From Desulfobacterales bacterium (GTDB taxonomy: Bacteria > Desulfobacterota > Desulfobacteria > Desulfobacterales > C00003060): a DNA stretch of 54,977 nucleotides. The notes beneath the pieces were generated by a model that was given only the letters and a program-made list of their open reading frames with translations, was not told the origin of the DNA and ran no database searches. The stretch spans positions 1-54,977 of the forward strand of contig JAGMBW010000071.1 of assembly GCA_023129535.1 (NCBI GenBank), read 5' to 3'. How positions within the stretch are numbered: position 1 is the first letter of the stretch; each line of letters starts with the position of its first letter. Both the position numbers and the translations under genes were made by a program. Below, in pieces: positions 1 to 54,977 of this stretch.

Positions 1-26
1 GCGCTACCAGGCTGCGCCACGCCCCG
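1..26 (-). tRNA. 5' fragment of a tRNA running off the window edge (tRNA-Pro-like acceptor and D-arm)
   Basis: Reverse complement of 1-26 reads CGGGGCG-TG-GCGC-AGCCTGGTA-GCGC, a canonical acceptor stem plus D-arm. The anticodon lies outside the window, so the identity is a guess. Confidence 0.5.
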
Positions 27-181
27 TGTTTGTGTTCCGTTTATCATGCCTATTTCATTGATGCAACCGATAATCGGATCTGGGGGCTTGGCCCTTACTT
101 GGAGTATTGGAGTGTTGGAGTATTGGACCGATAGGTTACAAGCTTTTGGCGTAAGGCGCAGGGCGCACGACGAAGAACATT

Positions 182-216
182 TTTTGCCTTTTGCCTTTTG
201 CCTTGTGCCTTTTGCC
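182..216. repeat. (TTTTGCC)5 heptamer array
   Basis: Read directly from the sequence, downstream of the amidase gene. Confidence 0.85.
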
Positions 217-238
217 TTAAGTCTGATCTGTTGAAAGC

Positions 239-1012
239 TCACGGATACCTGGAAAAGTATTCCTCTATTGCTTCGCATATGGCTTCCGCAACAGCGGATA
301 TCACATTGGGCTTCCTGAGATCCTTCTCGTCGGTAGAATGGCTTAGATGACCAATCTCAACTAAGATGGCTGGCATGTCGGCTCCTCGGAGGACCAAACA
401 GGAAGCCTCGCGAATCCCTCTGTCTACAAAACTAATTTTTGCTATCACATGCCTGTGTACAAGTTTTGCCAGGACCTGATTTCTGGCGGTATGCACCTCC
501 TGAATGCAGTCCCAGGGAAGCGGTTTTTCACCCATCTCCCATGATTCCCTCTGCTTATGATAAAATATCACTACCCCGCGGCCCTGGTGTCGAAAGCCAC
601 CCCCAGCATGAATACTGATAAAAATGTCAGCACGGTAATGGTTTGCTACTTCTGTCCGATGTTCAATATCGATCCCGTAATCGTCGTTGCGGGTCAAGTG
701 CACTTCATAGGTCCCCAAAAGAATTTCCTTGATCTTGCGGGCCACTGACAGCGTCACAACCTTTTCGGCCAGGCCGGACGTGCCCACAGCACCCAGGTCG
801 TGCCCCCCGTGCCCAGGGTCTAGCACGATGACTTTTCGGCCCGGGAACTCCTGTGATAGGGATATGGCTCGGGCTACGGATACATTGTTGAAAAACCACG
901 CCAACACCAGCAAGATAGGCCATATCGCGCGTAAAATTATTTGGCCGTATTCCAGTACCTTAGTCATGAAATCTGTAACATCAATTCCCCTTGACAGAAT
1001 TTGATCTTGCAT
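239..1012 (-). CDS. N-acetylmuramoyl-L-alanine amidase (Amidase_3/AmiC-like) with an N-terminal hydrophobic anchor
   Basis: 257-aa ORF with motifs VLDPGHGGHDLGA, IFISIHAGG and ILVEIGHLSH, typical of zinc amidase_3 enzymes. Confidence 0.85.
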   Translation of the reverse strand: MQDQILSRGIDVTDFMTKVLEYGQIILRAIWPILLVLAWFFNNVSVARAISLSQEFPGRKVIVLDPGHGGHDLGAVGTSGLAEKVVTLSVARKIKEILLGTYEVHLTRNDDYGIDIEHRTEVANHYRADIFISIHAGGGFRHQGRGVVIFYHKQRESWEMGEKPLPWDCIQEVHTARNQVLAKLVHRHVIAKISFVDRGIREASCLVLRGADMPAILVEIGHLSHSTDEKDLRKPNVISAVAEAICEAIEEYFSRYP

Positions 1013-1115
1013 TATTTTGCAATACTTGGTAAAGTTATTTATATGTTATAGGAAACAGCCGGTTTATACTTCGCCATAATTATTATCCCTTTTACAGAAA
1101 ATCAATACCCTTTGA

Positions 1116-1203
1116 GCGAGAGTGGCGAAATTGGCAAACGCACTGGACTTAGGATCCAGCTCCTGTTTCGGGATTGGGGGTTCAAGTCCCCCCTCTCGCA
1201 CCA
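1116..1203 (+). tRNA. tRNA-Leu (anticodon TAG) with long variable arm and encoded CCA
   Basis: Acceptor GCGAGAG pairs with CTCTCGC. Anticodon loop is CTTAGGA, T-loop GGTTCAAGTCC, and the variable arm is long. The ORF called at 1112-1309 is an artefact over this tRNA. Confidence 0.9.
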
Positions 1204-1321
1204 ATTGTGTCTATCGTGTTTGTTGCGTTTATTGAGTTCATTGAGTCAAGACCCAACAAACACAACAAACCCGATAAACCCAACAAACACAACGAACACA
1301 ATAGGCTGAGAAAGGAATTTG

Positions 1322-2638
1322 ATGAAGGTAGACGTCGAAGATGTTAGCAGTGTAAAAAAAACTCTGCATGTGGAAATTCCGGAAGCCGATGTGACCGGGG
1401 AACTGGACAAGGCTTATGCGACGCTCAAGAAAAATGTGACGATTAAAGGGTTTCGTCCAGGGAAGGTGCCGCTTTCTATTTTAGAACGGCGTTTCAAAAA
1501 AGATGTACATGCACAAGTTTCTGGTCAGTTGATTCAGGATTCTTACGTCCAGGCACTGCGCGAGACTGAGCTTCTACCCCTTGGTGACCCAATTGTTGAT
1601 CGTCCGGAACTTGAAAGGGGCGAGTCCTATCATTATTCTGCAACCATGGAGGTGCGGCCTCCTATTCAGGAGTTAAACCTCAATGGTCTCAAGCTCAAAA
1701 AGAAGGTGCACAGGGTTAGTGATGAAGAGATTGAGACACAGCTTAAGATCCTCCAGAAAAATCACGCCCTGCTCAAGCGCATTGACGAAGAGCGTCCGGT
1801 TGAAAATGGAGACTCCGTGCTCATAGATTACGAGGGGTTCAAAGATGGCAAAGCCTTTGCGCCTGCTTCCAAGACCGAGAATTTTCTCGTTGAGGTTGGC
1901 TCGGGACGGATATTAAACGATTTTGACCAGCAACTCGTTGGCATGCGGCCCAATATGACCAAGGAATTCCCGGTGCGTTTTCCAACCGATTATTTCAACA
2001 AGGATTTGGCCGGGCTCGACATCACCTTCAAGGTTACCCTTAAGGAGATCAAAGAAGAGATTTTGCCTGAGATAAATGATGAATTTGCAAAGAATTTGGG
2101 GGAACATGAGACGTTAGCACGGCTGAAACAGGCCATTAGAAGCGAATTGGAACGCAGATACGAGACCCAATCCGAACGGGAACTCCGCAACAATATCATT
2201 GACAGGCTATCCGAGCAGGTGGACTTGGAACTTCCGGAGGTTTTGGTTAACCATGAACTGTCTGCTTTGGTCAGGAATGCCCAAAATGCTTTATCGTATG
2301 GAGGGCTGTCTTTGAAGCAGGCAGGTCAGACCGAGGAAAGCCTTTCCAAGCAGTATCGTTCACAGGCAGAAAGGAGGGTGCGAGAGTATCTGCTTTTGCA
2401 GCAGGCGGTTGAGCAGGAGGGAATCACTGCAACAGATGAAATGATGGAACAGGCGTACGAGAAGATGGCCGCGGCCATGAATCAGCCTGCAGCCACGATC
2501 AAGCAATTCCATAACAGCTACAAGGAAGCTTATGAGGTTTTCAAGCAAAGGACCCTTGAGGAACAGGCCATCAAATTGATCATCAATAACAGTACGATTG
2601 AGATGATAGAGACTAACAAGGCAGAATCTTTGGATTGA
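1322..2638 (+). CDS. tig: Trigger factor
   Basis: N-terminus MKVDVEDVSSVKKTLHVEIP and GFRPGKVP, which is the ribosome-binding signature. Sits in the tig-clpP-clpX-lon synteny. An AAAGGAA Shine-Dalgarno site lies upstream of the ATG at 1322; the ORF track starts one codon earlier at a TTG. Confidence 0.95.
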   Translation: MKVDVEDVSSVKKTLHVEIPEADVTGELDKAYATLKKNVTIKGFRPGKVPLSILERRFKKDVHAQVSGQLIQDSYVQALRETELLPLGDPIVDRPELERGESYHYSATMEVRPPIQELNLNGLKLKKKVHRVSDEEIETQLKILQKNHALLKRIDEERPVENGDSVLIDYEGFKDGKAFAPASKTENFLVEVGSGRILNDFDQQLVGMRPNMTKEFPVRFPTDYFNKDLAGLDITFKVTLKEIKEEILPEINDEFAKNLGEHETLARLKQAIRSELERRYETQSERELRNNIIDRLSEQVDLELPEVLVNHELSALVRNAQNALSYGGLSLKQAGQTEESLSKQYRSQAERRVREYLLLQQAVEQEGITATDEMMEQAYEKMAAAMNQPAATIKQFHNSYKEAYEVFKQRTLEEQAIKLIINNSTIEMIETNKAESLD

Positions 2639-2691
2639 CGATTGACGATTGATGATTGAACAAAACAAATCAACAATCGACAATCAACAAT
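2633..2691. repeat. (GATTGAC)n with a partially complementary (CAATCNA)n arm in the tig-clpP spacer
   Basis: The array begins at the tig stop codon. The two arms form an inverted-repeat arrangement. Confidence 0.8.
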
Positions 2692-2716
2692 AGAATAACG
2701 AATAAGGAGACACCTA

Positions 2717-3334
2717 ATGCAGCTTATTCCAATGGTTATTGAGCAGAGCAGTCGAGGGGAACGAGCCTATGACATATATTCGAGGCTACTCAAAGATCGC
2801 ATCATGTTTCTTGGGACGCCCCTGATCGATGAAGTTGCCAATGTTCTGATTGCTCAGTTGCTTTTTCTGGAATCAGAAGACCCGGACAAAGACATCAATT
2901 TCTACATCAATTCCCCCGGTGGTATTGTGAGTGCAGGCCTGGCTATCTATGACACGATGCGCTACGTGAAGCCCGACATATCCACCCTCTGCATGGGCCA
3001 GGCAGCCAGCATGGGTGCCCTGCTGTTGGCCGCGGGAACAGAGGGGAAACGATATGCGCTCCCGAATGCCAGGATTCTGATTCACCAGCCCATGGGTTCA
3101 TTTCAGGGCGCGGCCGCGGATGTGGCCATCCAGGCAAAGGAGATCTTGCGGATGCGAGAGACCTTGAACGATATCCTTGCCTTCCACACCCATCAGGATA
3201 TTGAGACAATTCGCAAGGATACAGACCGCGATTTTTACATGAGCGGCCAGGAGGCCAAGGAGTACAATATTGTGGATCACGTGATCACCCAGCGGAAAGC
3301 TGCCCCGACATTCAAAGACCAGAAAGGTGAATAG
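2717..3334 (+). CDS. clpP: ATP-dependent Clp protease proteolytic subunit
   Basis: Motifs [32 protein letters not shown] (catalytic Ser) and IHQP. GGAGA Shine-Dalgarno site upstream. Confidence 0.97.
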
Positions 3335-3350
3335 CGGTGTCAGTATAAAT

Positions 3351-3480
3351 GGGCGTCTCGGGATTTCTACAACCTATTGAAATTCCAGCGACTTTAGTCG
3401 AGTAGTTAAATAGTCGAGTTGTCGAGTCGTAAGGCCCTTAAACTACTCGACCAATCAACCACTTGACCACTCGACCAGTT
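3351..3480. repeat. clpP-clpX spacer repeat: TAGTCGAG-type units with a complementary CTCGAC-type arm
   Basis: 3390-3420 is exactly repeated in inverted orientation at about 34128-34160, with about 75 nt of similarity in total. Confidence 0.8.
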
Positions 3481-3606
3481 GCGGAACGAAGTGGAGCTAA
3501 GGGAAATAATTTTTGGATTGCCTTTTCAAAAAATGGTTCTATAATATATTATATGGGCTTTGTCCCAATTCCACAATTTCCACAATTCCATTTTCTGGAG
3601 GAACAC

Positions 3607-4863
3607 ATGGCCAAACGAAGAAACGTCAACGGTTTGCGCTGTTCTTTTTGTGGCAAAAGCCAGGATGAAGTCAAAAAACTGATTGCAGGCCCTGCGGTCT
3701 ATATCTGCGATGAGTGCATAGAACTTTGCAATGAAATCATTGAAGAAGAGTACGAAAAAGAGGGACGAACGCAGAAAAAAGGAGAATTTTGCGCGCCGGC
3801 TGTGATCAAGGATTTTCTGGATCAGTATGTGATTGAGCAGGAACGGGCCAAGAAGATCCTGGCGGTCGCTGTTCACAACCATTACAAGCGCCTTGAGACA
3901 TCGGTGAACACGGCTGATGTGGAGCTACAGAAGAGCAATGTTGTTCTGATCGGGCCCACCGGCTGCGGGAAAACACTTATGGCCCAGACGCTGGCCAAGT
4001 TTCTTGACGTCCCGTTTACAATTGCAGATGCGACATCCTTGACCGAAGCGGGATATGTGGGAGAAGATGTTGAAAATATTATCCTGTCGCTCCTTCAGAA
4101 TGCTGATTACGATCTGGAAAGGACCTCCAGGGGGATTGTCTACATTGATGAAATCGACAAAATTGCGCGCAAAGGGGACAACCCATCCATTACCCGCGAT
4201 GTCTCAGGTGAAGGGGTGCAGCAGGCACTTCTCAAGATTATTGAAGGGACGACTGCCAGTGTTCCACCCAAGGGAGGGCGAAAGCATCCGCAGCAGGATT
4301 TTCTCAAAGTTGACACCTCCAATATCTTATTCATATGTGGCGGGACCTTTAACGGGCTGGAGGAGATCATACAGCACAGAATGGGTGGCAAGGTGATGGG
4401 CTTTGGGGCTGATATCCGGAGTCGAAAGGAGCGAAACATCGGTGAGATACTCCAGATGGTTCAGCCTGAAGACCTCATAAAATTCGGTCTGATCCCTGAA
4501 TTTGTGGGGCGGATTCCCGTGATTGCCACCCTGGGCGAACTGAACGAAACAGCCCTGGTCAGGATACTCACAGAACCGATAAATGCCCTGGTGAAGCAGT
4601 TCCAGAAGCTCTTTGAGTTAGAAAATGTGGCCCTTCGCTTTACGGATAGCGCCTTGAAGGCTATTGGCAAAAAATCTTTGGAGCGTAAATCTGGGGCGCG
4701 AGGTCTTAGGGCTATCATGGAATCGGCCATGCTTGACATCATGTATGAGATTCCTTCCATGGATGGGGCCAAGGAATGCGTCATCAACGAGGAGGTTATT
4801 TTGAACAACGAGCAGCCCATGTTGCTCTTCGAGCAATCCCGGGAAAGGGCTCTGTCTTCATGA
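3607..4863 (+). CDS. clpX: ATP-dependent Clp protease ATP-binding subunit ClpX
   Basis: Zinc ribbon CSFCGK...CDECI, Walker A GPTGCGKT, Walker [10 protein letters not shown]. The ATG at 3607 follows GGAGGA. The upstream ORF extension (3463-3606) runs through the repeat spacer and is rejected. Confidence 0.95.
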
Positions 4864-4895
4864 CCATGTTTAACATAACGAAATGGAAGAAACCA

Positions 4896-7313
4896 ATGAG
4901 TGATCCAAAACAGAAGCTTTCTCTTCCCCTCCTTCCGCTCCGGGATGTCGTGGTCTTCCCTCACATGGTGGTTCCCCTTTTCGTAGGGCGTTCCAAGTCC
5001 GTCAATTCCTTGTCGAACGCCATGAACCTGGACAAGAGGATCTTCCTGGCCACCCAGAAGAATGCTGGAGCAGACTCGCCGGGCGAAAAGGATATATATA
5101 GCGTGGGGACAATTGGGACGGTGCTCCAACTGCTCAGGCTTCCTGACGGAACGGTGAAGGCACTGGTGGAAGGTGAAAAGCGGGCTCGTATAACCCGCTT
5201 CAGTGACAGAGAAAAACATCAAGTAGTTGAGATTGAGCCGATTGTCGAAGCGCAAGTAACACAGGCGGAAAGTGAGGCCATTACCCGAACGGTTCTGGAG
5301 ATGTTTGAAGAATATGCCAGGATTAAGAAAAGCATCTCAAGGGATCTCATAAATAACATATCCTCTATCAGTGATGTATCTCAACTCGCTGATACCGTAG
5401 CGGCTCACTTCAATTTCAGGATTCCCGATAAGCAGCGTTTGCTTGAATCTGTCCCGCCAATAGAGCGCATGACCCTCCTTTTCCGTTTGATGCACGACGA
5501 AATTGAAATCTACAAAACGGAGCAGAGAATCAAAGGACGGGTGAAGAAGCAGATGGAAAAGACGCAGAGGGACTATTATCTTAATGAACAGATGCGTGCC
5601 ATCCAGAAAGAGATGGGGACCAAGGACGATTATAAAAGCGAGCTGGATGAGCTGGAGAGCCGGATCAAACGCAAACGAATGTCCAGGGAAGGGGCTGCAA
5701 AGGTAAGACAAGAATTCAAAAAGCTTAAACTCATGGCGCCCATGTCGGCAGAGGGGACAGTGGTGAGAAATTACATTGAATGGCTCATCAATCTCCCCTG
5801 GTTTGAGCGAAGCAAGCTTCAGATGAATATTGATAAGGCGGAAGCTATCCTGGAAAAAGACCACTATGGCCTCGACAAACCCAAAGAGCGCATCCTGGAG
5901 TATTTAGCTGTGCAAAAGCTGGTGAAGAAGATACGAGGCCCGATCCTCTGTTTTGTGGGTCCGCCTGGGGTTGGAAAGACCTCTTTGGCAAAATCGGTGG
6001 CGCGGGCCACAGGGCGAACACTTGCCCGGCTTTCCCTGGGTGGGGTCAGGGATGAGGCCGAGATCCGAGGACATCGACGTACTTATATTGGAGCCATGCC
6101 TGGCAAGATCATTCAGTCTCTCAAGAAAGCCAGGGTGAACAACCCCGTTTTTTGTCTGGACGAAGTGGATAAGATGAGTGTCGATTTTCGAGGCGACCCC
6201 TCAGCGGCCCTGCTTGAAGTCCTTGATCCTGAACAAAATTTTGCCTTTAATGACCACTACCTGGATGTGGACTATGATCTTTCCGATATTCTTTTCATCA
6301 CCACGGCTAACAACCTCCACGGCATACCACTTCCCCTCCAGGACCGCATGGAGATTATTCGATTGCCTGGATACACTGAGCATGAAAAACTTCAGATAGC
6401 CGAGGGTTTTTTGGTTCCCAAACAGACCGACACGAACGGCTTATCCAAAGAAAACATCCAGTTCACCAAGAACGCTATTCAGACAATTATCGGTCGTTAT
6501 ACCCGCGAAGCCGGTGTGCGGAATCTTGAGCGCGAAATTGCCTCTGTGTGCCGGAAGGTCGCCCGTGAGGTCGCGAAAGAGGACGGGAAAAAGTGTCTCA
6601 AGATAACAGCCCAGTCCATACAAAAATACCTGGGTGTGCCCGGGTTCCGGTACGGGCAGCTTGAAGAAAGGGACGAAATCGGTCTGGCTACGGGCCTGGC
6701 CTGGACACAGGTAGGCGGAGAGCTCCTTGCCATTGAGACGGTCATTATGCCCGGAAAGGGAAAGCTTACAGTCACGGGAAAGTTAGGGGAAGTTATGCAG
6801 GAATCTGCCCAGGCTGCCTTGAGCTATGTGCGGTCCAGGGCAGAGAGGCTTGGCCTAAAAAAGCATTTTTATAGAAGTGTAGATATCCATGTCCACGTAC
6901 CCGAAGGGGCCACGCCAAAGGATGGCCCATCAGCAGGTATAACCATGGCAACGTCTATTGTATCTGCGCTGATCAAAAGGCCGGTTTGGCGTGATCTGGC
7001 CATGACCGGGGAAATTACCCTTCGGGGTCGTATTCTGCCTATTGGAGGGCTAAAGGAGAAGATCCTGGCGGCCCACCGAGGAGGGATATCTCAGGTCATC
7101 ATTCCTGATGAAAACTGCAAGGATTTGAAAGAAATTCCCGCAAAGATCCTGAAACAGATCGAGGTGATTACCGCAACCCACATGGATGATGTCTTGTCTC
7201 GTGCCATCATTTTGACACCCGGCGAGACGCTTTTTAAAGAAGAGGATGAGGTCATTCCCCCAGAGTTGATTCCCAGGGGGGAAGAGGCAATAAGACCCCT
7301 TCGAGTCAACTAA
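4896..7313 (+). CDS. lon: ATP-dependent Lon protease
   Basis: [23 protein letters not shown] at the N-terminus, Walker [10 protein letters not shown], catalytic PKDGPSAGI. The start is uncertain (in-frame ATGs at 4860, 4866 and 4896); 4896 was chosen because GGAAGA lies upstream. Confidence 0.95.
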
Positions 7314-7370
7314 GGACCAGTGCGCATTTTGCTTGACATGTGTGTGCTTCTTGGTTATTCGATGGCGGAT

Positions 7371-7441
7371 AGGGCAAAGCGCATAGCGCATAGCGTTTTC
7401 TTGCTTTATGGTTTATGCGCTTTGCTCTATGCGCTATGCGC
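7371..7441. repeat. (GCGCATA)n / (TATGCGC)n inverted heptamer arms after lon
   Basis: GCAAAGCGCATAGCGCATAGCG ... TATGCGCTTTGCTCTATGCGCTATGCGC. Confidence 0.8.
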
Positions 7442-7462
7442 TTATACGATTAACCCCTTTGG

Positions 7463-7538
7463 GGGCGGGTAGCTCAGTTGGGAGAGCATCGGCCTTACAA
7501 GCCGGAGGTCACAGGTTCAAGCCCTGTTCCGCCTACCA
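7463..7538 (+). tRNA. tRNA-Val (anticodon TAC), CCA encoded
   Basis: GGGCGGG acceptor, D-arm GCTCAGTTGGGAGAGC, anticodon loop CTTACAA, T-arm ACAGGTTCAAGCCCTGT. Confidence 0.9.
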
Positions 7539-7602
7539 GAAATAGCTTATCACTATTAGTGGCTATTGGCTAATAGCTAAATGTAAAACCGAAGGTTTTT
7601 TT

Positions 7603-7681
7603 GGGGGCGTAGTTCAGTTTGGTTTAGAACGCCGGCCTGTCACGCCGGAGGTCGCGAGTTCGAGTCTCGTCGTCCCCGCCA
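7603..7681 (+). tRNA. tRNA-Asp (anticodon GTC), CCA encoded
   Basis: GGGGGCG acceptor, anticodon loop CTGTCAC, T-loop GTTCGAGTC. The integrase gene lies immediately 3', a classic integration target. Confidence 0.9.
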
Positions 7682-7690
7682 GGAATATCA

Positions 7691-7722
7691 AAGGGTTAGC
7701 TTTCATGGCTAACCCTTTTTCG
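7691..7722. terminator. Rho-independent style hairpin after tRNA-Asp, overlapping the integrase stop
   Basis: AAGGGTTAGC-TTTCATG-GCTAACCCTT followed by a T-run. Confidence 0.6.
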
Positions 7723-8806
7723 TTTCACTGCGGGAAAAACTGCGGGAATTTTTCGGGAGATTTTCGAGCTTGTCGAGTTCGAGAAGCTTCATCACGTCTC
7801 GTGTGTCTGTGTAATTCCCCTCCACATAAATCTCTGTCGTGGTCTGCCTTCTGTGCCGGAGGACTTGCTGTACTTTTTTCAGGCCGACCTTCTGTAGGTC
7901 GTTCAAATACTTCGCCACTGTGTGCCTGATGTCATGGTAACCGAAAGACTCAACATCCGCCAGTTTGCAAAGGGTCTTTAAAGTCTTACGCCTTTCACCG
8001 AAAGGTTTGCCATAGAATTTGCTCTTCGGGTTCATGTGGCAAAATACGTACGGGCTGGTGGGGTGGCGGTGCTTCCACTGCCACATCAGGAGCTGGTAGA
8101 GGTCGTCGTTCATCCAGAGTTTTTCGTACCTCATTTCCCCTGACTTATTCTTCTTTGTACCGAGCCTGGCCCACCTTTCTTCGAAATTGATATCATCGGC
8201 CCAGGTCCATCTCAGGATCTCACCCTTTCTCGCACCGGTATGCCAGTACGACCCCATTAATACCCTGTCATGGCCCTGGGCCACAAGCATGACCTTAAGG
8301 ATGTCTTGGATGGGAATCAATCTCCGTGCTTTCTTAGAGTGAGGTTTCTTTTTGATTGGAGCTGTGGGGTCATACATTATGCTGTACATGTCCTGGACCC
8401 AACCATAAAACGCCCTGAGATTCTTCCTGTCCTTGTTGGCTGCGTTGTTGCTCTGGGTCTCGGCACGATTGTTGATGAAATGCAGAATCGTGCGGGGTTC
8501 AATAGAAGTCACATCAACATCTCCGACATGTTCGTAAAACCGTTCCAAACAGTATCGCTTTTCGTCGAAGGTTTTCTTGTCATAGTTGATTTTGGAGTCA
8601 CCAAGATATTCCTGGGAAAGCCTCCAGAAAAATAGATCGTTACCTTGGGAAGAAGATTTCTGAGGTTTCTCGCTCAGACGGGCTTTTTCTTGCTTTATCC
8701 ACTGTCTTGCCTCGTCTTTGTATTGGAAGAACCCTCTGGCCATTATTCTCTCGCCCTTCAGCTCGAACTCGGCCCGCCAGCCCCATTTGCTCTTCCAGAT
8801 AGCCAT
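7709..8806 (-). CDS. Tyrosine-type site-specific integrase
   Basis: C-terminal catalytic motifs HTGARKGE, HDIRHTVAKYL and LRHRRQTTTEIY (the R-H-R-Y set). The ATG at 8806 is preceded by GAGGAGGG. N-terminus is MAIWKSKWGWRAEF. Confidence 0.9.
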   Translation of the reverse strand: MAIWKSKWGWRAEFELKGERIMARGFFQYKDEARQWIKQEKARLSEKPQKSSSQGNDLFFWRLSQEYLGDSKINYDKKTFDEKRYCLERFYEHVGDVDVTSIEPRTILHFINNRAETQSNNAANKDRKNLRAFYGWVQDMYSIMYDPTAPIKKKPHSKKARRLIPIQDILKVMLVAQGHDRVLMGSYWHTGARKGEILRWTWADDINFEERWARLGTKKNKSGEMRYEKLWMNDDLYQLLMWQWKHRHPTSPYVFCHMNPKSKFYGKPFGERRKTLKTLCKLADVESFGYHDIRHTVAKYLNDLQKVGLKKVQQVLRHRRQTTTEIYVEGNYTDTRDVMKLLELDKLENLPKNSRSFSRSETKKG

Positions 8807-9023
8807 ACAAAGCCCTCCTCGTAGTACGCCAGGATCCACCTACTTTTGCGGCAGGCAATATCTTGCGGCGCATTAACGCCCTGACTGTTTCAGGAGCAAG
8901 GGATAATTCGTTTGCCACCTGTTCCGGCGTAAGTATAGCGTTGTCTTGTTTCCCAGTCAATTTCAAAGGAAACCTACCAAATTGGGATAAACATTTTCTC
9001 TTTTCAGTGTACCAGTAGAGCAA
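8640..9023 (-). CDS. Excisionase-family (MerR/Xis-like) helix-turn-helix protein; start uncertain
   Basis: ILTPEQVANELSLAPETVRALMRRKILPAAKVGGSWR is a typical Xis HTH. The ATG called at 9023 lies inside a -24/-12 promoter-like element, so a downstream TTG (about 8966 or 8960) is more likely. The 3' tail overlaps int by about 166 nt in another frame. Confidence 0.55.
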   Translation of the reverse strand: MLYWYTEKRKCLSQFGRFPLKLTGKQDNAILTPEQVANELSLAPETVRALMRRKILPAAKVGGSWRTTRRALYGYLEEQMGLAGRVRAEGRENNGQRVLPIQRRGKTVDKARKSPSERETSEIFFPR

Positions 9024-9034
9024 GTGCTGTGCCG
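9019..9034 (-). promoter_or_regulatory. Sigma-54 type -24/-12 element (CGGCAC-N5-TTGCT) upstream of xis
   Basis: The minus strand reads CGGCACAGCACTTGCT with correct GG-N10-GC spacing. It sits in the same position as the better element at 25832-25847, downstream of the 12-mer block. Confidence 0.4.
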
Positions 9035-9120
9035 TATTTGGTAAGCTGTAGAAATCACAGGGATTGTATGCAGAGAAGGCAAGTTGGAGGGGGCATAAGG
9101 CGTGAAATTTTCGAGGATCA

Positions 9121-9390
9121 GGTTCCGATAAAATCGTAACCAGTGAAATTTATTAACAATTAAGAGGTTCCGATAAAACAAGACGAGGTTCCGATAAAAT
9201 GCCGTGAAATTTCCAAGGGTTACACGCCATAAGGGAAGGCTAAGTTGTTGTAAGGTTCCGATAAACCTGTAAGCTATGGAATTTTCAGGAAATTGATAGG
9301 TTCCGATAAAATTGGGATAGGTTCCGATAAAATTGGGTGTAGTTTCAGTGGGTTACAATAAATAGAGGAATCATGAGGTTCCGATAAAAT
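9121..9390 (+). repeat. Left block of 7 direct copies of the 12-mer GGTTCCGATAAA (putative enhancer or operator array)
   Basis: Copies start at 9121, 9166, 9187, 9254, 9299, 9320 and 9377, with spacings of 45/21/67/45/21/57. The block is collinear with 25921-26190 at an offset of exactly 16800 nt for at least six copies. Confidence 0.85.
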
Positions 9391-10589
9391 GGATTAAGCA
9401 TCATATATGCTTTAATTGCCTGCGCTTAGCCATATCAGACCATCCACGTGGTTGTTCAAAGCTACGAGGGCGTTATAGCAGAGGTTGGCCGTGGTACCTG
9501 ATTTATACAAGGATGGATAAAGAGGATAGAACTGTCCTGGATGTTGGATGATTTCAGCCCCGATCCTCACACTACTTTTGATTAGGGCGACGTCGTGGGC
9601 GGTGGCGGGCCGCTTACGCGTGCTGGGAGATGCCAGGTTGTAAAAGGTATAGATTGGGTGGCGGAGCGGGGAGTGAGCTAGGCCGGAACGGCCAGCGACA
9701 AGCCCGTGCGGTGGGTGGGGCACGGGTTGCCAGGATACCAGCAAAGAGATGGCCGGCAAGAATCAAGCTTGAAACCGCAGCCTCGGTTTTTGTGTTTATA
9801 GGACGTTTTGGAACCCTCGTGCGAGTGATGAGTTCGCGGGTTCAGTGTGGCGACCTCCATCAGCGAGGATGTTTTGCAAATCCCTTGTCAGTGTTGATTT
9901 TGCGGCGTTGCGACAGTTTCTGTCCGTTAGGACGTTTTGTAACCCCTTTGCCAGTGTTGATTTTGCGGCGTTGTGGCGATCCTTGTCAGTCAGGAGGTAT
10001 TTTGAGTGTCGATTGTAGATTGCGAGGCTGGGTTTCTGGGCAGTGTATCGGGCTGAAGTGGAGCACCGGGTTTACCAGGTGATGCGGAGCGAAAGACCGC
10101 TACTCTGCCCTGGGGGAGGAGGATTTGGGGAGCCCCTGGGGGCAGAGGGGAAGCGTGGAGTGTCAGGGTGCAGCGAAGCAGTTTTTTCGCTGAGGTGCAC
10201 GCTGACTCTTCACGCGGGGTGGCGGGGGATATTCCCCCTGGAGGGGGCAGGGGGTGAATAGATAGGGCGTAGGGTGCGCCGGTGTTTTGTCTCCCCCCTG
10301 ACTTAAAAATTTAGTTGCGAAAGCAGGCGTGTGACGAATGCGGTGAGCGAAGCGAATGAGCCACCTTAGTCTGGCCGTAGCGCGGGTGAGCCAAAGGGAT
10401 GGCGCGCCCTGTGCCCGAAAAAAATCGCCCCAAACGACAAAAATGATGCCACCACTAAAGTGAGGGGCTTTTTTCGGAAAGCACAGGGCGTGACAGACCG
10501 ACGTGAACACGGAGAAGCGGAGGCCAGGTGAAAAAGAGGGGGGTTGTCAGGGGGGAGAAAAAATGCAGCACCCGGAGCCCCTTCCTTTT

Positions 10590-12355
10590 ACATGTTTTAA
10601 GTCCCCTATGAGGGGATTTAGGGGTGGGCAGCGGCGTAAGGTGCGTGAATTGGGGGCGTAGGTGAAATCGTTGTCTCGGTTTCTATGAGTCAACGATTTC
10701 ACCGAAGGCCCTTCCGCTTTGGGTGGGTAGCTTCAAAAACGGCGTCACGATGTGGGGATGGTGGTAAATACTGGCTGGGTTTGGGTTTATGGGTCAGAGA
10801 CAGTATTGATGACCATCCCCATATCGTGGCCACCACCAGGCTCTTTTAAGTCCCCTATGAGGGGATTTAGGGGTGGGTAGGGGTCAAAAAATTGCGTCAC
10901 CACGTGGGGAGGGCCGTAAATACTGCCTGGCTTTGGGGTCTCTGGATATCAGGCAGTCTTTATGGCAGGGTCCCCACGTAGTGACATCGACTTAAAAAAT
11001 GGTGTCACCCGGTAGCGCTGAGATGTGTGAGGCGGGCATAGCGTTGTTTCTCCGTTGCCTTATTGGCGGGAATAGCCTCGCTATTGCACTGCCGAGTGAC
11101 ATCCTCCAGTAAGGGCGGGTGGGCGGGTTAATCTCTTCGTTGCCACTCGACATGTTATGAAGTGCGGATGTGGTGTTCGATTTCGGAGGGGGTGCTGGGC
11201 GTCTTGAAAGTTGTGTGGGTTAGCCTGTGGTTTTTTGTGGCCACGTATCTGCTTAGCTTCGTGCCGATCCCGGTGGCTACGACGTGCGCCGCCTGGGATG
11301 GATGGGTTGAATTGGGGGCGTAGGTGAAATCGTTGTCTCGGTTTCTATGAGTCAACGATTTGACCGAAGGCCCTTCCGCTTTAGGTGAGTAAATTCAAAA
11401 CTGGCGCCACGACGTGGGGACGGCGATAAATGCTGTCGGGCTTTGGTTTTATGGGTAGGAGACAGCATTGATGGCCGTCCCTACGTCGTGACTACCACCA
11501 GGTGTTTTAAGTCCCCTATGAGGGGATTCAGGGGTGGAGAGCGGCGTAAGGCGCTTAAACTGGGGGCCGTAGGTGAAATCGTTGTCTCGGTGGCCATGAG
11601 ACAACGATTTCACCTACGGCCCTTCCGCTTTGGGTCGGGTAGATTGAAAAACGGCGTTACGACATGGGAACGGCGGTGAATACTGTCGGGCTTTGGTTTT
11701 ATGGGTAACAGGCAGTATTCATGGCCGTTCCCATGTAGGGACCACCGCTTGAATGTTTTAAGTCCCCTATGAGGGGATTCAGGGATGGGTAGCGGCGTAA
11801 GGCGCATGAATTGGGGGCCGTAGGTGAAATCGTTGTCTCCGTTTCTAGGAGACATCGTTTTCACCGAAGGCCCTTCCGGTTTGGGCGGTCTGGCGTGAGG
11901 TGGGGGTAAAGACGTTGTTTCGGGGCTGGAGGATCGGTTGAAGTGTTTGCCAGAGCAAACACTTTATCCGATGCGGAGTTTGAGGCTTCAAGAATCAAAA
12001 ATTGGGGGCCGTAGGTCAAGTGGTTGACTCAGGGAGACAACGACTTGACCGAAGGTCCTTCCGCTTATTGGGGGCCGTAGGTGAAATCGTTGTCTCCGTT
12101 TCTAGGAGACATCGTTTTCACCGAAGGCCCCTGGGGTTTGGGTAGGTAGATTCAAAAAAGGCGTCACGATGTGGGGACGGTGATAAATACTGTCGGGCTT
12201 TGGTTTTATGGGTTACAGGCAGTATTGATGGCCGTCCCCACATCGTGACTACCAGCAGGCTCTTTTAAGTCCCCTATGAGGGGATTTAGGGGTGGGTAGC
12301 GGCGTAAGGCGCGTGAGTTGGGGGCCGTAGGTGAAATCGTTGTCTCCGTTTCTAG
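10590..12355. repeat. Mosaic tandem array of three hairpin modules (A, B, C), left part
   Basis: Module A (TTTTAAGTCCCCTATGAGGGGATT) is at about 10595, 10844, 11505, 11756 and 12263. Module B (GTAGGTGAAATCGTTGTCTC...GAGACAACGATTTCACC) is at about 10650, 11311, 11560, 11811, 12001, 12068 and 12319. Module C (90-nt hairpin) is at about 10741, 10895, 11402, 11652 and 12159. Confidence 0.85.
11155..11235 (-). pseudogene. Relic of the 3' end of a PAPS-reductase-like gene (paralogue of 15495-16202)
   Basis: 11155-11230 is near-identical at nucleotide level to 15495-15570. It encodes ...THTTFKTPSTPSEIEHHIRTS* versus ...THKTFKTRSTVSEIEHRIRTS*, and no upstream body is present. Confidence 0.5.
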
Positions 12356-14677
12356 CCTTAGTTTCGCACTTTGAGTCCGGAAGAATTCACGACTTTTCTT
12401 GTTTATTCAATAAAATTAAGATGTTATAGAGAGAGGCTTTTCTTGGGTAATTTTTAACTATCTGATATTATTAATAAAACTTTTTGCAAAACAAATGTAG
12501 TACCTGTACAGCCTCCCCCGATATTTTATTTTTGTCTTGACAATGCCCCGTTTTTCGGTATCCTGAAAAAAATTTTGGAGAGCGAAAATGTTTTTCAGGG
12601 AAAATCGATCAAAAAATTCAAAACTACCTGTATCGCAATTAGTTGAAAATATTCGAACCGCCAGAGGCCCGAGGGTTCGTATCGTGGTATCTCTGGGTAC
12701 CAGGTTCAAAATTCCTAAGTCAGACCGGAGTGCGGTTGCACGTATTGTGAAAGAGCGGCTTTCCGGTCGGCTGTCATTATTTTCATACGATGCGCAGTTG
12801 GTTAGGTATGCGGACTATATCGTAAAAAAGATACAGACTGAGGGGAAATGGGATTCGGCGCGGCAGCGAGTGGCTGAATTCAAGGAGTCCGATCGGCAAA
12901 CAGCGGAGATTTTTGTTGAGGATGTAGAACATGGATATACCAGGGAATTGGGACCGATACTGATTGGCGATACATTTTGGAGCCGTTTGAATTTTCCTTC
13001 AATATTGCGTGAATATGGGTTTCGGGAGAGCGAGATAAAGACAGCAGAGATTTCGGTATTGAATCGTTTGATTTCCCAGGACAGTGAGAATGGGATTATT
13101 TCCTGGTTAGGGACGGTAGCCGTTGATGAATTGCTTGGTATTGATTTCATGCAATTTGGCCATGACCGATTTTATCGCATATCGGATAAGTTGTTGAAGC
13201 ATCAATCGTATATAGAAGAAGAGTTGTATCAACGGGAAAAAGACCTGTTCAGTCTTGAGGATTGCATATTCTTATATGATTTGACGAATACCTATTTCGA
13301 GGGTGTATGCGCAAGGAATCCGAAGGCGAAATATAGCAAGAATCAAAAGGAGAAGCGAAGTGACTGTCCGCAGGTAGTGGTAGCGCTTGTATTGGATGGT
13401 GATGGTTTTATTCGACGTCATCCTGTCTTCGAGGGAAAGATGTCGGATTCAAAGTCGTTGGGCCATATTGTGGGGGAATTGGCAAGTGAGTTTTCAGATA
13501 AAGCGATGCCCACGATCGTTTTTGACAGAGGGATGGTGACGGAAGAAAACATCGAACTTTTAAAGAGCTATGAGAATTTGAAGTACATTGTGATGTGCCG
13601 CAGTAACGAAGAAGAGCAGTTTATAGGCACATTCCAAAGGGAAGAATTCCATATTGTAGAAGGCAGAGACCCAAAAAAGAAAGTGGAAGTAATGATAAAA
13701 CCGGCAGCCGACATCGTTTATTTGTTGTGCAAAAGTGAAGGACGCAAAAACAAAGAGCAAGGGATGCGCAATAATCGTGAAAAAAAGCTGGAAAAGGAAC
13801 TGACAAATTTGCAGAATCAGATTCAAAAGGGGAGAGAAAATAATCCTGTCAAAATCGAACAAAGAATCGGTCGTATTAAAGAGCGGTTCGGCAAGGTGTC
13901 GCAATATTATGAGATCATGTATACCCATCGGGAATTTTCATATACACTTCCTGAAGATGTAAAAATTTCCAAACGAGTTTCAAATTCTCTTGCGAAGCTG
14001 AAAGAAAAAGCAAACGGCAATACAATCACCTTTCCGGCACTTGAAAAAAAACTGGCCGTTATGCAAGAGAAATATCCTTCTGATTTTGATAAAATCAAGA
14101 TGCACTTAATTGCACCAGCGTTGAGCTGGGAACCCATCGAGGAGATTCGTGAAAAAGAGGCGGGATTGGATGGAAATTACCTTTTGAAGACAAATCGGAC
14201 AGACTTAAATGCCGACGAAATATGGAAGTTGTATGTGATGCTAACTCGGATAGAAAACGCATTTCGGGATTTAAAGTCGTATCTTGGCTTACGCCCGAAC
14301 CCACATCACAGAGAAGACCGTGTCGATGGGCACATATTTATTTCAATCCTTGCGTATCATCTGCTTCATTCGATCGAATATATGTTACGAGTACAGGGTG
14401 TACATTCCCGCTGGGCAACAATAAAACGCGTGGTGAGCACACATGATTATTCGACCGTTCAGCTGCCGACAACCAGCGGTCCGGTAATCAATATCAGGAA
14501 GCCCAGTATGCCCGAAGGCATCCATATGGACATTTACGATAAGCTGGATGTAGACTACAAACATTTGCCGGTGAGACGCAACCTCGCCTGATTGAAAAAA
14601 ACTAAGGCGAGTCTGTAGTACCTGTATCTGTAAGGCATTGGCAATATTGTTCTTTTTATCAAAATGCGAAACCAAGG
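12356..14677 (+). mobile_element. Insertion sequence (IS1634/IS4-type, about 2.3 kb) inserted in the apex of a module-B hairpin
   Basis: Terminal inverted repeats are CCTTAGTTTCGCAC... and ...GCGAAACCAAGG. The flanks reconstitute the uninterrupted hairpin loop GTTTCTAGGAGAC. The target duplication is CTAG, or TA if the IS ends are taken as GCCTT...AAGGC. Confidence 0.8.
12588..14591 (+). CDS. DDE transposase, IS1634/IS4 family
   Basis: 667-aa ORF filling the IS. N-terminus MFFRENRSKNSKLPVSQLVENIRT... and a C-terminal LKSYLGLRPNPHHREDRVDGHIFISILAY block, typical of IS4/IS1634 DDE-K transposases. Confidence 0.8.
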   Translation: MFFRENRSKNSKLPVSQLVENIRTARGPRVRIVVSLGTRFKIPKSDRSAVARIVKERLSGRLSLFSYDAQLVRYADYIVKKIQTEGKWDSARQRVAEFKESDRQTAEIFVEDVEHGYTRELGPILIGDTFWSRLNFPSILREYGFRESEIKTAEISVLNRLISQDSENGIISWLGTVAVDELLGIDFMQFGHDRFYRISDKLLKHQSYIEEELYQREKDLFSLEDCIFLYDLTNTYFEGVCARNPKAKYSKNQKEKRSDCPQVVVALVLDGDGFIRRHPVFEGKMSDSKSLGHIVGELASEFSDKAMPTIVFDRGMVTEENIELLKSYENLKYIVMCRSNEEEQFIGTFQREEFHIVEGRDPKKKVEVMIKPAADIVYLLCKSEGRKNKEQGMRNNREKKLEKELTNLQNQIQKGRENNPVKIEQRIGRIKERFGKVSQYYEIMYTHREFSYTLPEDVKISKRVSNSLAKLKEKANGNTITFPALEKKLAVMQEKYPSDFDKIKMHLIAPALSWEPIEEIREKEAGLDGNYLLKTNRTDLNADEIWKLYVMLTRIENAFRDLKSYLGLRPNPHHREDRVDGHIFISILAYHLLHSIEYMLRVQGVHSRWATIKRVVSTHDYSTVQLPTTSGPVINIRKPSMPEGIHMDIYDKLDVDYKHLPVRRNLA

Positions 14678-14678
14678 C

Positions 14679-15210
14679 TAGGAGACATCGTTTTCACCGA
14701 AGGCCTCTGGGGTTTTGTGTGGCGAGGTATCTGCTTGGCGCCGTGGCGATCCCCGTGGCCAGGAGTCGGTCCGGCGGAGTCGGTCCGGCTGGGATGGATC
14801 TGGTTTTTTAGCGCGCTGTTCCTGGACAGTGCGCTTTGGGTGGGCAGCGGCGTAAGGCGCGTGAACTGGGGGCCGTAGGTGAAATCGTTGTCTCCGTTTC
14901 TAGGAGATATCGTTTTCACCGAAGGCCCTTCCTTTTTGGGTGGGTAGTTTCAAAAAAGGCGTCACGATGTGGGGATGGTGGTAAATACTGGCTGGGTTTG
15001 GGTTTATGGGTCAGAGACAGTATTGATGACCATCCCCATATCGTGGCCACCACCAGGCTCTTTTAAGTCCCCTATGAGGGGATTTAGGGGTGGGTAGGGG
15101 TCAAAAAAATTGCGTCACCGCGTGGGGAGGGCCATAAATACTGCCTGGCTTTGGGGTCTCTGGGTAACAGGCCGTATTTATGGCGGGGCCCCCATGTAGT
15201 GACATCCTCC
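14679..15210. repeat. Mosaic hairpin array, right part (continues after the IS)
   Basis: Contains the second half of the interrupted module B, module B at about 14866, module C at about 14955 and 15112, and module A at about 15061. Confidence 0.8.
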
Positions 15211-15494
15211 AGTAAGGGCGGGTGGGTGGGTTAATCTCTTCGTTGCGAGTTTCGTTAGGGATGTAAACTCTTTGCCGGAAATGGATAGGAGTTGCCAGGA
15301 TGCGTGGAGGCATAGGACGGGTATGTGTTTTGGGTGGATCGATGCTGTAAACTTTTGGAATTCAGAGCGTGAAATATTCATCAAAATATTCATGTGAGCT
15401 GTGGTGAAACACTTTGACAAGGACACCTGGTGAAAGGGTTTGGCAACGGCAGTGCCAGGCGCGCGGGTTAATGTCTTCGTTGCCACTGGAGATG

Positions 15495-16202
15495 TTATGA
15501 AGTGCGGATGCGGTGTTCGATTTCGGAGACGGTGCTCCGCGTCTTGAAAGTTTTGTGGGTTAGCCTGTCCATCTTTTTCATTTTTCGCCAGAGATGTGGG
15601 AAGAAGTAAAAAAGCGTTTCTAATGCAGAAAATTTTTGCAGTGGGCAACAAAAACAACCGGTGCGGGAAAATAGCTGATATAGGCCATTCCAGTCAAATC
15701 CCTGTTCATAACAGTATCTGAGGCTCTTATTTTTTGTTATTTTCCAGTCAATAAGGGGAAAAGCAACCGGTACAGGATAAACATTTTTTGCGTTGGCTCT
15801 GTGGCACTCATCGGAAGTAATGCCAGAATATAAATGGCAGGGTGGTAGAGAGCGGAGGTATTTGACCAACGGCTCCTTTTTGAGGACCTTGACACACCAA
15901 CGACATTGCCAGGCGGGCCAGCCATAGCCTTTCTGGCCCTTTCTTTTGCCTTTGGTCTTGACGTGTTCTGCAAACCAATACTGCCATGGCTTCTCACCCT
16001 TCAGGACGGTAATCTTTCTGCCGATGTAGGTTTGAACATGTTTGATGTGTCTGTAAACTTCAGGGAACTCCTGGCCTGTATCACAGAAAACAATATCGTC
16101 AATGCGGATGTTGTTCTCGATCATCATGAGCAGCATGCATGTGCTGTCTTTCCCGCCTGAGAACAATACTATGTGTTTAGGGTAAGCCTGGTTTTGTGTC
16201 AT
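15495..16202 (-). CDS. Phosphoadenosine phosphosulfate (PAPS) reductase family / PP-loop ATPase, phage-type
   Basis: IVLFSGGKDSTCML PP-loop motif. The ATG at 16202 begins MTQNQAYPKH. The upstream ORF extension is rejected. Confidence 0.75.
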   Translation of the reverse strand: MTQNQAYPKHIVLFSGGKDSTCMLLMMIENNIRIDDIVFCDTGQEFPEVYRHIKHVQTYIGRKITVLKGEKPWQYWFAEHVKTKGKRKGQKGYGWPAWQCRWCVKVLKKEPLVKYLRSLPPCHLYSGITSDECHRANAKNVYPVPVAFPLIDWKITKNKSLRYCYEQGFDWNGLYQLFSRTGCFCCPLQKFSALETLFYFFPHLWRKMKKMDRLTHKTFKTRSTVSEIEHRIRTS

Positions 16203-16471
16203 GGTTGAATAAATAGGATAGAAGGCGATAAATAGAACAAAAAAGGCACAAAAAAACATGCAGGATCGGCTCGAGATAGTGCCATATTATAAAAAAATAG
16301 CCAGCTAAGGGTAAAATATCATATTATACCCTGCACTTAAGGGTAAAATATATTGAGCATCTATATTATAACCCCCCTATAGTCTCCCCTTAGAGTCAAA
16401 GTACTGGACGTCTGGCCAGACTGCCGGGTCTGTTTTTGGACACGAAGTGAAGCTTGCGCTAAAGGCGGAAA

Positions 16472-17020
16472 TCACTTTGCGGGCTTTCTGTGTTTATATC
16501 TTTTTGGATGCCAGTAGGTCTTGCCGGAAGGGAGCTTGTGGTAATGGTAGGCAGGATCGTCCTTGTAGCGGTGGTCGATATGGTCGGCGGCTTTTTGCCA
16601 GAGCAATTCAAACTTAGCGTAAAAAGGCTCGATAAGTTCTTCCTGAGTGGTGAAGATCATTGCTTCGTGGTTTCTGTATTCTGCGTCTGCTGTGATATTG
16701 TAGCTTCCTGTAACCAGGATTGTTTTGTCCACAATGAGAAACTTGTGATGCATAAGCCCCTTTACGACTTTGACGATCTTGATGCCTATTCCTCGTTCAA
16801 TCATCCATTCGTCCAGAGAGTAGTATTTGTCAGCCTGATCCCTGTCCAGGACCAGCCTGACGCTTACTTCCCTTTCGACTGCTTTAGCCAGCGCCTTAGC
16901 AACGTATTTTAAGGATAAGAGATAGAGAGCAGCCACGATCTCCTGGTTGGCTGCCTTGATGATTTCCACAAGCTCTCTGCTGATGTAACCCCTTGGAGAG
17001 AAAAGGACTTTAGTCTTCAT
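16472..17020 (-). CDS. Phospholipase D-like (single HKD) nuclease, Nuc family
   Basis: HHKFLIVDKTILVTGSYNIT is the HxK(x)4D...GSxN motif. Confidence 0.8.
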   Translation of the reverse strand: MKTKVLFSPRGYISRELVEIIKAANQEIVAALYLLSLKYVAKALAKAVEREVSVRLVLDRDQADKYYSLDEWMIERGIGIKIVKVVKGLMHHKFLIVDKTILVTGSYNITADAEYRNHEAMIFTTQEELIEPFYAKFELLWQKAADHIDHRYKDDPAYHYHKLPSGKTYWHPKRYKHRKPAK

Positions 17021-17100
17021 TTTTCCTGATTAGGCGCCCACTTTGAGTGGTTGTGTCATTTGGATTTCCTTCCTGCCTGCCGGCAGGCAGGGAAGTCAAG

Positions 17101-17132
17101 AAAAGCGGGGTTTACACACAAGCCCCGCTTTT
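17101..17132. terminator. Bidirectional hairpin terminator downstream of the HU gene
   Basis: AAAAGCGGGG-TTTACACACAAG-CCCCGCTTTT. A perfect GC-rich palindrome (CCTGCCTGCCGGCAGGCAGG) precedes it at about 17067-17096. Confidence 0.6.
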
Positions 17133-17160
17133 CCGGGTCTCCGGCTCTGGCTTTGGAGGG

Positions 17161-17433
17161 TTATTGGCCACCCCTTTTTAGGGAACGCCCTGGTTTGAAA
17201 TGGGGGTATTTGCGTGCGGGGATGTTGATTGTCTTGCCGCTCTTGGGATTTCGTGCTTTTCGAGCCTTTCTATTTTTTACGTAGAATTTCCCAAAACCTC
17301 TGAGAACAATGGCATCCCCGTTGACCAGTAGATTGGTTACGTTGGACATAACACTATCCAGGGCCTTGGCTGCTAAGGGCCTCGTAATATCCAGGTCTTC
17401 AGCTATGTTCGCGACAAGTTCCGTTTTGGTCAT
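17161..17433 (-). CDS. HU/IHF family DNA-binding protein
   Basis: MTKTELVANIAEDL...GDAIVLRGFGKFYVKNRKARKARNPKSGKTINIPARKYPHFKPG. Confidence 0.9.
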   Translation of the reverse strand: MTKTELVANIAEDLDITRPLAAKALDSVMSNVTNLLVNGDAIVLRGFGKFYVKNRKARKARNPKSGKTINIPARKYPHFKPGRSLKRGGQ

Positions 17434-17450
17434 TTTGCCTCACACCCCCC

Positions 17451-17798
17451 TTACTTTTTTCTGCTAGTCTTTTTCTTTTTGGGCTTTGCCTTTGGTTTTA
17501 CCTTGGGCTTGGCCAACACGTTTTTGGCAACAGCCTCTTTCAGTGGCTGTCCCGGCTTGAAGCTTACCCTCACGCCTGGTGCGAAAGTTACTTTCTTGCC
17601 GGTCAGAGGGTTAATGCCTTTCCTCTCAGGTACGGGGTTCACCTTGAAGGATCCAAAGCCAGGAAGCTTCAATGCCCTTTTCCTTGCCAGGATCGCCTGG
17701 ATCACATCGAGCAGTATCGCCAGATATGCTCCAGCATTGACCTTGGTCACCTTAGCCTTTGTGGCGAATTTGGTTATGACTTCTTCTCTATCTGTCAT
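17451..17798 (-). CDS. HU-like DNA-binding protein with a lysine-rich C-terminal tail
   Basis: LPGFGSFKVNPVPERKGINPLTGKKVTFAPGVRVSFKPG followed by KPKVKPKAKPKKKKTSRKK. Confidence 0.8.
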   Translation of the reverse strand: MTDREEVITKFATKAKVTKVNAGAYLAILLDVIQAILARKRALKLPGFGSFKVNPVPERKGINPLTGKKVTFAPGVRVSFKPGQPLKEAVAKNVLAKPKVKPKAKPKKKKTSRKK

Positions 17799-17959
17799 CG
17801 TGTGTTCACCTCCTTTCTCCTCTCTTCTGGCTCAGGTATGATGTAGCGGGACTTCATGATGATCAAAAAGGCAGCATAAGCGAGATTTGCCTGCGCTTCA
17901 GACGTGCCGGGCCTCTGGAGTATCTCGATTATGGCCTGAGTGATTTCTACTTTTGTCAT
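17795..17959 (-). CDS. Small hypothetical protein
   Basis: The ATG at 17959 begins MTKVEITQAIIEIL. The stop overlaps the HU-like start. No recognisable family. Confidence 0.35.
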   Translation of the reverse strand: MTKVEITQAIIEILQRPGTSEAQANLAYAAFLIIMKSRYIIPEPEERRKEVNTR

Positions 17960-18054
17960 GATGTTTTCCTTCCCGCCCGCCTCGCCTGAGCGAGCCTCAG
18001 GCTCGCGATGGCGGGCAGGCACAGGGGGCATCTGCGGCCCCCTGTGGTTATTGG

Positions 18055-18291
18055 TTACAGTTCGAAGTTAACCTGTACAGCGGAGCCAGAGCCCATTCCA
18101 ACACCATTCTTTGTTGCAGGGGCATGTCCTGGTGCAGAGGCCGTCATATTGAACGTTCCGGCAGGATGGACCATCAAATAATTGCCAGTGGGCAAAGCGT
18201 TTGCCGTGACTCCAAGGGAAGTCCGAACCGATGCGCCTGCAAGGGGCTGGCCGTTTGCTGTAATAAGACCATAAACCCAGACTGGAAACAT
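18055..18291 (-). CDS. Small hypothetical protein (beta-rich, carboxypeptidase-regulatory-like)
   Basis: The ATG at 18291 is preceded by AAAGGAGGTGA. Upstream is the conserved 22-nt motif. Confidence 0.5.
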   Translation of the reverse strand: MFPVWVYGLITANGQPLAGASVRTSLGVTANALPTGNYLMVHPAGTFNMTASAPGHAPATKNGVGMGSGSAVQVNFEL

Positions 18292-18347
18292 AGTATCACC
18301 TCCTTTTAGCGCAAGCTTCACTTCGTGTCATGTTAGTGGACGTCACG

Positions 18348-18608
18348 CTAATCAACGTAACGACTGAAGTTGTTGTTGTACGCCTTGGTGACAGGATTCC
18401 ATCCAAGAGTCTTCATGCTGCGGTTAGAATAAACCCCGATGAACAGGATTACATCTCCAATTGACTGGCAATCCATCATGGTGTAGCCAATGTTGCCGCC
18501 GAAGATGTAGGAGCCATTGTTGGTGAAGATCCTGACGTCACCGGCATCCCATATTACCAGATACTCAGCGCCGTTAACTGTAAGAACCTTTGCTCCTGTG
18601 TTGGTCAT
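18348..18608 (-). CDS. Small hypothetical protein
   Basis: The ATG at 18608 is preceded by AAGGAGGTGA and the conserved 22-nt motif variant. Confidence 0.5.
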   Translation of the reverse strand: MTNTGAKVLTVNGAEYLVIWDAGDVRIFTNNGSYIFGGNIGYTMMDCQSIGDVILFIGVYSNRSMKTLGWNPVTKAYNNNFSRYVD

Positions 18609-18644
18609 GTTGTTCACCTCCTTAGCGCTACGCTTCACTTCGTG

Positions 18645-19016
18645 TCACTTTATAAGTTCTACTAAAATGGCAAGGATAGAGACTATTGCTCCGCCTGCCA
18701 TGCCTAAGCCTATTGCAATGCCTTTAGTCTTGATGGCGGTCTGGGTAGCTTGCTGGAGCAACTCCTGGGTTTTGGCAAGATCGTCCCGAAGCGAGTTTAA
18801 GGTCAGATCATGTTTTGAGATCCGGACGTCAAATTGCCTCCAGCCCTCTGCCCTTGAGTGGTTAAGACGTTCTGTGGCATCAAAGTGCTCTTTATGCAGC
18901 TTTTCTGACCACTCCTTATAGTCATCAAGCCGATTGAAGATGGTTTTGGCCTGTTCCTCAATACGGGCTATGGCTTGCTTGATGTCTATGACGCACTTTT
19001 CTATATCAGCAGCCAT
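18645..19016 (-). CDS. Coiled-coil protein with a C-terminal transmembrane helix (lysis-cassette accessory?)
   Basis: The C-terminus GIAIGLGMAGGAIVSILAILVELIK is hydrophobic. The gene is translationally coupled to the NlpC/P60 gene. Confidence 0.5.
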   Translation of the reverse strand: MAADIEKCVIDIKQAIARIEEQAKTIFNRLDDYKEWSEKLHKEHFDATERLNHSRAEGWRQFDVRISKHDLTLNSLRDDLAKTQELLQQATQTAIKTKGIAIGLGMAGGAIVSILAILVELIK

Positions 19017-19537
19017 TAAAGGAACTCCTTACTTCCCTGAAATTTTGTGTCCCAAAAATTACCTGAGTCAAATACTCTCTTGACAAAGCCAGTGCTGGAG
19101 CCTGCCTGCCAAAAGGATGGATTGTTTACCATTATGCCGATATGCCCATAGGGTCTTGATCGAGTAAATTGCCACCACACTAAATAACCACATTGGGCTT
19201 TTTGCCAATGAACACAGGGGTTGCTGTTACAAACCCAGTACTTCTTTGCCGTGGTTCTGGGCACCGGGTGTCCCATTCGTTTTGCTACATGGTACACAGC
19301 CCCGGAACAATCAAAGCCAGGGCCTGGAGATTTGCCTCCCCAAATGTATGGAGTGCCCTTGAGCGAGTCGCAAACCGCGGCTAACTCAGAGCACTTAGAA
19401 AGCTGCACTGCAAATGATTGCTGACAGCCCCAGGATGAAACTACCGATGACAACAGAGCCAGCAACAGGATGTTTTGTAAACGCCTCATAGAAATCCCAC
19501 TTAGGGGTAGCCCAATCAAAAAGTTTGTACCCCGCAA
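19016..19537 (-). CDS. NlpC/P60 family peptidoglycan endopeptidase (endolysin-like); start uncertain
   Basis: GTPYIWGGKSPGPGFDCSGAVYHV (catalytic Cys) and GHIGIMV (His). The 5' end overlaps the DUF350-like ORF by 95-143 nt, so an internal GTG near 19404 is possible. Confidence 0.75.
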   Translation of the reverse strand: MRGTNFLIGLPLSGISMRRLQNILLLALLSSVVSSWGCQQSFAVQLSKCSELAAVCDSLKGTPYIWGGKSPGPGFDCSGAVYHVAKRMGHPVPRTTAKKYWVCNSNPCVHWQKAQCGYLVWWQFTRSRPYGHIGIMVNNPSFWQAGSSTGFVKRVFDSGNFWDTKFQGSKEFL

Positions 19538-19601
19538 TCAGTAGCAATATGCCAATGATACCGTTCAAGAGATTGGTGAGCAAAAAGTGCCACATATTCA
19601 T
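19395..19601 (-). CDS. Small two-TM membrane protein (DUF350-like; holin candidate)
   Basis: GIIGILLLIAGYKLFDWATP...GSVVIGSFILGLSAIICSAAF. Confidence 0.55.
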   Translation of the reverse strand: MNMWHFLLTNLLNGIIGILLLIAGYKLFDWATPKWDFYEAFTKHPVAGSVVIGSFILGLSAIICSAAF

Positions 19602-19834
19602 AATGAGCCCCTAAATATTTGTTTGGCATCGTTTATGACATCTTGCCATGCCTGGCGGATTGCCTTGACTTCTTCTTTTGTGAGTTTGTTGTCCTTAAGG
19701 GCTTCATCAATTTTGTCAAACGTTGCGAGCGTTCCGGCGAGTAGCGCTTTCACCTTTCGCACTTTGGCCCCTAAGAAAAGAGTTAACACCCCTAAAATTA
19801 CAGTGATTAGAGTAGCTATAATCCCATAATCCAT
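19598..19834 (-). CDS. Small membrane protein with an N-terminal TM helix (holin-like)
   Basis: MDYGIIATLITVILGVLTLFLGAK followed by a charged helix. The stop and start are coupled to the next gene. Confidence 0.5.
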   Translation of the reverse strand: MDYGIIATLITVILGVLTLFLGAKVRKVKALLAGTLATFDKIDEALKDNKLTKEEVKAIRQAWQDVINDAKQIFRGSL

Positions 19835-20154
19835 GAGCTAATCCTCCTTTGGTGAAACACTTTGACCAGGACACCTGCGGGGTTTAAATGTCCCAATAAG
19901 GATCTTTCGGTTTTGAGGTACCTGTTGAGTAAGGCTGTCCATCGGCATCTCTGCTTTTACTACAGAAGCGCCCAGAGCCGTCTCTCCAGGGGTTTCCAGC
20001 GAATCCCGGTCCGTAGTGACCGGCCCTGGTGGGTTTTTTCTTTGCCCTGGTTTTGCGCTTTACCGGGTTTTTAGCTTTACTACGTGTCTTGACCATTTGA
20101 TTTACCCTGTTGAATTTCCCAAAGGGAAGCCTATTCAACAGGGTAAACCTCCCA

Positions 20155-21336
20155 CTAAGTTATTAAGTATCTGTCCAGGAATTTGCCCCAGTTGCAGTCT
20201 TTGTAAAAGTCAAGCTCTCGATACTTAGGGTTGATCCAGCCTAAAGGAAAGTAGACAGAGATTCCATGAGTGTCCTTAACTTTCTGCCCGAGATGGCCCT
20301 GGTGGAGAATCGCCTTGCGCCTTCCGGGTTTGAGGGCTCGGATAAGCCTGGCCGCGTCTTTCTTAACGCGCCGGTGCGTAGATCGAAGGCGTAGGTTTGC
20401 GGCGAAGGAATAAAGGTCAACATAGTTATTCCAAAAAAACTTAGGAGCCTTTCTCCAGGAGCTGCCAATAGCCCTGTAAGAAGCGTCATGTGTAAAGGAT
20501 GATATGATCTGAAGGGAGAGAGCATGGAGGCGCTGGACAATGTTTCTCAGGCGCTTCAGGTTCAAAGCGGATTGAGTGACGGTCTCTTTCTTCCCCTGGT
20601 AAGAGTTGATGTATTCGTTGACTACCATTTTGGCTATGGTGGTGGGCCAACAGCGCGGTCTGTTTTTCAGGACTTGGAGGATTCTATGATACGGCCATCC
20701 ATCAAAGGGCTCTTCCTCCTCTGAACCGACCATTACCTGCACGGAATCTTTAAGCTGATAGGCCACCTCGATCATGTTCATGAGACAGGCATCCATCCCC
20801 AGGATGTCGATCTTCTTTCCGATCTTTTGGGATACGCGTGACAGGACGTTCTTCAGCTCCTGGTTGTCCAGGGCATCTCCTGAGGTGTCGTCATAGGCAA
20901 TGCTTCTGTTGGGATCGTCTTTGAGAGAGGTAGTAAACAAAGGTGATCGTGCCTTGCTTCCAGAGGGGGTAGCAGGGGCTTTTACTCTGGCCTCTTCCCA
21001 CCAACCGCCTCCATGGTTCCACAAGACTAGAAAATATCGCCTGGCGGGGTATGTGTGGATGGTCCAGAGAATGAAGTTTTCCAGGGTTTTGGGATCGCCG
21101 GTATTGGCTTCGTCAAAGGTGAGGATACAATCCTTTTCGTAGCCTCCAGCCCTGGTAATATAGAAACGTCTGGTGAGAAGGTCCTTGTCTCGATCAAGTT
21201 GGACAACGATGTGGACGTTCTTTGAAGATCCCACCTGGGCCATCTCAGCAATATCTCTGAGGGCTGCTGAATCCAGGTTGTTGTCCTCGGCCATGTAGAC
21301 CATGACCGTCCATTTTGCTTTCTTGGTAGGTTTCAT
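20155..21336 (-). CDS. Clostripain-related cysteine peptidase (family C11)
   Basis: KWTVMVYMAEDNNLDSAA, VLWNHGGGW (catalytic His region) and ILGMDACLM (catalytic Cys). The ATG at 21336 begins MKPTKKAKW. Confidence 0.8.
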   Translation of the reverse strand: MKPTKKAKWTVMVYMAEDNNLDSAALRDIAEMAQVGSSKNVHIVVQLDRDKDLLTRRFYITRAGGYEKDCILTFDEANTGDPKTLENFILWTIHTYPARRYFLVLWNHGGGWWEEARVKAPATPSGSKARSPLFTTSLKDDPNRSIAYDDTSGDALDNQELKNVLSRVSQKIGKKIDILGMDACLMNMIEVAYQLKDSVQVMVGSEEEEPFDGWPYHRILQVLKNRPRCWPTTIAKMVVNEYINSYQGKKETVTQSALNLKRLRNIVQRLHALSLQIISSFTHDASYRAIGSSWRKAPKFFWNNYVDLYSFAANLRLRSTHRRVKKDAARLIRALKPGRRKAILHQGHLGQKVKDTHGISVYFPLGWINPKYRELDFYKDCNWGKFLDRYLIT

Positions 21337-21773
21337 GCGGTGTCTTTTTTGGTCGTTTTTTAAACCTGTGTAGTTTGTGGTACTTATAACATCCTGGCAA
21401 TCCTGCTGGCGTGTTCCCGTGCAGGAACATGTCAGCCGCGCTGTTTTTGGTAGTGTTTGGAAGCGGTTAGGGCAAAAAGAGGCAGACGTCAAGGTAGGGT
21501 TGTCTACGGTTGTCTACACTTGTCGCTGAAATGTGATCCGCAGATTACGCAGATTACACAGATTAAAGGCCAAGCTTTGGATACGATATAAGTCTGCGAA
21601 ATCTGCGAAATGTGTGGATGGAATTGAGATCCGCACCCCAGAGGAATAGCCTTCGCCTCGGTTGAATAGTAAAGACAAGAACATTCAACAGGGTAAAGAT
21701 TCCACGGGGCAGGGATTAAACAGATTGCACACATCAAAAATGATAGAGACGGTTCGCCGAGATGGCGAAGCTT

Positions 21774-21983
21774 TCATTTTTTAGCGCAAGCTTCACTTCG
21801 TGTCCTTACTCGTGGGTTCTCGTGTCTGAGAATTTCAGAAACATGGATCCTGAGGGAGTTTCCGATCCTTACGGATTTGAGCTTCCGCGACTCGATCAGC
21901 CGGTAAACGGTTCTCTTGGATACGGAGAAGTATTTTGCTATCTCGTCTACCCTGAAATAGGTCTTATTGGGAGAGATAGGCAT
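21774..21983 (-). CDS. Excisionase-family HTH DNA-binding protein
   Basis: YFRVDEIAKYFSVSKRTVYRLIESRKLKSVRIGNSLRI. Confidence 0.75.
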   Translation of the reverse strand: MPISPNKTYFRVDEIAKYFSVSKRTVYRLIESRKLKSVRIGNSLRIHVSEILRHENPRVRTRSEACAKK

Positions 21984-22063
21984 AATTGCAAATTTGGTCC
22001 CAGATCGACTTTTATGGTTAAGCCCTACTTAGACCATTAACCTTGAAATCATCGTCCTGTAGC

Positions 22064-22102
22064 GTTCATTTGAGATACTCTTTTGTTCATTTGAGATACT
22101 CT
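22064..22102. promoter_or_regulatory. Perfect 18-bp direct repeat x2 (GTTCATTTGAGATACTCT) with 21-bp periodicity; operator candidate
   Basis: The two copies are at 22064-22081 and 22085-22102, in the intergenic region upstream of the HTH gene at 21983. Confidence 0.5.
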
Positions 22103-22155
22103 ATCGCCCTCTACGAGTACGGTTGCAAAAAGTCCGAGACCCGTTTTTGAGCGGA

Positions 22156-22362
22156 TTATTCTCGGGGTGAAATTTTCCGCTGCGTGAGCAGCCACGTCAT
22201 GACGTCAGACTCGAGATAGAGTCTGCTTGTCTTTGTAATGCCGATAAAAGGCAGACCTGCGTTGTGCCTTAGGCGTGCAAGTTGTTTTTTGTCGCATCCG
22301 AATAGTTCGCAAAGGTCGGCTTCGGTGATTAAGTTTTCTACTTTTGGGACTTCGTTGTTCAT
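22156..22362 (-). CDS. Small HTH-like protein
   Basis: The ATG at 22362 is preceded by GGAGGA. ITEADLCELFGCDKKQLARLRHNAGLPFI resembles an HTH. Confidence 0.55.
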   Translation of the reverse strand: MNNEVPKVENLITEADLCELFGCDKKQLARLRHNAGLPFIGITKTSRLYLESDVMTWLLTQRKISPRE

Positions 22363-22639
22363 TATTATCCTCCATGAATGATCTCAGGGCCTGGGTCTTC
22401 AGGGTGAACCCACGGGTTTCAGCGAGGGCGCAAGCGGCTCTTAGCTGGGCCTGGTCCATTTTCAATAATTTTTGAACACAGGCGCTGCAAATGAAAAAGT
22501 CGAGCTTTGCCTCGGGCTTGTAAACTCTCTTCTTTTCACTGTTGCCGGTACCATGTGCAGCGGACCAATATGTTTCCTGGTTATGGCAAAATACACAGGT
22601 CATGGCTGGTTCGTTACGTCTGTATTGGGGATCAGTCAT
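22205..22639 (-). CDS. Cys-rich (zinc-ribbon-like) hypothetical protein; 3' tail probably not genuine
   Basis: The ATG at 22639 is preceded by GGAAGGAGG. It has CVFCHN...CSACV motifs. The last 50 or so codons overlap the next gene and look like out-of-frame low-complexity sequence. Confidence 0.45.
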   Translation of the reverse strand: MTDPQYRRNEPAMTCVFCHNQETYWSAAHGTGNSEKKRVYKPEAKLDFFICSACVQKLLKMDQAQLRAACALAETRGFTLKTQALRSFMEDNNEQRSPKSRKLNHRSRPLRTIRMRQKTTCTPKAQRRSAFYRHYKDKQTLSRV

Positions 22640-22743
22640 GGTCTTACCTCCTTCCGGGACCTGCCTGCGCGTGTCCGCATGCAGGCAGGTCTGGATAGAA
22701 ACCTGTTCGGAGATCCGCCTGGGCGGATGGGATTTGCTCTTTT

Positions 22744-23766
22744 TCATTGGGACCTCTCGTTGGTTCTGTAGTCCGGTCCTTCAAAGTGAAGAACTCTGGC
22801 CATCCCGGCAAGGCGGGAGCTGATCCTGCCGTCTATCTTCTCTGCAATCTCGTCCAGGGAGAGGTTCGAGGTTACAACAGTGGGCTTGAGGTGACTGTCC
22901 CGCTGGTAGATGATGTAGTCCAGGGTCTGCCTGGCCCACTCGGTGGTCTTTTCCACACCTAAATCATCCAGGATAAGGAAGTCGCAGGACGAATACTTGC
23001 GGCAATGGAATTCCTCGCTGTCAGTGGCTCCGGAATGAAATGCCCTTCTGATTTCAAGCAGGAGTCCGGGCACTGAAGTGAACAGCAGATCGTTGTCCTG
23101 CAGCAGTAGCTCCCTGGCAATCGCAGCGGCCAGGTGGGTCTTGCCTGTACCGTAGCTGCCATAAAGAAAGAGGCTGTTTGCAGGCCTGGCAGCCTCCGGC
23201 CCGTTGGGGCCTACGCGCCGGAGGGCATATTCTTTACAGATCTTCGCATTTTTTTGGTTGAACCTGGTTGTCTTGAAGTTCTCAAAAGAACATCCCAGGT
23301 ATTTGGGAGGAACACCTATCCTCTTGAGGTGGGACCCTATGTTGTTTCCGATCTCTTCTAACTTTCTCTTCCTCTCCTCGATTTCCCGTTGTTCCTCGGA
23401 GCAGCGGCTGCACATTCCGTTCTTGGGCTCAAAGTGAGGCCAGAGCCACCTGCTGGATAAATTGCTCCATTCGGGAGAAGATAGCGTGCCACATCTCTTG
23501 CATTTCAGATCCTTTGGCCTCTGATTCGGCAGAGGCGGCCTTTTCCCTGCCTTGCATCGCCTGGCCTGTCCATCAATCGGCGAAGCCTGGCGGGCACTGG
23601 CGGGCAGGTCTTTAGCGCAAGCCTCACTTCGTGCCCTGCTAATAGTCTTTGCCGGGGACGGGGCCACTGTCGATAGGGTAGTCGCTTGGGAGGTCGAAGC
23701 CCTTCCTGCCTTGTTTCTTTTTTCCAAAAGGCGTTGATTTGCGAGCAGGATATCCGTCTCGTTCAT
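22744..23766 (-). CDS. DnaC/IstB-like AAA+ helicase loader with an N-terminal Cys-rich extension; start uncertain
   Basis: Walker A GSYGTGKTHLA and Walker B FLILDDLG, followed by VVTSNLSLDEI. The called start overlaps the upstream gene by 128 nt. Confidence 0.8.
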   Translation of the reverse strand: MNETDILLANQRLLEKRNKAGRASTSQATTLSTVAPSPAKTISRARSEACAKDLPASARQASPIDGQARRCKAGKRPPLPNQRPKDLKCKRCGTLSSPEWSNLSSRWLWPHFEPKNGMCSRCSEEQREIEERKRKLEEIGNNIGSHLKRIGVPPKYLGCSFENFKTTRFNQKNAKICKEYALRRVGPNGPEAARPANSLFLYGSYGTGKTHLAAAIARELLLQDNDLLFTSVPGLLLEIRRAFHSGATDSEEFHCRKYSSCDFLILDDLGVEKTTEWARQTLDYIIYQRDSHLKPTVVTSNLSLDEIAEKIDGRISSRLAGMARVLHFEGPDYRTNERSQ

Positions 23767-24799
23767 ATTGCTCTCCTTTCTTTGTCCTGGCTTGCCTTAT
23801 CTCAAGGGCCTTTCTTAGCCAGTTGGTAACTGAGGCCTTGAAATTGGATTTGGGAAACTTATTGGTTTTTTTCTTCTCTTTTTTCCTGTGCTCAGTCTCC
23901 AGCCAGTCGTGCCAGTTGTGCAGTTCGTCTCTTAGGTCAAGCTGGCTGTAAGTGGAGTTTCCGTCTATCCGCTTCTCAAACCACTTTACATCTTCAGGCC
24001 TTACATCAAACTCCGAATACGTCTTGATGACCTCTAAGAATTGAAGTGCGGCAAGAGAAGGTGGAGGTGCGGTATTGCTAGCTAATGGGTACCCATCTAG
24101 AGAATATTCTTCTTCGTTCTTATGCACTTCTTCTAGATTATTAGTAGTATTGTTTTTAATACTGTCTTTAACTGTTTTTAAGCTATGTTTTTCCTTAGTT
24201 ATTTCAGCTTGTTGAGATACCGCGAGGTTGCCGTTTTGGCAAGTTGAACTTGCCGTTTTGGCAACCTCCTGGTTGCCGTTTTGGCAACCTGGAGGCAGGT
24301 GGTTTTGACCTGGAGGCGTGCTTCGGCATACTTTACTTGCCGTTTTGGCTACCCGTTGTCTGTTTTTCTCAATAGTCTCGGGTTCTTTCTGACTCCTGCC
24401 TCGAAGGTTTTTACTTGCCGTTTTGGCAACCTGATCGAAAAAATCTTCATGTCTACTTGCCGTTTTGGCAACCTTCCAGTTTTTGTAATGCTTATTAAAC
24501 CAATATTTATGGGGGTTTGAGGGGTCTTGCTTGATTACGTGCTTCGAGTGAAGGGAACTTGCCGTTTTGGCTACGTGAGAAAGATGAATGTTGGCAAAGA
24601 AAGCAATCTCTGATTTTGTGAGCAAGGCGAACTTTTTCCCACAGCCATAAGAGAAGCGGAGAATCACATCTATTACTTTTCGTTCTCTCTTAGTGAAGTC
24701 AGAACACATTATGGCCTCCCAAAGCTCGTTAGAGATCTGTATGTAGCCGTTTTCTAGCTGGGGTGTGCCTCGTTTTCGGTTTTTAAGTGTATCTTTCAC
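23639..24799 (-). CDS. Phage lambda O-like replication initiator (Phage_rep_O type N-domain)
   Basis: NGYIQISNELWEAI...FTKRERKVIDVILRFSYGCGKKFALLTKSEIAFFANI matches the rep_O winged-helix pattern. The gene contains the iteron array. Confidence 0.75.
   Translation of the reverse strand: MKDTLKNRKRGTPQLENGYIQISNELWEAIMCSDFTKRERKVIDVILRFSYGCGKKFALLTKSEIAFFANIHLSHVAKTASSLHSKHVIKQDPSNPHKYWFNKHYKNWKVAKTASRHEDFFDQVAKTASKNLRGRSQKEPETIEKNRQRVAKTASKVCRSTPPGQNHLPPGCQNGNQEVAKTASSTCQNGNLAVSQQAEITKEKHSLKTVKDSIKNNTTNNLEEVHKNEEEYSLDGYPLASNTAPPPSLAALQFLEVIKTYSEFDVRPEDVKWFEKRIDGNSTYSQLDLRDELHNWHDWLETEHRKKEKKKTNKFPKSNFKASVTNWLRKALEIRQARTKKGEQYERDGYPARKSTPFGKKKQGRKGFDLPSDYPIDSGPVPGKDY
24228..24575. repeat. Seven iterons (ACTTGCCGTTTTGGCAAC; core palindrome TTGCC-N5-GGCAA) inside the initiator gene; putative replication origin
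   Basis: Copies are at about 24228, 24250, 24273, 24337, 24415, 24457 and 24559. In frame they encode repeated VAKTAS peptides. Confidence 0.75.
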
Positions 24800-24843
24800 T
24801 TATTCGTCCTGTCTGCCGACAGGCAGGTTCTTAAACCACGTGG

Positions 24844-25548
24844 TTATGCCGGCCATTGTTGTACAAACTCGCCTTCCCAATAAGGCCGGAGGTTATGTTT
24901 CATGAAAATAGGCAAGTTAAACTTTGTTGCCTGGTGAAGTATGTTCCGGATCCAGTTCTTTTCAGGTGCATGTTGCCCGGCGCCGGGGCCGGTCATCGCG
25001 CCGACAATGACCCAATTGATCCACCACAGAGCGTTGTAGTTGGTGTAAACAAGATCCAGCAGGGGCTCGTAGCTGAGGAATGTAATATTTGGGAGGTCCG
25101 CTAATGCCGTGGCATTCCAGTAGCTGGCTTCGAAGCTATCTGCGGTTGCTCCCAGCCAGCAATTTTGTGGAAAGTGGAAGTGGTGGTATGTGATCGGGTT
25201 CTTGGTTAAAAACAAGAATGTATGCTGAGGGCATTTCCTGACGATGCTTAAAACGGATAGAATCCAATTGGGGGGAACCCAGTCTCCAAACAGATCACCC
25301 ATTGAACATACAAAGATCCTGGTGGGTTTTTTCCATTGGGAAGGGAGGGCAAGGCGTTGAGGATGAAACGTGGGGATAAAGGGATCATCAGGGGGGTACC
25401 CGTAGCGTCCACGGAGTCTGTTTGCCATGCGATGCGCATAGCAATAAAAACACCTGTTCGGTCTTTCGGGTGACCCTTCTGGTCCCCAGCAACCGGTCAC
25501 AGGATTCCAGGTCCTGGTTGTCCAACCTATGCTTTCTTTAATACCCAT
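24844..25548 (-). CDS. Phage Gp37/Gp68 family protein (DUF5131)
   Basis: IGWTTRTWNPVTGCWGP...CFYCYA N-terminal signature. Confidence 0.8.
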   Translation of the reverse strand: MGIKESIGWTTRTWNPVTGCWGPEGSPERPNRCFYCYAHRMANRLRGRYGYPPDDPFIPTFHPQRLALPSQWKKPTRIFVCSMGDLFGDWVPPNWILSVLSIVRKCPQHTFLFLTKNPITYHHFHFPQNCWLGATADSFEASYWNATALADLPNITFLSYEPLLDLVYTNYNALWWINWVIVGAMTGPGAGQHAPEKNWIRNILHQATKFNLPIFMKHNLRPYWEGEFVQQWPA

Positions 25549-25599
25549 GTCACGAAATCTCCTCTCCTCTTCTTCGGGGATAGTTTCGTAGTGCGGTAT

Positions 25600-25791
25600 T
25601 CATCCCCGGTTTTCTTCATTGATGGTTTTCTCTTTCAGCCAGTCGAGCACCTCTTTTTGATCAAACCTGACCTTGCCGCGTGGGAGTCGGAGATAAGGAA
25701 TAAGGCCGAGGTGACAATATTTTGCGACAGTCCTTGGGCTAAGCCTCAGGAAGTTGGCCAATTCCCTGGTAGTGAGAAGAATCCTTTGCAT
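25600..25791 (-). CDS. Excisionase-family HTH DNA-binding protein
   Basis: LLTTRELANFLRLSPRTVAKYCHLGLIPYLRLPRGKVRF. AAGGAG Shine-Dalgarno site upstream. Confidence 0.8.
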   Translation of the reverse strand: MQRILLTTRELANFLRLSPRTVAKYCHLGLIPYLRLPRGKVRFDQKEVLDWLKEKTINEENRG

Positions 25792-25831
25792 GTTGCGCTC
25801 CTTGTTGGCTTTTTCTTAAATGCAGCAATAT

Positions 25832-25847
25832 AGCAAGTGGTGTGCCA
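25832..25847 (-). promoter_or_regulatory. Sigma-54 promoter (TGGCAC-N5-TTGCT) driving the HTH/Gp37/rep operon
   Basis: The minus strand reads TGGCACACCACTTGCT, an exact consensus with exact spacing, about 40 nt upstream of the ATG at 25791. Confidence 0.65.
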
Positions 25848-25890
25848 CTTCTGTAAGTCTTTGAAATTCAAGGAGGTTTTGTTGGAAGGA

Positions 25891-26260
25891 AAGTTTATCG
25901 GAACCAATTTTGGGGGATCAGGTTCCGATAAAATTGTAAGTGCTGGAATTTATTGGAAATGAGTTGGTTCCGATAAAATTATACGTGGTTCCGATAAAAT
26001 GCTGTGAAGTTTCCAAAGGTTACAGACCATAAGGGAGGGCTAAGTTGCTATAAGGTTCCGATAAACCTGTAAGCTATGGAATTTTCAGGAAATTGATAGG
26101 TTCCGATAAAATGAGGATAGGTTCCGATAAAATTCCGTGCAGTTCCAATGGGTTACGAAACATAGAAAATCACGAGGTTCCGATAAAGTTCCGATAAAAG
26201 TGAAAGCTATGGAACATTAAGAGAATTTGGCGGGTTCCGATAAGGTTGCGATAAGACGTA
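25891..26260 (+). repeat. Right block of the GGTTCCGATAAA 12-mer: 9 direct copies, 1 degenerate, 1 inverted (putative enhancer/UAS)
   Basis: Direct copies start at 25921, 25966, 25987, 26054, 26099, 26120, 26176, 26188 and 26233. There is a degenerate copy at 26244 and an inverted copy at 25895-25905. The block overlaps the 3' end of the activator gene. Confidence 0.85.
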
Positions 26261-27586
26261 GCGCCTGGTCTTATTGGTGCCCTCGGCTTTTAGTAATCCT
26301 GCCTGTATCATCGAGGTGAGGTGCTTTCTGATTGCTCTATCTGAGATGTTAAATACTCGAAGGTCCTTACTCGTGATCGTTTGCTTGCTCCTGGCTATGT
26401 TCAGAATAGCCTCTTGTGTGGGGTTCAGGGCGTCCCGCCCGGCATCCGCCTGAGGTGAAGCCGATGACGGACGGGGAGGCCTGGCCGCAACGCTCTCGCC
26501 TGGCCGCCATCGCTTTCGCTCAGGCGAGGCGGGCGGGCTTGCAAGGCCGGCCGGCGAAGCCGATGGCGCACGGGCACGAGCCCTCCGGGGCGTAGTCCCC
26601 TCTCTCCGAGCCATCGGCTCATATGAGCCAGAGGCCGGGACGGAGTCGGGCAGCCCCGCCCGCCTCGCCTGAGCGAGAGCGGTGGCGGGCAGGTTGTGAG
26701 GGAGGATGTCCCGAATTTGGTTCAACCCGATGATTCTTTTGCCCTGGGATAGGATCACTCCCCTGCTGACGACGTTTTCCAGCTCCCTGACATTTCCGGG
26801 CCAGGGATACTGTTGAAGAAAATCCATGGCATCTTTAGAAAACCGTTTAACGTCTTCGCCGTGCCTGCGATTGTATTTGGCAATAAAGTGCGCTATCAGA
26901 TGGGGAATATCTCCTGTTCTTTCTCTCAGAGGAGGCACCTCAAGAGAAAACTCATTTAGCCGGTCATAGAGATCTTCTCTGAATGTTCCTTTTTCCATGG
27001 CTTTGTCCAGATTCTTGTTTGTGGCTGCGATCACCCTGACATCTACATTGATTGCGTGAAGGGATCCTATGGGCCTTACCTCGCCGTCCTGGAGAAACCT
27101 CAAGATCGATCCCTGGGCATTCTGGCAGAGGTCCCCTATCTCATCCAGGAATATGGTGCCAGTGTCTGCGGCAGGAATGAGGCCGACTCTTGTTGAGGTC
27201 GCACCGGTAAAAGCCCCCTTTACATGGCCGAATAGCTCAGAGGCCAAAAGGTCCCTGCCAAGAACCGCGCAGTTTATCTTGATAAAGGGCCTCTTGTTCC
27301 TGTGACTTAAGCTGTGGATGGCGTCGGCCACAAGCTCCTTTCCCGTTCCTCTTTCTCCCCGGATCAGGACCTTTACGTCTTTGGGGCCGATGGTCTTAAC
27401 AAGATGAAGAAGCCCCACCATGGGTGGGCTGGTACCGATTATCTTGACCTGCCCGACTCTGTCCCGTGGGGGACTACGCCCCGGAGGGCTCGTACCCTTC
27501 CGCCTCTGGTTTTGCCCCGAACGAATGCGGGGCGGGCCTCGTAGCGGGACGCGGGAGGGTTTTTTGAAACGTTGCGGATTGGCCAT
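26207..27586 (-). CDS. Sigma-54-dependent transcriptional activator (bEBP) without a receiver or sensor domain, with a P/A/R-rich linker and a C-terminal winged-helix
   Basis: GERGTGKE Walker A, intact GAFTGA (HVKGAFTGATS), FLDEIG, REDLYDRL, WPGNVRELEN. The C-terminus ILNIARSKQTITSKDLRVFNISDRAIRKHLTSMIQAGLL looks like a wHTH rather than a Fis-type HTH. Confidence 0.9.
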   Translation of the reverse strand: MANPQRFKKPSRVPLRGPPRIRSGQNQRRKGTSPPGRSPPRDRVGQVKIIGTSPPMVGLLHLVKTIGPKDVKVLIRGERGTGKELVADAIHSLSHRNKRPFIKINCAVLGRDLLASELFGHVKGAFTGATSTRVGLIPAADTGTIFLDEIGDLCQNAQGSILRFLQDGEVRPIGSLHAINVDVRVIAATNKNLDKAMEKGTFREDLYDRLNEFSLEVPPLRERTGDIPHLIAHFIAKYNRRHGEDVKRFSKDAMDFLQQYPWPGNVRELENVVSRGVILSQGKRIIGLNQIRDILPHNLPATALAQARRAGLPDSVPASGSYEPMARREGTTPRRARARAPSASPAGLASPPASPERKRWRPGESVAARPPRPSSASPQADAGRDALNPTQEAILNIARSKQTITSKDLRVFNISDRAIRKHLTSMIQAGLLKAEGTNKTRRYVLSQPYRNPPNSLNVP

Positions 27587-28233
27587 GGATCTTATCCCGC
27601 CGGCTCTCCACTAATGTTAGAGGTTGGAGGAGCGCTTCGCTTGAGGACCGTTTCACTTGAAGCATAAGCAAGAAAATAGTTTGCCTCAAACCTCAAGCGT
27701 AGTGGTCCTCAAGTCCGCCAAAGGCGGACGCTACTCCAACCTGTGCTCTGCCTGCTCCGGCCTGCCCTGTGGGGAAGCCTGCCCTGGTGCGACACGACCC
27801 CAACAATCTTTTAGGGAGGCAAACCCGGTCTGGGCCAGGGAATGATCGTATCGGGGTGAGGAGGCCTGCCCTGGTACGGTTCCGCCCTGCGGCCCGCCCA
27901 GGTGCGGACTGGGCCAGGGTCTGGGCCAGGGAACGACCATACTGGGGTGAGAGATAAAACAACGCGCGTACAGGCTCATCCATTGATAAAGATGGCATGG
28001 CAGCCAGAGCATGAGGGTTTGGGAATGAGGATGAAATATTCTAATTCGATTTTGGCCTTACCATTCACTATTACAAGCTCCGTGCCACAGGAAAAAAACC
28101 TAGTCCTTTCAGCATATTAAAAATGACACCCGCCCGAAACTTCGGCAAAATGCCCATTTTCTTCGGAAGACGAAGAGATCGTTCATTGACATCAATCGAT
28201 TGTTCAGGTATGCGAATCTGTAGTTTAGACCTA

Positions 28234-28373
28234 GGTTCAGCGGTTCAACGTTCAGAGGTTAAAACCGCGAACCATGAACCCTGAACCGTGAACGGTAGCA
28301 TGGGTATTGTGCTGTAAAGTGATAGATGTCAATAGATTATAACCTTTGAACGTTGAACCCTGAACCGTGAACC
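28234..28373. repeat. (GGTTCAN)n / (GAACCNT)n heptamer arrays in the divergent promoter region
   Basis: Read directly from the sequence. The same family recurs at 34750-34795. Confidence 0.75.
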
Positions 28374-28439
28374 AATCACTTTAGGTTAGAACATGAGTTC
28401 AAACATCCTATCTGACTCTGGGAGTTAGAGGAGATCACC

Positions 28440-30845
28440 ATGTCGGACATCGTTTTTCCTTTTGTTCAGGATTTTCTGGAAGAAAAGCGCGGGACACTCT
28501 ATGTGCTCAGTGATTCCCACGTTCGTCTGCGTGATCCTCTCGCCATTTTGTGTCTGTCTCGCTTTTTTGCCGCGCATAGTGTGGATTTGAGAATCGCAGG
28601 CGTTCTCGCAGAACACCGCCGATCATTCGATGAAACAGATATTCTGCACGCTCTTGAGGACGCGCCTGAGCTTCGAGCGGAAACACAAGACCTCTTCAAG
28701 AAAGGTTCACTTGAGAAGTGTGTGAAAGGACTCTTCAAGAATGCCGAAAAAGCACACAGACAAATGCTGAAACAGGGAAACCACTGCCCGCGACTCGAAC
28801 CGCGAGGCCCTGTTTTAGTCATTGGCCGTCCCCAACTTTATCCTAAGAGATTCCTGGACAAGGTTGCGAGTGAACTGCTCGAATGTGGCCATCGGCATGG
28901 AGTTGACGGGCGCTTTCGGTGCTTATCAGACGATCCAGATGATCCCCTCGAAGAGTTTCGTGCAATCACCGACAACTATTCAGGGATTACCATTCCGTGC
29001 GTACCGTTTTTCGAACACTCAAATTCAGAGGAATCTTACAGTGACTACGGCATCATCCGGATGCTGGCAGGCTCTTTCCGTCATCGAAGCTTTCTTTTCG
29101 TTTATGGAACCAGCACATTGGGTACTGTGGCTGCTGCGCAAGCGGTGATTGACCCGGATCAGAACCACGTTTTCAACCAATTAGGCGTCCCGTCCTTTTT
29201 CAACAAATACAGGTCGGTAGAAGTCCTGCTTCGCGCAGAACGCCGCTCTTCTTTCTTCGCGCCCTGGGTCAGCGAGTTTGAACCGAAGCAGATAAGACTC
29301 GTCGGCAGTCCTGTGGCGCCGGTTTCAAGCCAGGCAACGGAGTGGGTCAATAAGTTCACAACGGCAGAACCCGGTAAACCGATTGGCGATTTATATGAGC
29401 GCGTTGATCCGGATCCTCATGAACCAGTGACCAGATTCAAGATAGTCGGTCTTCATCCCTCGAAGGATAGGGTCTGGCATATGGTGGGTGGCAGCGAAAT
29501 AAAGGAAGTCTCCAGCTACCTTCAGGAGCCTGCCGAGACAGAGGAATGTAGAGCCATTCTTCTTGTCGGCCCCATAGGTGTGGGCAAAGAGCTGGTTGCG
29601 CGCATCCTTTTTGAAGAAAGAGTACGTCAACTGCTGCGCGAATTGGCGAGCAAGAAAGCAGAGGTGCCCGCCCCGGTTGTGGTCGGACCCCGTTACGTTG
29701 CCGTCAATTGCGCTGCTTTGGTGAGAGACCTGGCCGAATCGCAGCTTTTCGGCATCGCAGACCAATCTGCGACCAACGTTCGTGGGAGCTACGGCGCAAT
29801 CCTCGGGGCAGGAGAAGGTATTATTCTGCTCGATGAGCTTGAGAGCATGGCCATGGAGATGCAGGCCAAGCTCCTTCGCGCCATCCAACCACCCTACTCT
29901 GTCACACCGGTTCAAGCAATCGACCCGGTACCCTGTTCAGCCCTTTGCGTGGCAGCCACGAGCGAGGAACCTGACTTGCTCGTGTCAAAAGGACGGATGC
30001 GTGCGGACCTCTACTCAAGGTTCCGCTCCTGCATCGTCAGAATCCCCTCTCTGGCTCAGCGTCCGGGTGATATTCCTGCGCTCCTGGCTTACATCGCTGG
30101 TAAGCCGGTCCGCTTTGACGAACGTGTTCTACGGTGTTTGCTGGCAGACAGGCACCCCCACAATGTGCGAGGACTCTTCGGCATTATCGGCAGGGCTCGA
30201 CGACGCCAGCAACTTGAGAAAGCAACTGCCACTGGCCATGCTTTGACGATAGCACTGGAAGACCTTGACGAAGAGATTCGCAATGTATTCAATGACGTGT
30301 ATAAGGAGGTTCGCGAACAGCGCCCCAGGCCGGACACGCTCCAACTCTTCGAATTTGAGGTTGAGGACCCCCCTTTTTCTCCAACCGTGCAGGATCTGTT
30401 TGAAGAGGCAGCCCTGATTCTGTCTTTTGTCGGGGCCAACGACAAGGGCGAGGTATACGTTCGTGCTCCGGTAAAGGGGTACGAACACATCTGGTCGAAG
30501 CTGCAAAAAGAACAGGCAAAATCCAGGGCAAAGCGCAAGGGCTCGATTCCCGAGGATACGAAGGAATACGGCAGGCGGTGGTTCAATCTCGTGGAGCGCG
30601 GAGTTCGATCGCTTGAAGGTAAACAGCGTGATTATGCATTGAGAATCCTTGGTGAGATGTTCAGTCTGCGGTGTTCAGGACGCACCAGAAGAGGCAGCAA
30701 AATCACGGACGTCTTCGTGTGGGGCTATCGCAAAAACCGTGGTGTGGCCCAGAAAGAGTATGCCACGTCTTTGAACATGGCGGAGAACACATTCTCCGAG
30801 CGATTGGCGAACCTGAGAAATGAAAGGAAATCAAAATCTTCATAA
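28440..30845 (+). CDS. 801-aa bEBP-like AAA+ protein lacking GAFTGA, with an unassigned ~370-aa N-terminal domain
   Basis: GPIGVGKE Walker A, ILLDELE Walker B, RADLYSRF arginine-finger region and RPGDIPALL. The GAFTGA position reads FGIADQSATNVRGSYG. Confidence 0.8.
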   Translation: MSDIVFPFVQDFLEEKRGTLYVLSDSHVRLRDPLAILCLSRFFAAHSVDLRIAGVLAEHRRSFDETDILHALEDAPELRAETQDLFKKGSLEKCVKGLFKNAEKAHRQMLKQGNHCPRLEPRGPVLVIGRPQLYPKRFLDKVASELLECGHRHGVDGRFRCLSDDPDDPLEEFRAITDNYSGITIPCVPFFEHSNSEESYSDYGIIRMLAGSFRHRSFLFVYGTSTLGTVAAAQAVIDPDQNHVFNQLGVPSFFNKYRSVEVLLRAERRSSFFAPWVSEFEPKQIRLVGSPVAPVSSQATEWVNKFTTAEPGKPIGDLYERVDPDPHEPVTRFKIVGLHPSKDRVWHMVGGSEIKEVSSYLQEPAETEECRAILLVGPIGVGKELVARILFEERVRQLLRELASKKAEVPAPVVVGPRYVAVNCAALVRDLAESQLFGIADQSATNVRGSYGAILGAGEGIILLDELESMAMEMQAKLLRAIQPPYSVTPVQAIDPVPCSALCVAATSEEPDLLVSKGRMRADLYSRFRSCIVRIPSLAQRPGDIPALLAYIAGKPVRFDERVLRCLLADRHPHNVRGLFGIIGRARRRQQLEKATATGHALTIALEDLDEEIRNVFNDVYKEVREQRPRPDTLQLFEFEVEDPPFSPTVQDLFEEAALILSFVGANDKGEVYVRAPVKGYEHIWSKLQKEQAKSRAKRKGSIPEDTKEYGRRWFNLVERGVRSLEGKQRDYALRILGEMFSLRCSGRTRRGSKITDVFVWGYRKNRGVAQKEYATSLNMAENTFSERLANLRNERKSKSS

Positions 30846-30848
30846 ATT

Positions 30849-31031
30849 TCAGAGCCTTTGTCTCTCGGCAACATCGTCAAAAAAATCGATCACCCTGTCA
30901 TACTCCGAGTGATCTCTTGAGCAAACTACCCCCCTGATCCCGAACTCCTCGTACTTTTTCTTGAAATCCAGATACTTTTCTTCAGCCAAGAATTTCAGAG
31001 GAACCAGGTGAACCACCTTCTTCTTTTCCAT
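30849..31031 (-). CDS. Small hypothetical protein
   Basis: The ATG at 31031 begins MEKKKVVHLVPLKF. It is convergent with the AAA+ gene. No family recognised. Confidence 0.3.
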   Translation of the reverse strand: MEKKKVVHLVPLKFLAEEKYLDFKKKYEEFGIRGVVCSRDHSEYDRVIDFFDDVAERQRL

Positions 31032-31372
31032 CACGCCTTTCACGTTAGTTGCACGGGTTGGGTTAAATCCGCAATCCGAAATCCGCAATCCGAAATACTA
31101 CGAAATACCGTACCTTTTGATGCCCCTTTCCTGGACAGGCTGCAACTCCTCCCCCCACCTGGCTTAGAGCAACGATTCAGGGGTCAAAAATGCTGTTCTA
31201 AGGTCAAAAATGGACTCTTTTTTGACGCCTTCTTTCGGAATATCAACGCGTTAGCAAGGTCCGACCCCAAAGACTCAAAGACACAGTTATGTCTGGGAAT
31301 AACGGAGGGGTAATCAGAGAGGAAAAGGCCATTTTGGAAGAGCAGACGGTAGCGTCTTCGGAGAAGCTGGTA

Positions 31373-31714
31373 TCATTCTATTGCCAGGACAACAGCCAGT
31401 GCTTCGGTGATATCCTGCATAGCTGCTTCAGACAGTTTTCCTGTTCGCTGAACAAATCTTGCCTGCGATAACGAACGTACCTGAAAGGCGTCTGCCGCCG
31501 AAGGCTTATCCAAACCATTTTCCGCATCGGGGTCGAGCCGAACCATCCACGGTGCCACAGCATACCTATCTTTCCACTTGGTTATCGGCACGATAACCTT
31601 CAACGGCAAAATCCCAACGGCATCATCATTCACAATGACTGCGGGGCGTGTCTTCTTGATCTCAGCACCCATGGTTGGGTCCAAATTGATCCGCCAGACT
31701 TCGCCCCTATGCAT
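31373..31714 (-). CDS. mazF: MazF/PemK family toxin endoribonuclease
   Basis: MHRGEVWRINLDPTMGAEIKKTRPAVIVNDD...LKVIVPIT. Confidence 0.88.
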   Translation of the reverse strand: MHRGEVWRINLDPTMGAEIKKTRPAVIVNDDAVGILPLKVIVPITKWKDRYAVAPWMVRLDPDAENGLDKPSAADAFQVRSLSQARFVQRTGKLSEAAMQDITEALAVVLAIE

Positions 31715-31946
31715 GAAAAGCCTCACCGTCAAGAACTGTAAAGCTGGTCAGTTCATCATCTTTTTCATAATCTGGAAGTAAGGCCTCAGCAGCAGCAGCC
31801 AATTTTTGTTTTCTTTCTAGCTGAGTTAGTGGCTGTTCAATTTTTTGAAAATCTTCTTGAAGTTGATGTATAGCAGCTTCAATTATTTCCAGCCGCTCTC
31901 TGGCCGAAAGGTTCTTGAGCTCTTCCAAAATCGCTGTCTGTGCCAT
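31707..31946 (-). CDS. Antitoxin (addiction-module component) partner of MazF
   Basis: The ATG at 31946 is preceded by AAAGGAGG. It overlaps the mazF start by 8 nt. The product is a small acidic helical protein. Confidence 0.7.
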   Translation of the reverse strand: MAQTAILEELKNLSARERLEIIEAAIHQLQEDFQKIEQPLTQLERKQKLAAAAEALLPDYEKDDELTSFTVLDGEAFHA

Positions 31947-32145
31947 ACTGCCTCCTTTATCTCTTCTTTCTTCTTTCGGATCGGAACCGGAACAGTGTCG
32001 GTTCAAATCAACCCATAGAGTTTTGGATAACCAGCTTAATTTAAGTCGAAATGATATGCAACCTAAATCCGCCTTCAGCGGCTTGGAATCCGCAATCGGC
32101 AATCCAAAATCCTATAGCTATCCTCCTTTTCCCACATGGACGCTT

Positions 32146-32740
32146 CTATTTTAGACGTTTTGTGTCGCAGAATAAGCCATTGATTTCACCGTGCAGCCCC
32201 GGATGGGCGTGATTGGCTGCCGGAAAAAACATGGGGATTTGAGGATCTCGACAAAGATACAACTCCTGCCAATGCCTAAGCGAGGGAAGGCTGCTATCGG
32301 GTTTCACCCTCACTCCTCCTGAAAGTCCTCCCAAATTTCGCGAACATCCTCCAGCCACTCGCCAAGCTTTTTTGGGTGAGCTTATCCATTGGGACCCGAG
32401 TAACCCAGAATCCGGCACTCTCCAGCCTGTCGGCCATGACGGGGGCCTGGGAGGCGTTGACCGAGTGTATGAGGAACCGGCACATACTTCGGGACGTTCG
32501 GTAATCATGGGGGACGTTTGGGTAATTTCTCGGCAGCGGGCGCACCATATCTATCTCTTGTATCTCTTAGCCGGGTAAAGAAGGGGAATGTTCCTGAAAT
32601 TTTGACACTTGGGGCTATGATAGTCATTCGACCGGTTCCCGGTTTCGAGTTTCGTGTTGTACAGGAGAAAATGCGTTACATACATCACCTGATCGATTAT
32701 ACGATGGGCGTTATGCACGTTCTGCACGATGTCTCCCATG
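32146..32740 (-). pseudogene. Frameshifted remnant of an IS200-like/REP-associated tyrosine transposase (RAYT)
   Basis: Pieces in three minus-strand frames resemble RAYT blocks: YVTHFLLY (compare HxHLL), GNRSNDYHSPKCQNFRNI (compare NRRHxRxGHLFQxRY) and RFLIHSVNASQAPVMADRLESAGFW (compare RYIHLNPVRAGLV). This is a weak call made by eye. Confidence 0.35.
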
Positions 32741-32792
32741 ACATGCTTAGAGAATTTTTGGGTAAATAGCGGTGCAATAGCTTTGGACTTTT

Positions 32793-32960
32793 TTGGTCAG
32801 GATCATGAGGATAGCGGTATTTGGCGACATTCACGGGCACTGGTGCGATTTCAGGGATGCGGTCCTTGAGCTGCAATCGCAAGCGCCGTTGGATTTGGTG
32901 CTACAGTGCGGTGATGCACAGCCCATAAGAAATGAAGATGATCTGGGGTATATGCATCGT
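32793..32960 (+). pseudogene. N-terminal fragment of a metallophosphoesterase
   Basis: MRIAVFGDIHGHW...LVLQCGDA is a calcineurin-like start. The remainder is replaced by unrelated sequence, including an out-of-frame HTH remnant (LGMSLTHLARHLGISIPDVGCAVERGEAIA). Confidence 0.5.
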
Positions 32961-33092
32961 GTACAAAGAAGTATCGGGAACTGGGTATGTCGCTCACGCA
33001 TCTGGCCAGGCATCTGGGGATCAGCATTCCAGACGTGGGGTGTGCTGTTGAGAGGGGCGAGGCCATTGCACGAGACAATAATTATCAACTGG

Positions 33093-34016
33093 TTGATTAA
33101 CTTTCTTAATTTATTAAGGACGTCCCGCTTTACGTTTTCGATACGCTGGTTAGCCTTGGGCGTCTGGAGCTTGGCAGCGGGTTGCAATAGCCATCTGCCA
33201 TACACGGCTTCGGAAATTGCATCCTTCGAGGCCAGAGAGTTCGGCGTTGAACTGACGTATCAAACACGGGCCGGGAGGCAAAATGCTTTTTATGTCCCGC
33301 CGAAAGAGCGGCCCGAGCGTCCGCCCGAACGGTTGGTGATTATGTATCCGGGGATCCGCTCACTCGCCCTTGACTGGTTGGAGATGGTCGATCATGCCCC
33401 CGATCCGTTAACAGGATTCCTGCTAATTGATTACCCGGGCCGAGGAAAGTGCGAAGGTTTAATGCGCCCAAAACATCTCCCCGAGTTTTCTTTCGGAGCG
33501 ATTGAGGCCCTGGGGCTCCATTTGAATGTGCTGCAGGACGAATTGACGAAGCATTTATGCTTGCTGGGCCATTTTTTTGGTTGCGCCGCGGCCCTGCAGT
33601 TCGCGCCTCACGTTGACGTGGAGCGGATCGTGCTCATAGCCCCGTTCACCACTTTGCATCGAGCCGTTTACAAACTATACGGCCCACTGGCCTGGCTCAT
33701 GCCGGATCGAATGGACAATCGGAAACGGCTGAGAGAACTGCGCCAGCGGCCCCGGCGCCCGGCGCTTGTCATTATTCACGGCAGCGCTGACGACACAATT
33801 CCTGTCAAAATGGGTCGCGATTTGGCCGGGCTTTTTCCCGGTTGGATCGTCTACCACGAAATCGAGGGCGCCGATCACGCGGGAATTCTCAAAACTTCCG
33901 AGGCGCTCATTTTTGAGGCGCTTTTTTCCCAAACCCCCTCGCCGGCGTTGCCTCTTTCCCCGGTCACTGATACGGCATCCCCCACACGTATGCCAGATGG
34001 TGAGACCACATTTTGA
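33093..34016 (+). CDS. Alpha/beta-hydrolase fold lipoprotein candidate with an altered nucleophile motif (GHFFG); start uncertain
   Basis: A possible TTG start gives LINFLNLLRTSRFTFSIRWLALGVWSLAAGC, a lipobox-like signal. The hydrolase core has LLGHFFGCAAA, IIHGSADDTIP and ADH. Confidence 0.6.
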   Translation: MINFLNLLRTSRFTFSIRWLALGVWSLAAGCNSHLPYTASEIASFEAREFGVELTYQTRAGRQNAFYVPPKERPERPPERLVIMYPGIRSLALDWLEMVDHAPDPLTGFLLIDYPGRGKCEGLMRPKHLPEFSFGAIEALGLHLNVLQDELTKHLCLLGHFFGCAAALQFAPHVDVERIVLIAPFTTLHRAVYKLYGPLAWLMPDRMDNRKRLRELRQRPRRPALVIIHGSADDTIPVKMGRDLAGLFPGWIVYHEIEGADHAGILKTSEALIFEALFSQTPSPALPLSPVTDTASPTRMPDGETTF

Positions 34017-34217
34017 ATAAGACCATCTTTGCCCCAACGAAGTGCAAAGGATTATTCGTTGACAATAATTGGGTAATCTGGTCATTTACGAATATGACAT
34101 TGTCGTCGTTATTGACTGTTCTCCGATAACTCGACTATTTAACTACTCGACTAAAGTCGAAGGAATTTTCCGCCGTAGGCGGGTAGAAATTTCGAGACGT
34201 TAGAGGAGGCCAGCAAA

Positions 34218-34517
34218 ATGGATGATATCACCAAAACCGTAGGTGGTTTCCGAGCCGCTATCCAGGACCTTTTGGTCCCTGAGCTCAAAGCTATACAAAC
34301 AGAACTGAAACACCACACGGAAGAGTTCGCCAGGATTGATAAGCGATTCGAGGCTGTAGATAGACGTTTCGAGGCTGTAGATAGACGTTTCGAGGCTATG
34401 TTCCAATCCTTACGCCACATAGAAACAACCCAGAGCGAGATTTTGGAGAAGCTTGATGTCAAAGAAGAAGTGAGCCAGTATACTTCCAAGACCAATGCCT
34501 TTTCCCCTTCCACCTGA
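34218..34517 (+). CDS. Small coiled-coil protein, paralogue of 51912-52142
   Basis: AGGAGG Shine-Dalgarno site. MDDITKTVGGFRAAIQDLLVPELKAIQ is shared with the paralogue. It contains a 21-nt tandem repeat x3 encoding RFEAVDR. Confidence 0.7.
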   Translation: MDDITKTVGGFRAAIQDLLVPELKAIQTELKHHTEEFARIDKRFEAVDRRFEAVDRRFEAMFQSLRHIETTQSEILEKLDVKEEVSQYTSKTNAFSPST

Positions 34518-34803
34518 CCATCTTTCTTCTTCTGGCTTCTACCCACAGATATAGAAACTTCTTCCTTACTCTTGATGCAGTCCTCATCTGGATTGTTGGG
34601 TTGAGCGCAGGGTTGCGCCTGACGGCTTGAGAACATTACACTTCGTGTCGTTCCTCCCCGCCTGCCAGCGCCACGTACCGCATCGAGTTTACATGCTGGC
34701 ATCTCTGGCAATGGCGGGCAGGAACCCAACCTACTCCTGCGGCTCTCCAACCGTGAACCCTGAACCCGTGAACCGTGAACCCTTGAACCGTGAGCGGTTA
34801 CAT

Positions 34804-35049
34804 CTAATCTAACGTAACCTCCAGGATTCCGGTGTTATACATTTTCCCGATTATATTCCCACAAACGCGAGGCAATCTAACGTTTTTGTAATAGCTTCGC
34901 TTTCCCCGACTTGCAGATATGGTCAAAGTGTCTTCGTTTAGATCAAGCCTTATATCTTTTTCATTAAGACCGGGTAACTCAGCAATCACACGCATTTTCT
35001 TCTCTGCCTTAAATATATCCACGGCAATATCTCTTTCTTCTTTATCCAT
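34804..35049 (-). CDS. Short Hsp20/alpha-crystallin-domain protein
   Basis: VDIFKAEKKMRVIAELPGLNEKDIRLDLNEDTLTISA...GILEVTL. Confidence 0.65.
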   Translation of the reverse strand: MDKEERDIAVDIFKAEKKMRVIAELPGLNEKDIRLDLNEDTLTISASRGKRSYYKNVRLPRVCGNIIGKMYNTGILEVTLD

Positions 35050-35055
35050 TAGTCC

Positions 35056-35373
35056 TCAACCCAACCTACTCCTACTGGCTTTTGCCAGGGCCTTTTCCAA
35101 CTCATCCTCAATATCTCTGTCTATCTCCTCTGCAATCAGTGACAGCATAAAGGAGAGGTTCACCACAATCTTTATCCAATCATCGCCAATTTCGATGACA
35201 CCATTAAAGCCCCTTCCTTCAAAAGACATTTCACCGTGGTCATCACTCCACTCATAGGAAATCTCCTGACCGCTAAACCGCCTGGTCTCGATTTCAGAGA
35301 GCATGCCCTCAACGCTACCCCGCAGTTCCTCGAAATCCAGACGCGTCTCCTTTTCAATAACGATTTTAGCCAC
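35056..35373 (-). CDS. Small protein resembling the putative polyhydroxyalkanoate-system (PHA_gran_rgn) family
   Basis: The pattern W..D...F.G.GF.G.I.I....I.V...L....L resembles TIGR02610-type proteins. Assigned by eye only. Confidence 0.4.
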   Translation of the reverse strand: MAKIVIEKETRLDFEELRGSVEGMLSEIETRRFSGQEISYEWSDDHGEMSFEGRGFNGVIEIGDDWIKIVVNLSFMLSLIAEEIDRDIEDELEKALAKASRSRLG

Positions 35374-35386
35374 TGCAACTTTTTTA

Positions 35387-36073
35387 TTAATTAACCGGGG
35401 AGACCAGATATTTGGCTAATTCTTCAAATTCTTCCTTATTCTTTCTATAATGAAGCAGTAACCTTTGATAATCCCTTACTTTCTTCGTCTCTCTTACCTC
35501 AGTTACTTGAATATTCTTAGAAAGTTTTGGGATAATATTGTGATATGCTCCGATGAAGAGAATACCTGTTTCCCCATCATTTAGGGTTTCATCTATTTTT
35601 TTAGCTATATAAGTATCCCTTTTATTTAGTAACCTGTTCTTAGTAAATTTATACCATAAGTGCCCTATTAACTTCTTTGTGGTTGTCCTGGCCGTGGTAA
35701 TTTTAACGATGCGGTCTCTCTCCTCTTTAACCAGAGCAAAATCCTCTGTCTGAACTAAAATTGCGCCTTTCCTTAGTAAATCATCAATAATTTCATAGTT
35801 TTTACTCCCAGCCTTAACGGCTTCTTCAACTATCTTTTGGCCAACTTCTCCGCCAACTACCAGGCCATCCTGATATATCTTAACATTTTTAACCTCCAAA
35901 TCAGCAAAATATTTGACAATCGATTCCCAAAACCCGGAGATAGTTTCTCTGTGTCTCTTCCAGAACTCCTCTCCCAAACCTGCAATACCTCTTTTATCTA
36001 CCTGCTTGGCAATAGTACCTAAATCAGCGCTCATATGTATAATCGGCAGATAAATAAGTTTTTTCATACCCAT
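35387..36073 (-). CDS. Hypothetical protein (228 aa)
   Basis: Long ORF with coherent composition, co-oriented with its neighbours. No motif recognised. Confidence 0.55.
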   Translation of the reverse strand: MGMKKLIYLPIIHMSADLGTIAKQVDKRGIAGLGEEFWKRHRETISGFWESIVKYFADLEVKNVKIYQDGLVVGGEVGQKIVEEAVKAGSKNYEIIDDLLRKGAILVQTEDFALVKEERDRIVKITTARTTTKKLIGHLWYKFTKNRLLNKRDTYIAKKIDETLNDGETGILFIGAYHNIIPKLSKNIQVTEVRETKKVRDYQRLLLHYRKNKEEFEELAKYLVSPVN

Positions 36074-36402
36074 TTCCTTTTATCCTATCCAGCGAGGCTC
36101 AATCCATTTGGGTGGAGTTACTCTCATCTCCCGAGAAATGATAAATATTTCAGACAGGATTACTGGATTCACTTGATTTTATAAAAAAGAGTTAATGCAG
36201 ATCCTGTATATCATAAATTCGTAGGTACCGAACTATTATTCAAATCCAAAAAATAATTTTGATGAAGTGCTTTTCTAAAGTCTGATCGAATCGGCATGTA
36301 ATTATATATTTTTACAGGATTTGCGCTGTGTTGATTAACAGGAAATAAAAAATCTTGTTTATCCTGTTATCCTGTCTAAAAATATGATCCGTTTTACCTT
36401 CC

Positions 36403-37029
36403 TCACCTTTTTGTCATATTAGCCGTAATAATCTGGACTAATTCCATCAGTTTAAGTTTTTCTTGGTTTGGAATTTCCTGATCCTCCATCCAATCAATGG
36501 ATATCTTATCTTGCCCCAGAACAAATGCTTTAACTGCTACCTCCCAAAGGCAGGCCTTTTCCCCCTTACAATGACCAATTTTCACTAATTTTTTCTTCAA
36601 AACCGAAGCCTCTTTCAGCACCTCCTTATCTCCTCTTGCCTTTTGAAGGAGATTAGCGGAGGCGGGCGAGAGGACATCCTCTATAAGGGCCGTAATGTAA
36701 TTATTATCGAACGGCTTGGTGACATAATCATAAGCCCCCAATCTCATTGCCGCCCTGGCGGTTTTCATTGTCCCGTATCCCGTAATTATGATTACTTCTA
36801 TATTTTCATTTATTCTTTTAATCCGGCGCAAAACGTCGATTCCGCTCATATCGGGCAGCTTCAAGTCTAACATTACCAAATCCGGGCTTTTTTCAGCTAC
36901 AACCTCTAACGCCTTTTTGCCATTACTTGCTGTAAGGACCGTATATTGTTCCTTGCTTAATAACCTTTGAAAAACTGCAAGTATCATTTCCTCATCGTCT
37001 ACCACTAAAATAGTCTGTTTTCTTTTCAC
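36403..37029 (-). CDS. Response regulator (CheY-like receiver) with an unassigned ~85-aa C-terminal domain
   Basis: ILVVDDEE...DLVMLDLKLPDMSG...ITGYG...DYVTKPFD. Confidence 0.85.
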   Translation of the reverse strand: MKRKQTILVVDDEEMILAVFQRLLSKEQYTVLTASNGKKALEVVAEKSPDLVMLDLKLPDMSGIDVLRRIKRINENIEVIIITGYGTMKTARAAMRLGAYDYVTKPFDNNYITALIEDVLSPASANLLQKARGDKEVLKEASVLKKKLVKIGHCKGEKACLWEVAVKAFVLGQDKISIDWMEDQEIPNQEKLKLMELVQIITANMTKR

Positions 37030-37475
37030 TTTAAGTCTTCCTTTGCGTCCTTTGCGCCTTTGCGGTGAGGTGAAGGGTTACTCTTTTTCTTAGGAAGCGT
37101 TATTTCCAAAATGCCGTTTTTAAAATATTCCACTGTATTTGCAATATCCACATCTGCCGGCAGCTCAATCTCTTCTTTGAATTCCTGTTCCTCGTGTTTG
37201 GCAAAAATGATATACCTGTCAGGTTTTATATCGATGCTTACCTCGCCCCTTGAAAAACTACCCATGTCTATTATAATCTTCACCTCTTTCGCTTCTCTGA
37301 ACACGTCCACAAGAGGTTCTCTTATTTTCTTAAAAATAGGCTTGGTTTCATATATCCACTGTCGAGGTCTCCTGTAGACCTTTGGCTCAAACCGCCTCTC
37401 TTCCCGTCCCTTTCTAAGACTGCTAATTTTTCTATGCGCGCCTATACTTGTTATGGGTGGTATGCTCCTAATCAT
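37026..37475 (-). CDS. Hsp20/alpha-crystallin family protein
   Basis: VDVFREAKEVKIIIDMGSFSRGEVSIDIKPD...IELPADVD...FKNGILEITLPKK. The start and stop overlap both neighbours. Confidence 0.8.
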   Translation of the reverse strand: MIRSIPPITSIGAHRKISSLRKGREERRFEPKVYRRPRQWIYETKPIFKKIREPLVDVFREAKEVKIIIDMGSFSRGEVSIDIKPDRYIIFAKHEEQEFKEEIELPADVDIANTVEYFKNGILEITLPKKKSNPSPHRKGAKDAKEDLK

Positions 37476-39793
37476 GATCGTTTATCCTTATCGCCAAATA
37501 CAATTTCACCCATCTTGTTCAAATCAGCTACCCCCCGGACCTCATGGGGAAACAAGGGAACTTTTGTTACAATACGGGCGGGAAACCTTGAATGAATCTT
37601 TTTCATATATCCCTGCTGCTCCATCCTTTTGCAGGAGCAAAAATCACAATCCGTTTGGGGAATGACCATGTTGATTGCGATGTGATTACAGGGGACCCTG
37701 GCGCTCTCCAAGGCGTCTACAAGTCGTTCCAGCTCAAGAAAGCCCATGGCCTCAGGGATAGTCACCGCGACAAAAGCCGTTCTTTTGACGTCCACGAATG
37801 CCTCCTGAATCCTCCTCACATTCCTGGACATGGCCAGTGCCTTTTCAGCGGCCTTGGCCAACCTGACCACTCCCCTGTATTTCAACAACAACCTGAAAAA
37901 TGCCTTCAACCATTCCCTGACCATATCAGGAAGCTCCAAAAAGCGAAGAAGGTGGCCGGTGGGAGAGGTATCCAGGATAAAGATATCAAATTTTCCTTCC
38001 TTCTTCAGATCCATGATCATATCCAGGGCCATGATCTCGTCGAGACCCGGCGGCGCAAGGGTAAACAGTTCCGTCATGACCTCACGGTCGAATTTTATAT
38101 CAACGCCGCTGGTCAAAAATCTGTCGAAGAGTGCTTCTATGTCTTTCTTGTACCCCTCCTTGAAATCCTCAAACAACTTATCCGCATCTATCTCCAAAGC
38201 GAAAAGATTGGTATTGACAGGTCCAAGGTCCGAGGTCCAATGTCCAAGGTCCGAGGAGTTGTCCAAAGTCCGAGGTCCAATGTCCAATGTCTTTCCATGG
38301 TTACCTGCTGACTTTGGACTTTGGACTTTGGACTTTGGACCCATCACTTCCGACTTTGGACTTTGGACAGTTCTTGGACTTTGGACTTTGGACGTTGGAC
38401 TATAATCTATTGGCGTCACCTTATCCCCAATCGTCAACTTAAACGAATCGGACAGGGAATGGGCTGGGTCCGTGGAGAAAACAAGGACCTTTTTTCCTGG
38501 ATTACATCGCGCCAAATGAAGTGAGGCGGCTGAAGCAAGGGAGGTCTTGCCCACTCCGCCCTTGCCGCCAAAGAGGACAAATTCGAGATCGGGATCGAGG
38601 GTCAGATACGCCTGGGGCTCTTCATCAGTCTGAGCTACCTTCGGCAGTCTGTAAGGCTTGCCCTTTCCTAAGAGATAGTCCGCCAGGCCTTTCAGTTCTT
38701 CGACCCCTCGGATCTCCCTGGGAAACAACGGGACTTTTATCAAATTATATAGTGAAAAAACATCTTCGATTTCGGACAAAGGCTCCCTTTGATCCTCTTT
38801 TTTTGCTGTGCAAAACGCACAGCCTTCGCTATCCCCGACCCTGTTGACGACAATCTCCTTCACCGGGATGTGGTTCTTGTCCAGACTGCTCAGGAGTCTC
38901 CTGGTCTCATATATACTCATTGGCTCCGGAATAGTCACCGGAACGAACCGGGTTATCTTCTCGTTCGAGAGGAGCTTTTTAACCCTATCAATATCCGAGG
39001 AGAGGTTGTCGAGGAAAATATCACACTCATCTTTGACATACCTTTTTCCGGTAAAATGGGCAGCCATGTAACGGTGCTTGTGCTGCATCAGATCCATAAC
39101 CTCAACCCATTTCAGCATCTGTTCGGGAAGGGCAAGCATCCGCATGGTGTGCCCGGCCGGGGCAGTATCCACTATCAGGATATCATAACTTCCCTCCTTC
39201 AAAATATTGGCTATCTCGATGATGGCCATGACCTCATCCATGCCCGGAAGCGAAAGGTCGAAAAATTCGGCAATGTCCTGCTGGTCAAAATAGGTTCCCC
39301 TCTTCGCAAGTTTCTTCATTACGGGATCATTCTTCTCTCTGAACTCCTCTAACAACCTGTTTGCATCTAACTCACGCGCAAACAAGTTTGCGCGGTCCGA
39401 TGTCCGTTGTCCAATGTCCAATGTCTGATGTTGTCCGATGTCAGACGTCCCGCCATGATCCCTGCCCGAGCTTGGACTTTGGACCTTGGACCTTGGACTT
39501 TGGACTTTGGACCTTGGACGCATCACTTCTGACTTTGGACTTTGGACTTTGGACTTTGGACTATAATCTATTGGTGTGACTTTATCCCCTATCTCTATCC
39601 CAAAGCTATCGCCCAGGGAATGGGCCGGATCGGTCGATATGACCAACACCTTCTTGTCGCTGGGATAAGACCGGGCCAACTGCACAGCCGCAGCCGCAGC
39701 CATGGTAGTCTTGCCCACGCCGCCCTTTCCACCGAACAGGATCAAGCGCAGGTCTCTGTTCTGAAAATATTCAGGTACCCTGCGGGAAATCAT
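37472..39793 (-). CDS. Tandem (two-domain) ArsA/Get3-family ATPase with repeat-encoded insertions in both halves
   Basis: Two GGKGGVGKT(T/S) P-loops, two STDPAHSL motifs and two DT(A/S)P(A/T)GHT(M/L)R switch motifs. Insertions are at 39389-39568 and about 38215-38400. Confidence 0.9.
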   Translation of the reverse strand: MISRRVPEYFQNRDLRLILFGGKGGVGKTTMAAAAAVQLARSYPSDKKVLVISTDPAHSLGDSFGIEIGDKVTPIDYSPKSKVQSPKSEVMRPRSKVQSPRSKVQSPSSGRDHGGTSDIGQHQTLDIGQRTSDRANLFARELDANRLLEEFREKNDPVMKKLAKRGTYFDQQDIAEFFDLSLPGMDEVMAIIEIANILKEGSYDILIVDTAPAGHTMRMLALPEQMLKWVEVMDLMQHKHRYMAAHFTGKRYVKDECDIFLDNLSSDIDRVKKLLSNEKITRFVPVTIPEPMSIYETRRLLSSLDKNHIPVKEIVVNRVGDSEGCAFCTAKKEDQREPLSEIEDVFSLYNLIKVPLFPREIRGVEELKGLADYLLGKGKPYRLPKVAQTDEEPQAYLTLDPDLEFVLFGGKGGVGKTSLASAASLHLARCNPGKKVLVFSTDPAHSLSDSFKLTIGDKVTPIDYSPTSKVQSPRTVQSPKSEVMGPKSKVQSPKSAGNHGKTLDIGPRTLDNSSDLGHWTSDLGPVNTNLFALEIDADKLFEDFKEGYKKDIEALFDRFLTSGVDIKFDREVMTELFTLAPPGLDEIMALDMIMDLKKEGKFDIFILDTSPTGHLLRFLELPDMVREWLKAFFRLLLKYRGVVRLAKAAEKALAMSRNVRRIQEAFVDVKRTAFVAVTIPEAMGFLELERLVDALESARVPCNHIAINMVIPQTDCDFCSCKRMEQQGYMKKIHSRFPARIVTKVPLFPHEVRGVADLNKMGEIVFGDKDKRS
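38215..38400. repeat. Palindromic heptamer array (GTCCAAN)n...(TTGGACN)n translated in frame within ArsA half 2
   Basis: Read directly from the sequence. It encodes ...SKVQSPRTVQSPKSEVMGPKSKVQSPKS...TLDIGPRTLD...HWTSDLGP. Confidence 0.85.
39389..39568. repeat. Palindromic heptamer array translated in frame within ArsA half 1
   Basis: Encodes DYSPKSKVQSPKSEVMRPRSKVQSPRSKVQSPSS...TSDIGQHQTLDIGQRTSD, at the same structural position (after GDKVTPID) as in half 2. Confidence 0.85.
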
Positions 39794-39807
39794 TATTGAA
39801 AATTCCT

Positions 39808-40716
39808 TTATCCTATCCGAAAAATTCCTTCACAATATTTATTTCCATCCGGAAGGCTTGATTCAAATTCAAAACGAGCTGTTTGGTTAATGGCCCGTGC
39901 TACGTTATTGATATACTCGGTGCAATAAAAAGAGCAGTTTACCCATCCAGGATCTTGATCCAGCCCCATACTTCTAATCACCGAATACTGCCAGCAGGCG
40001 CTCACTCGAATAGTTGATTGTGTAGCACTTTTCTCCAGAACCTTCACTTTGGGGCTTCCGATAATGGCAGCCATTACTCCGTAGGTCTTAGCTATGGCAG
40101 CGGCATCATTCCCTTTGATGCCCAGTCTTTCCTTCGATGACAGATATTTTTGCCCAATTGAATTTAGGGCTAATTTTTTTGCTTTTAAAAGGCCTTTCCA
40201 CGTACCTCCGTGCCTTTCAATCAAACCCCTCTCCATCTGATAAGTAGCTTCAGTATACTTGACCAAATATATCATCCTAACCCAATCTTTGCTTGCCAGT
40301 TCGAACTTTTCTCTGGTAGGAAGCTTTTTTATAACTTCTTCAATTGTATCAAAAAGAGCATCCTTCATTTCAGGCATTAATTCTTCAAATATTTCCTGTG
40401 CCCGGTGTACGCATTCCACTGCCTTTTCATGTTCTCCCATGGCCTGGTGAATTTCACCGAGAGTCACATAAGGAAGCGTCTTGTCCTGCGCTTTACTGAT
40501 CGCATCTTTTGCTTGTTCCACAGCCAGGTCAAGCTGACCGGCGTTCATATATGAATCTGCCAAATTGTTGTGTATAAGAGCGCCATTATCTGAACGTTCA
40601 TTTAAGGCTTGCAGGTAATGCTCGATTGAGGCCACATAATCTCCTTTACAAGCACACCTGTGTCCCATTTTCATGGAATGGCTCCAACCTATTTTGTCTA
40701 CACTATATACTGCCAT
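39808..40716 (-). CDS. TPR-repeat protein with a Cys-containing C-terminal domain
   Basis: TPR-like YLQALNERSDNG..., LADSYMNAGQLDLAVEQAKDAI and LGEIHQAMGEHEKAVECVHRAQEI. The C-terminal domain is unassigned. Confidence 0.7.
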   Translation of the reverse strand: MAVYSVDKIGWSHSMKMGHRCACKGDYVASIEHYLQALNERSDNGALIHNNLADSYMNAGQLDLAVEQAKDAISKAQDKTLPYVTLGEIHQAMGEHEKAVECVHRAQEIFEELMPEMKDALFDTIEEVIKKLPTREKFELASKDWVRMIYLVKYTEATYQMERGLIERHGGTWKGLLKAKKLALNSIGQKYLSSKERLGIKGNDAAAIAKTYGVMAAIIGSPKVKVLEKSATQSTIRVSACWQYSVIRSMGLDQDPGWVNCSFYCTEYINNVARAINQTARFEFESSLPDGNKYCEGIFRIG

Positions 40717-40718
40717 TT

Positions 40719-41261
40719 TTACTTCCTTTTAGTTTTCTTGAAAGCTTTAAGTCTTTCTACCGCCTTATCTACTTTCTGCTCTGTCTTTTTAACCTCACCC
40801 AGTCGGTCGAAGTTATAATTCATTTGAGTCTCTTCTATCGGATCTATGAAGGTTTGTGGTAACTCCATCCCCCCTTTTTCTCTTACCCGTATCCCAATTC
40901 CTCCTGGAATATTCTTAGCTATCTCCTGGGCAATTTCCTTAACCATATTCTTATTCAAGCTCCTATCTTCTTTAGCTATCGATCTGGCATACGAAAACTC
41001 CTCAATTTCACCATCCTTTCCACGACGGCCCACACGCCGATAACCTTCTATGTTAAGCTGTTTATCTATATCTACCTCGTAGATATTTCGTTCGTGAATG
41101 ATACGGTAGTCTTTGGTGCTGTCCCACATGGTATCAGTGGCCTCCACCAGAACTTTCCACTCTCCAGGATGAGGTGTCACCTGAATAATGGTTCCTTTTT
41201 TCCCCAAATCAAAGCGGAAGAAAAGCTTTATTTCTTTAATTGCATCCTTAACTGTAGCCAT
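40719..41261 (-). CDS. GvpO-like protein with a C-terminal extension
   Basis: GEWKVLVEATD...YEVDIDKQLNIEGYRRVGRRGKDG parallels the GvpO core (GWxVxVEVVE...YEvtlD...GYerv.RY.RG). Confidence 0.5.
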   Translation of the reverse strand: MATVKDAIKEIKLFFRFDLGKKGTIIQVTPHPGEWKVLVEATDTMWDSTKDYRIIHERNIYEVDIDKQLNIEGYRRVGRRGKDGEIEEFSYARSIAKEDRSLNKNMVKEIAQEIAKNIPGGIGIRVREKGGMELPQTFIDPIEETQMNYNFDRLGEVKKTEQKVDKAVERLKAFKKTKRK

Positions 41262-41272
41262 TTTGTTAACCT

Positions 41273-42355
41273 CTAAACCGAGGGGTGAGGTCCGCCCTCG
41301 AGCCTCTCCTGATCCGTAATGGCAGCAATGAGGGTTCCCCTGGCTACCGCATGTAGAGGAGAAGAGGCCATTTTTACCTTGCCGATTTCCATAGGGAATT
41401 TAACCTGTGATAGTGCTTTATTAAATTTAACTAAAAATCCCTTCGGCATAGTTGTCCCACCTGAAATTACCAGAGTCACCGGTTTGGTGAAACGAGGTAG
41501 CTTAGGGTTGTTATCAAATTCTTGCTTGATACTTTTCAGAACATAATTTATGAGATTATCGTAGTAAATGGCCAGGGCGGTTTCTATGTGGGATTGGGTC
41601 TTCACATTGGTGAGGTCAAGAGATTTCTCTTTTACTTCACACACCCGGCTGGCGGTTTCCCCTAAGGCAATCCCCACTTGTTCATCAATCCAGTCACCTG
41701 ATTTGCTCAGACTGAAGCTTACCACTGGAACCGACATATAACTGAGACACATATTCACCATACCTGCCCCGAAAGAGATGCCAATGCCGGTGAACTCCTC
41801 GTCGGCTAATTCTGAAAAGATTATACCCATACCTTCGTTAATCGGCTTTGGCGTATATCCGGCTTTTTCCAGGAATCTTTTGACAATATTTTCATGGTAA
41901 ATGATATCAAAATCGGCATCAAGTGGAGCAGCCGGGACTGAATAGTAAACTATCTCCCCCTTGCATTTAGGCCGGCCAATCACGCTTTGTATGATGAGTT
42001 CAATCATTGGTAAGCTCTCTTTTTCTGAAGGACTGATTACCCCCTTTCTCAAAGGTCGGCGTAATTCCCGGTGGAAAATATTTGCCATCTCCATAGCCTC
42101 ATCGCCTATCACATAAAGACTTCCATCTTTTTCAATATACTTTACGTTAATCTTGTTAAGCATCTTTTTGGTGAAATCGCCAGGCTCAATGTTAAAAAAG
42201 GCATCCCTCTGTCTTCGGAAAACAATATTTCCTTTTTCCCTTTCGGCGCAGTAAATAAAGGCAGTGCCAACATCCAGACCTTTACCTAAGTCTTTTTCCA
42301 CAGTAGCTTCCGCCCTCTTCGCCCTACGGTTTTTCGCACCTGTTTTTGTCACCAC
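41273..42355 (-). CDS. Actin-like ATPase (ParM/MreB/MamK superfamily)
   Basis: GLDVGTAFIY (phosphate 1), GIGISFGAGMVN (phosphate 2) and LVISGGTTMPKGF (adenosine motif). Confidence 0.75.
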   Translation of the reverse strand: MVTKTGAKNRRAKRAEATVEKDLGKGLDVGTAFIYCAEREKGNIVFRRQRDAFFNIEPGDFTKKMLNKINVKYIEKDGSLYVIGDEAMEMANIFHRELRRPLRKGVISPSEKESLPMIELIIQSVIGRPKCKGEIVYYSVPAAPLDADFDIIYHENIVKRFLEKAGYTPKPINEGMGIIFSELADEEFTGIGISFGAGMVNMCLSYMSVPVVSFSLSKSGDWIDEQVGIALGETASRVCEVKEKSLDLTNVKTQSHIETALAIYYDNLINYVLKSIKQEFDNNPKLPRFTKPVTLVISGGTTMPKGFLVKFNKALSQVKFPMEIGKVKMASSPLHAVARGTLIAAITDQERLEGGPHPSV

Positions 42356-42371
42356 GAGTTATTCCTCCTTT

Positions 42372-43751
42372 TTATGCGAATTGGCGTAGTTTCTCCCTGA
42401 ATTGAAATTCGTCAATGGCTCTTTCATATAGATTATTGAGCTCTTCATTGGTGATATTTCTTAGTTTGATAACACCTTTTTCAAGTTGATATGAATATTG
42501 ACTCCAATCAGAAGTTGCTAACATATCATTCATCTTACAGTATTCGTATAATGGGGTTCCAGGGAAGGGAGTCACTATTGAAAATCCTGCGCTATCCAAA
42601 CCGTGATTCAATGCCAGATCCTTGGCGAGGTTTATTGTATCCTCAATTGTTTCAACAGTCTCCGTAGGGTAGCCCATCATGAAATATCCATAAGAAGATA
42701 TCCCCGTCCTTGAGGTTATGTCTATCGTTTCCCGGACTTGCTTGATGGTAAATCCTTTCTTGCACAGGTCAAGTATCCTCTGGTTCCCGAATTCAATTCC
42801 ATAGAAAATAACAAGACAGTTGGCTTTTTCCATTACCTTAAGTAGTTTCTCTGACACCAAACCTACCCTGCCGTCGCAAGCCCACGTAAGACCGTCAAGG
42901 CCTCTCTCGGCCATACCCCTGCACAAATCAACGGTCCACTCTTTGTTCACAATAAGAAGGTCGTCAAGGAACCTGATGTATCTTACGCCAAACTCTTTAT
43001 AGATTTGCTCCAGTTCATCCAGGACATTCTCCACGGATCGCCTTCTGTGTTTTCTTCCCCATATACGTGGAGCAGCGCAGAATGCACACTGATAGGGGCA
43101 TCCTCTCGTTGATAAAACAGGACTGAATGTCTGGCCTTCAGTCCATAATCCACGGTAGGCGGGATTATGGAGTAAATTACGGGCAGGAAAAGCAAATGTG
43201 TCAAGATTCTTAACAAAGGGTCGGTCCGGATTAACAATTATATCATTGCCCCGTTTGAAAGTTATACCTCTTATTGCGGTAAGATCGCCGCCTTTCAATA
43301 GACAGTCTATCAAATCCAGGCACGTTATCTCACCTTCACCCCTAACGCAAAAATCCACGGAGTCATTATCAATAATACTTTTATGCTCAAAATGTATATG
43401 AGGCCCTCCTAAAATCACCTTTATACCCGGGTTGATTTCCTTTACTTTTTGTGCGAGATAAAGAGCGCTGTTTACACGCGCAGTAATAGCTGTTATGCCA
43501 ACGAATTGAGGGGCCTCTTTTTCAATTTTTTTTATGACTTCATCATGGGAAAGGCCTCTTGTGCGAGCTTCGATCAAGCTGACATCTATCCCATTATCCA
43601 TCAACGTTCCTGCAATATATGCAAGACCAAGAGGCGGATAGACCTCATGCATTTCAGTAGCCTTCGGCGCTTGTTGGCTTTTGCCCATCTCCGAAATCTG
43701 ATCAGGTGGGTCAATTAAAATACATTTAACCTCTTGATCTTTTTTGATCAT
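42372..43751 (-). CDS. B12-binding domain radical SAM protein
   Basis: N-terminal cobalamin-binding-like YPPLGLAYIAGTL and the radical SAM cluster motif RGCPYQCAFC. Confidence 0.85.
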   Translation of the reverse strand: MIKKDQEVKCILIDPPDQISEMGKSQQAPKATEMHEVYPPLGLAYIAGTLMDNGIDVSLIEARTRGLSHDEVIKKIEKEAPQFVGITAITARVNSALYLAQKVKEINPGIKVILGGPHIHFEHKSIIDNDSVDFCVRGEGEITCLDLIDCLLKGGDLTAIRGITFKRGNDIIVNPDRPFVKNLDTFAFPARNLLHNPAYRGLWTEGQTFSPVLSTRGCPYQCAFCAAPRIWGRKHRRRSVENVLDELEQIYKEFGVRYIRFLDDLLIVNKEWTVDLCRGMAERGLDGLTWACDGRVGLVSEKLLKVMEKANCLVIFYGIEFGNQRILDLCKKGFTIKQVRETIDITSRTGISSYGYFMMGYPTETVETIEDTINLAKDLALNHGLDSAGFSIVTPFPGTPLYEYCKMNDMLATSDWSQYSYQLEKGVIKLRNITNEELNNLYERAIDEFQFREKLRQFA

Positions 43752-43813
43752 CTCTTCTGCTCCTGTTTAACGCCCCCTACAGCTTTTGTCCCTTCTTAAT
43801 GTTCTTTTGGCTT

Positions 43814-44584
43814 CTAATCCGGAACATATTGTACTTTATTCCTACAATGTCTACATTCCATAACTCTTCCATCAGTTTTAAGTACTATATCTCCATCACA
43901 ATGTGGACATTTCTCTTTGCTTGTCGGCCCTGCTGGGGGCTTTGTGGACTTGCTTTTATGTGGCTTAAGAGGCGCTGGAGTGTACGGCTTAATTGGCACA
44001 GGGGTGTATGGCTTCAGTGGTGCTGGACTGTACGGCTTAAGCGGTGCTGGAGTGTAGGGCTTCGGTGGTACTGGTTTGTACGCTTTGAGCGGTGCTGGAG
44101 TGTAGTCCTTTAATGGTGCAGGCTTGTAGGCTTTAAGGGGCACGGGAGTGTAGTCCTTTAACGGTACAGGTTTGTAAGGCTTAAGAGACGCCGGAGTGTA
44201 GTCCTTCAATGGTGCCGGTTTATACGGCTTAAGCGGTGCTCGGGTGTAGGGCTTGAGTGGAACCGGAGTATAGTCCTTTAATGGCACTGGCGTGTACGGC
44301 TTAAGAGCTGGCGTGTACGGCTTCGATGGTTCTGGTTCGTATGCCTTGAGCGGCGCTGGACTATAGTCCCTCAATGGCGCTGGTTTGTACGCCTTAGTAG
44401 GGACAGGGGTGTACGGCTTGAGTGGAACTGGCTTGTATGGCTTAAGCGGCACAGGAGTGTAGGCATTCAGTCGCTTAGGCTTATAGGAAGGCCTGGATTT
44501 GGATCTGGGATGGTCTTTACCCCGCTTTATGAATTTTTCCCTCCACCTTTTATCCTTAATTATCTCTTGAGCCTTTTCTTGCAT
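43814..44584 (-). CDS. Proline-rich octapeptide-repeat protein (about 20+ x PLKxYxPx) with a C-terminal zinc ribbon
   Basis: The repeats span about 43940-44470. The C-terminus has CPHCDG...CRHC. Confidence 0.7.
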   Translation of the reverse strand: MQEKAQEIIKDKRWREKFIKRGKDHPRSKSRPSYKPKRLNAYTPVPLKPYKPVPLKPYTPVPTKAYKPAPLRDYSPAPLKAYEPEPSKPYTPALKPYTPVPLKDYTPVPLKPYTRAPLKPYKPAPLKDYTPASLKPYKPVPLKDYTPVPLKAYKPAPLKDYTPAPLKAYKPVPPKPYTPAPLKPYSPAPLKPYTPVPIKPYTPAPLKPHKSKSTKPPAGPTSKEKCPHCDGDIVLKTDGRVMECRHCRNKVQYVPD

Positions 44585-44662
44585 TGTTGTACCTCCTTTC
44601 CCACCCAGCTAAACTGATTTTTCATGGAAACGAAAAACATCATTGTTATCAGTGGTCAGTTA

Positions 44663-45622
44663 TCAGTGGGTATTGTTCAAAGTCCGAGGTCCAAGGTCCG
44701 GAGTCTTGCCATGCTCGCTTACTGACTTTGGACATTGGACTTTGGACAATCTTATCTCCAGCAAATTGTTTTTCAGATGCATCTGATGGTTATCAGAGTT
44801 TACCTCAGCGGGCAGACGGATGATTTCCTTCCAGGTGGAATCAGTCTTCTCGGATCTGACCGTAACCTGGTCTCTGTTGACCTCAAGCCTTAAATCGGAC
44901 GCCTCGGTCCCTCTCACTTCCATGATGACCTGTATATGGGAAGCTTCATCGAATATATCCAATACCCGGTCTTTACTCTGTATCCGTTTCTCCTGCTGCC
45001 CCATCAGCCACCAGCTAAATAAAACCTTTTCTCCGGTTTCCGGGTCCACCCTTGATCTTTCAAAAGAGAGAATCGGACATCCAACCGTCTTTTCTGCGAT
45101 GGGATTGATCGTCTCCTTGATGTTCAGAAGGATATGCATATGGTTTGGCGCATCGATCAGTTCGGCCAACTCGTCGATCCTGGCGTGGCGATTCTCCCAC
45201 AGGTACCACAAGATATCCCGGCTTTCAGGATCTAATTGAGCAGCAATCTTTTCAATAGTCTCCTGATCGACCTTTAAAAGTGAGGTTTGATAGATTATTT
45301 TTTTCCGCCAGTCTCCCAAATCGTTTGCGACGAACCAGATCTTGCCTTCCCTTGAGCCGTTTCTGGCTTTATAGACAATACATAAGGATTCCCTTTTTCT
45401 GAGAACATAGTGAAGCCTTTCTATTGCCAAATCCTTAATTTGGTCGAGTGGGATCTCAAATCTAATTGTTGGCCTCTGATACATAATAAACCTCTGGCTG
45501 GTCAGAAGACACTGGGCTACTTTCCAGCCAGAGCGAAAATTATGCTTATACGACCCCTGGCCCTGTAGTATTAGCTGTTCGCCTGTTTGAAGTCTCGGAG
45601 TGTTGGCTTTTTGGGAAATCAT
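44663..45622 (-). CDS. Multidomain protein: N-terminal PH/GRAM-like domain, central domain, C-terminal Hsp20-like domain
   Basis: WKVAQCLLTSQRFIMYQRPTIRFEIPLDQIKDL resembles a PH-like domain. VLDIFDEASHIQVIMEVRGTEASDLRLEVNRDQVTV...NNLLEIRL resembles an alpha-crystallin domain. The last 25 or so aa are encoded by the heptamer array. Confidence 0.7.
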   Translation of the reverse strand: MISQKANTPRLQTGEQLILQGQGSYKHNFRSGWKVAQCLLTSQRFIMYQRPTIRFEIPLDQIKDLAIERLHYVLRKRESLCIVYKARNGSREGKIWFVANDLGDWRKKIIYQTSLLKVDQETIEKIAAQLDPESRDILWYLWENRHARIDELAELIDAPNHMHILLNIKETINPIAEKTVGCPILSFERSRVDPETGEKVLFSWWLMGQQEKRIQSKDRVLDIFDEASHIQVIMEVRGTEASDLRLEVNRDQVTVRSEKTDSTWKEIIRLPAEVNSDNHQMHLKNNLLEIRLSKVQCPKSVSEHGKTPDLGPRTLNNTH

Positions 45623-45626
45623 TATT

Positions 45627-45658
45627 CGTTGCTGGTTGCTGGTTGCTGGTTGCTGGTT
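45627..45658. repeat. (GTTGCTG)n heptamer array, left flank of four-helix-bundle gene A
   Basis: Near-complementary to (AACGAGC)n at 46075-46105. Confidence 0.85.
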
Positions 45659-45667
45659 AAATGCGAA

Positions 45668-46039
45668 TTATTTCCATTCGGTTTCGACATATTGAATAAA
45701 TTTGTTGATCTTTCTTCCAAGTTTGTCATTTTTTTCTTTTAGTTCTTTATAAAGTTGAACACTGATATATCCTGAGTCATGGATAAAATCCAAATGAACT
45801 TGAGTTTCATCGCATGATGCTTGCGCATAAACCAAAAACTTCACAAAATCATTCTTGTATCTTCTTCTTCCGTACCCCTCCACAATACAGGAACAAACCC
45901 CTTTTGAGGACCTCCTTATCTGACTACCTTCCTCATAAAGTTCGTATTTGGGTAGTTTCAAAGACATATGATGTATCTTCATTGCCAATTCATACGCCAA
46001 TTGATAGATCTCCAAATCACGATAGCTTTTCGGCCTCAA
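45668..46039 (-). CDS. Four-helix-bundle protein (23S rRNA intervening-sequence protein / Avd-like family)
   Basis: YRDLEIYQLAYELAMKIHHMSLKLPKYELYEEGSQIRRSSKGVCSCIVEGYGRRRYKNDFVKFLVYAQASCDET. Confidence 0.85.
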   Translation of the reverse strand: MRPKSYRDLEIYQLAYELAMKIHHMSLKLPKYELYEEGSQIRRSSKGVCSCIVEGYGRRRYKNDFVKFLVYAQASCDETQVHLDFIHDSGYISVQLYKELKEKNDKLGRKINKFIQYVETEWK

Positions 46040-46074
46040 AGGTTCCCTCCTTTTTTCATTTCTCGCTATTTTTT

Positions 46075-46105
46075 AACGAGTAACGAGCAACGAGCAACGA
46101 GCAAC
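46075..46105. repeat. (AACGAGC)n heptamer array, right flank of four-helix-bundle gene A
   Basis: The reverse complement GTTGCTC differs by 1 nt per unit from the left-flank unit GTTGCTG. Confidence 0.85.
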
Positions 46106-46123
46106 ACAACCCACAACCTCATT

Positions 46124-47872
46124 TTACACTTTCTCCAGCAACTTCCTCAACTCACTCGTCCTTTCTTCAATGACTCCACTTTCCCCTTCAGCCAGTGCCT
46201 CTTTCAGATTCAAAATAGCCCTCTCAATCTCGCCCAAACAAGAAAGTGACTGTTTCTCCTCGTTCTCCTCGATGACTAATTCGGCTGCACGGATCATGTT
46301 GTCGGCCTGGATATTGATTTCCACCTCCTCGCGTCTCTTCATATCTTCTTCGGCATGCGCTTCGGCTTCCCTGACTGCCTGTTCTACCTGGTCATCCGAC
46401 AACAGGTGTGAGGCGTCAATCCTTATGCCGGTCTGTTCTTCGGTATGAAGATCCTGGGCGGAGACCTTTACTATTCCGTTGACATCGATCTTAAAGGTAA
46501 CCTCCACCTGTGCCTTTCCCCTGGGCAGGGGCGGAATGTCGGTCAACTGGAATTTCCCCAGGCTGATATTATCTGCTGCTGCCTCCCGCTCACCTTGAAG
46601 CACGTGGATATCCATCACGGTTTGATCGTTTTCAGCGTTGGTAAATATCTGCCCGGCGGAAGTGGGAATTGTAGAATTGCGAGGGATGATCCTTGCAAAA
46701 AGGCTGCCCTGTGTTTCAAGCCCTAATGAAAGGGGGGTTACGTCTACTAATACGACATCGTTAATCTCTCCCATCAAAACACCTGCCTGGACAGCCGCTC
46801 CAATTCCTACCACCTCATCCGGGTTGATCTTAATGTAAGGGTTTTTATGAAAGGTTTTTTCCGCCAGACGGCGAATAGACGGCATCCGGGTGGAGCCACC
46901 CACCAGCACGACCCGATCAATCCCTTCCGTAGTCAATTTGGCATCGGCTAAGGCCTGCCAGGTAGGTCCGAGAAGTTTTTCCTTCAAGTCTGCGGTTATA
47001 GCTTCGAATGTTTCCCGATCAATTGAAGCCTCCAGATTGCTGAGCTCGCCGCTGTGGGTCCCACCCGCTCGTCCACCTTTGGCGGAATAGCAGGCAGGTT
47101 TGATAAAAGGGAGGGAGATTTTAGTCCTAAGTTTGTAAGAAAGTTCCCTCTTGGCCTTTTCACTGGCCTCTTTCAGACGCTGGAGTGCCATTTTGTCCGA
47201 TTTCATGTCAAACCCATGCTCATTCATGAATTTCTCGGCCAGATAATCAACCAGCCTTTCGTCCCAGTCATCGCCGCCAAGTCTGGTATTTCCGCTCACA
47301 GCTTTAACCTGGAAGAGACCATCTCCCAGCTCCAGGATGGACACGTCAAATGTCCCTCCTCCCAGATCCCAGACAAGAATGGTCTGAATCTCTTCACGAT
47401 TGAGCCCATAGGCCAGGGAGGCCGCTGTAGGCTCGTTGATTATCCTCATCACATCAAAGCCGGCCATCATACCGGCCTCTTTGGTCGCCTGCCGCTGTCC
47501 ATCATTGAAATAGGCCGGAACCGTGATGACCGCCTTTTCCACCTGCTCTCCCAGGTACTTCTCCACGTCTGATTTTATCTTGCGCAAAATAAAGGCCGAT
47601 ATCTCCTGTGGGGAATAAGCTCTGCCATTTACCGATACTCTATAATCGGTGCCCATATGCCTCTTAATGGATACAACCGTCTTTTCCGGATTGGCTGCGG
47701 CCTGTCTTCTGGCTACCGATCCGACCAGTTTATGCCCCCGCACGGTTTCGGCAAAGACAGAAGGGGTGAGGTTCTGGCCTTCGGCGTTCTTGATCACTTT
47801 GGCCCGCCCATCTTCTATTAGGGCCGCCACTGAGTAAGTGGTTCCCAGGTCTATGCCGATTGCTTTGGTCAT
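46124..47872 (-). CDS. Hsp70/DnaK-family chaperone paralogue (582 aa)
   Basis: IGIDLGTTYSVAA, VWDLGGGTFDVSIL and LVGGSTRMP. The ATG at 47872 is preceded by GAAGGAGA. The upstream 40 codons of the called ORF are heptamer-array read-through. Confidence 0.9.
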   Translation of the reverse strand: MTKAIGIDLGTTYSVAALIEDGRAKVIKNAEGQNLTPSVFAETVRGHKLVGSVARRQAAANPEKTVVSIKRHMGTDYRVSVNGRAYSPQEISAFILRKIKSDVEKYLGEQVEKAVITVPAYFNDGQRQATKEAGMMAGFDVMRIINEPTAASLAYGLNREEIQTILVWDLGGGTFDVSILELGDGLFQVKAVSGNTRLGGDDWDERLVDYLAEKFMNEHGFDMKSDKMALQRLKEASEKAKRELSYKLRTKISLPFIKPACYSAKGGRAGGTHSGELSNLEASIDRETFEAITADLKEKLLGPTWQALADAKLTTEGIDRVVLVGGSTRMPSIRRLAEKTFHKNPYIKINPDEVVGIGAAVQAGVLMGEINDVVLVDVTPLSLGLETQGSLFARIIPRNSTIPTSAGQIFTNAENDQTVMDIHVLQGEREAAADNISLGKFQLTDIPPLPRGKAQVEVTFKIDVNGIVKVSAQDLHTEEQTGIRIDASHLLSDDQVEQAVREAEAHAEEDMKRREEVEINIQADNMIRAAELVIEENEEKQSLSCLGEIERAILNLKEALAEGESGVIEERTSELRKLLEKV

Positions 47873-47889
47873 AAGTCTCCTTCGGAGAC

Positions 47890-48000
47890 GTCCGTTGTCC
47901 GTTGTTAGTTGTCCGTTGTCGATTCTCCGGTTGCAGGTTGCAGGTTGCAGGTTGCAGGTTGCAGGTTGCAGGTTGCAAGTTGCAGGTTGCAAGTTGCAGG
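47890..48000. repeat. (GTCCGTT)n and (GGTTGCA)n heptamer arrays, left flank of four-helix-bundle gene B
   Basis: About 10 units of GGTTGCA/AGTTGCA, complementary to the units at 48403-48461. Confidence 0.85.
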
Positions 48001-48020
48001 CTGAAGGTTACGGGTTGCGA

Positions 48021-48386
48021 CTACTTCCATTCTTTTGCGACATACTCGATGAATTTGTTAATCTTCTTGCCCAGTTTGTAATACTCATTCAGGAGAAACG
48101 ATAGTTCTGTTTCATCAACTTCATGGGTATCTTTGATGAAATTCAGATGCAGAGTTGTTTCATCGCACGATGCGTGAGCATAGATCAGGAACTTAATAAA
48201 GTCGGCTTTATATCTTCTCCGCCCATAGCCTTCTACAATTGAGGACGTAATTCCTTTCGAGGAGCGTCTTATTTGGCTTCCCTCTTCATAAAGTTCATAT
48301 TTTGGCAAGGTTAATGACATCCTATGTATTCTGACTGCCAGATCATAAGAGAGAGTGTAGATTTCCAAATCCCTGTAGCTCTTCAC
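48021..48386 (-). CDS. Four-helix-bundle protein (23S IVS protein / Avd-like), copy B
   Basis: A GTG start at 48386 follows AAGGAG. KSYRDLEIYTLSYDLAVRIHRMSLTLPKYELYEEGSQIRRSSKG closely matches copy A. Confidence 0.8.
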   Translation of the reverse strand: MKSYRDLEIYTLSYDLAVRIHRMSLTLPKYELYEEGSQIRRSSKGITSSIVEGYGRRRYKADFIKFLIYAHASCDETTLHLNFIKDTHEVDETELSFLLNEYYKLGKKINKFIEYVAKEWK

Positions 48387-48402
48387 TATATCAACTCCTT
48401 GA

Positions 48403-48502
48403 CCTGCAACTCGCAACTCGCAACCCGCAACCTGCAACCTGCAACTTGCAACTTGCAACTTACCCACTACCCACTGACCACTGACAACGGACCACTGATC
48501 AC
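48403..48502. repeat. (CTGCAAC/TCGCAAC/TTGCAAC)n then (CCACTGA)-type arrays, right flank of gene B
   Basis: The reverse complement of the units equals the GTTGCAG units on the left flank. Confidence 0.85.
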
Positions 48503-49579
48503 TTTCTTCCTCGCACTCACCCACCCACATCCGGAGCATCCTTGCTCTAACAATTCCTTTATGGAAGCCGTTCTTCCGCACTGGGGGCAGGTCTCAGTTT
48601 CTTGCTCTGTCTGGGATTCTACCCGCCCGCTTATGATTCTCTTGAGTATTTTGTTCCATTCCTCCAGGGCATCACCCGAAAAGGTGGCCACTCTTCTTGT
48701 GCCGTTAGCGGCATAGAGGAGATCCAGGACCTTCTCTTTCTTCAGAATATTAGTGAGGTCTCTTGTTTCCATCATCGAACCTATTATTCCACTTACAGGA
48801 ATCTCTATGACTATCCTTCGTTCAAAGTTATACCACCAACACACTCTTTTATCAGTAAGATACAAGTAACCGGGCCTCCAGGTGTCCTCTATAATGCCCT
48901 CTGCATCCATCAGATACCACATCTTCCCACTGCAAATAAGCTGCTCTCCCTGGGCTAAGAACTCTGCCGCCCTTTCTTCAAGAACTGGAATCTCTGGATC
49001 TTTTTTCAGGACAAGCCCCAGCTCTTTCATCCTTTTCTCTATGGTCTCTTTCAGTTGATCTATATCTAGACCACTCAGTCTTGCTATCTTGCTCCCTTCC
49101 AGAAGCAGATATAACTCTTCCCTCTCTTTTTTTTCGGTGAAATGCTCCCCTTTCCTGATCAGCAGACTCTGTATCTTCATCAGGGGAGTCTCGAATAAGA
49201 CTTCCCCAAAATCTTCATGATAGAGGAGCAACCTCTCGCTGGTCAGGTAAAGGTAGCCATATCTCCAGGCTGTATATATCCCTTCACTTGAGTAGTATGC
49301 CCCTAACATCTTGAGGATGACCTCTTCTCCCTGCACCATGCAGCTTTTTTTCTTGCTTCTGTGCTCCTGCTCCCAGTCCCGGATACGTTCATCCCACGCC
49401 TGCATCATCCCGTATTTCAGCATGGTATCCATACCGGCCAGGGCTGCCCTCAGATTAACCCCGATTAAAGGAATGCCCGCAACCGATACGATCAGGTCGG
49501 CATGGATCACCAGGCCCTTGTCCAGCACCCGATCAAGAAGATCGACTAGAGTTGCGTTGGTGTTACGTTGAGGATCCAT
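48467..49579 (-). CDS. GvpA/GvpJ-domain protein fused to two PH/GRAM-like domains and a C-terminal zinc ribbon
   Basis: LVDLLDRVLDKGLVIHADLIVSVAGIPLIGVNLRAALAGMDTMLKYG is a GvpA core. There are two GYLYLT(S/D)(E/K)R modules, and CPQCGR...GCSGCGW. The ATG at 49579 begins MDPQRN. Confidence 0.85.
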   Translation of the reverse strand: MDPQRNTNATLVDLLDRVLDKGLVIHADLIVSVAGIPLIGVNLRAALAGMDTMLKYGMMQAWDERIRDWEQEHRSKKKSCMVQGEEVILKMLGAYYSSEGIYTAWRYGYLYLTSERLLLYHEDFGEVLFETPLMKIQSLLIRKGEHFTEKKEREELYLLLEGSKIARLSGLDIDQLKETIEKRMKELGLVLKKDPEIPVLEERAAEFLAQGEQLICSGKMWYLMDAEGIIEDTWRPGYLYLTDKRVCWWYNFERRIVIEIPVSGIIGSMMETRDLTNILKKEKVLDLLYAANGTRRVATFSGDALEEWNKILKRIISGRVESQTEQETETCPQCGRTASIKELLEQGCSGCGWVSARKKVISGPLSVVSG

Positions 49580-49584
49580 AAGAT

Positions 49585-49720
49585 TGTCCGAAGTCCAACG
49601 TCCAAAGTCCAAGGTCCTAAAGAAGTCCAACGTCCGAAGTCCAATGTCCAACGTCGGATGTCATTCAGACCTTGGACATCGGACATTGGACTTGTGATAT
49701 TGGACATTGGACATATTAAA
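49585..49720. repeat. (GTCCAAN)n followed by (TTGGACA)n arrays, left flank of four-helix-bundle gene C
   Basis: Complementary to the (TTGGACN)n array at about 50104-50148. Confidence 0.8.
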
Positions 49721-49721
49721 A

Positions 49722-50087
49722 TCACTTATCACCCTTCAAATAACGGATAAATCCACTAATTAGCTTCTTGACTACTACGGCCTTTTCATAAACTTCATTA
49801 AATTGTTCCTTTGAAATGTACTCTTGATCAAGAGCAACATAAGAGTGAGATTGAACTTCGGATGCAGACCGGCGGGAATAGATTAGGAACCGGATGAACT
49901 CTGCATCGGACTGAGAATCAAATCCTTCTGCTATGTTTGACATTACCGAAATTGAGGCACCTTCCATCTGATCTCTTAACCTATAGCTTTTGATAAGATT
50001 GCCAACTGAAGTGATTCCAAAAACCATTTTTGTTAGGATTCTACCTTCTTGCCAAGCCTTAATATCTTCAAAGCGCTCGATCTTCAT
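49722..50087 (-). CDS. Four-helix-bundle protein (23S IVS protein / Avd-like), copy C (divergent)
   Basis: FEDIKAWQEGRILTKMVF...SNIAEGFDSQSDAEFIRFLIYSRRSASEVQSH. Confidence 0.8.
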   Translation of the reverse strand: MKIERFEDIKAWQEGRILTKMVFGITSVGNLIKSYRLRDQMEGASISVMSNIAEGFDSQSDAEFIRFLIYSRRSASEVQSHSYVALDQEYISKEQFNEVYEKAVVVKKLISGFIRYLKGDK

Positions 50088-50151
50088 TACAAATCACCTC
50101 CAACTTTGGACATTGGACTCTGGACTTTGGACATCGGACATTGGACATTCT

Positions 50152-51252
50152 TCAAACAAATGAGTATGGTGCCCAAGGCCCGGTATATCGAACGGAAAAA
50201 CCCTCCAGGGCATCGATCTTTTCCACCTCATCTCCCAGCCCTTTACTCCCGTCCCCAGGAAGCAAACAGGATAGATTCATGAGCATCTGTTTGTTTTCGT
50301 CCTCTGTTTTTTTTGTCTTTTCTACACGGAGGTCATTCACGTGGGGTTTGATTCTCTCATAGAATTCCTTAAAGTATCGGTCTGCCTGCTTTTCCATCTC
50401 CTTTTTCAAAAGGTCTTCCAGTTTCTGCCTGTACATGTAGGCCAGGCCTCTCGGTTTGGACTTTATTTCTTCGTCCAACTTCTTTATTTCAACACTTTCT
50501 TCGGTAATCTTTTGAGCCATAACTTTAGAATCCCAAAATACCTGCACCCCGTATTCTGCCCTGCCTCTGACCTTTTCCATCTTCGCTTTCAGGTTTTCGT
50601 AATCCTCCTTTAACCAATTCCTCATATTCTCTTCCGGGTCAGAAGCCTCATTCCCTCGAATGATGGTGTCAAACCCCATAGGAAGCACGGTACCATATCT
50701 TTCCCAGGCCGCATCGACCACTTTTTGATGGGCCACTATCCAGCCTTTCACAACCTCTTGATCTTCTGATTGGTATGGCTCAGCAGGACAATTATGGACT
50801 ACGGCACAGAGATCTTTGTAAGGAATGCTATAGACCTCGTTGCCTTCTATGCCGATCCTGCCAAGATTTACGCTCTCGCTGCCTTCGACAATGCAGTAAA
50901 GGTATCTTCCGCTCATTAGTCCAATGTCCAATGTCAGAGGTCCAATGTCAGAAGACTGAGGTCCAGGGTCTGAGCTATGAGGTCCGACGTCCGATGTTCG
51001 GTGTCCGATGTCCGGTTTCCTACGACTTTGGACTTTGGACTTTGGACATTGGACGTTTTGAAATGCAACATCCATAGACAACGCCCCTTCCTCTTCCACC
51101 ATTTCTTCCAGAACCCCGGTAATGGAGTCCCGAATGGCCGTCCTGAGTTCTGGCAGAAGAGAAGTGCTTACTATTTCTCTTATCGTATCTTCATTCTCGG
51201 CAAGAATATCCCTTATCTCTTGCTTCACCATCTTTTTAATTGTCTCTTTCAT
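50152..51252 (-). CDS. gvpF: GvpL/GvpF family protein, core from the ATG at 50916; possibly carrying a repeat-linked N-terminal helical extension from 51252
   Basis: The core MSGRYLYCIVEG...YKDLCAVVH...WIVAHQKVV...VLPMGFDTI...RYTGPWAPYSF is a typical GvpF/L. There is no stop between 51252 and 50916, a segment encoded by the heptamer array, and no Shine-Dalgarno site before 50916. Confidence 0.8.
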   Translation of the reverse strand: MKETIKKMVKQEIRDILAENEDTIREIVSTSLLPELRTAIRDSITGVLEEMVEEEGALSMDVAFQNVQCPKSKVQSRRKPDIGHRTSDVGPHSSDPGPQSSDIGPLTLDIGLMSGRYLYCIVEGSESVNLGRIGIEGNEVYSIPYKDLCAVVHNCPAEPYQSEDQEVVKGWIVAHQKVVDAAWERYGTVLPMGFDTIIRGNEASDPEENMRNWLKEDYENLKAKMEKVRGRAEYGVQVFWDSKVMAQKITEESVEIKKLDEEIKSKPRGLAYMYRQKLEDLLKKEMEKQADRYFKEFYERIKPHVNDLRVEKTKKTEDENKQMLMNLSCLLPGDGSKGLGDEVEKIDALEGFSVRYTGPWAPYSFV

Positions 51253-51337
51253 GCTCTGCGCCTGAAGTCCAATGTCCGACGTCCAATGTCCGAAGTCCAA
51301 TGTCCAAGGTCGAAGGTCCGAGATCAAGGGCGATGAC

Positions 51338-51679
51338 TTACGACATTGGACCTTGGACATTGGACCTTGAACTGTTAGTTCCTTCCCACCTCTCCGGATT
51401 GATCATCTTATCTAATAGTTCATCCACAATATTATCCAGGCCGTCTCTTACCGATTTGACCGACTCGCTGATTCCCTGCTCCTTTTTCATCTCGTCGATT
51501 GCTGTGTCGAGATCCATCAATGCCTGTCCTAACCTCTCGGTCTCTTCTTCGGTGAGGCTTCCCCCTTCCATCCTTTTCAATGCCTGAAGTCTGAGGGCAT
51601 CCTTGATGATCTCGACCAGGGCGACGACTAACCCCATGACTCCGTGTTTGAGATTTTTCTCGTCAATGTCTATGGGCAT
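51338..51679 (-). CDS. gvpK: Gas vesicle protein GvpK
   Basis: GLVVALVEIIKDALRLQALKRMEGGSLTEEETERLGQALMDLD matches the GvpK signature. Confidence 0.8.
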   Translation of the reverse strand: MPIDIDEKNLKHGVMGLVVALVEIIKDALRLQALKRMEGGSLTEEETERLGQALMDLDTAIDEMKKEQGISESVKSVRDGLDNIVDELLDKMINPERWEGTNSSRSNVQGPMS

Positions 51680-51860
51680 AATCAGTGGTCAGTGGTCAGT
51701 TGTCAGTTGTTATTGGTCACATGTTGCATGTGGCATGTTGCAGGTTGCAGGTTACAGGTTGTGCACTCCCTCTCCCGTGACAGGATTTACGAAATCACCT
51801 CAGACGTCCGACTTCTGACCTCCGACCTCCGACCTCCGACTTCTGACTTTGGACCTTGAC
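51680..51860. repeat. Mixed heptamer arrays (CAGTGGT, GTTGCAG, CTCCGAC families)
   Basis: Read directly from the sequence. Partly complementary to the arrays at 52143-52365, so the two sets bracket the plus-strand small gene. Confidence 0.8.
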
Positions 51861-51911
51861 ATCGATTTCTTGAAATGCTATTATGAACATAAATTAGAGG
51901 AGGCCGGGAAA

Positions 51912-52142
51912 ATGGATGATATCAGCAAAACCGTAGGTGGTTTCCGAGCCGCTATCCAGGACCTTTTGGTCCCTGAGCTTAAAGCTATACAAAGAGAATT
52001 AAGACACCAGAGCGAGATATTGGGCAGGCAGCATATTAAACAAGAAGTGAGCCAATATACTTCCAAGACCAATGCCCTGGAAAAGCGCGTGGATGATCTC
52101 TGGGCATTGCTTAAAAGCTCTCGCTTTTTCCCTTCCACGTAA
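51912..52142 (+). CDS. Small coiled-coil protein, paralogue of 34218-34517
   Basis: AGGAGG Shine-Dalgarno site. MDDISKTVGGFRAAIQDLLVPELKAIQ is near-identical to the paralogue at both nucleotide and protein level. It is the only plus-strand gene inside the island. Confidence 0.65.
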   Translation: MDDISKTVGGFRAAIQDLLVPELKAIQRELRHQSEILGRQHIKQEVSQYTSKTNALEKRVDDLWALLKSSRFFPST

Positions 52143-52365
52143 GCATCTCCCCTTCTTTTTTTTTGTCCAAAGTCCGAGGTCCAAAGTCCAAAGTCGTATA
52201 TTGCTCTGACAAACGACAAATGACATTGGACATTGGACAGTAAGCTGTATCGTGCGTGTATCGTGTATCCAGCATCCTATATCGTGCAATGAGCAACAAG
52301 CAACGAGCAACCTGTAACGAGCAACGTGCAACGTGCAACCAGGAACGAGCAACCAGCAACTCCCT
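52143..52365. repeat. Mixed heptamer arrays (GTCCAAA, TTGGACA, GTATCGT, AACGAGC families)
   Basis: Read directly from the sequence. Confidence 0.8.
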
Positions 52366-52725
52366 CTACGGACTGATCTTTTGGGCCAGTGCCTTCGCCT
52401 TGGCACTGATCCAGCCGCACCAGGGGCAGCCGGTCGTTATAAGTTCCTCAATAGGAACCCTCTTTTCGCATTGAGGGCAATTTTCCCTGGCTATGAGTGC
52501 CTCTGTCCAGGCGGGGGTCTCCAAATTGGTTCCTGAAGGAAATTCCAAACCATACTTGGCTGCCGTCTCAAAGGATGCCAGGGCGGCCCTAATCTTGATC
52601 CCAAGCAGTTCAACGCCTGCCACAGATACGGTAATGTCTGCGTTAATGACCAATCCCTTATCCAGGATTTTGTCTATTACGTCAGCTAAACCGCCGCCAC
52701 CATTTCGAGATGGTTCTATAGCCAT
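52366..52725 (-). CDS. GvpA/GvpJ-family gas vesicle structural protein with a C-terminal zinc ribbon
   Basis: LADVIDKILDKGLVINADITVSVAGVELLGIKIRAALASFETAAKYGL is very close to the canonical GvpA core. The C-terminus has CPQCEK...GCPWCGW. Confidence 0.88.
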   Translation of the reverse strand: MAIEPSRNGGGGLADVIDKILDKGLVINADITVSVAGVELLGIKIRAALASFETAAKYGLEFPSGTNLETPAWTEALIARENCPQCEKRVPIEELITTGCPWCGWISAKAKALAQKISP

Positions 52726-52927
52726 TTCTGGTCTCCTTTAAAATTCCAAGTAGTGTCAGTCGATCGTTGTCAGTTGTCCGTTGAACGGAATGCAAAACAA
52801 AATCATTTCAAACACATGTCCCCACTATATTGGCAGTTTTGGCGTTTCATCCAAATGTCCAAAAATACAAGCACAACTGACTACCGACAACTGACCACAG
52901 ACACTACCGAATTTTTGGGACGTTAAA

Positions 52928-53368
52928 TTACTTCCGAGCGACTCTGGTAACCCCTTTTCCTCCGCAGGTAACGCAAGGCAGGGTAGAGTTGATTCGAGCT
53001 TTTCCAGTACCACCACAATCCTTGCAAATCTCTCTGGATTCCGATACCGTAACCCTGCCTTTTCCTCCACATACGCTGCACGGGAGCCAATCCTGACCGT
53101 AATGCTGGCCTGTTCCCTCACAATAGGCGCATTCTATGGAAGGCTCTTTGACGGTGACGAAACCCTTTCCACCACATGTAGTACATGTAATCCTCTGGCC
53201 AGGATATTTACCGGTTCCTTCACAGAAGGCACACTCGAATACGGGCTCAAAAACCTTTATTTTCCCCCTGCCACTACACACCTGGCATTTAGACAATGTA
53301 GACAGAATCCCGAAAGGATCCAATCCCTCGCCATCACAGTACGCACACTTGTTTTCGATAAGCATCAC
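52928..53368 (-). CDS. DnaJ-type zinc-finger repeat protein (8 x CxxCxGxG) without a J domain
   Basis: The eight motifs are CAYCDGEG, CQVCSGRG, CAFCEGTG, CTTCGGKG, CAYCEGTG, CSVCGGKG, CKDCGGTG and CVTCGGKG. No HPD motif. Confidence 0.8.
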   Translation of the reverse strand: MMLIENKCAYCDGEGLDPFGILSTLSKCQVCSGRGKIKVFEPVFECAFCEGTGKYPGQRITCTTCGGKGFVTVKEPSIECAYCEGTGQHYGQDWLPCSVCGGKGRVTVSESREICKDCGGTGKARINSTLPCVTCGGKGVTRVARK

Positions 53369-54120
53369 TATCTCCTTTCTGTTGAGTCCCTCGCCACCTG
53401 GATATTGTAGAAATCTCCCTTTCTTTCATAGGTTATTAACGAATTGTTTTTCAATTCATCAAGACTCTGTGCCAATTTGTCTCTGGCATCGATAATTCTT
53501 GTCTCAGAAATTTGAGAAAACTTTAGAAGATCGCTTTCCCTGACTCGAAACGGCTTCTGTTTCCCTCGATCCACAACAGAAGAATAAATCTGAAATGCAG
53601 AAGGGGAAAGGTTATCCCGGGTCCGGAAAAACAATTTGTCCATCTTTTCTTGCAGGCCCAGATTGGAGTTGATATATTTTATAATGGCAAGGTACTTCGG
53701 GATTTTTTCTTCGACTTCAATTTCGTTAGCAATCTCGTCGTATTTGAGCTTAAAGGTCTTTTGTAATTTTACCCTATCTCCATCATGTAGAAGAGTAGTC
53801 TCAATATCTTTCATTTTTCCTTTAAGACTCTCTATCGTCATAAAAATGCTATTAAGATCCTGCATCTTTGGTTTCAGTTTCTCAACAAACTGATTTATTC
53901 CTCGACTAAATTCGTTCTCCTTTTCCTTTACTTCTCTGAAAAGAGGAGCAATTTCAGTGTCGATGATGTCCAGTTTTGCCTGCCATTCTGCTTGTTTGAG
54001 GGCCTCAGTCAGATCTTCCAACTCCTGTTTGCTTGCTTCTTTTGTCGTTTCAAGTTTGGAAATTTCCTCTCTTTTTGCCTCGACCTGGTCTTTCAATTGT
54101 TCTATCTTTTTGTTCTCCAT
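53368..54120 (-). CDS. Coiled-coil protein with a possible C-terminal winged-helix
   Basis: 250-aa K/E-rich heptad-like sequence. The stop and start are coupled to the downstream zinc-finger gene. Confidence 0.6.
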   Translation of the reverse strand: MENKKIEQLKDQVEAKREEISKLETTKEASKQELEDLTEALKQAEWQAKLDIIDTEIAPLFREVKEKENEFSRGINQFVEKLKPKMQDLNSIFMTIESLKGKMKDIETTLLHDGDRVKLQKTFKLKYDEIANEIEVEEKIPKYLAIIKYINSNLGLQEKMDKLFFRTRDNLSPSAFQIYSSVVDRGKQKPFRVRESDLLKFSQISETRIIDARDKLAQSLDELKNNSLITYERKGDFYNIQVARDSTERR

Positions 54121-54141
54121 TTCCTTCCTCCTTCTCCAATA

Positions 54142-54447
54142 CTAACCTCCTATTTCCTTCCCTTCATCGGCCCCTTCCTCGGGTCTCACATGGACCACCC
54201 CTTTGCCATGGCAGTTCCAGCAGAAGAGCTTGCTCCTGTAATAGACGCCGGTGCCCTCACAGGCGGGGCAGGTCTCATAAGGCTTTATGACATAAACGGT
54301 CTTATGGCCATTGCAGACCGGGCAGTATGAAAGAGGAGATAAGAGTTTGAATGGATCTTTGCCCTTACCCTTGCAAAATGCACAGGTGATCTTTTCCATC
54401 TCAGGAAGGATCGTTTCTGCGGACTTTCTTCTTCGTCTCTTAACCAT
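54142..54447 (-). CDS. Small DnaJ-type zinc-finger protein (4 Cys pairs) without a J domain
   Basis: CAFCKGKG, CPVCNGHK, CPACEGTG and CWNCHGKG. The ATG at 54447 is chosen over 54456 and 54540 on Shine-Dalgarno spacing. Confidence 0.7.
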   Translation of the reverse strand: MVKRRRRKSAETILPEMEKITCAFCKGKGKDPFKLLSPLSYCPVCNGHKTVYVIKPYETCPACEGTGVYYRSKLFCWNCHGKGVVHVRPEEGADEGKEIGG

Positions 54448-54895
54448 CTTTTCCATCCCCCTTTTTAGAAAGCTCAATAGTTTTTTTCCATTCCTTAAGG
54501 TTCCTGGCAAAAAGAAAAAATACTTTTTTAAGGCTATCACTCTGTTGCATGAGCTGAAGTTGCTCCACCTTCTTTTTGGGAACCCAATCCCTTTGTATAA
54601 TTGATATATCTTTCAGAGAATTCAATGATATCTCAAAGAGCTTGTTTGCCCCTTGCAGGAATATAAGGCGCTCTTTGGTCAGGTATAGATAACCTGGCTT
54701 CCAGTTGGCCCTGGTTCGCATGCCATCTTGATAGCTTGCCTGCCCGGCCTTGATCACTTCTTCTCCTTCGATATCAGAAGGCATCTCCATCTCCCGCTGC
54801 ATCTCCAGACCACTTCTTAACCTCAACTGTGCCGCCTGGTTAAAACGCCCGTATGCAGTCCTCTTCATCGCGCCTGTATCCCTCTCAATTCCCAT
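54440..54895 (-). CDS. PH/GRAM-like domain protein
   Basis: WKPGYLYLTKERLIFLQGANKLFEISLNSLKDISI, the same module as in 48467-49579. Confidence 0.65.
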   Translation of the reverse strand: MGIERDTGAMKRTAYGRFNQAAQLRLRSGLEMQREMEMPSDIEGEEVIKAGQASYQDGMRTRANWKPGYLYLTKERLIFLQGANKLFEISLNSLKDISIIQRDWVPKKKVEQLQLMQQSDSLKKVFFLFARNLKEWKKTIELSKKGDGKDG

Positions 54896-54977
54896 AGATA
54901 ATCTCAGACAACCTTGTCAGTTCCTCCACTCCCCTGATCTGATTTGAAAAAAGGGGAACCTGCACAATGTTATGCTC

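What the first reader, a model, noticed from the sequence alone, without database searches (positions are those of the whole stretch)
9019..9390. Second copy of the 12-mer array and -24/-12 element exactly 16.8 kb away, upstream of xis-int
9121-9345 is collinear with 25921-26145, with the same copy order and the same offset of 16800 nt for six sites (my by-eye estimate is 85-90 percent identity).

It is followed, in the same relative position, by CGGCACAGCACTTGCT on the minus strand, just upstream of the Xis-like and integrase genes.

Excision/integration and replication functions therefore appear to be wired to the same enhancer type. Alternatively, the two blocks are long direct repeats that could recombine and delete or amplify the 16.8-kb segment between them.

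The promoter-like element overlaps the ATG called for xis at 9023, which argues for a later start.
Basis: seen in the sequence. Interest (0 to 1): 0.6.

Follow-up and report, generated by a model that had tools for sequence, protein, structure and literature searches.

The report
Twin sigma-54 enhancers on a mobile element
A mobile DNA island in an uncultured sulfate-reducer relative carries two near-identical arrays of a 12-base protein-binding site, each in front of a sigma-54 promoter, so that one island-encoded activator probably switches on its excision genes and its replication genes together; I found no description of this way of controlling a mobile element in the papers I could search.

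Summary
9106-9366 matches 25906-26166 at 86% identity with no gaps and an offset of 16800. The block holds six identical GGTTCCGATAAA sites. Each copy lies upstream of one of the only two consensus -24/-12 elements in the window.

Two corrections apply. The promoters are offset by 16813, not 16800. The codon at 9023 is TTG, the TTG of the -12 box, not ATG.

The arrays are most likely enhancers (UAS) for the island's own sensor-less sigma-54 activator (26207-27586; GAFTGA; C-terminal winged helix). P_L drives xis-int. P_R drives HTH_17-DUF5131-RepO-DnaC.

The main new evidence is comparative:
- Nine regulatory regions were compared: three from the window's own lineage and six from five more distant relatives.
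- The TTTATCGGAA core is the only motif they all share apart from the promoter.
- In the six regions without array expansion, the distal doublet sits at -267/-256 (±3).
- Sites and promoter are both present or both absent among six related integrase loci.
- One relative carries both regions about 44 kb apart, with only 60% identity between them.

The dual wiring is therefore ancestral. The 86% identity in this window reflects recent copying or gene conversion between the two arrays. No 16.8-kb deletion or circle junction was seen. Binding and sigma-54 dependence are untested.

The parts
9106..9390 (-). Left enhancer array. Seven direct GGTTCCGATAAA sites (TTTATCGGAACC in the direction of transcription) at about -124, -169, -190, -257, -302, -323 and -380 relative to the inferred start site. 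It is built of two 133-nt units plus one site.
9019..9034 (-). P_L, a sigma-54-type -24/-12 element CGGCACAGCACTTGCT. The inferred transcription start is near 9008.
   Evidence: The leading C is shared by the xis-int promoters of L050 (CGGCATACCCCTTGCT) and L059 (CGGCACACGTATTGCT).
8640..8966 (-). xis-like gene of the HTH_17 / excisionase family. The likely start is TTG 8966 or 8960. The 3' tail overlaps int by about 165 nt in another frame.
   Evidence: Pfam HTH_17 9.6e-10; TIGR01764 'excise' at its cut-off; sequence
7709..8806 (-). Tyrosine integrase. The likely start is ATG 8806, preceded by GAGGAGGG.
   Evidence: Phage_integrase 5.8e-16; sequence; 251 relatives, many from Desulfobacterales
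7603..7681 (+). tRNA-Asp next to int, the presumed attL. An IHF-consensus match lies at 7686-7698.
9412..9495 (-). Remnant 3' end of the gene that precedes the left array in relatives. Only the last 28 codons are conserved (82% to L050).
25894..26255 (-). Right enhancer array. Nine direct sites, one inverted site (25894-25905) and a degenerate doublet. The distal sites lie inside the last codons of the activator gene.
25832..25847 (-). P_R, a sigma-54-type -24/-12 element TGGCACACCACTTGCT. The inferred start is near 25821. AAGGAG lies 7 nt before ATG 25791.
25600..25791 (-). HTH_17 (BldC/Xis-like) gene, the first gene of the replication operon.
   Evidence: HTH_17 1.4e-12; BldC family 8e-9, below its cut-off, and 'excise' 34.2 bits
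26207..27586 (-). Sigma-54 enhancer-binding protein. It has an AAA+ domain with GAFTGA, no sensor domain, a P/A/R-rich linker and a C-terminal winged helix.
   Evidence: Sigma54_activat 1.8e-62; sequence; closest solved structures ZraR and NtrC1; DNA-binding domain profile matches MarR-type AdcR at 6e-5
22744..25548 (-). DUF5131, lambda-O-like initiator (23639-24799) and DnaC-like loader (22744-23766), all downstream of P_R. The initiator gene carries its own iterons, ACTTGCCGTTTTGGCAACC, at 24219-24575.
17161..17798 (-). Two HU/IHF-like genes in the P_R-side gene string. They are candidate DNA-bending helpers; this is inference only.

Best explanation
The two blocks are paired upstream activating sequences (enhancers) of an integrative, replicative island inserted next to tRNA-Asp.

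Proposed mechanism:
1. The island encodes a sensor-less sigma-54 activator (26207-27586).
2. The activator's C-terminal winged-helix domains are proposed to bind the direct TTTATCGGAAC sites.
3. Assembled on the arrays, the AAA+ ring loops to sigma-54 RNA polymerase waiting at P_L (9019-9034) and P_R (25832-25847).
4. ATP hydrolysis opens both promoters.
5. P_L gives xis-int. P_R gives an HTH_17 regulator, DUF5131, a lambda-O-like initiator, a DnaC-like loader and the downstream genes.

Sigma-54 promoters are silent without their activator. One protein would therefore couple excision with replication and keep both off otherwise.

What is shown:
- the anatomy of both regions;
- the domain content of the activator;
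- conservation of sites, promoter and spacing in relatives;
- co-occurrence of sites with the promoter.

What is inferred:
- who binds the sites;
- dependence on sigma-54;
- looping;
- what controls the activator itself.

Second claim: the two-region layout is ancestral in this element family. In this island the array part has recently been copied or gene-converted between the two positions, probably right to left. That explains 86% identity with sharp borders, next to promoters and genes that are old paralogues.
For: Activator:
- Sigma54_activat 1.8e-62, AAA_lid_14, GAFTGA, Walker A GERGTGKE, no N-terminal domain.
- The C-terminal 80 residues are a MarR/DeoR-like winged helix. Its few relatives are mostly the C-termini of other sigma-54 activators.

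Geometry:
- The only two consensus -24/-12 elements in 55 kb lie 30-42 nt before HTH_17 start codons. Each has an array 76-89 nt further upstream, in the same orientation.

Relatives with the right-hand module:
- L006, L043-L046 and L058 have a homologous activator (AAA+ 60-72% identical, DNA-binding domain 39-83%).
- A TTTATCGGAAC doublet abuts the activator stop codon.
- A TGGCA(C/T)-N5-TTGCT promoter and an HTH_17 gene follow.
- Replication genes follow in L044 and L058.

Relatives with the left-hand module:
- L050/L051/L054 (int 78%) and L059 (int 81%) have doublets plus CGGCA(C/T)-N5-TTGCT before xis-int.
- L052, L053 and L060 (int 70-78%, Xis 64-67% where measured) have neither sites nor promoter.

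Both regions in one relative:
- The relative followed through L050, L054, L056, L057 and L058 has both regions about 44 kb apart.
- The same 324-aa activator is recorded on a contig in the size class of the 211-kb contig that holds the xis-int region.

Unbiased k-mer count over nine regions:
- Only words of TTTATCGGAAC are present in all nine.
- The distal doublet lies at -267/-256 (±3) in all six unexpanded regions, although the regions are only 50-60% identical overall.

Gene conversion:
- Left vs right is 86% in the block and 76% over the aligned core, against 60% in the relative.
- XisL vs HTH17_R is 27% identical.
- The 133-nt internal duplication is shared by the left and right arrays but absent from the right array of L006.
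- The left promoter keeps the left-type leading C.
Against: - No binding, transcript or start-site data exist. No RNA runs hold the locus.
- Classical enhancer-binding-protein sites are inverted repeats for Fis-type dimers at about -80 to -200. Here the sites are direct repeats reaching -380.
- HTH_17 (BldC/Xis-type) proteins, which are known to bind direct repeats head to tail (PMC6428758), are also encoded next to every array. Synteny alone therefore cannot assign the binder.
- What controls the activator is unknown.
- attR was not found, so the island may no longer be mobile.
- L006, L008 and the window are close relatives from one study.
Confidence: 0.7

Rival explanations
1. The direct repeats are bound by the HTH_17 (BldC/Xis-like) proteins encoded just downstream. 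These would polymerise head to tail and autoregulate or shape the DNA. The activator would then act from another site or from solution.
For: - BldC and Xis bind variable numbers of direct repeats head to tail (PMC6428758).
- The right HTH_17 protein matches the BldC family at 8e-9.
- Doublets are spaced 11 nt, one helical turn.
- An HTH_17 gene follows every array.
Against: - The two HTH_17 proteins of the window are only 27% identical yet face identical sites.
- Xis orthologues 64-67% identical occur in L052 and L053 with no sites. The sites therefore track the sigma-54 promoter, not Xis.
- BldC sites are degenerate (AATT-N3-4-C/G). These 10-12-mers are identical across elements.
- The activator has a conserved DNA-binding domain (the recognition-helix stretch SxRAxRKHL is invariant in the four aligned sequences).
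- No other motif is shared by the nine regions.
Confidence: 0.15
2. The arrays are iterons of a replication origin, or centromere-like partition sites, duplicated within the element.
For: - They are arrays of 7-10 direct repeats with spacings of 11, 21 and 45 nt.
- The right array lies within 1.1 kb of the initiator gene.
Against: - The lambda-O-like initiator gene carries its own, different iterons inside the gene, as in lambda (ACTTGCCGTTTTGGCAACC, 24219-24575).
- No partition gene was found in the island.
- The sites keep a fixed distance and orientation to a -24/-12 promoter in nine regions. These include xis-int regions about 44 kb from the replication genes.
Confidence: 0.04
3. The left copy is a functionless product of duplication. 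Its only consequence is as a substrate for homologous recombination that deletes or amplifies the 16.8-kb segment.
For: - The block has sharp borders and a 62-nt identical run, long enough for RecA-type recombination.
- The arrays vary in unit number between close relatives.
Against: - A sites-plus-sigma-54-promoter region precedes xis-int in two other elements whose arrays are not copies of their right-hand arrays.
- The left promoter is of the conserved left type.
- No contig joins 9xxx to 26xxx in runs X1 and X2. This is weak, because contigs drop rare forms.
Confidence: 0.04

Closest known systems
PspF of E. coli, and the four N-terminal-domain-less enhancer-binding proteins of Desulfovibrio vulgaris (PMC4641369)
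   Same: - AAA+ sigma-54 activator with GAFTGA and no sensor domain.
- Encoded beside its target promoter.
- Activity must be set in trans or by expression level.
   Different: - The DNA-binding domain is a C-terminal winged helix, not a Fis-type HTH.
- There are 7-10 direct-repeat sites reaching -380, not two dyad sites.
- The targets are a mobile element's xis-int and replication genes.
- No PspA-like partner was identified.
DVU0151-type enhancer-binding proteins of Desulfovibrionales, predicted to have a C-terminal winged helix (Kazakov et al. 2015, PMC4641369)
   Same: A sigma-54 activator whose C-terminal DNA-binding domain is a winged helix rather than Fis-type, found in sulfate reducers.
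   Different: - DVU0151 has a long N-terminal region and GAFSEA.
- It is divergently transcribed from a transport operon.
- No homology to it was tested here.
- It has no link to mobile DNA.
Element-encoded master activators that switch on xis/int together with other operons, such as SetCD of SXT/R391 elements (recalled from my own knowledge; not checked here)
   Same: The logic is the same: one activator encoded by the element acts at several promoters, including the excision genes.
   Different: - Those are sigma-70 activators of the FlhDC type without remote enhancers.
- Here the promoters are sigma-54 type with ATP-dependent opening and near-identical enhancer arrays.
BldC / lambda Xis head-to-tail binding to direct repeats (PMC6428758)
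   Same: Direct repeats, some one helical turn apart, lie next to genes of the same HTH_17 fold family.
   Different: - These sites are long and invariant.
- They keep a fixed distance to a -24/-12 promoter.
- They are absent where Xis orthologues lack that promoter.
Lambda ori iterons inside gene O
   Same: The island has this feature too, but at 24219-24575 inside its O-like gene.
   Different: The 12-mer arrays are a separate repeat family with a different sequence, in intergenic DNA.

Membership tests
Sigma-54-dependent promoter | GG at -24 and GC at -12, ten bases apart, within TGGCAC-N5-TTGCW | tested here: met
   - 9019-9034 CGGCACAGCACTTGCT and 25832-25847 TGGCACACCACTTGCT.
- 2 found against 0.04 expected.
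- Conserved in 7 related regions.
Sigma-54-dependent promoter | The host encodes RpoN, and transcription depends on it | not tested
- No RNA runs hold the locus.
- An earlier unchecked note of this scan calls the host Desulfobacterales. That order is known for many enhancer-binding proteins (own knowledge; PMC4641369 covers Desulfovibrio).
Bacterial enhancer-binding protein (bEBP) | AAA+ sigma-54 interaction domain with Walker A/B and the GAFTGA loop | tested here: met
   - PF00158 at 1.8e-62.
- GERGTGKE, FLDEIGD and KGAFTGA are present in the sequence.
- ZraR 1ojl matches at 3.4e-71.
Bacterial enhancer-binding protein (bEBP) | C-terminal Fis-type HTH (HTH_8) DNA-binding domain | tested here: not met
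   - No HTH_8 hit.
- Weak AbiEi_4 winged-helix hit.
- The domain profile matches MarR-type AdcR at 6e-5.
- A relative, P0013, matches HTH_DeoR at 6.9e-15.
Enhancer (UAS) of a bEBP | Specific sites upstream of the -24/-12 element, near the activator gene or its targets, conserved with the activator | tested here: met
   - Sites from -111 to -380.
- The same core is present in all nine regions and is the only shared motif.
- The distal doublet is fixed at -267/-256 (±3).
- Sites are present or absent together with the promoter.
Enhancer (UAS) of a bEBP | Dyad-symmetric sites for dimeric DNA-binding domains; binding by the activator | tested here: not met
   - All but one site per region are direct repeats.
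- Binding itself cannot be tested with these tools.
Replication-origin iterons | Repeats bound by the element's initiator, at or within the origin | tested here: not met
   - A different repeat family lies inside the O-like gene.
- The 12-mers also occur before xis-int, far from the replication genes.
Xis / integrase arm-type sites | Direct repeats within about 250 bp of the att core | tested here: not met
   - The left array is 1.4-1.7 kb from the tRNA-Asp end, with int and xis between.
- The right array is 18 kb away.
Lambda-type integrative element | Tyrosine integrase plus excisionase beside a tRNA gene, with attL/attR direct repeats | tested here: inconclusive
   - int, xis and tRNA-Asp are present.
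- No attR repeat of 11 nt or more was found in the window.

The most novel reading that the evidence does not exclude
A family of integrative, replicative islands in Desulfobacterales-type bacteria may make its stay-or-leave decision with a sigma-54 enhancer switch.
- The single activator is sensor-less and uses winged-helix domains on direct-repeat arrays, an unusual enhancer grammar.
- It opens two otherwise silent promoters, one for excision and one for replication.
- The two enhancers evolve in concert by gene conversion.
- The arrays expanded together with a long flexible linker in the activator.
Probability: 0.5. Interest if true: 0.7.

Novelty: new variant of a known kind. Interest (0 to 1): 0.6.

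Why it matters
Sigma-54 promoters have essentially no basal activity. That suits a mobile element that must stay silent and then commit fully.

Five full-text searches found no paper that describes xis-int or element replication under an element-encoded sigma-54 activator.

The locus offers a compact, testable system: one activator, one 12-base site and two promoters. It also shows an enhancer grammar unlike the textbook one, with direct repeats, a winged-helix domain and a distal doublet at a fixed -267/-256.

The pair of arrays is also a clear case of concerted evolution of regulatory DNA within one element.

Tried and rejected
No rpoN check and no genome-wide site census were possible.
- **Two-site pattern scan.** The scan of 185,579 representative genomes gave 5 loci. 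All are local tandem duplications that happen to contain the 12-mer, with no activator or promoter. The IMG/VR scan gave none.
- **Activator in IMG/VR:** no relative found.
- **DUF5131 relatives in IMG/VR:** 34 phage loci, none with this activator or a -24/-12 element. The module is not a general property of DUF5131 phages.
- **IHF consensus** (WATCAANNNNTTR): no match between arrays and promoters.
- **attR search:** the tRNA-Asp 3' end (up to 3 mismatches) and all exact 11-mers from 7600-7760 gave nothing relevant.
- **Rfam:** only the tRNAs.
- **RNA runs:** none.
- **Logan contigs of X1 and X2** laid on 8800-26400 show no 16.8-kb skip. One apparent 26199->9408 joint is a strain variant of the left copy in which 19 nt are replaced, not a circle junction.
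- **The 801-aa AAA+ protein (28440-30845)** was considered as a second activator and rejected because it has no GAFTGA.
Full report
**1. The observation**

The repeat finder reports 9106-9366 and 25906-26166 as a two-copy family of 261 nt, 86% identical with no gaps, spaced 16800 nt.

The 12-mer GGTTCCGATAAA (up to 1 mismatch) occurs 17 times in 55 kb against 0.31 expected. Every copy lies in one of the two blocks. Six sites share the exact offset.

Inside the block the sites are 72/72 identical and the spacers 152/189 (80%). Identity falls to 20-40% within 20 nt of either border. The longest identical run is 62 nt, 9251-9312.

Each block is itself two 133-nt units. Unit 1 vs unit 2 is 68-72% identical. 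Left unit 1 vs right unit 1 is 81%, and left unit 2 vs right unit 2 is 90%.

The pattern YGGCACN5TTGCW occurs twice in the window against 0.04 expected. Both copies are on the minus strand, at 9019-9034 and 25832-25847.

Two details need correction:
- The promoters are offset by 16813, so the left array sits 13 nt further from its promoter. The DNA between array and promoter does not align.
- The "ATG at 9023" is a TTG. It is the TTG of the -12 box, where the mechanical ORF begins.

**2. The surroundings**

To the left lie tig, clpP, clpX and lon, then tRNA-Val and tRNA-Asp (7603-7681). All the following genes are on the minus strand.

Left side:
- A tyrosine integrase, 7709-8806, with ATG preceded by GAGGAGGG.
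- An HTH_17/excisionase-type gene, 8640-8966. Its likely start is TTG 8966 with GGTAGG 6 nt upstream, or TTG 8960. This gives a leader of about 42 nt from a start site near 9008.

Right side:
- P_R (start site near 25821) precedes a 63-aa HTH_17 gene with AAGGAG-N7-ATG at 25791.
- DUF5131, a lambda-O-like initiator and a DnaC-like loader follow.
- Further downstream are a C11 peptidase, NlpC/P60, two HU/IHF-like proteins, a PLD nuclease and a PAPS-reductase-like protein.

Immediately upstream of the right array a 459-aa gene ends at 26207. It encodes a sigma-54 activator:
- PF00158 at 1.8e-62, AAA lid, GERGTGKE and KGAFTGA.
- No sensor domain.
- A P/A/R-rich linker.
- A C-terminal winged helix instead of the usual Fis-type HTH.

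The initiator gene holds its own iterons, ACTTGCCGTTTTGGCAACC, six to eight copies at 24219-24575. The 12-mers are therefore not the lambda-type origin.

**3. Relatives of the right-hand module**

The window is a cold-seep metagenome scaffold.

A search restricted to the activator's C-terminal part found one relative, P0004. Its 3-kb contig, L006, has the same order: activator, 12-mer array (rearranged, without the second 133-nt unit), TGGCACACCACTTGCT, HTH_17, DUF5131.

A full HMMER search with the 80-residue domain found 14 proteins. Several are C-termini of other sigma-54 activators.

An alignment of four such domains (A2) was used to scan JGI metagenomes. It returned four informative contigs, L043-L046. 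In these:
- The activators are 60-67% identical in the AAA+ part and 39-48% in the DNA-binding domain.
- In each, TTTATCGGAAC-TTTATCGGAAG follows the stop codon.
- About 230 nt further lies TGGCAC/TGGCAT-N5-TTGCT.
- An HTH_17 gene 48-51% identical to the window's follows.
- L044 continues with an HTH_36 initiator and a DnaC-like loader.

On these contigs the core motif occurs nowhere else.

**4. Relatives of the left-hand module**

This part bears directly on the present finding. The integrase has 251 relatives, many from Desulfobacterales. I read six loci.

| Locus | int identity | Sites before xis-int | -24/-12 before xis-int |
|---|---|---|---|
| L050/L051/L054 | 78% (Xis 72%) | TTTTATCGGAAATTTATCGGAACC plus an inverted half-site | CGGCATACCCCTTGCT, about 215 nt downstream |
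| L059 | 81% | TATCGGAAGTTTAACGGAAT, an inverted site and a TTTAACGGAA doublet | CGGCACACGTATTGCT |
| L052 | 78% | none | none |
| L053 | 70% | none | none |
| L060 | 75% | none | none |

L052 and L053 nevertheless encode Xis orthologues 64-67% identical to the window's. The sites therefore travel with the sigma-54 promoter, not with Xis.

All three xis-int promoters begin CGGCA. All activator-side promoters begin TGGCA. The left promoter is thus an old orthologue, not a recent copy of P_R.

**5. One relative has both regions**

I followed the L050 element upstream by gene-by-gene look-ups.
- It shares a C11 peptidase (56%), an unnamed 123-aa protein (58%), HU (72%) and PLD with the window.
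- It carries a large defence cargo.
- It then carries DnaC-like, HTH_36, UvrD, SMC-like, AAA_24 and PD-(D/E)XK genes.
- At its far end is a 324-aa activator (GSFTGA; C-terminus ...GISDRAIRNHL...). This is followed by TTTAACGGAAC-TTTATCGGAACC, two more sites, TGGCATACCCGTTGCT and an HTH_17 gene.

By chaining the overlapping loci, the two promoters lie about 44 kb apart. That activator and the DnaC-like protein are each recorded, with identical sequence, on a contig in the 0.2-1 Mb size class, which fits the 211-kb contig that holds the xis-int region.

**6. Shared architecture**

Six regulatory regions align from the distal doublet to the -12 box (A3).

I then ran a k-mer count that assumes no motif over nine regions: window left and right, and L006, L043, L044, L045, L058, L050 and L059.
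- The only 8-mers present in all nine are words of TTTATCGGAAC.
- No unrelated 8-mer reaches 7 of 9.

Relative to the inferred start site, the distal doublet begins at:
- -267/-256 in L044 and L058;
- -266/-255 in L043 and L050;
- -265/-254 in L045;
- -264/-253 in L059.

This holds although the regions are only 49-66% identical to one another overall. The window's left copy keeps sites at -257, -190 and -124. L045 has sites at -254, -189 and -124.

A fixed distance and orientation to a promoter is what an enhancer that must loop to the polymerase predicts. It is not what iterons or partition sites predict.

**7. Why 86% here**

- In the relative, the xis-int region and the activator-side region are 59.5% identical. 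That is no more than regions from different elements.
- In the window the same comparison gives 76% over the aligned core and 86% in the block.
- The genes they control are old paralogues, 27% identical over 51 residues.
- The 133-nt duplication and the decayed second member of the distal doublet are shared by the window's two arrays. L006's right array shares the decayed doublet member but lacks the duplication.
- The left array lacks the inverted site after the doublet that L050 and L059 have.

The simplest reading is that the array part, but not the promoter part, was recently copied between the two positions, probably from right to left. The blocks therefore have recombined, at least non-reciprocally.

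A reciprocal product was not seen. Logan contigs of runs X1 and X2 laid on 8800-26400 show no 16.8-kb skip. The one apparent 26199->9408 joint is a strain variant with 19 replaced bases. Contigs cannot show that rare forms are absent.

**8. Mechanism and rivals**

Best reading (0.7): the activator binds the 12-mers through its winged-helix domains and opens both sigma-54 promoters, coupling excision to replication.

Shown:
- the anatomy;
- the domains;
- the conservation;
- the co-occurrence of sites and promoter.

Inferred:
- the binder;
- dependence on sigma-54;
- looping, perhaps helped by the two HU/IHF-like proteins;
- the signal that turns the activator on.

A near-consensus TGGCACGGAGCTTGT lies at 28073-28087, 486 nt before the activator's ATG. 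It has no 12-mers nearby.

Main rival (0.15): the BldC/Xis-like HTH_17 proteins bind the repeats, since that family binds direct repeats head to tail (PMC6428758). Three things argue against it:
- Identical sites face proteins only 27% identical.
- Xis orthologues occur without sites.
- The activator's conserved DNA-binding domain has no other candidate motif.

The iteron or partition reading (0.04) and the pure recombination-substrate reading (0.04) fit poorly, for the reasons in sections 2, 4 and 6.

**9. Comparison with what is known**

- Sensor-less enhancer-binding proteins are known: PspF, and four of the 37 in Desulfovibrio vulgaris.
- Enhancer-binding proteins with a predicted C-terminal winged helix have been noted: DVU0151 orthologues.
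- GSFTGA variants are known.

All three points come from PMC4641369.

A phage AAA+ protein with structural similarity to enhancer-binding proteins, but without GAFTGA or a DNA-binding domain, was described in a 2026 preprint. PHROGs holds an unannotated family, phrog_7998, that matches this activator at 1.6e-46.

Five full-text searches found no paper that puts xis-int or element replication under an element-encoded sigma-54 activator. I class this as a new variant of a known kind.

It is not independent evidence.

Noticed in passing
window 9251-9312 (= 26051-26112): In run X1, probably the source sample, the 62-nt unitig shared by both arrays has depth 81.6. The unique flanks have about 25-34. 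That is about three copies' worth, so a third array may exist in the genome or in a co-occurring strain.
   Followed up: no
window 9019-9186: In runs X2 and X3 a contig (1077 nt in X2, 504 nt in X3) matches 9019-9186 with 6 differences. It then becomes unlike the window exactly at the downstream edge of the -12 box. The array-plus-promoter cassette therefore appears joined to different downstream DNA in another strain.
   Followed up: no
window 28073-28087 (-): A near-consensus -24/-12 element, TGGCACGGAGCTTGT, lies 486 nt upstream of the activator's ATG, before a repeat-rich 101-codon ORF of doubtful reality. No 12-mer sites are nearby. It could place the activator itself under another sigma-54 activator.
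   Followed up: partly
window 15443-15457 (-): A perfect TGGCACTGCCGTTGC lies just downstream of the PAPS-reductase-like gene. It points into the hairpin-repeat region and has no 12-mers upstream.
   Followed up: no
window 10592-12392 and 14809-15568: - Units of about 250 nt are bounded by inverted repeats of about 27 nt (GGGGGCCGTAGGTGAAATCGTTGTCTC / GAGACAACGATTTCACC...).
- Each unit has a long hairpin followed by a T-run, so they look MITE-like.
- The region is split by an IS1634-family transposase gene (12588-14591).
- The first 12 nt of two units equal the 5' end of tRNA-Asp.
   Followed up: partly
window 8640-8806: The xis reading frame runs about 165 nt into the integrase gene in another frame, an unusually long overlap. 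The same stretch aligns in relatives, but that may only reflect the conserved int N-terminus.
   Followed up: no
window 26207-27586 vs L046 1641-2663 and L058 928-1902: The window's activator (459 aa) has a 48-aa basic N-terminal extension and a P/A/R/S-rich linker of about 85 aa. The 324-340-aa relatives lack both. The long linker occurs in the two elements with 9-10 sites (the window and L006); the N-terminal extension is in the window only.
   Followed up: partly
window 26233-26255: The last codons of the activator (…SQPYRNP…) are encoded by two binding-site copies. The gene's 3' end and its own presumed enhancer overlap, and the same holds in L006.
   Followed up: partly
window 9412-9759: Only the last 28 codons of this ORF match the 203-aa gene that precedes the array in L050. 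The DNA from about 9760 to 15500 (tandem 63-nt repeats at 9799-9991, hairpin units, an IS) seems to replace the SSB/ArdC/DprA block of the relative. The island is rearranged or decaying.
   Followed up: partly
window 7686-7698: A perfect IHF consensus, TATCAAAGGGTTA, lies 5 nt after tRNA-Asp, where an att arm would be. No attR repeat was found in the window.
   Followed up: partly
window 28440-30845: An 801-aa protein with an RtcR-like AAA+ core lacks GAFTGA (…LFGIADQSATNVRG…). It is divergently placed from the activator region.
   Followed up: partly

Follow-up and report, generated by a model that had tools for sequence, protein, structure and literature searches.

A variable hairpin array on a Desulfobacterales genomic island probably represents a large structured RNA, not ordinary repeat DNA

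A mosaic of hairpin modules, repeated in a single orientation, occupies part of a 54,977-nt stretch of DNA (the window) from an uncultured Desulfobacterales, a sulfate-reducer-type bacterium, and raises the question of whether such an array is ordinary repeat DNA or gives rise to a structured RNA. Base pairing in the modules is kept on one strand only, and the array is therefore probably a new large structured RNA. The reading that we favor, at a probability of roughly 0.4 and on the strength of sequence comparison, is that of a lineage-restricted, long, modular non-coding RNA, which would grow and shrink by unequal recombination on a mobile island. The observations that bear on it concern the anatomy of the array, its island context and conserved position, its pairing and strand asymmetry, and its narrow distribution.

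The genomic island that carries the array is integrated at tRNA-Asp; a comparison with a 98%-identical strain shows similarity to the window ending exactly at the 3' end of this tRNA. The island genes, the integrase gene included, are all on the minus strand, and the array stands between the end of a PAPS-reductase operon and the integrase gene, with a leader on one side and the PAPS-reductase gene on the other. The distal flank of the array reaches into the PAPS-reductase ORF (15495-16259, minus strand) and covers its last ~24 codons. This ORF has 254 amino acids in the window, and its close homologues (213-235 amino acids) align to 84-93% of it only. The setting fits one option of the preliminary description, that of structured RNAs carried by a mobile element. 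The landmarks are as follows.

7603-7681: tRNA-Asp (tRNA gene search), adjoining the island integrase gene
7709-8839, minus strand: island tyrosine integrase (PF00589 match), adjoining tRNA-Asp
10040-10594, plus strand: structured and conserved non-coding leader, adjacent to the first module A on its upstream side
10595-12355, plus strand: first block of the array (direct and inverted repeat families, self-BLAST, covariance-model matches)
12356-14677, plus strand: insertion sequence (IS) foreign to the array (transposase PF01609, E = 4e-10)
14682-15210, plus strand: second block of the array (self-BLAST, covariance-model matches)
15198-15568, plus strand: distal flank of the array, with D7, a second D7-like segment and D6 (repeat families, self-BLAST)

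The region had been described as devoid of a convincing ORF, but 12356-14677 is an IS with an ORF for a 667-amino-acid DDE transposase (12588-14591). The element interrupts a B hairpin in its loop, between the two copies of a 4-bp target duplication, CTAG (12352-12355 and 14678-14681), and rejoining the halves restores the hairpin with CTAG duplicated. Seven further copies of this IS are found at YTAR-type sites (such as CTAG, TTAG and CTAA) in unrelated DNA. The hairpin mosaic itself is real, but about half of its 10595-15210 span is this previously overlooked IS. The net array measures ~2.29 kb and has six A, nine B (eight intact and one split by the IS) and seven C-type (five canonical and two divergent C') hairpin modules, all in the plus orientation. 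Repeat families and self-BLAST recovered a basic unit of ~250 nt, with the A-B-C order and its variations as first noticed. The modules, all on the plus strand, are these.

10596-10626: first copy of module A, an extended hairpin, UUUAAGUCCCCU-AUG-AGGGGAUUUAGG
10848-10867, 11509-11528, 11760-11779, 12267-12286, 15065-15084: cores of the other A copies
11560-11629: reference copy of module B, a perfectly paired 25-bp hairpin
10649-10718, 11311-11380, 11811-11880, 12002-12065 (variant), 12068-12137, 14866-14935: other copies of B
12318-12355 plus 14682-14712: copy of B split by the IS
10741-10832: reference copy of module C, a hairpin with a stem of ~30 bp and a conserved, G/U-rich loop of 24 nt
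11403-11494, 11653-11744, 12160-12251, 14958-15049: other copies of C
10893-10987, 15111-15205: divergent C' copies
10997-11105: module D, a branched hairpin on a GTCAC/GTGAC base (direct sequence reading)
11095-11282: internal copy of the distal flank (D7, D6, D9)
11925-11975: module E, a single-copy hairpin, GGATCGGTTGAAGTGTTTGC / GCAAACACTTTATCCGATGC (direct sequence reading)

The 20-nt core of A (AAGTCCCCTATGAGGGGATT) is invariant in the six copies of the window, all on the plus strand (0 expected). Its consensus fold is a 12-bp stem closed by CCACC/GGUGG, and the sole variant seen, in the related island L008, turns a U-A pair into U·G. In B the 5' arm is nearly invariant and the 3' arm variable, and 14 of 18 copies have a 3x3 internal loop (GUA/GAA or GAA/GAA). 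Matches to the covariance models score 68-94 bits for B (model R2) and 80-111 bits for the C-type modules (model R1). The basal stem GTCAC...GTGAC is common to C, C' and D, and on the plus strand every one of these hairpins is preceded by a run of A5-7. Module D, present once in the window, is found at the distal end of the array in the related islands L008 and L009. Short A-rich and G-rich linkers join the modules; these linkers and the unpaired loop of C are kept in sequence, and each array unit has stops in all reading frames.

The first block runs A B C A C' D (D7 D6 D9) B C A B C A B E B' B C A and ends in the 5' half of the split B; the second begins with the 3' half of that B, followed by a D9-like segment and B C A C'. 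Several stretches recur at a distance: 14838-15206 matches 10622-10988 at 94%, 15198-15246 matches 11095-11143 at 98%, 15463-15568 matches 11123-11228 at 91.5%, and 14707-14759 matches 11225-11277 at 83%. Segment D6 duplicates the sequence surrounding the 3' end of the PAPS-reductase gene, and its inclusion in the internal copy of the distal flank indicates segmental duplication.

The array has the same placement, between the leader and the PAPS-reductase gene, in three related islands (L005+L006, L008 and L009), and the number of modules differs among these and the window island. The best-matching module copies are 92-94% identical between islands, compared to 78-82% for the flanking genes. 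These four islands form the one small lineage from which the array is known. It is missing from islands whose integrases are 70-81% identical, and only three array-derived ORFs occur among 1.84 billion representative proteins.

Covariation was counted on alignments of all module copies from the four islands; the counts are not independent events, since within-array copies are paralogues and the islands are few (n = 4) and related. Each compensatory example quoted in the preliminary description is present in the sequence. For C the compensatory changes are clear: 7 pairs are changed on both sides, compared to 3.0±1.1 in shuffled alignments (none of 500 shuffles matches), and 91% of the cells are paired, as opposed to 30-53% after sliding the partners. 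For B they are weak, with 4 pairs changed on both sides (equaled by 29 of 500 shuffles, not significant) and 87% of the cells paired, and recurrent non-canonical mismatches (U·U, G·G) are retained. The two strands are not equivalent. Stem cells hold 38 G·T as compared to 7 A·C, and at variant pair positions the ratio is 34 G·U to 5 A·C (p = 2e-6; 17 to 4 for B and C alone), while unpaired columns are free of a C>T/A>G bias (12 versus 16). The plus strand folds more stably than the minus strand in 32 of 32 copies of B and C, as does the whole unit (-140 versus -117 kcal/mol). The asymmetry of G·U over A·C, the stability of the plus strand and the unbiased unpaired columns point to selection on structure, acting on the single-stranded fold of the plus strand. 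Selection on structure rather than on sequence, as initially proposed, thus gains strand-specific support.

The leader conforms to this pattern. It is 88-95% identical across the four islands, 10262-10590 being its best-conserved part, and its minimum free energy as RNA is -252 kcal/mol for the plus strand versus -210 for the minus strand. For 10255-10600 the consensus fold comprises 99 pairs, and 99% of the cells are paired, the fold having been predicted and its pairs counted on the same four sequences. Four pairs are changed on both sides and 11 more on one side, all of the latter G·U-compatible, and the fold includes a long-range pairing across ~240 nt.

Might the same array arise with little or no function? 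It would then consist of tandem and segmental duplications of hairpin-forming DNA, with symmetry restored by template switching during replication, and the modules would perhaps derive from the terminator hairpin of the operon, C', which is read on the minus strand directly after the PAPS-reductase gene and is followed there by T7. Template switching is a documented source of seemingly compensatory hairpin changes (PMC8794818). The uncompensated mismatches in B would be expected, as would the very narrow distribution, the free variation of module number and order among close relatives, and the tolerance of two different IS elements within B modules across the islands. However, template switching yields perfect Watson-Crick copies and leaves unexplained the one-sided preponderance of G·U relative to A·C, all the more as unpaired columns lack a mutation bias. 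The conservation of modules beyond that of the neighboring genes, and of the unpaired loop and linkers, also argues against it, and we regard this account as unlikely.

A function at the level of DNA deserves slightly more credit, although we still consider it rather unlikely. The array would be palindromic DNA of the BIME/BOX kind, whose hairpins matter as cruciforms or as plus-strand ssDNA, possibly for replication or transfer of the island or as binding sites for its HU-like proteins, with RNA irrelevant or secondary. The strand asymmetry fits as well, because ssDNA hairpins also tolerate G·T, so that the data identify the strand and not the type of molecule. Two HU-family genes (17161-17798) lie 2 kb from the array, and in islands with related integrases ssb, ardC and dprA, typical of elements that pass through ssDNA, adjoin the integrase gene. 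A promoter and terminator scan of the locus found no convincing signal of either kind for a plus-strand RNA. In E. coli, binding of HU to the RNA of the REP325 cluster has been reported (PMC4550694), although a role in chromosome organization is disputed in a 2026 preprint (10.64898/2026.03.23.713779). In contrast, the replication module of this island is of the RepO/DnaC type, and no relaxase or rolling-circle Rep was found in the island. As cis-acting DNA sites, separate iteron clusters make the better candidates, and conserved loops and linkers, together with the ~240-nt pairing of the leader, would be more usual in a folded RNA than in extruded DNA.

The orientation of the island genes brings up a stack of minus-strand terminators or insulators, which would stop or stabilize transcripts coming from the PAPS-reductase operon and keep read-through from reaching the integrase gene. 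The array is indeed placed between the two, and on the minus strand C, C' and D read as a hairpin followed by T5-7. Yet all 32 copies are less stable on this strand, which has A·C mismatches in place of the G·U pairs. The T-run begins 3-4 nt beyond the stem and is missing from A and most copies of B, stems of ~30 bp with 24-nt loops are unlike typical intrinsic terminators, and the scan called no minus-strand terminator in the modules. We hold this role to be improbable.

In the modular-RNA reading, the array would be the variable 3' part of a non-coding region of ~2.8 kb without the IS (~10040 to ~15210). The region would work as a single-stranded molecule from the G-rich plus strand, most likely RNA rather than ssDNA, made up of a conserved and heavily paired leader and, in series, autonomous hairpin modules (A, B, C/C'/D and E). 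Considering that the scan found no promoter-like sites within the modules, we infer synthesis as one precursor. Unequal recombination or segmental duplication between repeats would shift the number and order of modules among islands. The molecule may engage a protein or RNA multivalently, as a scaffold or sponge, with the sequence-invariant A hairpin, B 5' arm and C loop as the putative recognized parts.

How does the array relate to known systems? The preliminary description likened it to BIME/REP mosaics and placed a decayed RAYT-like transposase at 32.1-32.7 kb. REPs are 20-40 nt long, are dispersed in more than 100 copies, alternate their orientation within BIMEs and are paired with RAYT genes (PMC2817692, PMC3333891). 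BIMEs, REP clusters such as REP325, and REPINs share with the array a mosaic of non-coding palindromic units with short linkers and strain-variable copy number; such clusters are transcribed in E. coli and are frequent sites of IS insertion, as here, and the IS elements in B loops recall IS1397 in BIMEs. REPs are imperfect palindromes with a conserved 5' GTAG; in most B copies a GTAG lies in the 5' arm (CCGTAGG), but this motif varies to GTTGG or CGAAGG. The hairpins of the array, however, are 60-95 nt long, point one way, follow a structured leader and occur at a single locus in one island family only. BLAST and covariance models found no module copy elsewhere in the window (another 50 kb) or in L013, the host contig of a near-identical strain. 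The A 20-mer is missing from 185,579 GTDB representative genomes, apart from one unrelated Christensenellales MAG, and in JGI metagenomes occurs in a related island only. The IS of the window targets YTAG, not hairpins. The ORFs at 31.7-32.9 kb have no match to PF01797 or any other transposase in Pfam, even at E<=10. With the modules, in the window and contig L013, confined to the array in one orientation and a Y1 transposase undetectable, we rejected a REP/BIME mosaic spread by a RAYT and consider it most improbable. A neighboring gene near 32.1-32.7 kb encodes a MazF-like toxin.

Other repeat classes fit no better. The BOX elements of Streptococcus pneumoniae (boxA-boxB(n)-boxC) are non-coding with stable predicted folds (PMC3049150). 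They resemble the array in having three module types in fixed order, the middle one present a varying number of times, but their modules are of ~50 nt, MITE-like and dispersed at over 100 loci, whereas up to 22 modules stand here at a single locus of a mobile island. BOX/MITE-like repeats, dispersed copies bounded by terminal inverted repeats and target duplications, were rejected, as individual modules lack flanking target duplications and the array, a single locus, changes by segmental duplication. A CRISPR array, in which unique spacers part short identical repeats and cas genes are usually present, was rejected because the ~230-nt intervals between A hairpins are homologous (B + C) and no CRISPR-DR model of Rfam matches. 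An integron attC array, whose imperfect hairpins accompany an IntI integrase, was likewise rejected, as RYYYAAC/GTTRRRY core sites are missing at module ends and the integrase adjoins tRNA-Asp, with insertion exactly at the tRNA 3' end. Type III toxin-antitoxin repeats (tandem, 34-45 nt, with a toxin endoribonuclease gene after them) were rejected in view of the ~250-nt unit and of PAPS-reductase, in antisense, as the only gene downstream on the plus strand.

Against Rfam 15 (including GOLLD, ROOL, OLE, STAXI and int-alpA), only three tRNAs of the window reach the gathering threshold, and no family matches the array; at E<=10 it is matched only by generic long-hairpin (miRNA precursor) models, far below threshold. 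No phage or plasmid matches to the array were found. The sponge RNAs CsrB/RsmZ and the ToxI arrays are similar in their repeated structured units, invariant recognition elements and variable unit number among relatives. Their units span ~20-45 nt and have GGA loops or are followed by a toxin gene, in contrast to the ~250-nt units here, which lack a conserved GGA loop motif and a plus-strand downstream toxin gene. GOLLD and ROOL are large "ornate" non-coding RNAs of phages and prophages, and STAXI has repeated structural units and is linked to integrases. Like the array, these are long, highly structured, non-coding and borne by mobile elements, but each has one defined architecture, whereas the array is a variable concatenation of hairpins. 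It is conceivable, though we put it forward only tentatively, that leader and array represent an undescribed class of large (over 1.5 kb), island-encoded non-coding RNA with interchangeable modules of fast-evolving number, which would serve some factor of the host or the island as a multivalent scaffold or decoy.

Direct reading over 10000-16000, repeat finding and self-BLAST agree that 10595-15210 holds a mosaic of hairpin modules, as the preliminary description had it. The modules follow the order A-B-C in a repeat unit of ~250 nt. The array, ~2.29 kb net of an insertion sequence (IS), lies in the non-coding stretch that separates the PAPS-reductase gene from the island integrase. Its + strand is the G-rich one, with a GC skew of ~+0.25.

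Features of the locus in the window
7463-7681: tRNA-Val and tRNA-Asp
7709-8839, − strand: tyrosine integrase, next after tRNA-Val/tRNA-Asp
10040-10594: leader, directly 5' of the first A
module A, + strand in all copies: core AAGTCCCCTATGAGGGGATT, 6 copies, 0 mismatches (0 expected in shuffles)
module B: 8 copies intact and 1 interrupted
C-type hairpins: 7, namely 5 canonical and 2 divergent (C')
~10997-11105: hairpin D, single in the window
~11925-11975: hairpin E, single in the window
11113-11127, 15216-15230, 10861-10883 and 15078-15100, + strand: G-quadruplex motifs of the array
12356-14677: IS
15495-16259: PAPS-reductase gene

No open reading frame runs through the units; stops interrupt each frame, which rules out a coding role. 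The span had been described as ~4 kb of non-coding DNA, and this holds for the units, whereas 12356-14677 is a complete IS encoding a 667-aa DDE transposase (PF01609). Of the six canonical G-quadruplex motifs in the 55-kb window, four fall within the array, each of them + strand; every related array has one of these, GGGCGGGTGGGCGGG with its 1-nt loops, conserved at its distal end.

Among 14 distinct copies of C, 91% of the cells in the 30-pair helix are paired, a share that drops to 30–53% with the partners slid, and seven pairs have changed on both sides (3.0±1.1 in shuffles; 0 of 500 as high). The 18 copies of B are 87% paired, and their four double changes were equalled in 29 of 500 shuffles; the compensatory changes first noticed in both modules are thus upheld for C and weaker in B. 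Module B joins a variable 3' arm to a near-invariant 5' arm, and 14 of its 18 copies carry a 3x3 internal loop, GUA/GAA or GAA/GAA. The A consensus folds as a 12-bp hairpin, UUUAAGUCCCCU-AUG-AGGGGAUUUAGG, closed by CCACC/GGUGG. Stem cells contain 38 G·T against 7 A·C. When each pair position of C, B and the leader is taken once, 34 positions have G·U variants and 5 have A·C (p = 2e-6); B and C alone, where the DNA palindrome served to define the helices, give 17 and 4. Among unpaired columns C>T/A>G is not in excess (12 vs 16). The + strand fold is more stable than the − strand fold in 32 of 32 copies, with one unit at −140 kcal/mol as + strand versus −117 as − strand. Template switching in replication can produce compensatory-looking changes (PMC8794818), but it gives Watson-Crick pairs and so does not yield a one-sided wobble excess. 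Taken together, the wobble asymmetry, the stability and the unpaired-column control make it likely that selection acts on the + strand as a single-stranded fold, with which RNA and ssDNA are both compatible. One rival is that the − strand carries a stack of terminators or insulators; the location of all island genes on that strand speaks for it, the lower stability of the − strand fold against it.

No other non-coding DNA at the locus is as well conserved as the 350–550 nt preceding the first A, and this leader folds strongly in RNA folding. Its consensus structure (10255-10600) has 99 pairs with 99% of cells paired, and carries 4 double and 11 one-sided changes, all wobble-compatible as + strand and including three C-to-U opposite G (13-bp long-range helix); these pair counts are supportive only, since the structure was predicted and counted on the same four sequences. 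A sigma-70 scan gave no convincing + strand start 5' of the leader, reading the sequence there revealed no sigma-54-like motif, and no promoter or terminator for a + strand RNA was found. Between the iterons described below and the leader, 9790-10000 holds three direct repeats of ~65 nt (AGGACGTTTTGCAACCC..TTGTCAGTGTTGATTTTGCGGCG), conserved in L005, L008 and L009, which may serve as operator or promoter.

The window is scaffold_141 of a sediment metagenome assembly (ENA), and its Lon protease is 87–88% identical to Desulfobacterales MAG homologues; judged from this protein, the host is an uncultured Desulfobacterales. In a strain with 98% identical DNA, similarity stops exactly at the 3' end of tRNA-Asp, so that all DNA to the right of the tRNA is an inserted island. 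The island genes include those for an HTH_17 protein, DUF5131, RepO-like and DnaC-like proteins, a C11 peptidase, an NlpC/P60 protein, two HU proteins, a PLD-family nuclease and the PAPS-reductase-family protein. The iteron GGTTCCGATAAA occurs, nearly always in direct orientation, in two clusters (9121-9388, 7 copies; 25894-26244, ~10 copies), each inside one copy of a 283-bp repeat; the two copies share 86% identity and lie close to the two island ends. In an excised circle these clusters would be found on either side of int and attP, and they may act as arm sites for the integrase, as an origin or in partition. In another island (L014 1-11056), with a 78% identical integrase and similar HU and PLD-nuclease genes, the slot adjoining int holds dprA, ssb and an ArdC-like gene in place of the hairpin array; the int-proximal slot thus appears to be exchangeable cargo. 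Beyond the window's island, 38219-39562 and 43962-52360 hold many heptanucleotide tandem repeats (among them TTGGACT x13, GGTTGCA x13 and GCAACGA x11), and 43962-44461 a periodic repeat of 24/48/96 nt.

Scans and protein look-ups located the same arrangement in three related islands, each with the order leader, array, distal flank, PAPS-reductase gene.

Module copies in the four arrays
window: A 6, B 9, C-type 7
L008: A 3, B 3, C-type 3
L009: A 3, B 8, C-type 3
L005+L006: A 3, B 2, C-type 2

All four arrays start leader-A-B and end C-A-C'-(D)-D7-D6, where D7 and D6 are distal-flank segments; the middle is variable. The window array contains an internal copy of its distal flank (11095-11282 vs 15198-15568), including the surroundings of the PAPS-reductase gene's 3' end, which indicates that arrays change by segmental duplication or unequal recombination and that modules do not transpose singly. 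Another rival is an array of palindromes that is prone to duplication and largely neutral, perhaps with the C' operon terminator as its source; against it speak the wobble excess and the identities between islands, which for module copies reach 92–94%, somewhat inflated as the best of several copies, versus 78–82% for neighbouring genes. The PAPS-reductase reading frame encodes 254 aa in the window and 213–235 aa in its closest relatives, and its last ~24 codons (15495-15568) overlap repeat D6, also duplicated within the array; the 3' end of the gene has apparently been remodelled by the distal flank.

Covariance models of C and B match arrays only: no further modules were found in the rest of the window, in the host contig of a near-identical strain (L013) or in islands whose integrases are 73–81% identical. 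A blastn search with the 401-nt A-B-C-A-C' segment (10595-10995) gave 0 matches in 50,697 phage and 72,556 plasmid records, and the A and B patterns 0 in IMG/VR viral contigs. The Rfam scan of the window, suggested earlier as a check, returned only tRNAs at the gathering score and just generic hairpin models besides at E ≤ 10; no family is matched by the array. Among 1.84 billion representative proteins, a spurious array ORF retrieved only three array-derived ORFs, two matching the L005 and L009 arrays and the third resembling L008. The restriction of matches to arrays implies a family private to a small island lineage. In 185,579 representative genomes the A 20-mer is absent except from one Christensenellales MAG, where it lies within two copies of a ~230-nt intergenic repeat element.

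Identity to extended A in the Christensenellales MAG
L001 7329-7358, − strand: 29 nt, AAGTCCCCTATGAGGGGATTTAGGGGTGG
L002 1175-1203, + strand: the same

This cross-phylum identity is unlikely to be due to chance, and AAGTCCCCTATGAGGGGATTTAGGGGTGG is predicted to form the same hairpin there as in module A; the element and the array have nothing in common beyond the 29 nt. A literature search for the peptide strings that spurious ORFs in these repeats typically encode gave no result. A metagenome match (L007) did not extend past 21 nt and was taken as chance. Distant PAPS-reductase homologues (~50% identity) lie in ordinary phage early regions, without the array.

The layout had been likened to BIME/REP mosaics, with a decayed RAYT suspected at 32.1-32.7 kb. 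No Y1 transposase signal was detected there; the area has a MazF/PemK-like toxin gene at 31373-31732 (PF02452, E = 8e-25) and small ORFs without a family match. Together with the lineage-private distribution and the uniform orientation of the modules, this excludes the REP/BIME-RAYT reading.

The window's IS, with imperfect terminal repeats (CCTTAGTTTCGC / GCGAAACCAAGG), sits in a B hairpin loop, with a 4-bp CTAG duplicated at both sides; the flanking B halves, once joined, give a normal B. Its transposase belongs to a 90%-identity cluster of 47 members, most on ~2.3 kb contigs. Seven further metagenomic copies lie at CTAG, TTAG or CTAA in unrelated DNA, which argues for a tetranucleotide target and not for hairpin recognition, and so removes this insertion as a sign of extruded DNA. 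A second, different IS occupies a B hairpin loop in L005/L006, with the target duplication TATGA.

Ends of the second IS
L005 1-145 (−) / L006 1-120 (+): CCTGAATCTTC... and ...GAAGACTTCGG

Action of the hairpins at the DNA level remains a further rival. The picture with the best support is a long + strand non-coding molecule of the island, in which the leader would come first and a variable series of hairpin modules after it. We put the probability that this molecule is RNA at about 0.4; three points favour RNA: pairing in the leader is long-range, loops and linkers are conserved, and the island lacks ssDNA-type replication or transfer genes. The invariant elements are the A hairpin, the C loop and the 5' arm of B; as each recurs many times, the molecule might bind a protein or RNA multivalently and so serve as a sponge or scaffold. 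That the array represents a new class of large modular RNA is rather doubtful. The array itself is real, unusual, strand-specifically constrained and lineage-restricted.

Module copy number, 8 to 22 in close relatives, offers a natural experiment. On either reading, the G·U-over-A·C strand excess, checked against unpaired columns, is a simple reusable test that can tell a single-stranded fold under selection from palindromes maintained through replication errors. In architecture the array is closest to BIMEs and REP clusters (PMC2817692, PMC3333891, PMC4550694) and also resembles pneumococcal BOX elements (PMC3049150), but it differs from them in the features that define them: dispersal, alternating orientation, unit size and a RAYT gene. 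We rate it as a mosaic palindromic repeat array with no Rfam family match. Were the + strand product a real RNA, it would be among the longest modular structured non-coding RNAs on bacterial mobile elements, and would bring sediment Desulfobacterota into the catalogue of large "ornate" RNAs; were the array to act at the DNA level, BIME-like mosaics could arise and persist, private to one island, without a RAYT.

Follow-up and report, generated by a model that had tools for sequence, protein, structure and literature searches.

A candidate sigma-54 activator switch for the integration and replication genes of a phage-derived island beside tRNA-Asp

Sigma-54 regulons usually serve host nitrogen, flagellar and stress functions. 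The locus described here raises the question of whether a mobile element can place its own genes under such control. The window (the whole 54,977-nt stretch of Desulfobacterales DNA that was analyzed) contains a sigma-54 promoter, an upstream array of 12-bp repeats and a neighboring gene for a bacterial enhancer-binding protein (bEBP), which the original prediction combined into a candidate switch for a mobile element.

The island, its two promoters and their arrays

On sequence grounds, the element is a phage-derived integrative island next to tRNA-Asp in a sulfate-reducer-type genome, where it covers ~20.5 kb (about 7.68-28.2 kb). A tyrosine integrase and excisionase adjoining the tRNA gene, together with phage-type replication genes, were taken as the mark of a mobile element, and all are present (Table 1). 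The host genes tig-clpP-clpX-lon lie to the left of tRNA-Asp, gas-vesicle and chaperone genes of the host occupy 35-55 kb, and no host heptamer repeats occur within 7443-28262. Searches with the tRNA-Asp 3' end and the junction (exact 11-mers and local alignment) revealed no attR or flanking att direct repeats, and the right boundary therefore rests on repeat distribution alone; an attR candidate at 31237 was discarded because its 17/19 match is at chance level. PHROGs and Pfam models detected no virion structural or packaging genes (capsid, terminase, tail) between 7.7 and 35 kb. An IS/MITE cluster (a DDE transposase with ~250 bp repeats) is present within the element at 10.6-15.1 kb. The Rfam scan of the window returned three tRNAs and nothing else, and rpoN is absent from these 55 kb.

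Table 1. Coordinates of the tRNA, promoters, predicted enhancer arrays and genes of the island (window numbering).
Feature	Position	Strand	Description
tRNA-Asp	7603..7681	+	left junction of element
Tyrosine integrase	7709-8806	-	downstream of P_A
xis-like HTH_17 gene	about 8640-8966	-	downstream of P_A
P_A, CGGCACAGCACTTGCT	9019..9034	-	heads xis-int operon; one mismatch, at first T; -12 GC at 9021/9020
Array A (predicted enhancer)	9121..9388	-	7 exact and 1 degenerate TTTATCGGAACC, 21/45/67 spacing (repeat family D9)
Two adjoining HU/IHF-family genes	17161..17798	-	inside element
Replication module	22744..25548	-	DUF5131, RepO-like initiator, DnaC-like loader
DnaC-like loader (IstB/DnaC-like)	22744-23766	-	
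RepO-like initiator (Phage_rep_O)	23639-24799	-	
DUF5131 (Gp37/Gp68 family)	24844-25548	-	
HTH_17 gene	25600..25791	-	first early-operon gene; small (63 aa) excisionase-family/BldC-like protein, conserved in all related loci
P_B, TGGCACACCACTTGCT	25832..25847	-	-24 GG / -12 GC (25834/25833); heads early/replication operon
Array B (predicted enhancer)	25894..26255	-	TTTATCGGAACC copies, -57 to -408 from P_B
TTTATCGGAACC, exact inverted, array B	25894-25905		
TTTATCGGAACC, exact direct, array B	25921-25932, 25966-25977, 25987-25998, 26054-26065, 26099-26110, 26120-26131, 26176-26187	-	
TTTATCGGAACC, one-mismatch direct, array B	26187-26198, 26233-26244	-	
TTTATCGGAACC, two-mismatch direct, array B	26244-26255	-	
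Activator (sensor-less bEBP, 459 aa)	26207..27586	-	rightmost gene of element
Winged-helix domain of activator, residues 384-459	26210..26437	-	C-terminal

P_B is the sole 0-mismatch match to TGGCAC-N5-TTGCW in the window; at ≤2 mismatches the motif shows no overall enrichment there (35 vs. 26.5 expected). An exact, correctly spaced minus-strand consensus about 40 nt before an HTH-led operon had been predicted, and both parts held, with 41 nt between the 3' end of P_B and the HTH_17 start codon (ATG at 25791). The genes of that operon, originally read as HTH, Gp37/68, repO and dnaC-like, were recovered as HTH_17, DUF5131, Phage_rep_O and IstB/DnaC-like matches. P_A aligns with P_B in an alignment of the two array regions (A1), and both have the -24 GG and -12 GC at exact spacing by which a sigma-54 promoter was recognized. 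Each of the two operons starts with an HTH_17 gene, and the two HTH_17 proteins differ.

Upstream of P_B, array B holds direct copies of TTTATCGGAACC (written here as the transcribed, minus strand), seven of them exact, two with one mismatch and one with two, and a single exact inverted copy, which agrees with the nine direct, one degenerate and one inverted copies counted at the outset. Start-to-start spacings are 11, 46, 11, 56, 21, 45, 67, 21 and 45 nt, so that 21 and 45 recur, as had also been noticed, and a 133-bp unit with 21/45/67 site spacing occurs twice in tandem within the array. Chance would yield about 0.007 exact copies of TTTATCGGAACC in the window; at ≤2 mismatches there are 21 matches vs. 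4.8 expected (0/100 shuffles reached 21). The anticipated overlap between the 3' end of the activator gene and the array was found as well, the last 16 codons of the ORF running through the two distal degenerate sites.

The arrays, which lie 16.8 kb apart and each precede a sigma-54 promoter, are 86% identical over 261 nt. Site positions show 0/72 differences between them and spacer positions 37/189 (~20%; Fisher p = 4e-6); as judged from this comparison, purifying selection acts more strongly on the 12-mers than on the spacers. The idea of a mobile-element switch is supported in each of its parts by the computational tests (a conserved promoter, enriched and selected sites, a sensor-less winged-helix activator, and an island by tRNA-Asp), but it was incomplete, having missed array A and P_A (9019-9388). 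That the same enhancer/promoter design heads the xis-int operon strengthens the reading as a switch.

Domain content of the activator

The activator matches Sigma54_activat (PF00158, 1.8e-62) and the lid model AAA_lid_14 (PF25601), with the AAA+ sigma-54 interaction domain at residues 49-215 followed by the lid domain. GAFTGA occupies residues 124-129 (27217..27200), relatives in the clade having GAFTGA or GSFTGA, and all clade members have GERGTGKE (Walker A), FLDE (Walker B) and the conserved arginines unchanged (alignment A2). Pfam returned no N-terminal sensor or regulatory domain and no Fis-type HTH_8, the latter a family-typical rather than obligatory feature. The Pfam results and the motif confirm what had been proposed for this gene, a bEBP with an intact GAFTGA and neither receiver nor sensor. 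Among named NCBIfam equivalogs (NifA, NorR, RtcR, NtrC, PspF, ZraR and others), the activator falls below every cut-off, with its top score for NifA (317 bits vs. 529; PspF, 249 vs. 444).

The C-terminal domain has profile matches to PF0095, AdcR and HlyU, and its AlphaFold2 model (pLDDT 80) has an H-b-H-H-b-b topology, for which Foldseek lists AdcR, ZitR, MarR and ArsR at TM about 0.7. A winged helix is thus supported by the profile matches and the predicted fold, and these, with the missing HTH_8, uphold the suggestion that it replaces the usual Fis-type HTH. The domain is presumed to read TTTATCGGAACC; this is an inference with no binding data, and its basis is indirect (position, enrichment and selection of the sites, and one case of covariation). 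Lower-ranked Foldseek matches include TubR and AspA, winged-helix proteins that bind centromeres.

Proteins of the activator clade are sensor-less and about 324 aa long. The activator is lengthened by two segments, 47 aa at the N-terminus and a ~85-aa linker, that trace back to insertion of a GC-rich palindromic repeat (inverted repeats I1, I2 and I5); both insertions keep the frame, fall in tolerant regions and are partly common to P0002. Because of these insertions and the IS/MITE cluster, the element may be decaying. An identical activator protein is encoded on a second contig from a different sample. A neighboring 801-aa protein was not counted in the switch because it lacks GAFTGA and is unrelated to the 808-aa neighbor in the related locus L002.

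Related loci and the limits of the system

The related set comprises seven independent metagenomic loci and a few near-duplicates, which share a common order: activator, TTTAWCGGAAC sites, sigma-54 promoter and a phage-type early operon led by HTH_17. L001-L005, L008, L105, L187 and L188 have a P_B-type motif in the corresponding position, and the first five related loci have one exact sigma-54 consensus each, always between the bEBP and HTH_17 genes. Each locus has 5-12 sites of the 12-mer type, except L105 with two (shuffles, about 0.3). Site positions are conserved (-240/-229/-218/-175/-162/-145/-99/-85) even at only ~60% protein identity, and the distance from the end of the array to the sigma-54 promoter downstream is 85-100 nt in every locus. 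One relative at 78-81% protein identity keeps the design of the switch. L105 has an HTH_17 protein 81% identical to that of the window, a bEBP winged helix only 41% identical and the most divergent sites; this suggests, from one locus only, that site sequence varies with the bEBP rather than with the HTH_17 protein. An array before int was seen in the studied window alone, the related contigs being too short to show one. In the relatives no conserved sigma-54 promoter was found 5' of the bEBP gene, and TGGCACGGAGCTTGTA (28087..28072), considered as such a promoter in the window, was rejected as not conserved. The relatives do carry CTCCGYTAC repeats 5' of this gene.

More distant homologues at ≤55% identity (L013-L016) occur in non-mobile contexts, so that the mobile-element link is confined to the clade at ≥57% identity. 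Scans of genome and viral contigs for pairs of sites gave one true relative, L008 (on the 211-kb contig JAFDIV010000007.1); the other matches, e.g., L012, are unrelated 11-mers in tandem, with neither a bEBP nor a sigma-54 promoter. A protein scan of IMG/VR gave 201 bEBP relatives, mostly with receiver domains; none of the 201 belongs to the winged-helix clade, and the sensor-less ones have a Fis-type HTH and no consensus promoter nearby. In collections of cultured phages and plasmids, the matches were all generic AAA+ ones and below 60% identity. A metagenome scan with the C-terminal alignment was uninformative on the clade because peptides of the lid domain were chosen and generic bEBPs returned.

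A proposed switch, its alternatives and known systems

Excision and replication genes of the element appear to be held silent by the two sigma-54 promoters, and the element's own sensor-less activator probably opens both by binding the 12-base arrays, binding being inferred. In this mechanism, the winged helix of the bEBP would bind TTTATCGGAACC copies arranged head to tail (TTTAWCGGAAC as the family consensus), and arrays A and B would serve as enhancers for P_A (xis-int) and P_B (HTH_17-DUF5131-repO-dnaC). Sigma-54 holoenzyme forms a closed complex that opens only on ATP hydrolysis by an activator, and neither operon would therefore be expressed in the absence of active bEBP; to our knowledge, sigma-54 promoters are the tightest off-switches in bacteria. 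The two operons would be turned on together, which would couple excision/integration to replication. The decision would be taken upstream of the sensor-less activator, by control of its synthesis or by a trans-acting inhibitor of the PspA/HrpV type, which is inferred, the input being unidentified. We put the probability of such an activator-gated switch, co-controlling excision/integration and replication of the ~20.5-kb element, at about 70%: what the analysis establishes, without experimental data, is the anatomy of the sequence, the domains encoded, a conserved architecture and selected sites, and it infers activator-12-mer binding, rpoN dependence and the biological outcome.

The 12-mers might instead be bound by the HTH_17 protein, as autoregulatory or architectural operators, with the bEBP using other sites or acting from solution. 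Xis/BldC-class HTH_17 proteins bind head-to-tail on direct repeats, and repeats of 11 and 21 bp would suit them, as for lambda Xis and BldC; both sigma-54 operons begin with such a gene, and the early one matches excisionase-family and BldC models. However, the sites of arrays A and B are identical though the HTH_17 proteins of the two operons differ, and at L105 sites and winged helix have diverged beside a well-preserved HTH_17 protein. Also, a bEBP with a DNA-binding domain needs sites near the promoter, where no other repeated motif exists, and we consider binding by HTH_17 unlikely. A role of the arrays as origin iterons or a partition centromere, in place of transcriptional enhancement, is far less credible. 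In its favor are the multiple helically phased direct repeats near a replication operon and the lower-ranked TubR and AspA hits; yet the 12-mers do not qualify as an iteron origin, repO having its own six iterons of a distinct sequence (ACTTGCCGTTTTGGCAACC, 24235-24575, repeat family D20). The second array precedes xis-int at a distance of 16.8 kb, no par genes are adjacent, and the 85-100 nt interval between array and sigma-54 promoter recurs in every locus.

The module could also be a fossil, part of a defective prophage remnant and either non-functional or no longer in control of mobility. The missing capsid, terminase and tail module, the undetected attR, the transposase with its repeats and the two palindrome insertions in the bEBP ORF all fit decay, and this explanation, although improbable, is not dismissed. 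Against it, every ORF of the module is intact with invariant catalytic motifs, the 12-mers have been kept perfectly while their spacers diverged, and the insertions spare the reading frame and fall in tolerant regions, partly shared with P0002. The identical protein from another sample and the 78-81% identical relative with the same design also speak against a fossil.

Among known regulators, PspF and HrpR/HrpS-type bEBPs, which are sensor-less and controlled in trans, resemble the activator in having a GAFTGA AAA+ domain without an N-terminal regulatory domain and in using upstream sites near sigma-54 promoters. The activator differs in its MarR/ArsR-like winged helix in place of the Fis-type HTH_8, in having, in most loci, 5-12 directly repeated sites per promoter instead of an inverted-repeat pair, in the lack of an adjoining PspA- or HrpV-like partner, and in its mobile-element targets. 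As in the repressor-based lysogeny switch of lambda (CI/Cro) and in AlpA-activated Gram-negative PICIs, one regulator would decide expression of int/xis and replication genes of an integrated element, and a small HTH_17/AlpA-like gene heads the operon; here, in contrast, silence would come from sigma-54 activator dependence and not from a repressor, and no CI-like repressor gene was found. We hold only tentatively, as a possibility that falls short of even odds, the wider reading of a Desulfobacterota-type family of phage-like elements that is latent without a CI-type repressor through this dependence, with a minimal bEBP whose monomeric winged helix acts on head-to-tail arrays to turn on excision/integration and replication. 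If so, it would represent a new latency-switch logic for a mobile element and a new mode of DNA recognition by bEBPs.

DVU0151-type bEBPs of Desulfovibrionales are likewise predicted to have a winged-helix DNA-binding domain instead of the Fis-type HTH, and DVU0151 has a long conserved N-terminal region, a variant GAFSEA motif and an assigned target, a transport operon, from which it is divergent (PMC4641369). Both are sigma-54 activators with a predicted non-Fis winged helix from sulfate-reducing lineages, whereas the present family is sensor-less, co-directional with its target and tied to a mobile element. Several enhancer sites 5' of a sigma-54 promoter, as in arrays A and B, are also thought to nucleate the activator hexamer in NorR and NtrC (PMC2831303). 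Those proteins use 2-3 dimer sites, in contrast to the 5-12 head-to-tail, monomer-type sites seen here, which reach to -400 and include an internally duplicated 133-bp unit. Our literature search turned up no prophage or ICE whose early, replication or int genes are described as controlled by sigma-54 and a bEBP; a sigma-54-type regulator annotated in passing in phage phi1422 (PMC3391216) was the one related entry, and no description of such control of a mobile element of this kind was found in the searched phage and plasmid collections either.

If the proposed switch is real, it would add a repressor-free design to those by which prophages, satellites and islands are known to stay latent, and mobility of the element would be tied to rpoN of the host. 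The activator and its site (a winged-helix bEBP of ~324 aa and a 12-bp site) would then form a compact orthogonal pair, possibly reusable as a tool. A bEBP clade with a non-Fis domain on direct repeats, where binding is inferred, also bears on how activator hexamers nucleate on DNA. The products of the two HU/IHF-family genes inside the element could possibly, by inference only, act as DNA-bending helpers of the sigma-54 promoters.

Two sigma-54 promoters and their 12-mer arrays

The exact sigma-54 consensus predicted before a replication operon is present: the minus strand at 25847..25832 reads TGGCACACCACTTGCT (promoter P_B), 41 nt from the ATG (25791) of the downstream HTH_17 gene. Nowhere else in the 54,977-bp window is TGGCAC-N5-TTGCW matched exactly, and near-matches (one or two mismatches) are not commoner than in shuffles (35 found vs 26.5 expected). 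The genes behind it (HTH_17, DUF5131, Phage_rep_O and IstB/DnaC-like) agree with the HTH-Gp37/68-repO-dnaC-like operon of the original prediction. The upstream array (array B) repeats a 12-mer that reads TTTATCGGAACC on the transcribed (minus) strand; its copies were recovered as expected, mostly direct and one inverted, with ~0.007 exact copies expected per window by composition. Start-to-start spacings are 11, 46, 11, 56, 21, 45, 67, 21 and 45, in line with the recurrence of 21 and 45 nt noted earlier, and the array core consists of two tandem 133-bp units with three sites apiece. The 3' end of the neighboring activator gene does overlap the array: the two distal degenerate sites form its C-terminal codons (…LSQPYRNP…), and in the activator's closest relatives, the tail LSELYRN is encoded literally by TTATCGGAACTTTATCGGAAC.

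A second promoter and array were absent from the original prediction. Array A (9121-9388) contains seven exact and one degenerate 12-mer with the same 21/45/67 spacing as array B, and downstream of it P_A, at 9034..9019, reads CGGCACAGCACTTGCT and precedes xis-like and integrase genes. The two regulatory regions are alignable over ~300 bp (repeat family D9, 86% identity across 261 nt) and the promoter hexamers are kept. In the ungapped core, 0/72 site positions differ between the arrays vs 37/189 spacer positions (Fisher p = 4e-6); since the sites are unchanged while the spacers differ, the 12-mers are under selection. A near-consensus sigma-54 motif (TGGCACTGCCGTTGCC, 15442-15457, minus strand) also lies in the 3' end of a PAPS-reductase gene, with no 12-mers nearby.

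Coordinates of features in the window and in related metagenomic loci (L-numbers)
Feature	Position	Remark
Heptamer tandem arrays	182-218, 2633-2691, 7365-7442, 28263-28293, 31065-31096, 34749-34793, 38219-52903	
tRNA-Asp	7603-7681	adjoins xis-int
Tyrosine integrase	7709-8806	after P_A; abuts tRNA-Asp
Xis-like HTH_17, excisionase family	~8640-8966	after P_A
Two adjacent HU/IHF-family genes	17161-17433 and 17451-17798 (-)	both below IHF and HU equivalog cut-offs
IstB/DnaC-like loader	22744-23766	downstream of P_B
Phage_rep_O	23639-24799	downstream of P_B
DUF5131	24844-25548	downstream of P_B
HTH_17	25600-25791	downstream of P_B
Array B, exact inverted copy (n=1)	25894-25905	12-mer search
Array B, exact direct copies (n=7)	25921-26187	12-mer search
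Array B, one-mismatch copies (n=2)	26187-26198, 26233-26244	12-mer search
Array B, two-mismatch copy (n=1)	26244-26255	12-mer search
GC-rich palindromic repeat in activator ORF	26440-26700 and 27440-27560	opposite orientations, in frame
Palindrome arms	26553-26600 with 27469-27516; 26499-26542 with 26650-26693	
CTCCG(C/T)TA(C/T) repeats	L001 7740-7920; L188 215-250, 465-495; L105 ~300-600; L004, L104	in L004 and L104, upstream of bEBP gene
(A/T)AATCGGAACC	L001 8026, L002 5056, L003 5295, L004 7981, L008 2596, L104 5764	

The activator, its relatives and the candidate readers of the 12-mer

The ORF at 26207..27586(-) was predicted to encode a bacterial enhancer-binding protein (bEBP) with an intact GAFTGA loop and no sensor, and it does: it matches Sigma54_activat (1.8e-62) and AAA_lid_14, lacks both an HTH_8 match and any domain match before residue 49, and encodes GAFTGA at 27217..27200. 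Database searches returned an identical protein in a Desulfobacterales MAG and relatives of ~310-390 aa (57-82% identity), which begin 8-12 residues ahead of the AAA+ domain and have a ~60-aa C-terminal domain with weak HTH_24, HTH_DeoR, HTH_11 or HTH_20 matches. Two inserts, 47 aa at the N-terminus and a linker of ~85 aa, account for the greater length of the window's activator; both are encoded by inverted copies of a single GC-rich palindromic repeat (I1, I2, I5). The linker insert is partly common to P0002, a relative from another sample, and is thus not an assembly artefact. Among PDB entries, the C-terminal profile matches PF0095, AdcR and HlyU, all of them winged-helix proteins, and the AlphaFold2 model (pLDDT 80) has a helix-strand-helix-helix-hairpin topology with TM ~0.7 to AdcR, ZitR, MarR and ArsR; profile and predicted structure together support the winged helix proposed in place of a Fis-type HTH. 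The protein belongs to a small, distinct clade: it reaches none of the NCBIfam cut-offs for bEBP equivalogs, a search of 1.8 billion cluster representatives with only the winged-helix domain gave just 12 proteins at E ≤ 1e-3, and no close relatives occur in INPHARED phages, PLSDB plasmids or IMG/VR.

The same gene order recurs in seven independent loci (L001, L004, L005, L008, L105, L187 and L188); L002 and L003, with the same protein, sites and promoter as L001, and L190, which repeats the window, were not counted. In each, the activator gene is followed by 300-400 bp of intergenic DNA with TTTAWCGGAAC-like direct repeats, a sigma-54 promoter and an orthologous HTH_17 gene, behind which lie phage-type replication/recombination genes (e.g., DUF5131, PDDEXK, AAA_24, SMC-like, UvrD, HTH_36). 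L001-L005 each have a single exact sigma-54 consensus, located in every case between the array and the HTH_17 gene (chance expectation ~0.02 or fewer per locus), and there are 5-12 sites per locus, except for two in L105, compared with ~0.3 in shuffles. Site distances from the promoter are kept within two groups (-240, -229, (-218), -175, -162, -145 and -99 in L001/L004/L005/L008; -218, -151, -130 and -85 in the window/L187/L188) although the proteins of these loci are only ~60% identical, and the C/T-rich segment from the last site to the promoter is recognizably homologous among loci. Homologues with ≤55% identity occur in unrelated, non-mobile contexts, so the mobile-element association is specific to this clade.

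Two DNA-binding proteins, the activator with its winged helix and the small HTH_17 protein, are present in every locus, and the latter is a fair rival as reader of the 12-mer: it matches excisionase-family and BldC models, and proteins of this class bind head-to-tail on direct repeats. However, arrays A and B have identical sites with different HTH_17 genes behind them, and a bEBP with a DNA-binding domain needs promoter-proximal sites, for which no other repeated motif is present. L105 bears on the same choice. Its HTH_17 protein is 81% identical to that of the window, whereas for the activator winged helix identity drops to 41% (the recognition helices compared being IPSRTLRRYL and ISDRAIRKHL), and its sites (ATTAACGGCAC, TTATCGGCC, TTATCGGCT) are the most divergent among the loci. 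This covariation of sites with the winged helix is suggestive, but as a single case not decisive. In the absence of binding data, the three observations favor the activator as the putative reader.

Several further features of these loci were noted. In relatives, the AAA+ domain opens with a conserved IIGT(S) motif whose codons read (A/T)AATCGGAACC, a near-match to the enhancer site; the window has ATAATCGGTACC at this position. The resemblance may be coincidental or mark an internal site. Several relatives, but not the window, have a gene for a DEAD/ResIII helicase (with Helicase_dom4_arc) just upstream of the activator gene. An unrelated AT-rich viral contig (IMG/VR; L012 4819-4851) has three tandem 11-bp TTTATCGGAAC/TTTATTGGAAC copies between divergent small genes, with no bEBP or sigma-54 promoter on that contig, and a different DNA-binding protein may use the same core there. 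In the window, a gene divergent from that of the activator (28440-30845, plus strand) encodes an 801-aa protein with a sigma-54-interaction-type AAA+ domain (1.2e-25) without a GAFTGA loop and with large N- and C-terminal regions of unknown kind; it is unrelated to the 808-aa neighbor in L002.

Proposed control and its input

The sigma-54 holoenzyme forms a closed complex, and opening requires ATP hydrolysis by a bEBP that makes contact via GAFTGA. We infer that the activator would be held by its winged helix on the head-to-tail sites, 85-400 bp upstream, oligomerize there and open both P_B and P_A, so that xis-int and the early/replication operon would be expressed together out of an otherwise silent state. 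Looping might, speculatively, be helped by the HU/IHF-family pair, which may represent element-encoded bending proteins relevant to sigma-54 promoters. Comparative sequence evidence supports the original interpretation, extended by the second promoter and array; with no experiment and no identified trigger, we put activator-gated co-control of the two operons at a probability of about 0.7.

With a sensor-less activator, the input must enter at another point, possibly through activator synthesis or a trans-acting inhibitor as in PspA-PspF or HrpV-HrpS; it has not been identified. Autoregulation is hinted at by CTCCG(C/T)TA(C/T) direct repeats, often 11 bp apart, that precede the activator gene in relatives and whose TCCGNTA core inverts that of the enhancer site. 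These repeats are absent upstream of the window's activator gene, where there are instead GC-rich repeats, a strong hairpin and a sigma-54-like motif. The hairpin (27620-27742, minus strand; region MFE -90 kcal/mol, z = -5.5) lies ~35 nt before the start codon, has no Rfam match and no U-tract, and may be either REP-like or regulatory. The near-consensus motif (TGGCACGGAGCTTGTA, 28087..28072, minus strand) is ~485 nt upstream of the gene, without 12-mers nearby, and is unconserved in relatives. This particular copy of the element is possibly decayed.

Sigma-54 promoter, bEBP and upstream enhancer are each classical parts. What is unusual is the target (mobile-element genes for excision/integration and replication), the minimal, sensor-less, element-encoded bEBP and, pending binding data, a winged helix for many direct repeats vs a Fis-type HTH on inverted repeats. 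Sensor-less bEBPs are known (PspF, HrpR/S and several in Desulfovibrio; PMC4641369), and a winged-helix bEBP, DVU0151, was predicted earlier (PMC4641369); DVU0151 differs from the activator in its long N-terminal region, its variant loop (GAFSEA) and its transport regulon. Such control of an element's replication genes was called unusual in the original prediction. Searches of open-access full text found sigma-54/bEBP control of prophage or ICE early, replication or int genes nowhere described, the nearest item being a sigma-54-type regulator annotated in phage phi1422.

The mobile element and its surroundings

Host genes flank the element on the left of tRNA-Asp (tig, clpP, clpX, lon) and from 35 kb rightwards (gas-vesicle, Hsp70, ArsA, response-regulator). 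It contains int and xis, an IS/MITE cluster (10.6-15.1 kb), genes for a phage-type PAPS reductase, a PLD nuclease, the two HU/IHF-family proteins, an NlpC/P60 protein and a C11 peptidase, as well as the replication module and the activator gene. Capsid, portal, terminase and tail modules were not found between the host flanks. Many short 7-nt tandem arrays (GACTTTG, GTCCAAN, GGTTGCA, AACCGTG and others) occupy host intergenic regions, and their absence from 7443-28262 was used as a rough marker of island boundaries, suggesting an island of ~20.5 kb with its right end a few hundred bp upstream of the activator gene. Because a search for an att repeat found none, we call it a phage-derived integrative element and leave its class (satellite, defective prophage or other) undecided.

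Within repO, six copies of ACTTGCCGTTTTGGCAACC (24235-24575, family D20) are probably a lambda-like origin with iterons inside the initiator gene; since repO has this separate set, the 12-mers were ruled out as a replication origin. A ~250-bp repeat family with internal inverted repeats (GGGGGCCGTAGGTGAAATCGTTGTCTC … GAGACAACGATTTCACCGAAGGCCC; 10592-12392 and 14809-15108) flanks a DDE transposase gene (12588-14591), which looks like a MITE/IS cluster inserted into the element.

Related elements in L004 (1-4900) and L104 (1-2500) also adjoin tig-clpP-clpX(-lon), but on the tig side; in L004 the junction neighbors tRNA-Leu and tRNA-Lys, and the end of the element that carries the activator is the one nearest to it. 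The window also has a MazF/PemK toxin gene with a small ORF upstream (31373-32102, minus strand) and a host gas-vesicle cluster (41273-51360, minus strand) encoding a GvpA-domain protein, GvpL/F, volactin, an ArsA-like ATPase, Hsp70 and a B12-radical SAM protein.

Follow-up and report, generated by a model that had tools for sequence, protein, structure and literature searches.

The window analysed here, a stretch of 54,977 nucleotides, is part of a 63.9-kb contig of a Desulfobacterales MAG. Between positions 34804 and 54977, every gene-sized open reading frame (ORF) lies on the minus strand and little space is left between genes: start and stop codons overlap by 4 bp at 37026/37029 and 37472/37475, and the intergenic gaps around 39793-42372 measure 2-16 bp. 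The ORF coordinates thus bear out the sequence-only reading, in which this region was described as closely packed minus-strand genes with overlapping stops and starts. From the right-hand edge of the window, the following features were identified.

54888-54977, minus strand: 3′ end (30-aa fragment in the window) of a tandem ArsA/Get3-type ATPase, ArsA-1 (Pfam ArsA_ATPase)
54440-54895, minus strand: 151-aa protein with a PH-like module and the motif WKxGxLYLTxxRLxF (weak Pfam Vps36-GLUE, PH and CheF-arch matches)
54142-54447 (L001 gene call; ORF listed to 54540), minus strand: J-domain-less DnaJ-type zinc-finger protein with 4 CxxCxGxG motifs (DnaJ_CXXCXGXG, E 2.6e-9)
53368-54120, minus strand: 250-aa coiled-coil protein (weak SMC-like coiled-coil matches only)
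52928-53368, minus strand: J-domain-less DnaJ-type zinc-finger protein with 8 CxxCxGxG motifs, i.e., two cysteine-rich domains (DnaJ_CXXCXGXG, E 2.5e-16, 4 stretches)
52366-52725, minus strand: GvpJ-like minor GvpA-family protein with a C-terminal CPxC...CxxCGW zinc ribbon (Pfam Gas_vesicle, E 1.9e-16)
51338-51679, minus strand: GvpK (Pfam GvpK, E 4.2e-19)
50152-51360, minus strand: GvpF/L, domain at aa 151-402 (Pfam GvpL_GvpF, E 2.6e-70)
49722-50087, minus strand: 23S_rRNA_IVP (four-helix-bundle) gene, an insertion flanked by heptamer arrays (Pfam, E 3.4e-28)
48467-49579, minus strand: fusion of a GvpA domain, two PH-like modules and a C-terminal zinc ribbon (Pfam Gas_vesicle, E 1.4e-16)
48021-48581, minus strand: 23S_rRNA_IVP gene, an insertion with heptamer arrays on either side (47929-48018, 48405-48461; Pfam, E 4.5e-24)
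46124-47872, minus strand: cluster-specific Hsp70, a DnaK paralogue of 582 aa (Pfam HSP70, E 7e-196)
45668-46039, minus strand: 23S_rRNA_IVP gene, an insertion (Pfam, E 4e-29)
44663-45622, minus strand: fusion of a PH-like module and an Hsp20 (alpha-crystallin) domain (Pfam HSP20, 19 bits, just below cut-off)
43814-44584, minus strand: proline-rich octapeptide-repeat protein, ~22 x KPYTPVPL, with a C-terminal zinc ribbon
42372-43751, minus strand: Class B (B12-binding) radical SAM enzyme (Pfam B12-binding and Radical_SAM)
41273-42355, minus strand: Volactin-family actin of a gvp-cluster-linked clade (PF25216 Volactin, E 2.6e-95, 320 bits vs. cut-off 35)
40719-41261, minus strand: actin-adjacent partner with a weak GvpO-like N-terminal domain (hhalign) and a conserved C-terminal tail of ~60 aa
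39808-40716, minus strand: TPR protein, 302 aa (Pfam TPR)
37472-39793, minus strand: tandem (pseudo-dimeric) ArsA/Get3-type ATPase, ArsA-2 (Pfam ArsA_ATPase, E 2e-140, 4 stretches)
37026-37475, minus strand: Hsp20 small heat-shock protein whose start overlaps the ArsA-2 stop (Pfam HSP20, E 1.4e-7, 32 bits)
36403-37029, minus strand: response regulator with ~90 uncharacterised residues C-terminal to its receiver domain (Pfam Response_reg, E 3.8e-33)
35387-36073, minus strand: highly conserved 228-aa gvp-cluster protein (u228)
35056-35373, minus strand: small PHA_gran_rgn-family protein (Pfam PF09650, E 3.2e-12)
34804-35049, minus strand: short Hsp20/ArsA_HSP20-like protein, the last gene of the island

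Profile searches upheld four of the gvp assignments that had been made from the letters alone, namely two GvpA-domain proteins, GvpF/L and GvpK. For the product of 52366-52725, the top NCBIfam model was GvpJ (101.6 bits, below the cut-off of 125), and its identity to Anabaena GvpA was 53% over aa 1-59. The GvpA-PH fusion also gave weak GRAM and Vps36 matches in Pfam, and the N-terminal extension of GvpF/L is largely made of translated heptanucleotide repeats (50919-51054, 51264-51321). The statement that GvpN, GvpC and GvpG were missing from the window was correct, and so was the suspicion that its edge had cut off upstream genes. The contig continues for 8.9 kb past position 54977; this part encodes a true GvpN as well as a histidine kinase and a response regulator, carries another GvpF gene, and brings the tandem ArsA proteins to two and the zinc-finger proteins to three. 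GvpN lies ~7 kb beyond the edge and passes the equivalog cut-off (TIGR02640, 348.5 bits vs. 266.8). On the 63.9-kb contig, neither a canonical major gvpA, a gvpG or a clear gvpO nor J-domain or Cdc48-like genes were found. At least 29 kb of gvp cluster is visible on the contig, which ends 0.8 kb upstream of gvpN; judged by its relatives, the cluster at this locus would be complete and probably span ~40-50 kb. The region is likely to make up the last 20 kb of a gas-vesicle (gvp) cluster that is encoded on a single strand in an uncultured Desulfobacterales host.

The tandem ArsA/Get3 ATPase, the Hsp70 paralogue and the two J-domain-less zinc-finger proteins were likewise recovered by Pfam. The full ArsA-1 gene (L001 6803-8965, 720 aa) runs on beyond the window on the same contig. 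ArsA-2 carries in-frame heptamer-repeat inserts in both halves (38219-38401, 39395-39562), and its top PDB match was the 687-aa "ATPase ARSA1" (5ZME, E 1e-67), followed by Get3s, with E. coli ArsA at only 4e-25. Hsp70 scored 749 bits, above cut-off, with NF001413 and 735.8 bits, below the cut-off of 822.55, with TIGR02350. The eight CxxCxGxG motifs of 52928-53368 could also be read directly from the translation. Where three or four Hsp20-domain proteins had been proposed, one is clear (37026-37475), one is borderline (34804-35049; HSP20 21.5 bits vs. cut-off 20.8, ArsA_HSP20 22 bits vs. cut-off 22.5) and one falls below the cut-off (44663-45622); all three candidates are conserved in relatives. 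The PH module of the latter matches the 151-aa PH-like protein. It should be noted that the presence of ArsA and Hsp20 in gvp clusters, which had been implied to be new, is not: two-domain ArsA homologues and hsp20 were described in gvp clusters of several phyla by Castillo and Saier (2010; PMC2963123). Our literature search found no description of actin, Hsp70/J-domain, zinc-finger or radical SAM modules in such clusters.

The B12-radical SAM enzyme, the TPR protein and the response regulator were confirmed by Pfam, the radical SAM enzyme scoring below cut-off for every NCBIfam subfamily. The octapeptide-repeat gene proved to be a DNA array of 24-nt period with ~15 copies, and homologues of its product (53-60% identical) occur in the related loci L004/L011, L013 and L101; those of the coiled-coil protein occur in L013, L092, L096, L098, L099 and L101. 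For u228, 1267 homologues were found, the 120 listed being 61-100% identical, and it occurs in many gvp clusters; it had no Pfam or NCBIfam match, and its AF2 model (pLDDT 85) had no PDB fold match. The PHA_gran_rgn-family protein had a homologue in none of the fetched loci. The three 23S_rRNA_IVP genes interspersed in the island had gone unmentioned in the sequence-only reading; that at 49722-50087 is absent in syntenic relatives (no IVP between gvpF and gvpA-PH in L089).

Gene order is conserved in relatives. All 24 radical SAM orthologues (63-86% identity) lie inside the same collinear type of gvp cluster, [ZnF]-GvpJ-like-Hsp20-GvpK-GvpF-GvpA_PH-Hsp70-[ZnF, PH151]-ArsA-rSAM-TPR-PH_Hsp20-u228; none of the 56 distant radical SAM homologues has these neighbours. 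The TPR gene adjoins the radical SAM gene in 20 of the 24 loci, with the PH-Hsp20 fusion kept downstream of this pair. Hsp70 orthologues (48-80% identity) occupy the same position, directly preceded by GvpA-PH orthologues in at least 10 loci; the 151-aa PH-like protein again adjoins ArsA, and the short protein of 34804-35049 also has homologues. J-domains are present in 38 related loci. L172, the nearest long relative (GvpN 81% identical), is collinear downstream of gvpN; ahead of gvpN, it encodes GvpF-DnaJ, GvpO and two copies of GvpG. These findings make it likely that the cluster is one member of a "chaperone-rich" class of gvp clusters, a class that is conserved, has spread horizontally and recurs in many bacterial phyla.

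The actin-like ATPase at 41273-42355 was confirmed and can be assigned to Volactin. Its AF2 model has the MreB/MamK/BeeR fold with the catalytic motifs, and the nearest PDB sequence is that of MamK. Among its 1992 homologues, actins at least 49% identical to it are gvp-linked in 39 of 47 loci (28/32 when only loci of at least 8 kb are counted), spread over 14 or more phyla and a DPANN archaeon, whereas more distant homologues are gvp-linked in only 1 of 33. Actins within gvp clusters were also seen in separately looked-up Acidobacteria, Scalindua, Nitrospirae and a Nanoarchaeota MAG. Within 10 kb of the radical SAM anchor, an actin was found in one of eight long loci; the actin is therefore an optional module of the cluster. 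Next to each gvp-linked actin is a partner protein whose C-terminal tail is conserved. The earlier label of GvpO-like for the partner at 40719-41261 holds weakly: its N-terminal 80 residues align to GvpO by profile-profile comparison only (hhalign, probability 72%), Pfam and NCBIfam searches gave no match, and one family member (P0278) matched PF05800 below cut-off (E 5e-4). In other clusters, the protein encoded upstream of actin ends in a tail homologous to that of this partner (probability 98.1%, E 7.9e-14).

The actin and its partner could instead form a ParM/ParR-like module for DNA segregation or mobility, which travels along in transferred gvp islands and has nothing to do with vesicles. 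Most partners have a winged-helix-like N-terminal domain, which would suit a DNA-binding adaptor. Horizontal spread of the clusters is clear (actin identity is 55-65% across phyla), the actin module shifts position within them, and the window lies downstream of mobile-element genes, among them a tRNA-adjacent integrase. However, the head of the partner is GvpO-like rather than winged-helix here and in Acidobacteria, and the pair sits mid-operon among same-strand gvp genes, often with start/stop overlaps between gvpF genes, and no replication genes adjoin it; contigs of 50-100 kb carry some of the linked loci. Moreover, the gvp-linked actins form a single clade in a neighbour-joining tree, while the unlinked clades of Planctomycetota and Thermoplasmatota never neighbour gvp genes. 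We therefore consider such a module unlikely.

Of the two readings offered from the sequence alone, an elaborated gas-vesicle pathway or a different GvpA-shelled compartment, the former is favored because relatives carry canonical GvpA. In the compartment reading, the fused GvpA paralogues, with their zinc ribbon and PH modules, would form the shell of that compartment, which would have chaperone and targeting machinery of its own. Consistent with this, both visible GvpA-family proteins are atypical, the one closer to Anabaena GvpA scoring best as GvpJ, the contig shows no canonical gvpA, and many hosts are from sediment or groundwater or are ultra-small CPR/DPANN, for which a benefit of flotation is not obvious. 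Yet GvpJ-type minor paralogues are normal components of ordinary gvp clusters, GvpN is encoded on this very contig, and in related clusters of the same architecture the same accessory genes accompany GvpN, GvpG, GvpO, GvpF, GvpK and, at the 5′ end, a canonical GvpA of 67-74 aa that is 81-88% identical to Anabaena GvpA. A different compartment is thus unsupported, and we regard it as quite improbable. That a general stress/proteostasis set (Hsp70, Hsp20, ArsA and zinc-finger proteins) came by chance to lie beside a small gvp set is scarcely credible: each family alone is common in stress regulons, and the unrelated 23S_rRNA_IVP genes and many repeat arrays point to a region that tolerates insertions, but this reading is contradicted by synteny, as dozens of independent contigs across many phyla share the gene order and distant homologues of the anchor genes lack all these neighbours. 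The sequence-only reading would have been refuted by related genomes with gvp genes apart from the chaperone, ArsA and actin genes, but the linkage holds across many phyla, which speaks for one functionally linked island.

For an elaborated gas-vesicle cluster, the following scheme can be proposed, with the roles of all accessory modules inferred from gene linkage and from the functions of their protein families elsewhere. The shell would consist of canonical GvpA, probably encoded just past the end of the contig, assisted by GvpF/L, GvpK and the AAA+ protein GvpN. The GvpJ-like zinc-ribbon protein and the GvpA-PH-PH-zinc-ribbon protein may insert as minor subunits of the shell, exposing docking modules on the cytoplasmic side. 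Given that GvpA-family proteins are extremely hydrophobic, dedicated machinery would keep them soluble and deliver them. This machinery may include the two Get3/ARSA1-type ATPases, pseudo-dimers that are each partnered by a small protein of PH-like or Hsp20 type, together with several small heat-shock proteins and the DnaK paralogue. The latter may cooperate with stand-alone DnaJ-type zinc-finger holdases; in relatives, its further partners may be a Cdc48-like AAA+ unfoldase and a J-domain that is either part of a GvpF fusion or encoded next to the cluster. The B12-radical SAM enzyme and its TPR partner may modify a protein of the cluster, and the histidine kinase and response regulators would control expression. 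The Volactin-clade actin, an actin-like protein with no earlier link to gas vesicles in the literature searched, and its adjacent partner may anchor gas vesicles, or the nuclei of these, on a filament and so position or align them: the conserved C-terminal tail of the partner would bind actin and its variable head, GvpO-like here and winged helix elsewhere, the vesicle, a proposed tethering role analogous to that of MamK/MamJ of magnetosomes.

All gene-sized ORFs between 34804 and the right edge of the window are minus-strand. They are separated by short spacers, with several overlaps of start and stop codons (37026/37029, 37472/37475). The ORF list and the translations thus bear out the tight packing that the sequence-only reading had described, and Pfam profile searches on each ORF uphold nearly all of its gene assignments. 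They also revealed a PHA_gran_rgn protein, unique to this contig, and three 23S_rRNA_IVP genes that had not been listed. The octapeptide-repeat protein of that reading was recovered as an array with a 24-nt period; the closest relatives also have this protein, which carries a zinc ribbon, as well as a 250-aa coiled-coil protein.

Genes of the island and their Pfam matches
34804-35049, minus strand: HSP20 protein (borderline match)
35056-35373, minus strand: PHA_gran_rgn protein
36403-37029, minus strand: response regulator (Response_reg)
37026-37475, minus strand: HSP20 protein
37472-39793, minus strand: ArsA_ATPase (match in four stretches)
39808-40716, minus strand: TPR protein
41273-42355, minus strand: actin-like protein, full-length Volactin (PF25216, 320 bits against a cut-off of 35)
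42372-43751, minus strand: B12-binding and Radical_SAM domains, both above cut-off
44663-45622, minus strand: HSP20 protein (sub-threshold match)
45668-46039, 48021-48581 and 49722-50087, minus strand: three 23S_rRNA_IVP genes
46124-47872, minus strand: HSP70
48467-49579, minus strand: Gas_vesicle (PF00741) protein, 370 aa (E 1.4e-16)
50152-51360, minus strand: GvpL_GvpF, domain at aa 151-402 (E 2.6e-70)
51338-51679, minus strand: GvpK (E 4.2e-19)
52366-52725, minus strand: Gas_vesicle (PF00741) protein, 119 aa (E 1.9e-16)
52928-53368, minus strand: DnaJ_CXXCXGXG protein, eight motifs
54142-54540, minus strand: DnaJ_CXXCXGXG protein, four motifs

An exact-protein look-up identified the window as part of a 63,877-bp ENA metagenome scaffold (L001), in which the genes of the 8.9 kb past 54977 are on the same strand as the island.

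Genes beyond 54977
Same strand as the island: 112-aa protein
L001 818-1747, outside the window, same strand: GvpN (TIGR02640 equivalog, 348.5 bits against a cut-off of 266.8)
Same strand: 130-aa winged-helix-like protein
Same strand: second GvpF
Same strand: double zinc ribbon protein
Same strand: third CxxCxGxG protein, six motifs
Same strand: histidine kinase, response regulator and short TPR protein
Same strand: second tandem ArsA, whose last 30 codons form the right edge of the window

The suspicion that upstream genes had been cut off at the right edge was therefore correct for GvpN, a second GvpF and a second ArsA. The search of the extended contig for gvpN and a primary gvpA yielded the former, while no canonical major GvpA of about 70 aa was found on the 63.9-kb contig; the cluster is still incomplete there, because the contig ends 0.8 kb upstream of gvpN. 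The same cluster was also recovered from a second sample (L002), where the GvpJ-like ORF at 2222-2845, the counterpart of 52366-52725, comes out at 207 aa and nothing is called as Gas_vesicle. This difference points to strain-level variation or to a repeat-driven length change at the repeat-rich spacer 51680-52365.

Both GvpA-family proteins in the window are atypical. Residues 1-59 of the 119-aa protein matched the solved GvpA of Anabaena and B. megaterium (E 4.5e-12, 53% identity), but its top-scoring model was GvpJ and its C-terminus holds a CPxC...CxxCGW zinc ribbon; the 370-aa protein diverges further. Because of these features, both look like minor shell proteins of the GvpJ/M type. Relatives with the same architecture have a GvpA of 67-74 aa that is 81-88% identical to Anabaena GvpA and typically located at the 5' end. 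In one of them, L174, the genes run in the order histidine kinase, sigma-54 activator, GvpA (68 aa), GvpN, Cdc48-like AAA+, GvpF-DnaJ, GvpF, GvpF, GvpG, GvpO and ArsA, and its GvpN (protein P0345) is shared with a 202-kb contig holding L106, a locus with the rSAM-type distal part. In the nearest long relative, L172, GvpN is 81% identical and the downstream part is collinear with our contig. The 8.6 kb upstream of gvpN in L172 encode GvpF-DnaJ, GvpO, two GvpG and zinc-finger proteins, and contain no canonical gvpA. By tblastn, neither GvpG nor a canonical GvpO was found in the window or L001, where the GvpO-like domain in 40719-41261 is weak; in L172 both lie upstream of gvpN. Of the gas-vesicle core, the contig itself has the GvpA family, GvpF, GvpK and GvpN. 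Given the relatives with canonical GvpA, and the upstream gvp genes and downstream collinearity of L172, we regard these clusters as true gas-vesicle gene clusters. Between the elaborated gas vesicle pathway and the different GvpA-shelled compartment proposed earlier, the former is favored, as relatives carry canonical GvpA, GvpN, GvpG and GvpO.

The B12-radical SAM protein (rSAM; 42372-43751), in which the CxxxCxxC cluster motif is CPYQCAFC in translation, could not be placed in a characterized subfamily (BchE, HpnJ, PhpK, etc.): all NCBIfam scores were far below their cut-offs, the top one being that of BchE (211.8 bits against 481). A metagenome scan with rSAM returned 80 loci, 24 with 63-86% identity, which were considered orthologues, and 56 with 32-38%. 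Wherever flanking DNA exists, the 24 orthologous loci share one collinear set, in the order [zinc finger] - GvpJ-like - Hsp20 - GvpK - GvpF - GvpA-PH - Hsp70 - [zinc finger, winged helix, coiled coil, PH151] - tandem ArsA - rSAM - TPR-302 - PH-Hsp20 - 228-aa protein - (Hsp20, response regulator, J-protein), where GvpA-PH and PH151 correspond to 48467-49579 and 54440-54895 of the window. The TPR gene is directly 3' of rSAM in 20 of them. None of these neighbors was found in the 56 loci with 32-38% rSAM identity. Given the collinearity in the former loci and its absence from the latter, the rSAM, TPR, Hsp70, ArsA, zinc-finger and PH-module genes are stable members of this cluster type. The comparison of neighborhoods proposed in the sequence-only reading thus finds the gvp genes still linked to the ArsA, Hsp70, zinc-finger and rSAM genes in the loci of the rSAM orthologues. 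Chance juxtaposition was rejected on the basis of this synteny.

The closest PDB match of the tandem ATPase at 37472-39793 (ArsA-2) was the 687-aa "ATPase ARSA1" (5ZME, E 1e-67), followed by archaeal and fungal Get3 (1e-38 to 1e-47), whereas E. coli ArsA (1F48) gave E 4e-25. Each half contains a GGKGGVGKT P-loop and a CxxC pair (CAFC, CDFC) in translation. No ars gene (arsB, acr3, arsD or arsR) was found in the cluster; for this reason, and given the likeness to Get3 and ARSA1, a role of this ATPase in an arsenic pump was rejected. The Hsp70 scored 749 bits with NF001413 (cut-off 648) and 735.8 bits with TIGR02350; because the latter is below the cut-off of 822.55, we consider it a divergent DnaK paralogue. 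It has the nucleotide- and substrate-binding domains of a DnaK-type Hsp70, with PDB matches to DnaK across aa 1-580, and its position after GvpA-PH is kept in relatives, with 48-80% identity. No J-domain was found on the window or L001. In 38 related loci, the J-domain is either fused to the C-terminus of GvpF or found in a small protein encoded after the 228-aa gene. Given these J-domains and the stand-alone cysteine-rich zinc-finger proteins, the clusters amount to an Hsp70 system with its parts dispersed over cluster-specific proteins. Judging from what these protein families do elsewhere, the proteostasis genes are likely to handle the very hydrophobic GvpA-family proteins. Regular members of related clusters (L006, L007, L089, L172 and L174) are a Cdc48-like ATPase with two AAA+ domains and GvpF proteins that end in a J-domain with an HPD motif; neither type is on this contig. 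A division into exclusive Hsp70-type and Cdc48-type classes was rejected, as L017, L089 and L174/L106 carry both.

Further analyses revealed a recurrent module with the motif WKxGxLYLTxxRLxF that was absent from the sequence-only reading. It stands alone in 54440-54895, is fused to Hsp20 in 44663-45622 and occurs twice behind the GvpA domain in 48467-49579. We call it PH-like only tentatively, because its Pfam matches to PH, GLUE and CheF-arch were all sub-threshold and the sole match of a profile search against PDB sequences was a designed repeat protein. The 228-aa protein (35387-36073) had 1267 homologues, the best 120 of which were 61-100% identical; it is found in many gvp clusters and is among their most conserved genes. 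It had no family assignment in Pfam or NCBIfam, and its confident AF2 model (pLDDT 85) matched no PDB fold (best E 0.45). The invariance of its His, Ser, Asp and Glu residues (H13, S15, D17, H41, D69, E110, H178) suggests a putative enzyme.

Dozens of heptanucleotide tandem arrays (GTCCAAA, GGTTGCA, GACTTTG), often in forward/reverse-complement pairs, are spread across the window (e.g., 38219-38401, 39395-39562, 47929-48018, 48405-48461, 49586-49714, 50919-51054 and 52286-52360), and we take them to resemble the STRR repeats of cyanobacteria. Several lie in frame within genes and leave the ORFs unbroken: they contribute about 50-60 residues (SKVQSPKS..., TLDIGPRT...) to each half of ArsA-2, at a loop position that the two halves share, and likewise extend the N-terminus of GvpF. 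The three 23S_rRNA_IVP genes are paralogues encoding four-helix bundles and fill the spacers between gvpF, gvpA-PH, hsp70 and PH-hsp20. Each is bracketed by heptamer arrays, the same spacers are empty in the syntenic relative L089, and these genes resemble small mobile cassettes that have entered the gaps of an operon.

To the left of the island, a housekeeping tig-clpP-clpX-lon block is followed at 7463-8839 by two tRNA genes and, directly after them, a phage-type integrase. Hairpins extend across 10748-12243, where 11308-11885 holds a 251-nt unit, repeated 2.3 times in tandem, which forms two nearly perfect hairpins of 27-28 bp (MFE -133 kcal/mol, z = -10.75). This array, upstream of a DDE transposase (12588-14591), matched no Rfam family, with spurious miRNA-precursor matches only; at the gathering threshold, Rfam identified only three tRNAs. 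The region 12588-25548 encodes the transposase, a PAPS-reductase-like protein, a PLD-family nuclease, NlpC/P60, clostripain and a Phage_rep_O/IstB-like/DUF5131 replication module. Because the integrase, transposase and replication module lie leftward of it, the gvp island may be within, or beside, integrated mobile DNA. Two sigma-54-dependent activators by their NCBI names (26207-27586 and 28440-30845) lie 4-8 kb away from the island's 3' end, and in L174 the canonical gvpA comes directly after genes for a histidine kinase and a sigma-54 response regulator. Given both observations, sigma-54 control of these clusters is plausible. A promoter and terminator scan of the island gave counts equal to the shuffled expectation and was uninformative on operon structure.

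The actin-like protein (41273-42355) had 1992 homologues, and the source names of the best 120 of these, at 54-92% identity, span many phyla. One genome per species was scanned, and the resulting 80 actin loci were searched by tblastn with the window proteins and reference proteins from relatives; presence and absence were scored within 10 kb, which undercounts on short contigs. Where the actin was at least 49% identical to that of the window, 39 of 47 loci had gvp genes within 10 kb (28 of 32 for loci of at least 8 kb), compared with 1 of the 33 loci whose actin was below 49% (Planctomycetota, Thermoplasmatota, Binatia, Terriglobia). Neighbors in the 32 longer linked loci were GvpF (27), GvpA-family (25), Hsp20 (23), GvpG (21), Cdc48-like AAA+ (20), GvpN (19), zinc finger (19), ArsA (18) and Hsp70 (6). 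The linkage statistics run from actin or rSAM to gvp genes, the direction from all gvp clusters to these genes being outside them. In a crude neighbor-joining tree, the gvp-linked actins form one clade with the unlinked ones as outgroups. Names of the linked loci include Acidobacteria, Patescibacteria/Parcubacteria/Saccharibacteria/Falkowbacteria, Chloroflexi, Aerophobetes, Planctomycetes (Scalindua), Omnitrophota, Lentisphaerae, Saganbacteria, Bacteroidetes, Elusimicrobia, Nitrospirae, Nitrospinae and Gammaproteobacteria. In independent look-ups, precomputed Pfam annotation likewise placed the actin among gvp genes in Acidobacteria, in Scalindua rubra, in a Nitrospirae population represented by 86 contigs and in a Nanoarchaeota MAG, where gvpA-gvpN-gvpO directly follow actin. 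The actin is near rSAM in only one of eight long rSAM-anchored loci and its place within the clusters varies; it is an optional cluster member. Its AlphaFold model (15-sequence alignment; pLDDT 77, pTM 0.75) resembles the MreB, BeeR and MamK folds (TM about 0.6-0.67), and D28/G30/T31, G196/G198 and G299/G300, the phosphate- and adenosine-binding motifs, are invariant in the actin alignment. A sequence comparison with the PDB matched MamK filaments alone (E 1.3e-4 over about 150 residues).

Most clusters encode, immediately upstream of actin and often overlapping the actin start codon, a protein of about 170 aa with a winged-helix-like head and a conserved tail. In the window, the actin-adjacent gene, 11 bp downstream, encodes a 180-aa protein (40719-41261); actin and partner here lie between rSAM and TPR, two genes that elsewhere adjoin each other. 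The last ~60 residues of the 180-aa partner are homologous to the tail of the upstream protein (hhalign probability 98.1%, E 7.9e-14), whereas its first 80 residues align end-to-end but weakly with GvpO (probability 72%). The partner matched nothing in Pfam or NCBIfam, and the earlier label "GvpO-like" stands only as far as this weak profile alignment; one of its homologues matches PF05800 at E 5e-4, and an exhaustive search gave only 9 representative clusters. We read the two as an actin and a partner protein whose constant tail is the probable contact with actin; its interchangeable head may be what touches the vesicle. The main rival to this reading is a role in DNA segregation like that of ParM/ParR. 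We also put forward a wider reading that we hold to be possible, if somewhat short of probable. Gas vesicles would join magnetosomes as the second prokaryotic organelle to have an actin cytoskeleton of its own; this monophyletic, horizontally spread Volactin-clade actin (at least 14 bacterial phyla plus DPANN archaea) would polymerize on vesicles, with the partner's tail binding the filament and its GvpO-like or winged-helix head binding the vesicle. In this lineage, building the shell would further depend on Get3-like delivery, on an Hsp70/zinc-finger/J-domain line and on a shell-associated protein being modified by the B12-radical SAM enzyme.

With the characterized gvp clusters (Halobacterium gvpACNO/gvpDEFGHIJKLM, Anabaena, Bacillus megaterium, Serratia), the cluster described here has in common the GvpA family, GvpF/L, GvpK and GvpN, a same-strand, operon-like layout and an Hsp20-like accessory protein. 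GvpH is Hsp20-like, and the sHsps of relatives gave faint GvpH matches. The present cluster is, however, two to three times larger, lacks GvpC, has GvpA paralogues fused to zinc ribbons and PH-like modules, and adds two tandem Get3-type ATPases, a DnaK paralogue, three J-less zinc-finger proteins, a B12-radical SAM protein with TPR partner, an octapeptide-repeat protein, an actin with partner and the 228-aa protein. Like Get3/ARSA1, ArsA-2 has two fused deviant-Walker-A NTPase halves with a CxxC pair per half, which in Get3 makes zinc-mediated dimers. Unlike them, it has no membrane receptor genes nearby, its proposed client would be a hydrophobic shell protein of a lipid-free organelle, and each half carries an in-frame, repeat-derived insert. 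Plant BSD2 is a J-less DnaJ-type zinc-finger assembly chaperone for Rubisco. The zinc-finger proteins described here are likewise small, consist of CxxCxGxG cysteine-rich domains only and are encoded with their presumed assembly target, but there are three paralogues (4, 6 and 8 motifs) beside a dedicated Hsp70.

ArsA and Hsp20, which the sequence-only reading listed among genes unfamiliar from characterized gvp operons, are not new to gvp clusters: a two-domain ArsA homologue and hsp20 amid gvp genes, with ars genes absent nearby, were previously described and the ArsA was proposed to energize a biogenesis step (Castillo and Saier, 2010; PMC2963123). Those clusters share the two-domain ArsA and hsp20 with ours. 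The Hsp70, J-domain, zinc-finger, Cdc48, actin and radical SAM components are not part of that description, and our ATPase is nearer to ARSA1/Get3 than to E. coli ArsA and present in two copies. As with MamK/MamJ, an actin-fold ATPase is encoded within an organelle gene cluster beside a putative dedicated partner, and MamK is the nearest solved structure by sequence and a good structural match (TM 0.62-0.67). The sequence tie to MamK is nonetheless marginal, Pfam places our actin in Volactin instead, its partner has no relationship to MamJ, and the gas vesicle, in contrast to the magnetosome, is a lipid-free protein shell. Haloferax volcanii volactin, with which our actin has PF25216 in common, has been described as a cell-shape (rod-to-disk) factor, and gas vesicles go unmentioned in its description (PMC10869688). 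Our actin instead falls in the clade marked out by its gvp linkage; archaeal and planctomycete clades further away are unlinked. In the gas-vesicle literature on actin, MamK, volactin, Cdc48, Get3 and J-domains, subscription-only papers excepted, only PMC2963123 was relevant. We consider the gvp-linked actin clade with its partner to be the most novel element.

To our knowledge, gas vesicles are the sole gas-enclosing protein organelles. They are being engineered as acoustic reporter genes. GvpA is extremely hydrophobic, and proteotoxic stress limits heterologous gas-vesicle expression. How GvpA stays soluble and inserts is the unsolved assembly question on which this cluster bears: a widely conserved cluster class brings Get3-type ATPases, an Hsp70 system divided into J-domain and zinc-finger parts, sHsps and, in relatives, a Cdc48-like unfoldase, all of which are candidate assembly factors testable in existing expression systems. 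The hosts of these clusters are all uncultured, and their occurrence in sediment, groundwater and ultra-small CPR/DPANN organisms raises the question of the role of gas vesicles there. A gvp-specific actin clade with a conserved partner would mean that organelle-specific cytoskeletons are not confined to magnetosomes, and would place the Volactin family, of which little is understood, in a second and very different setting.
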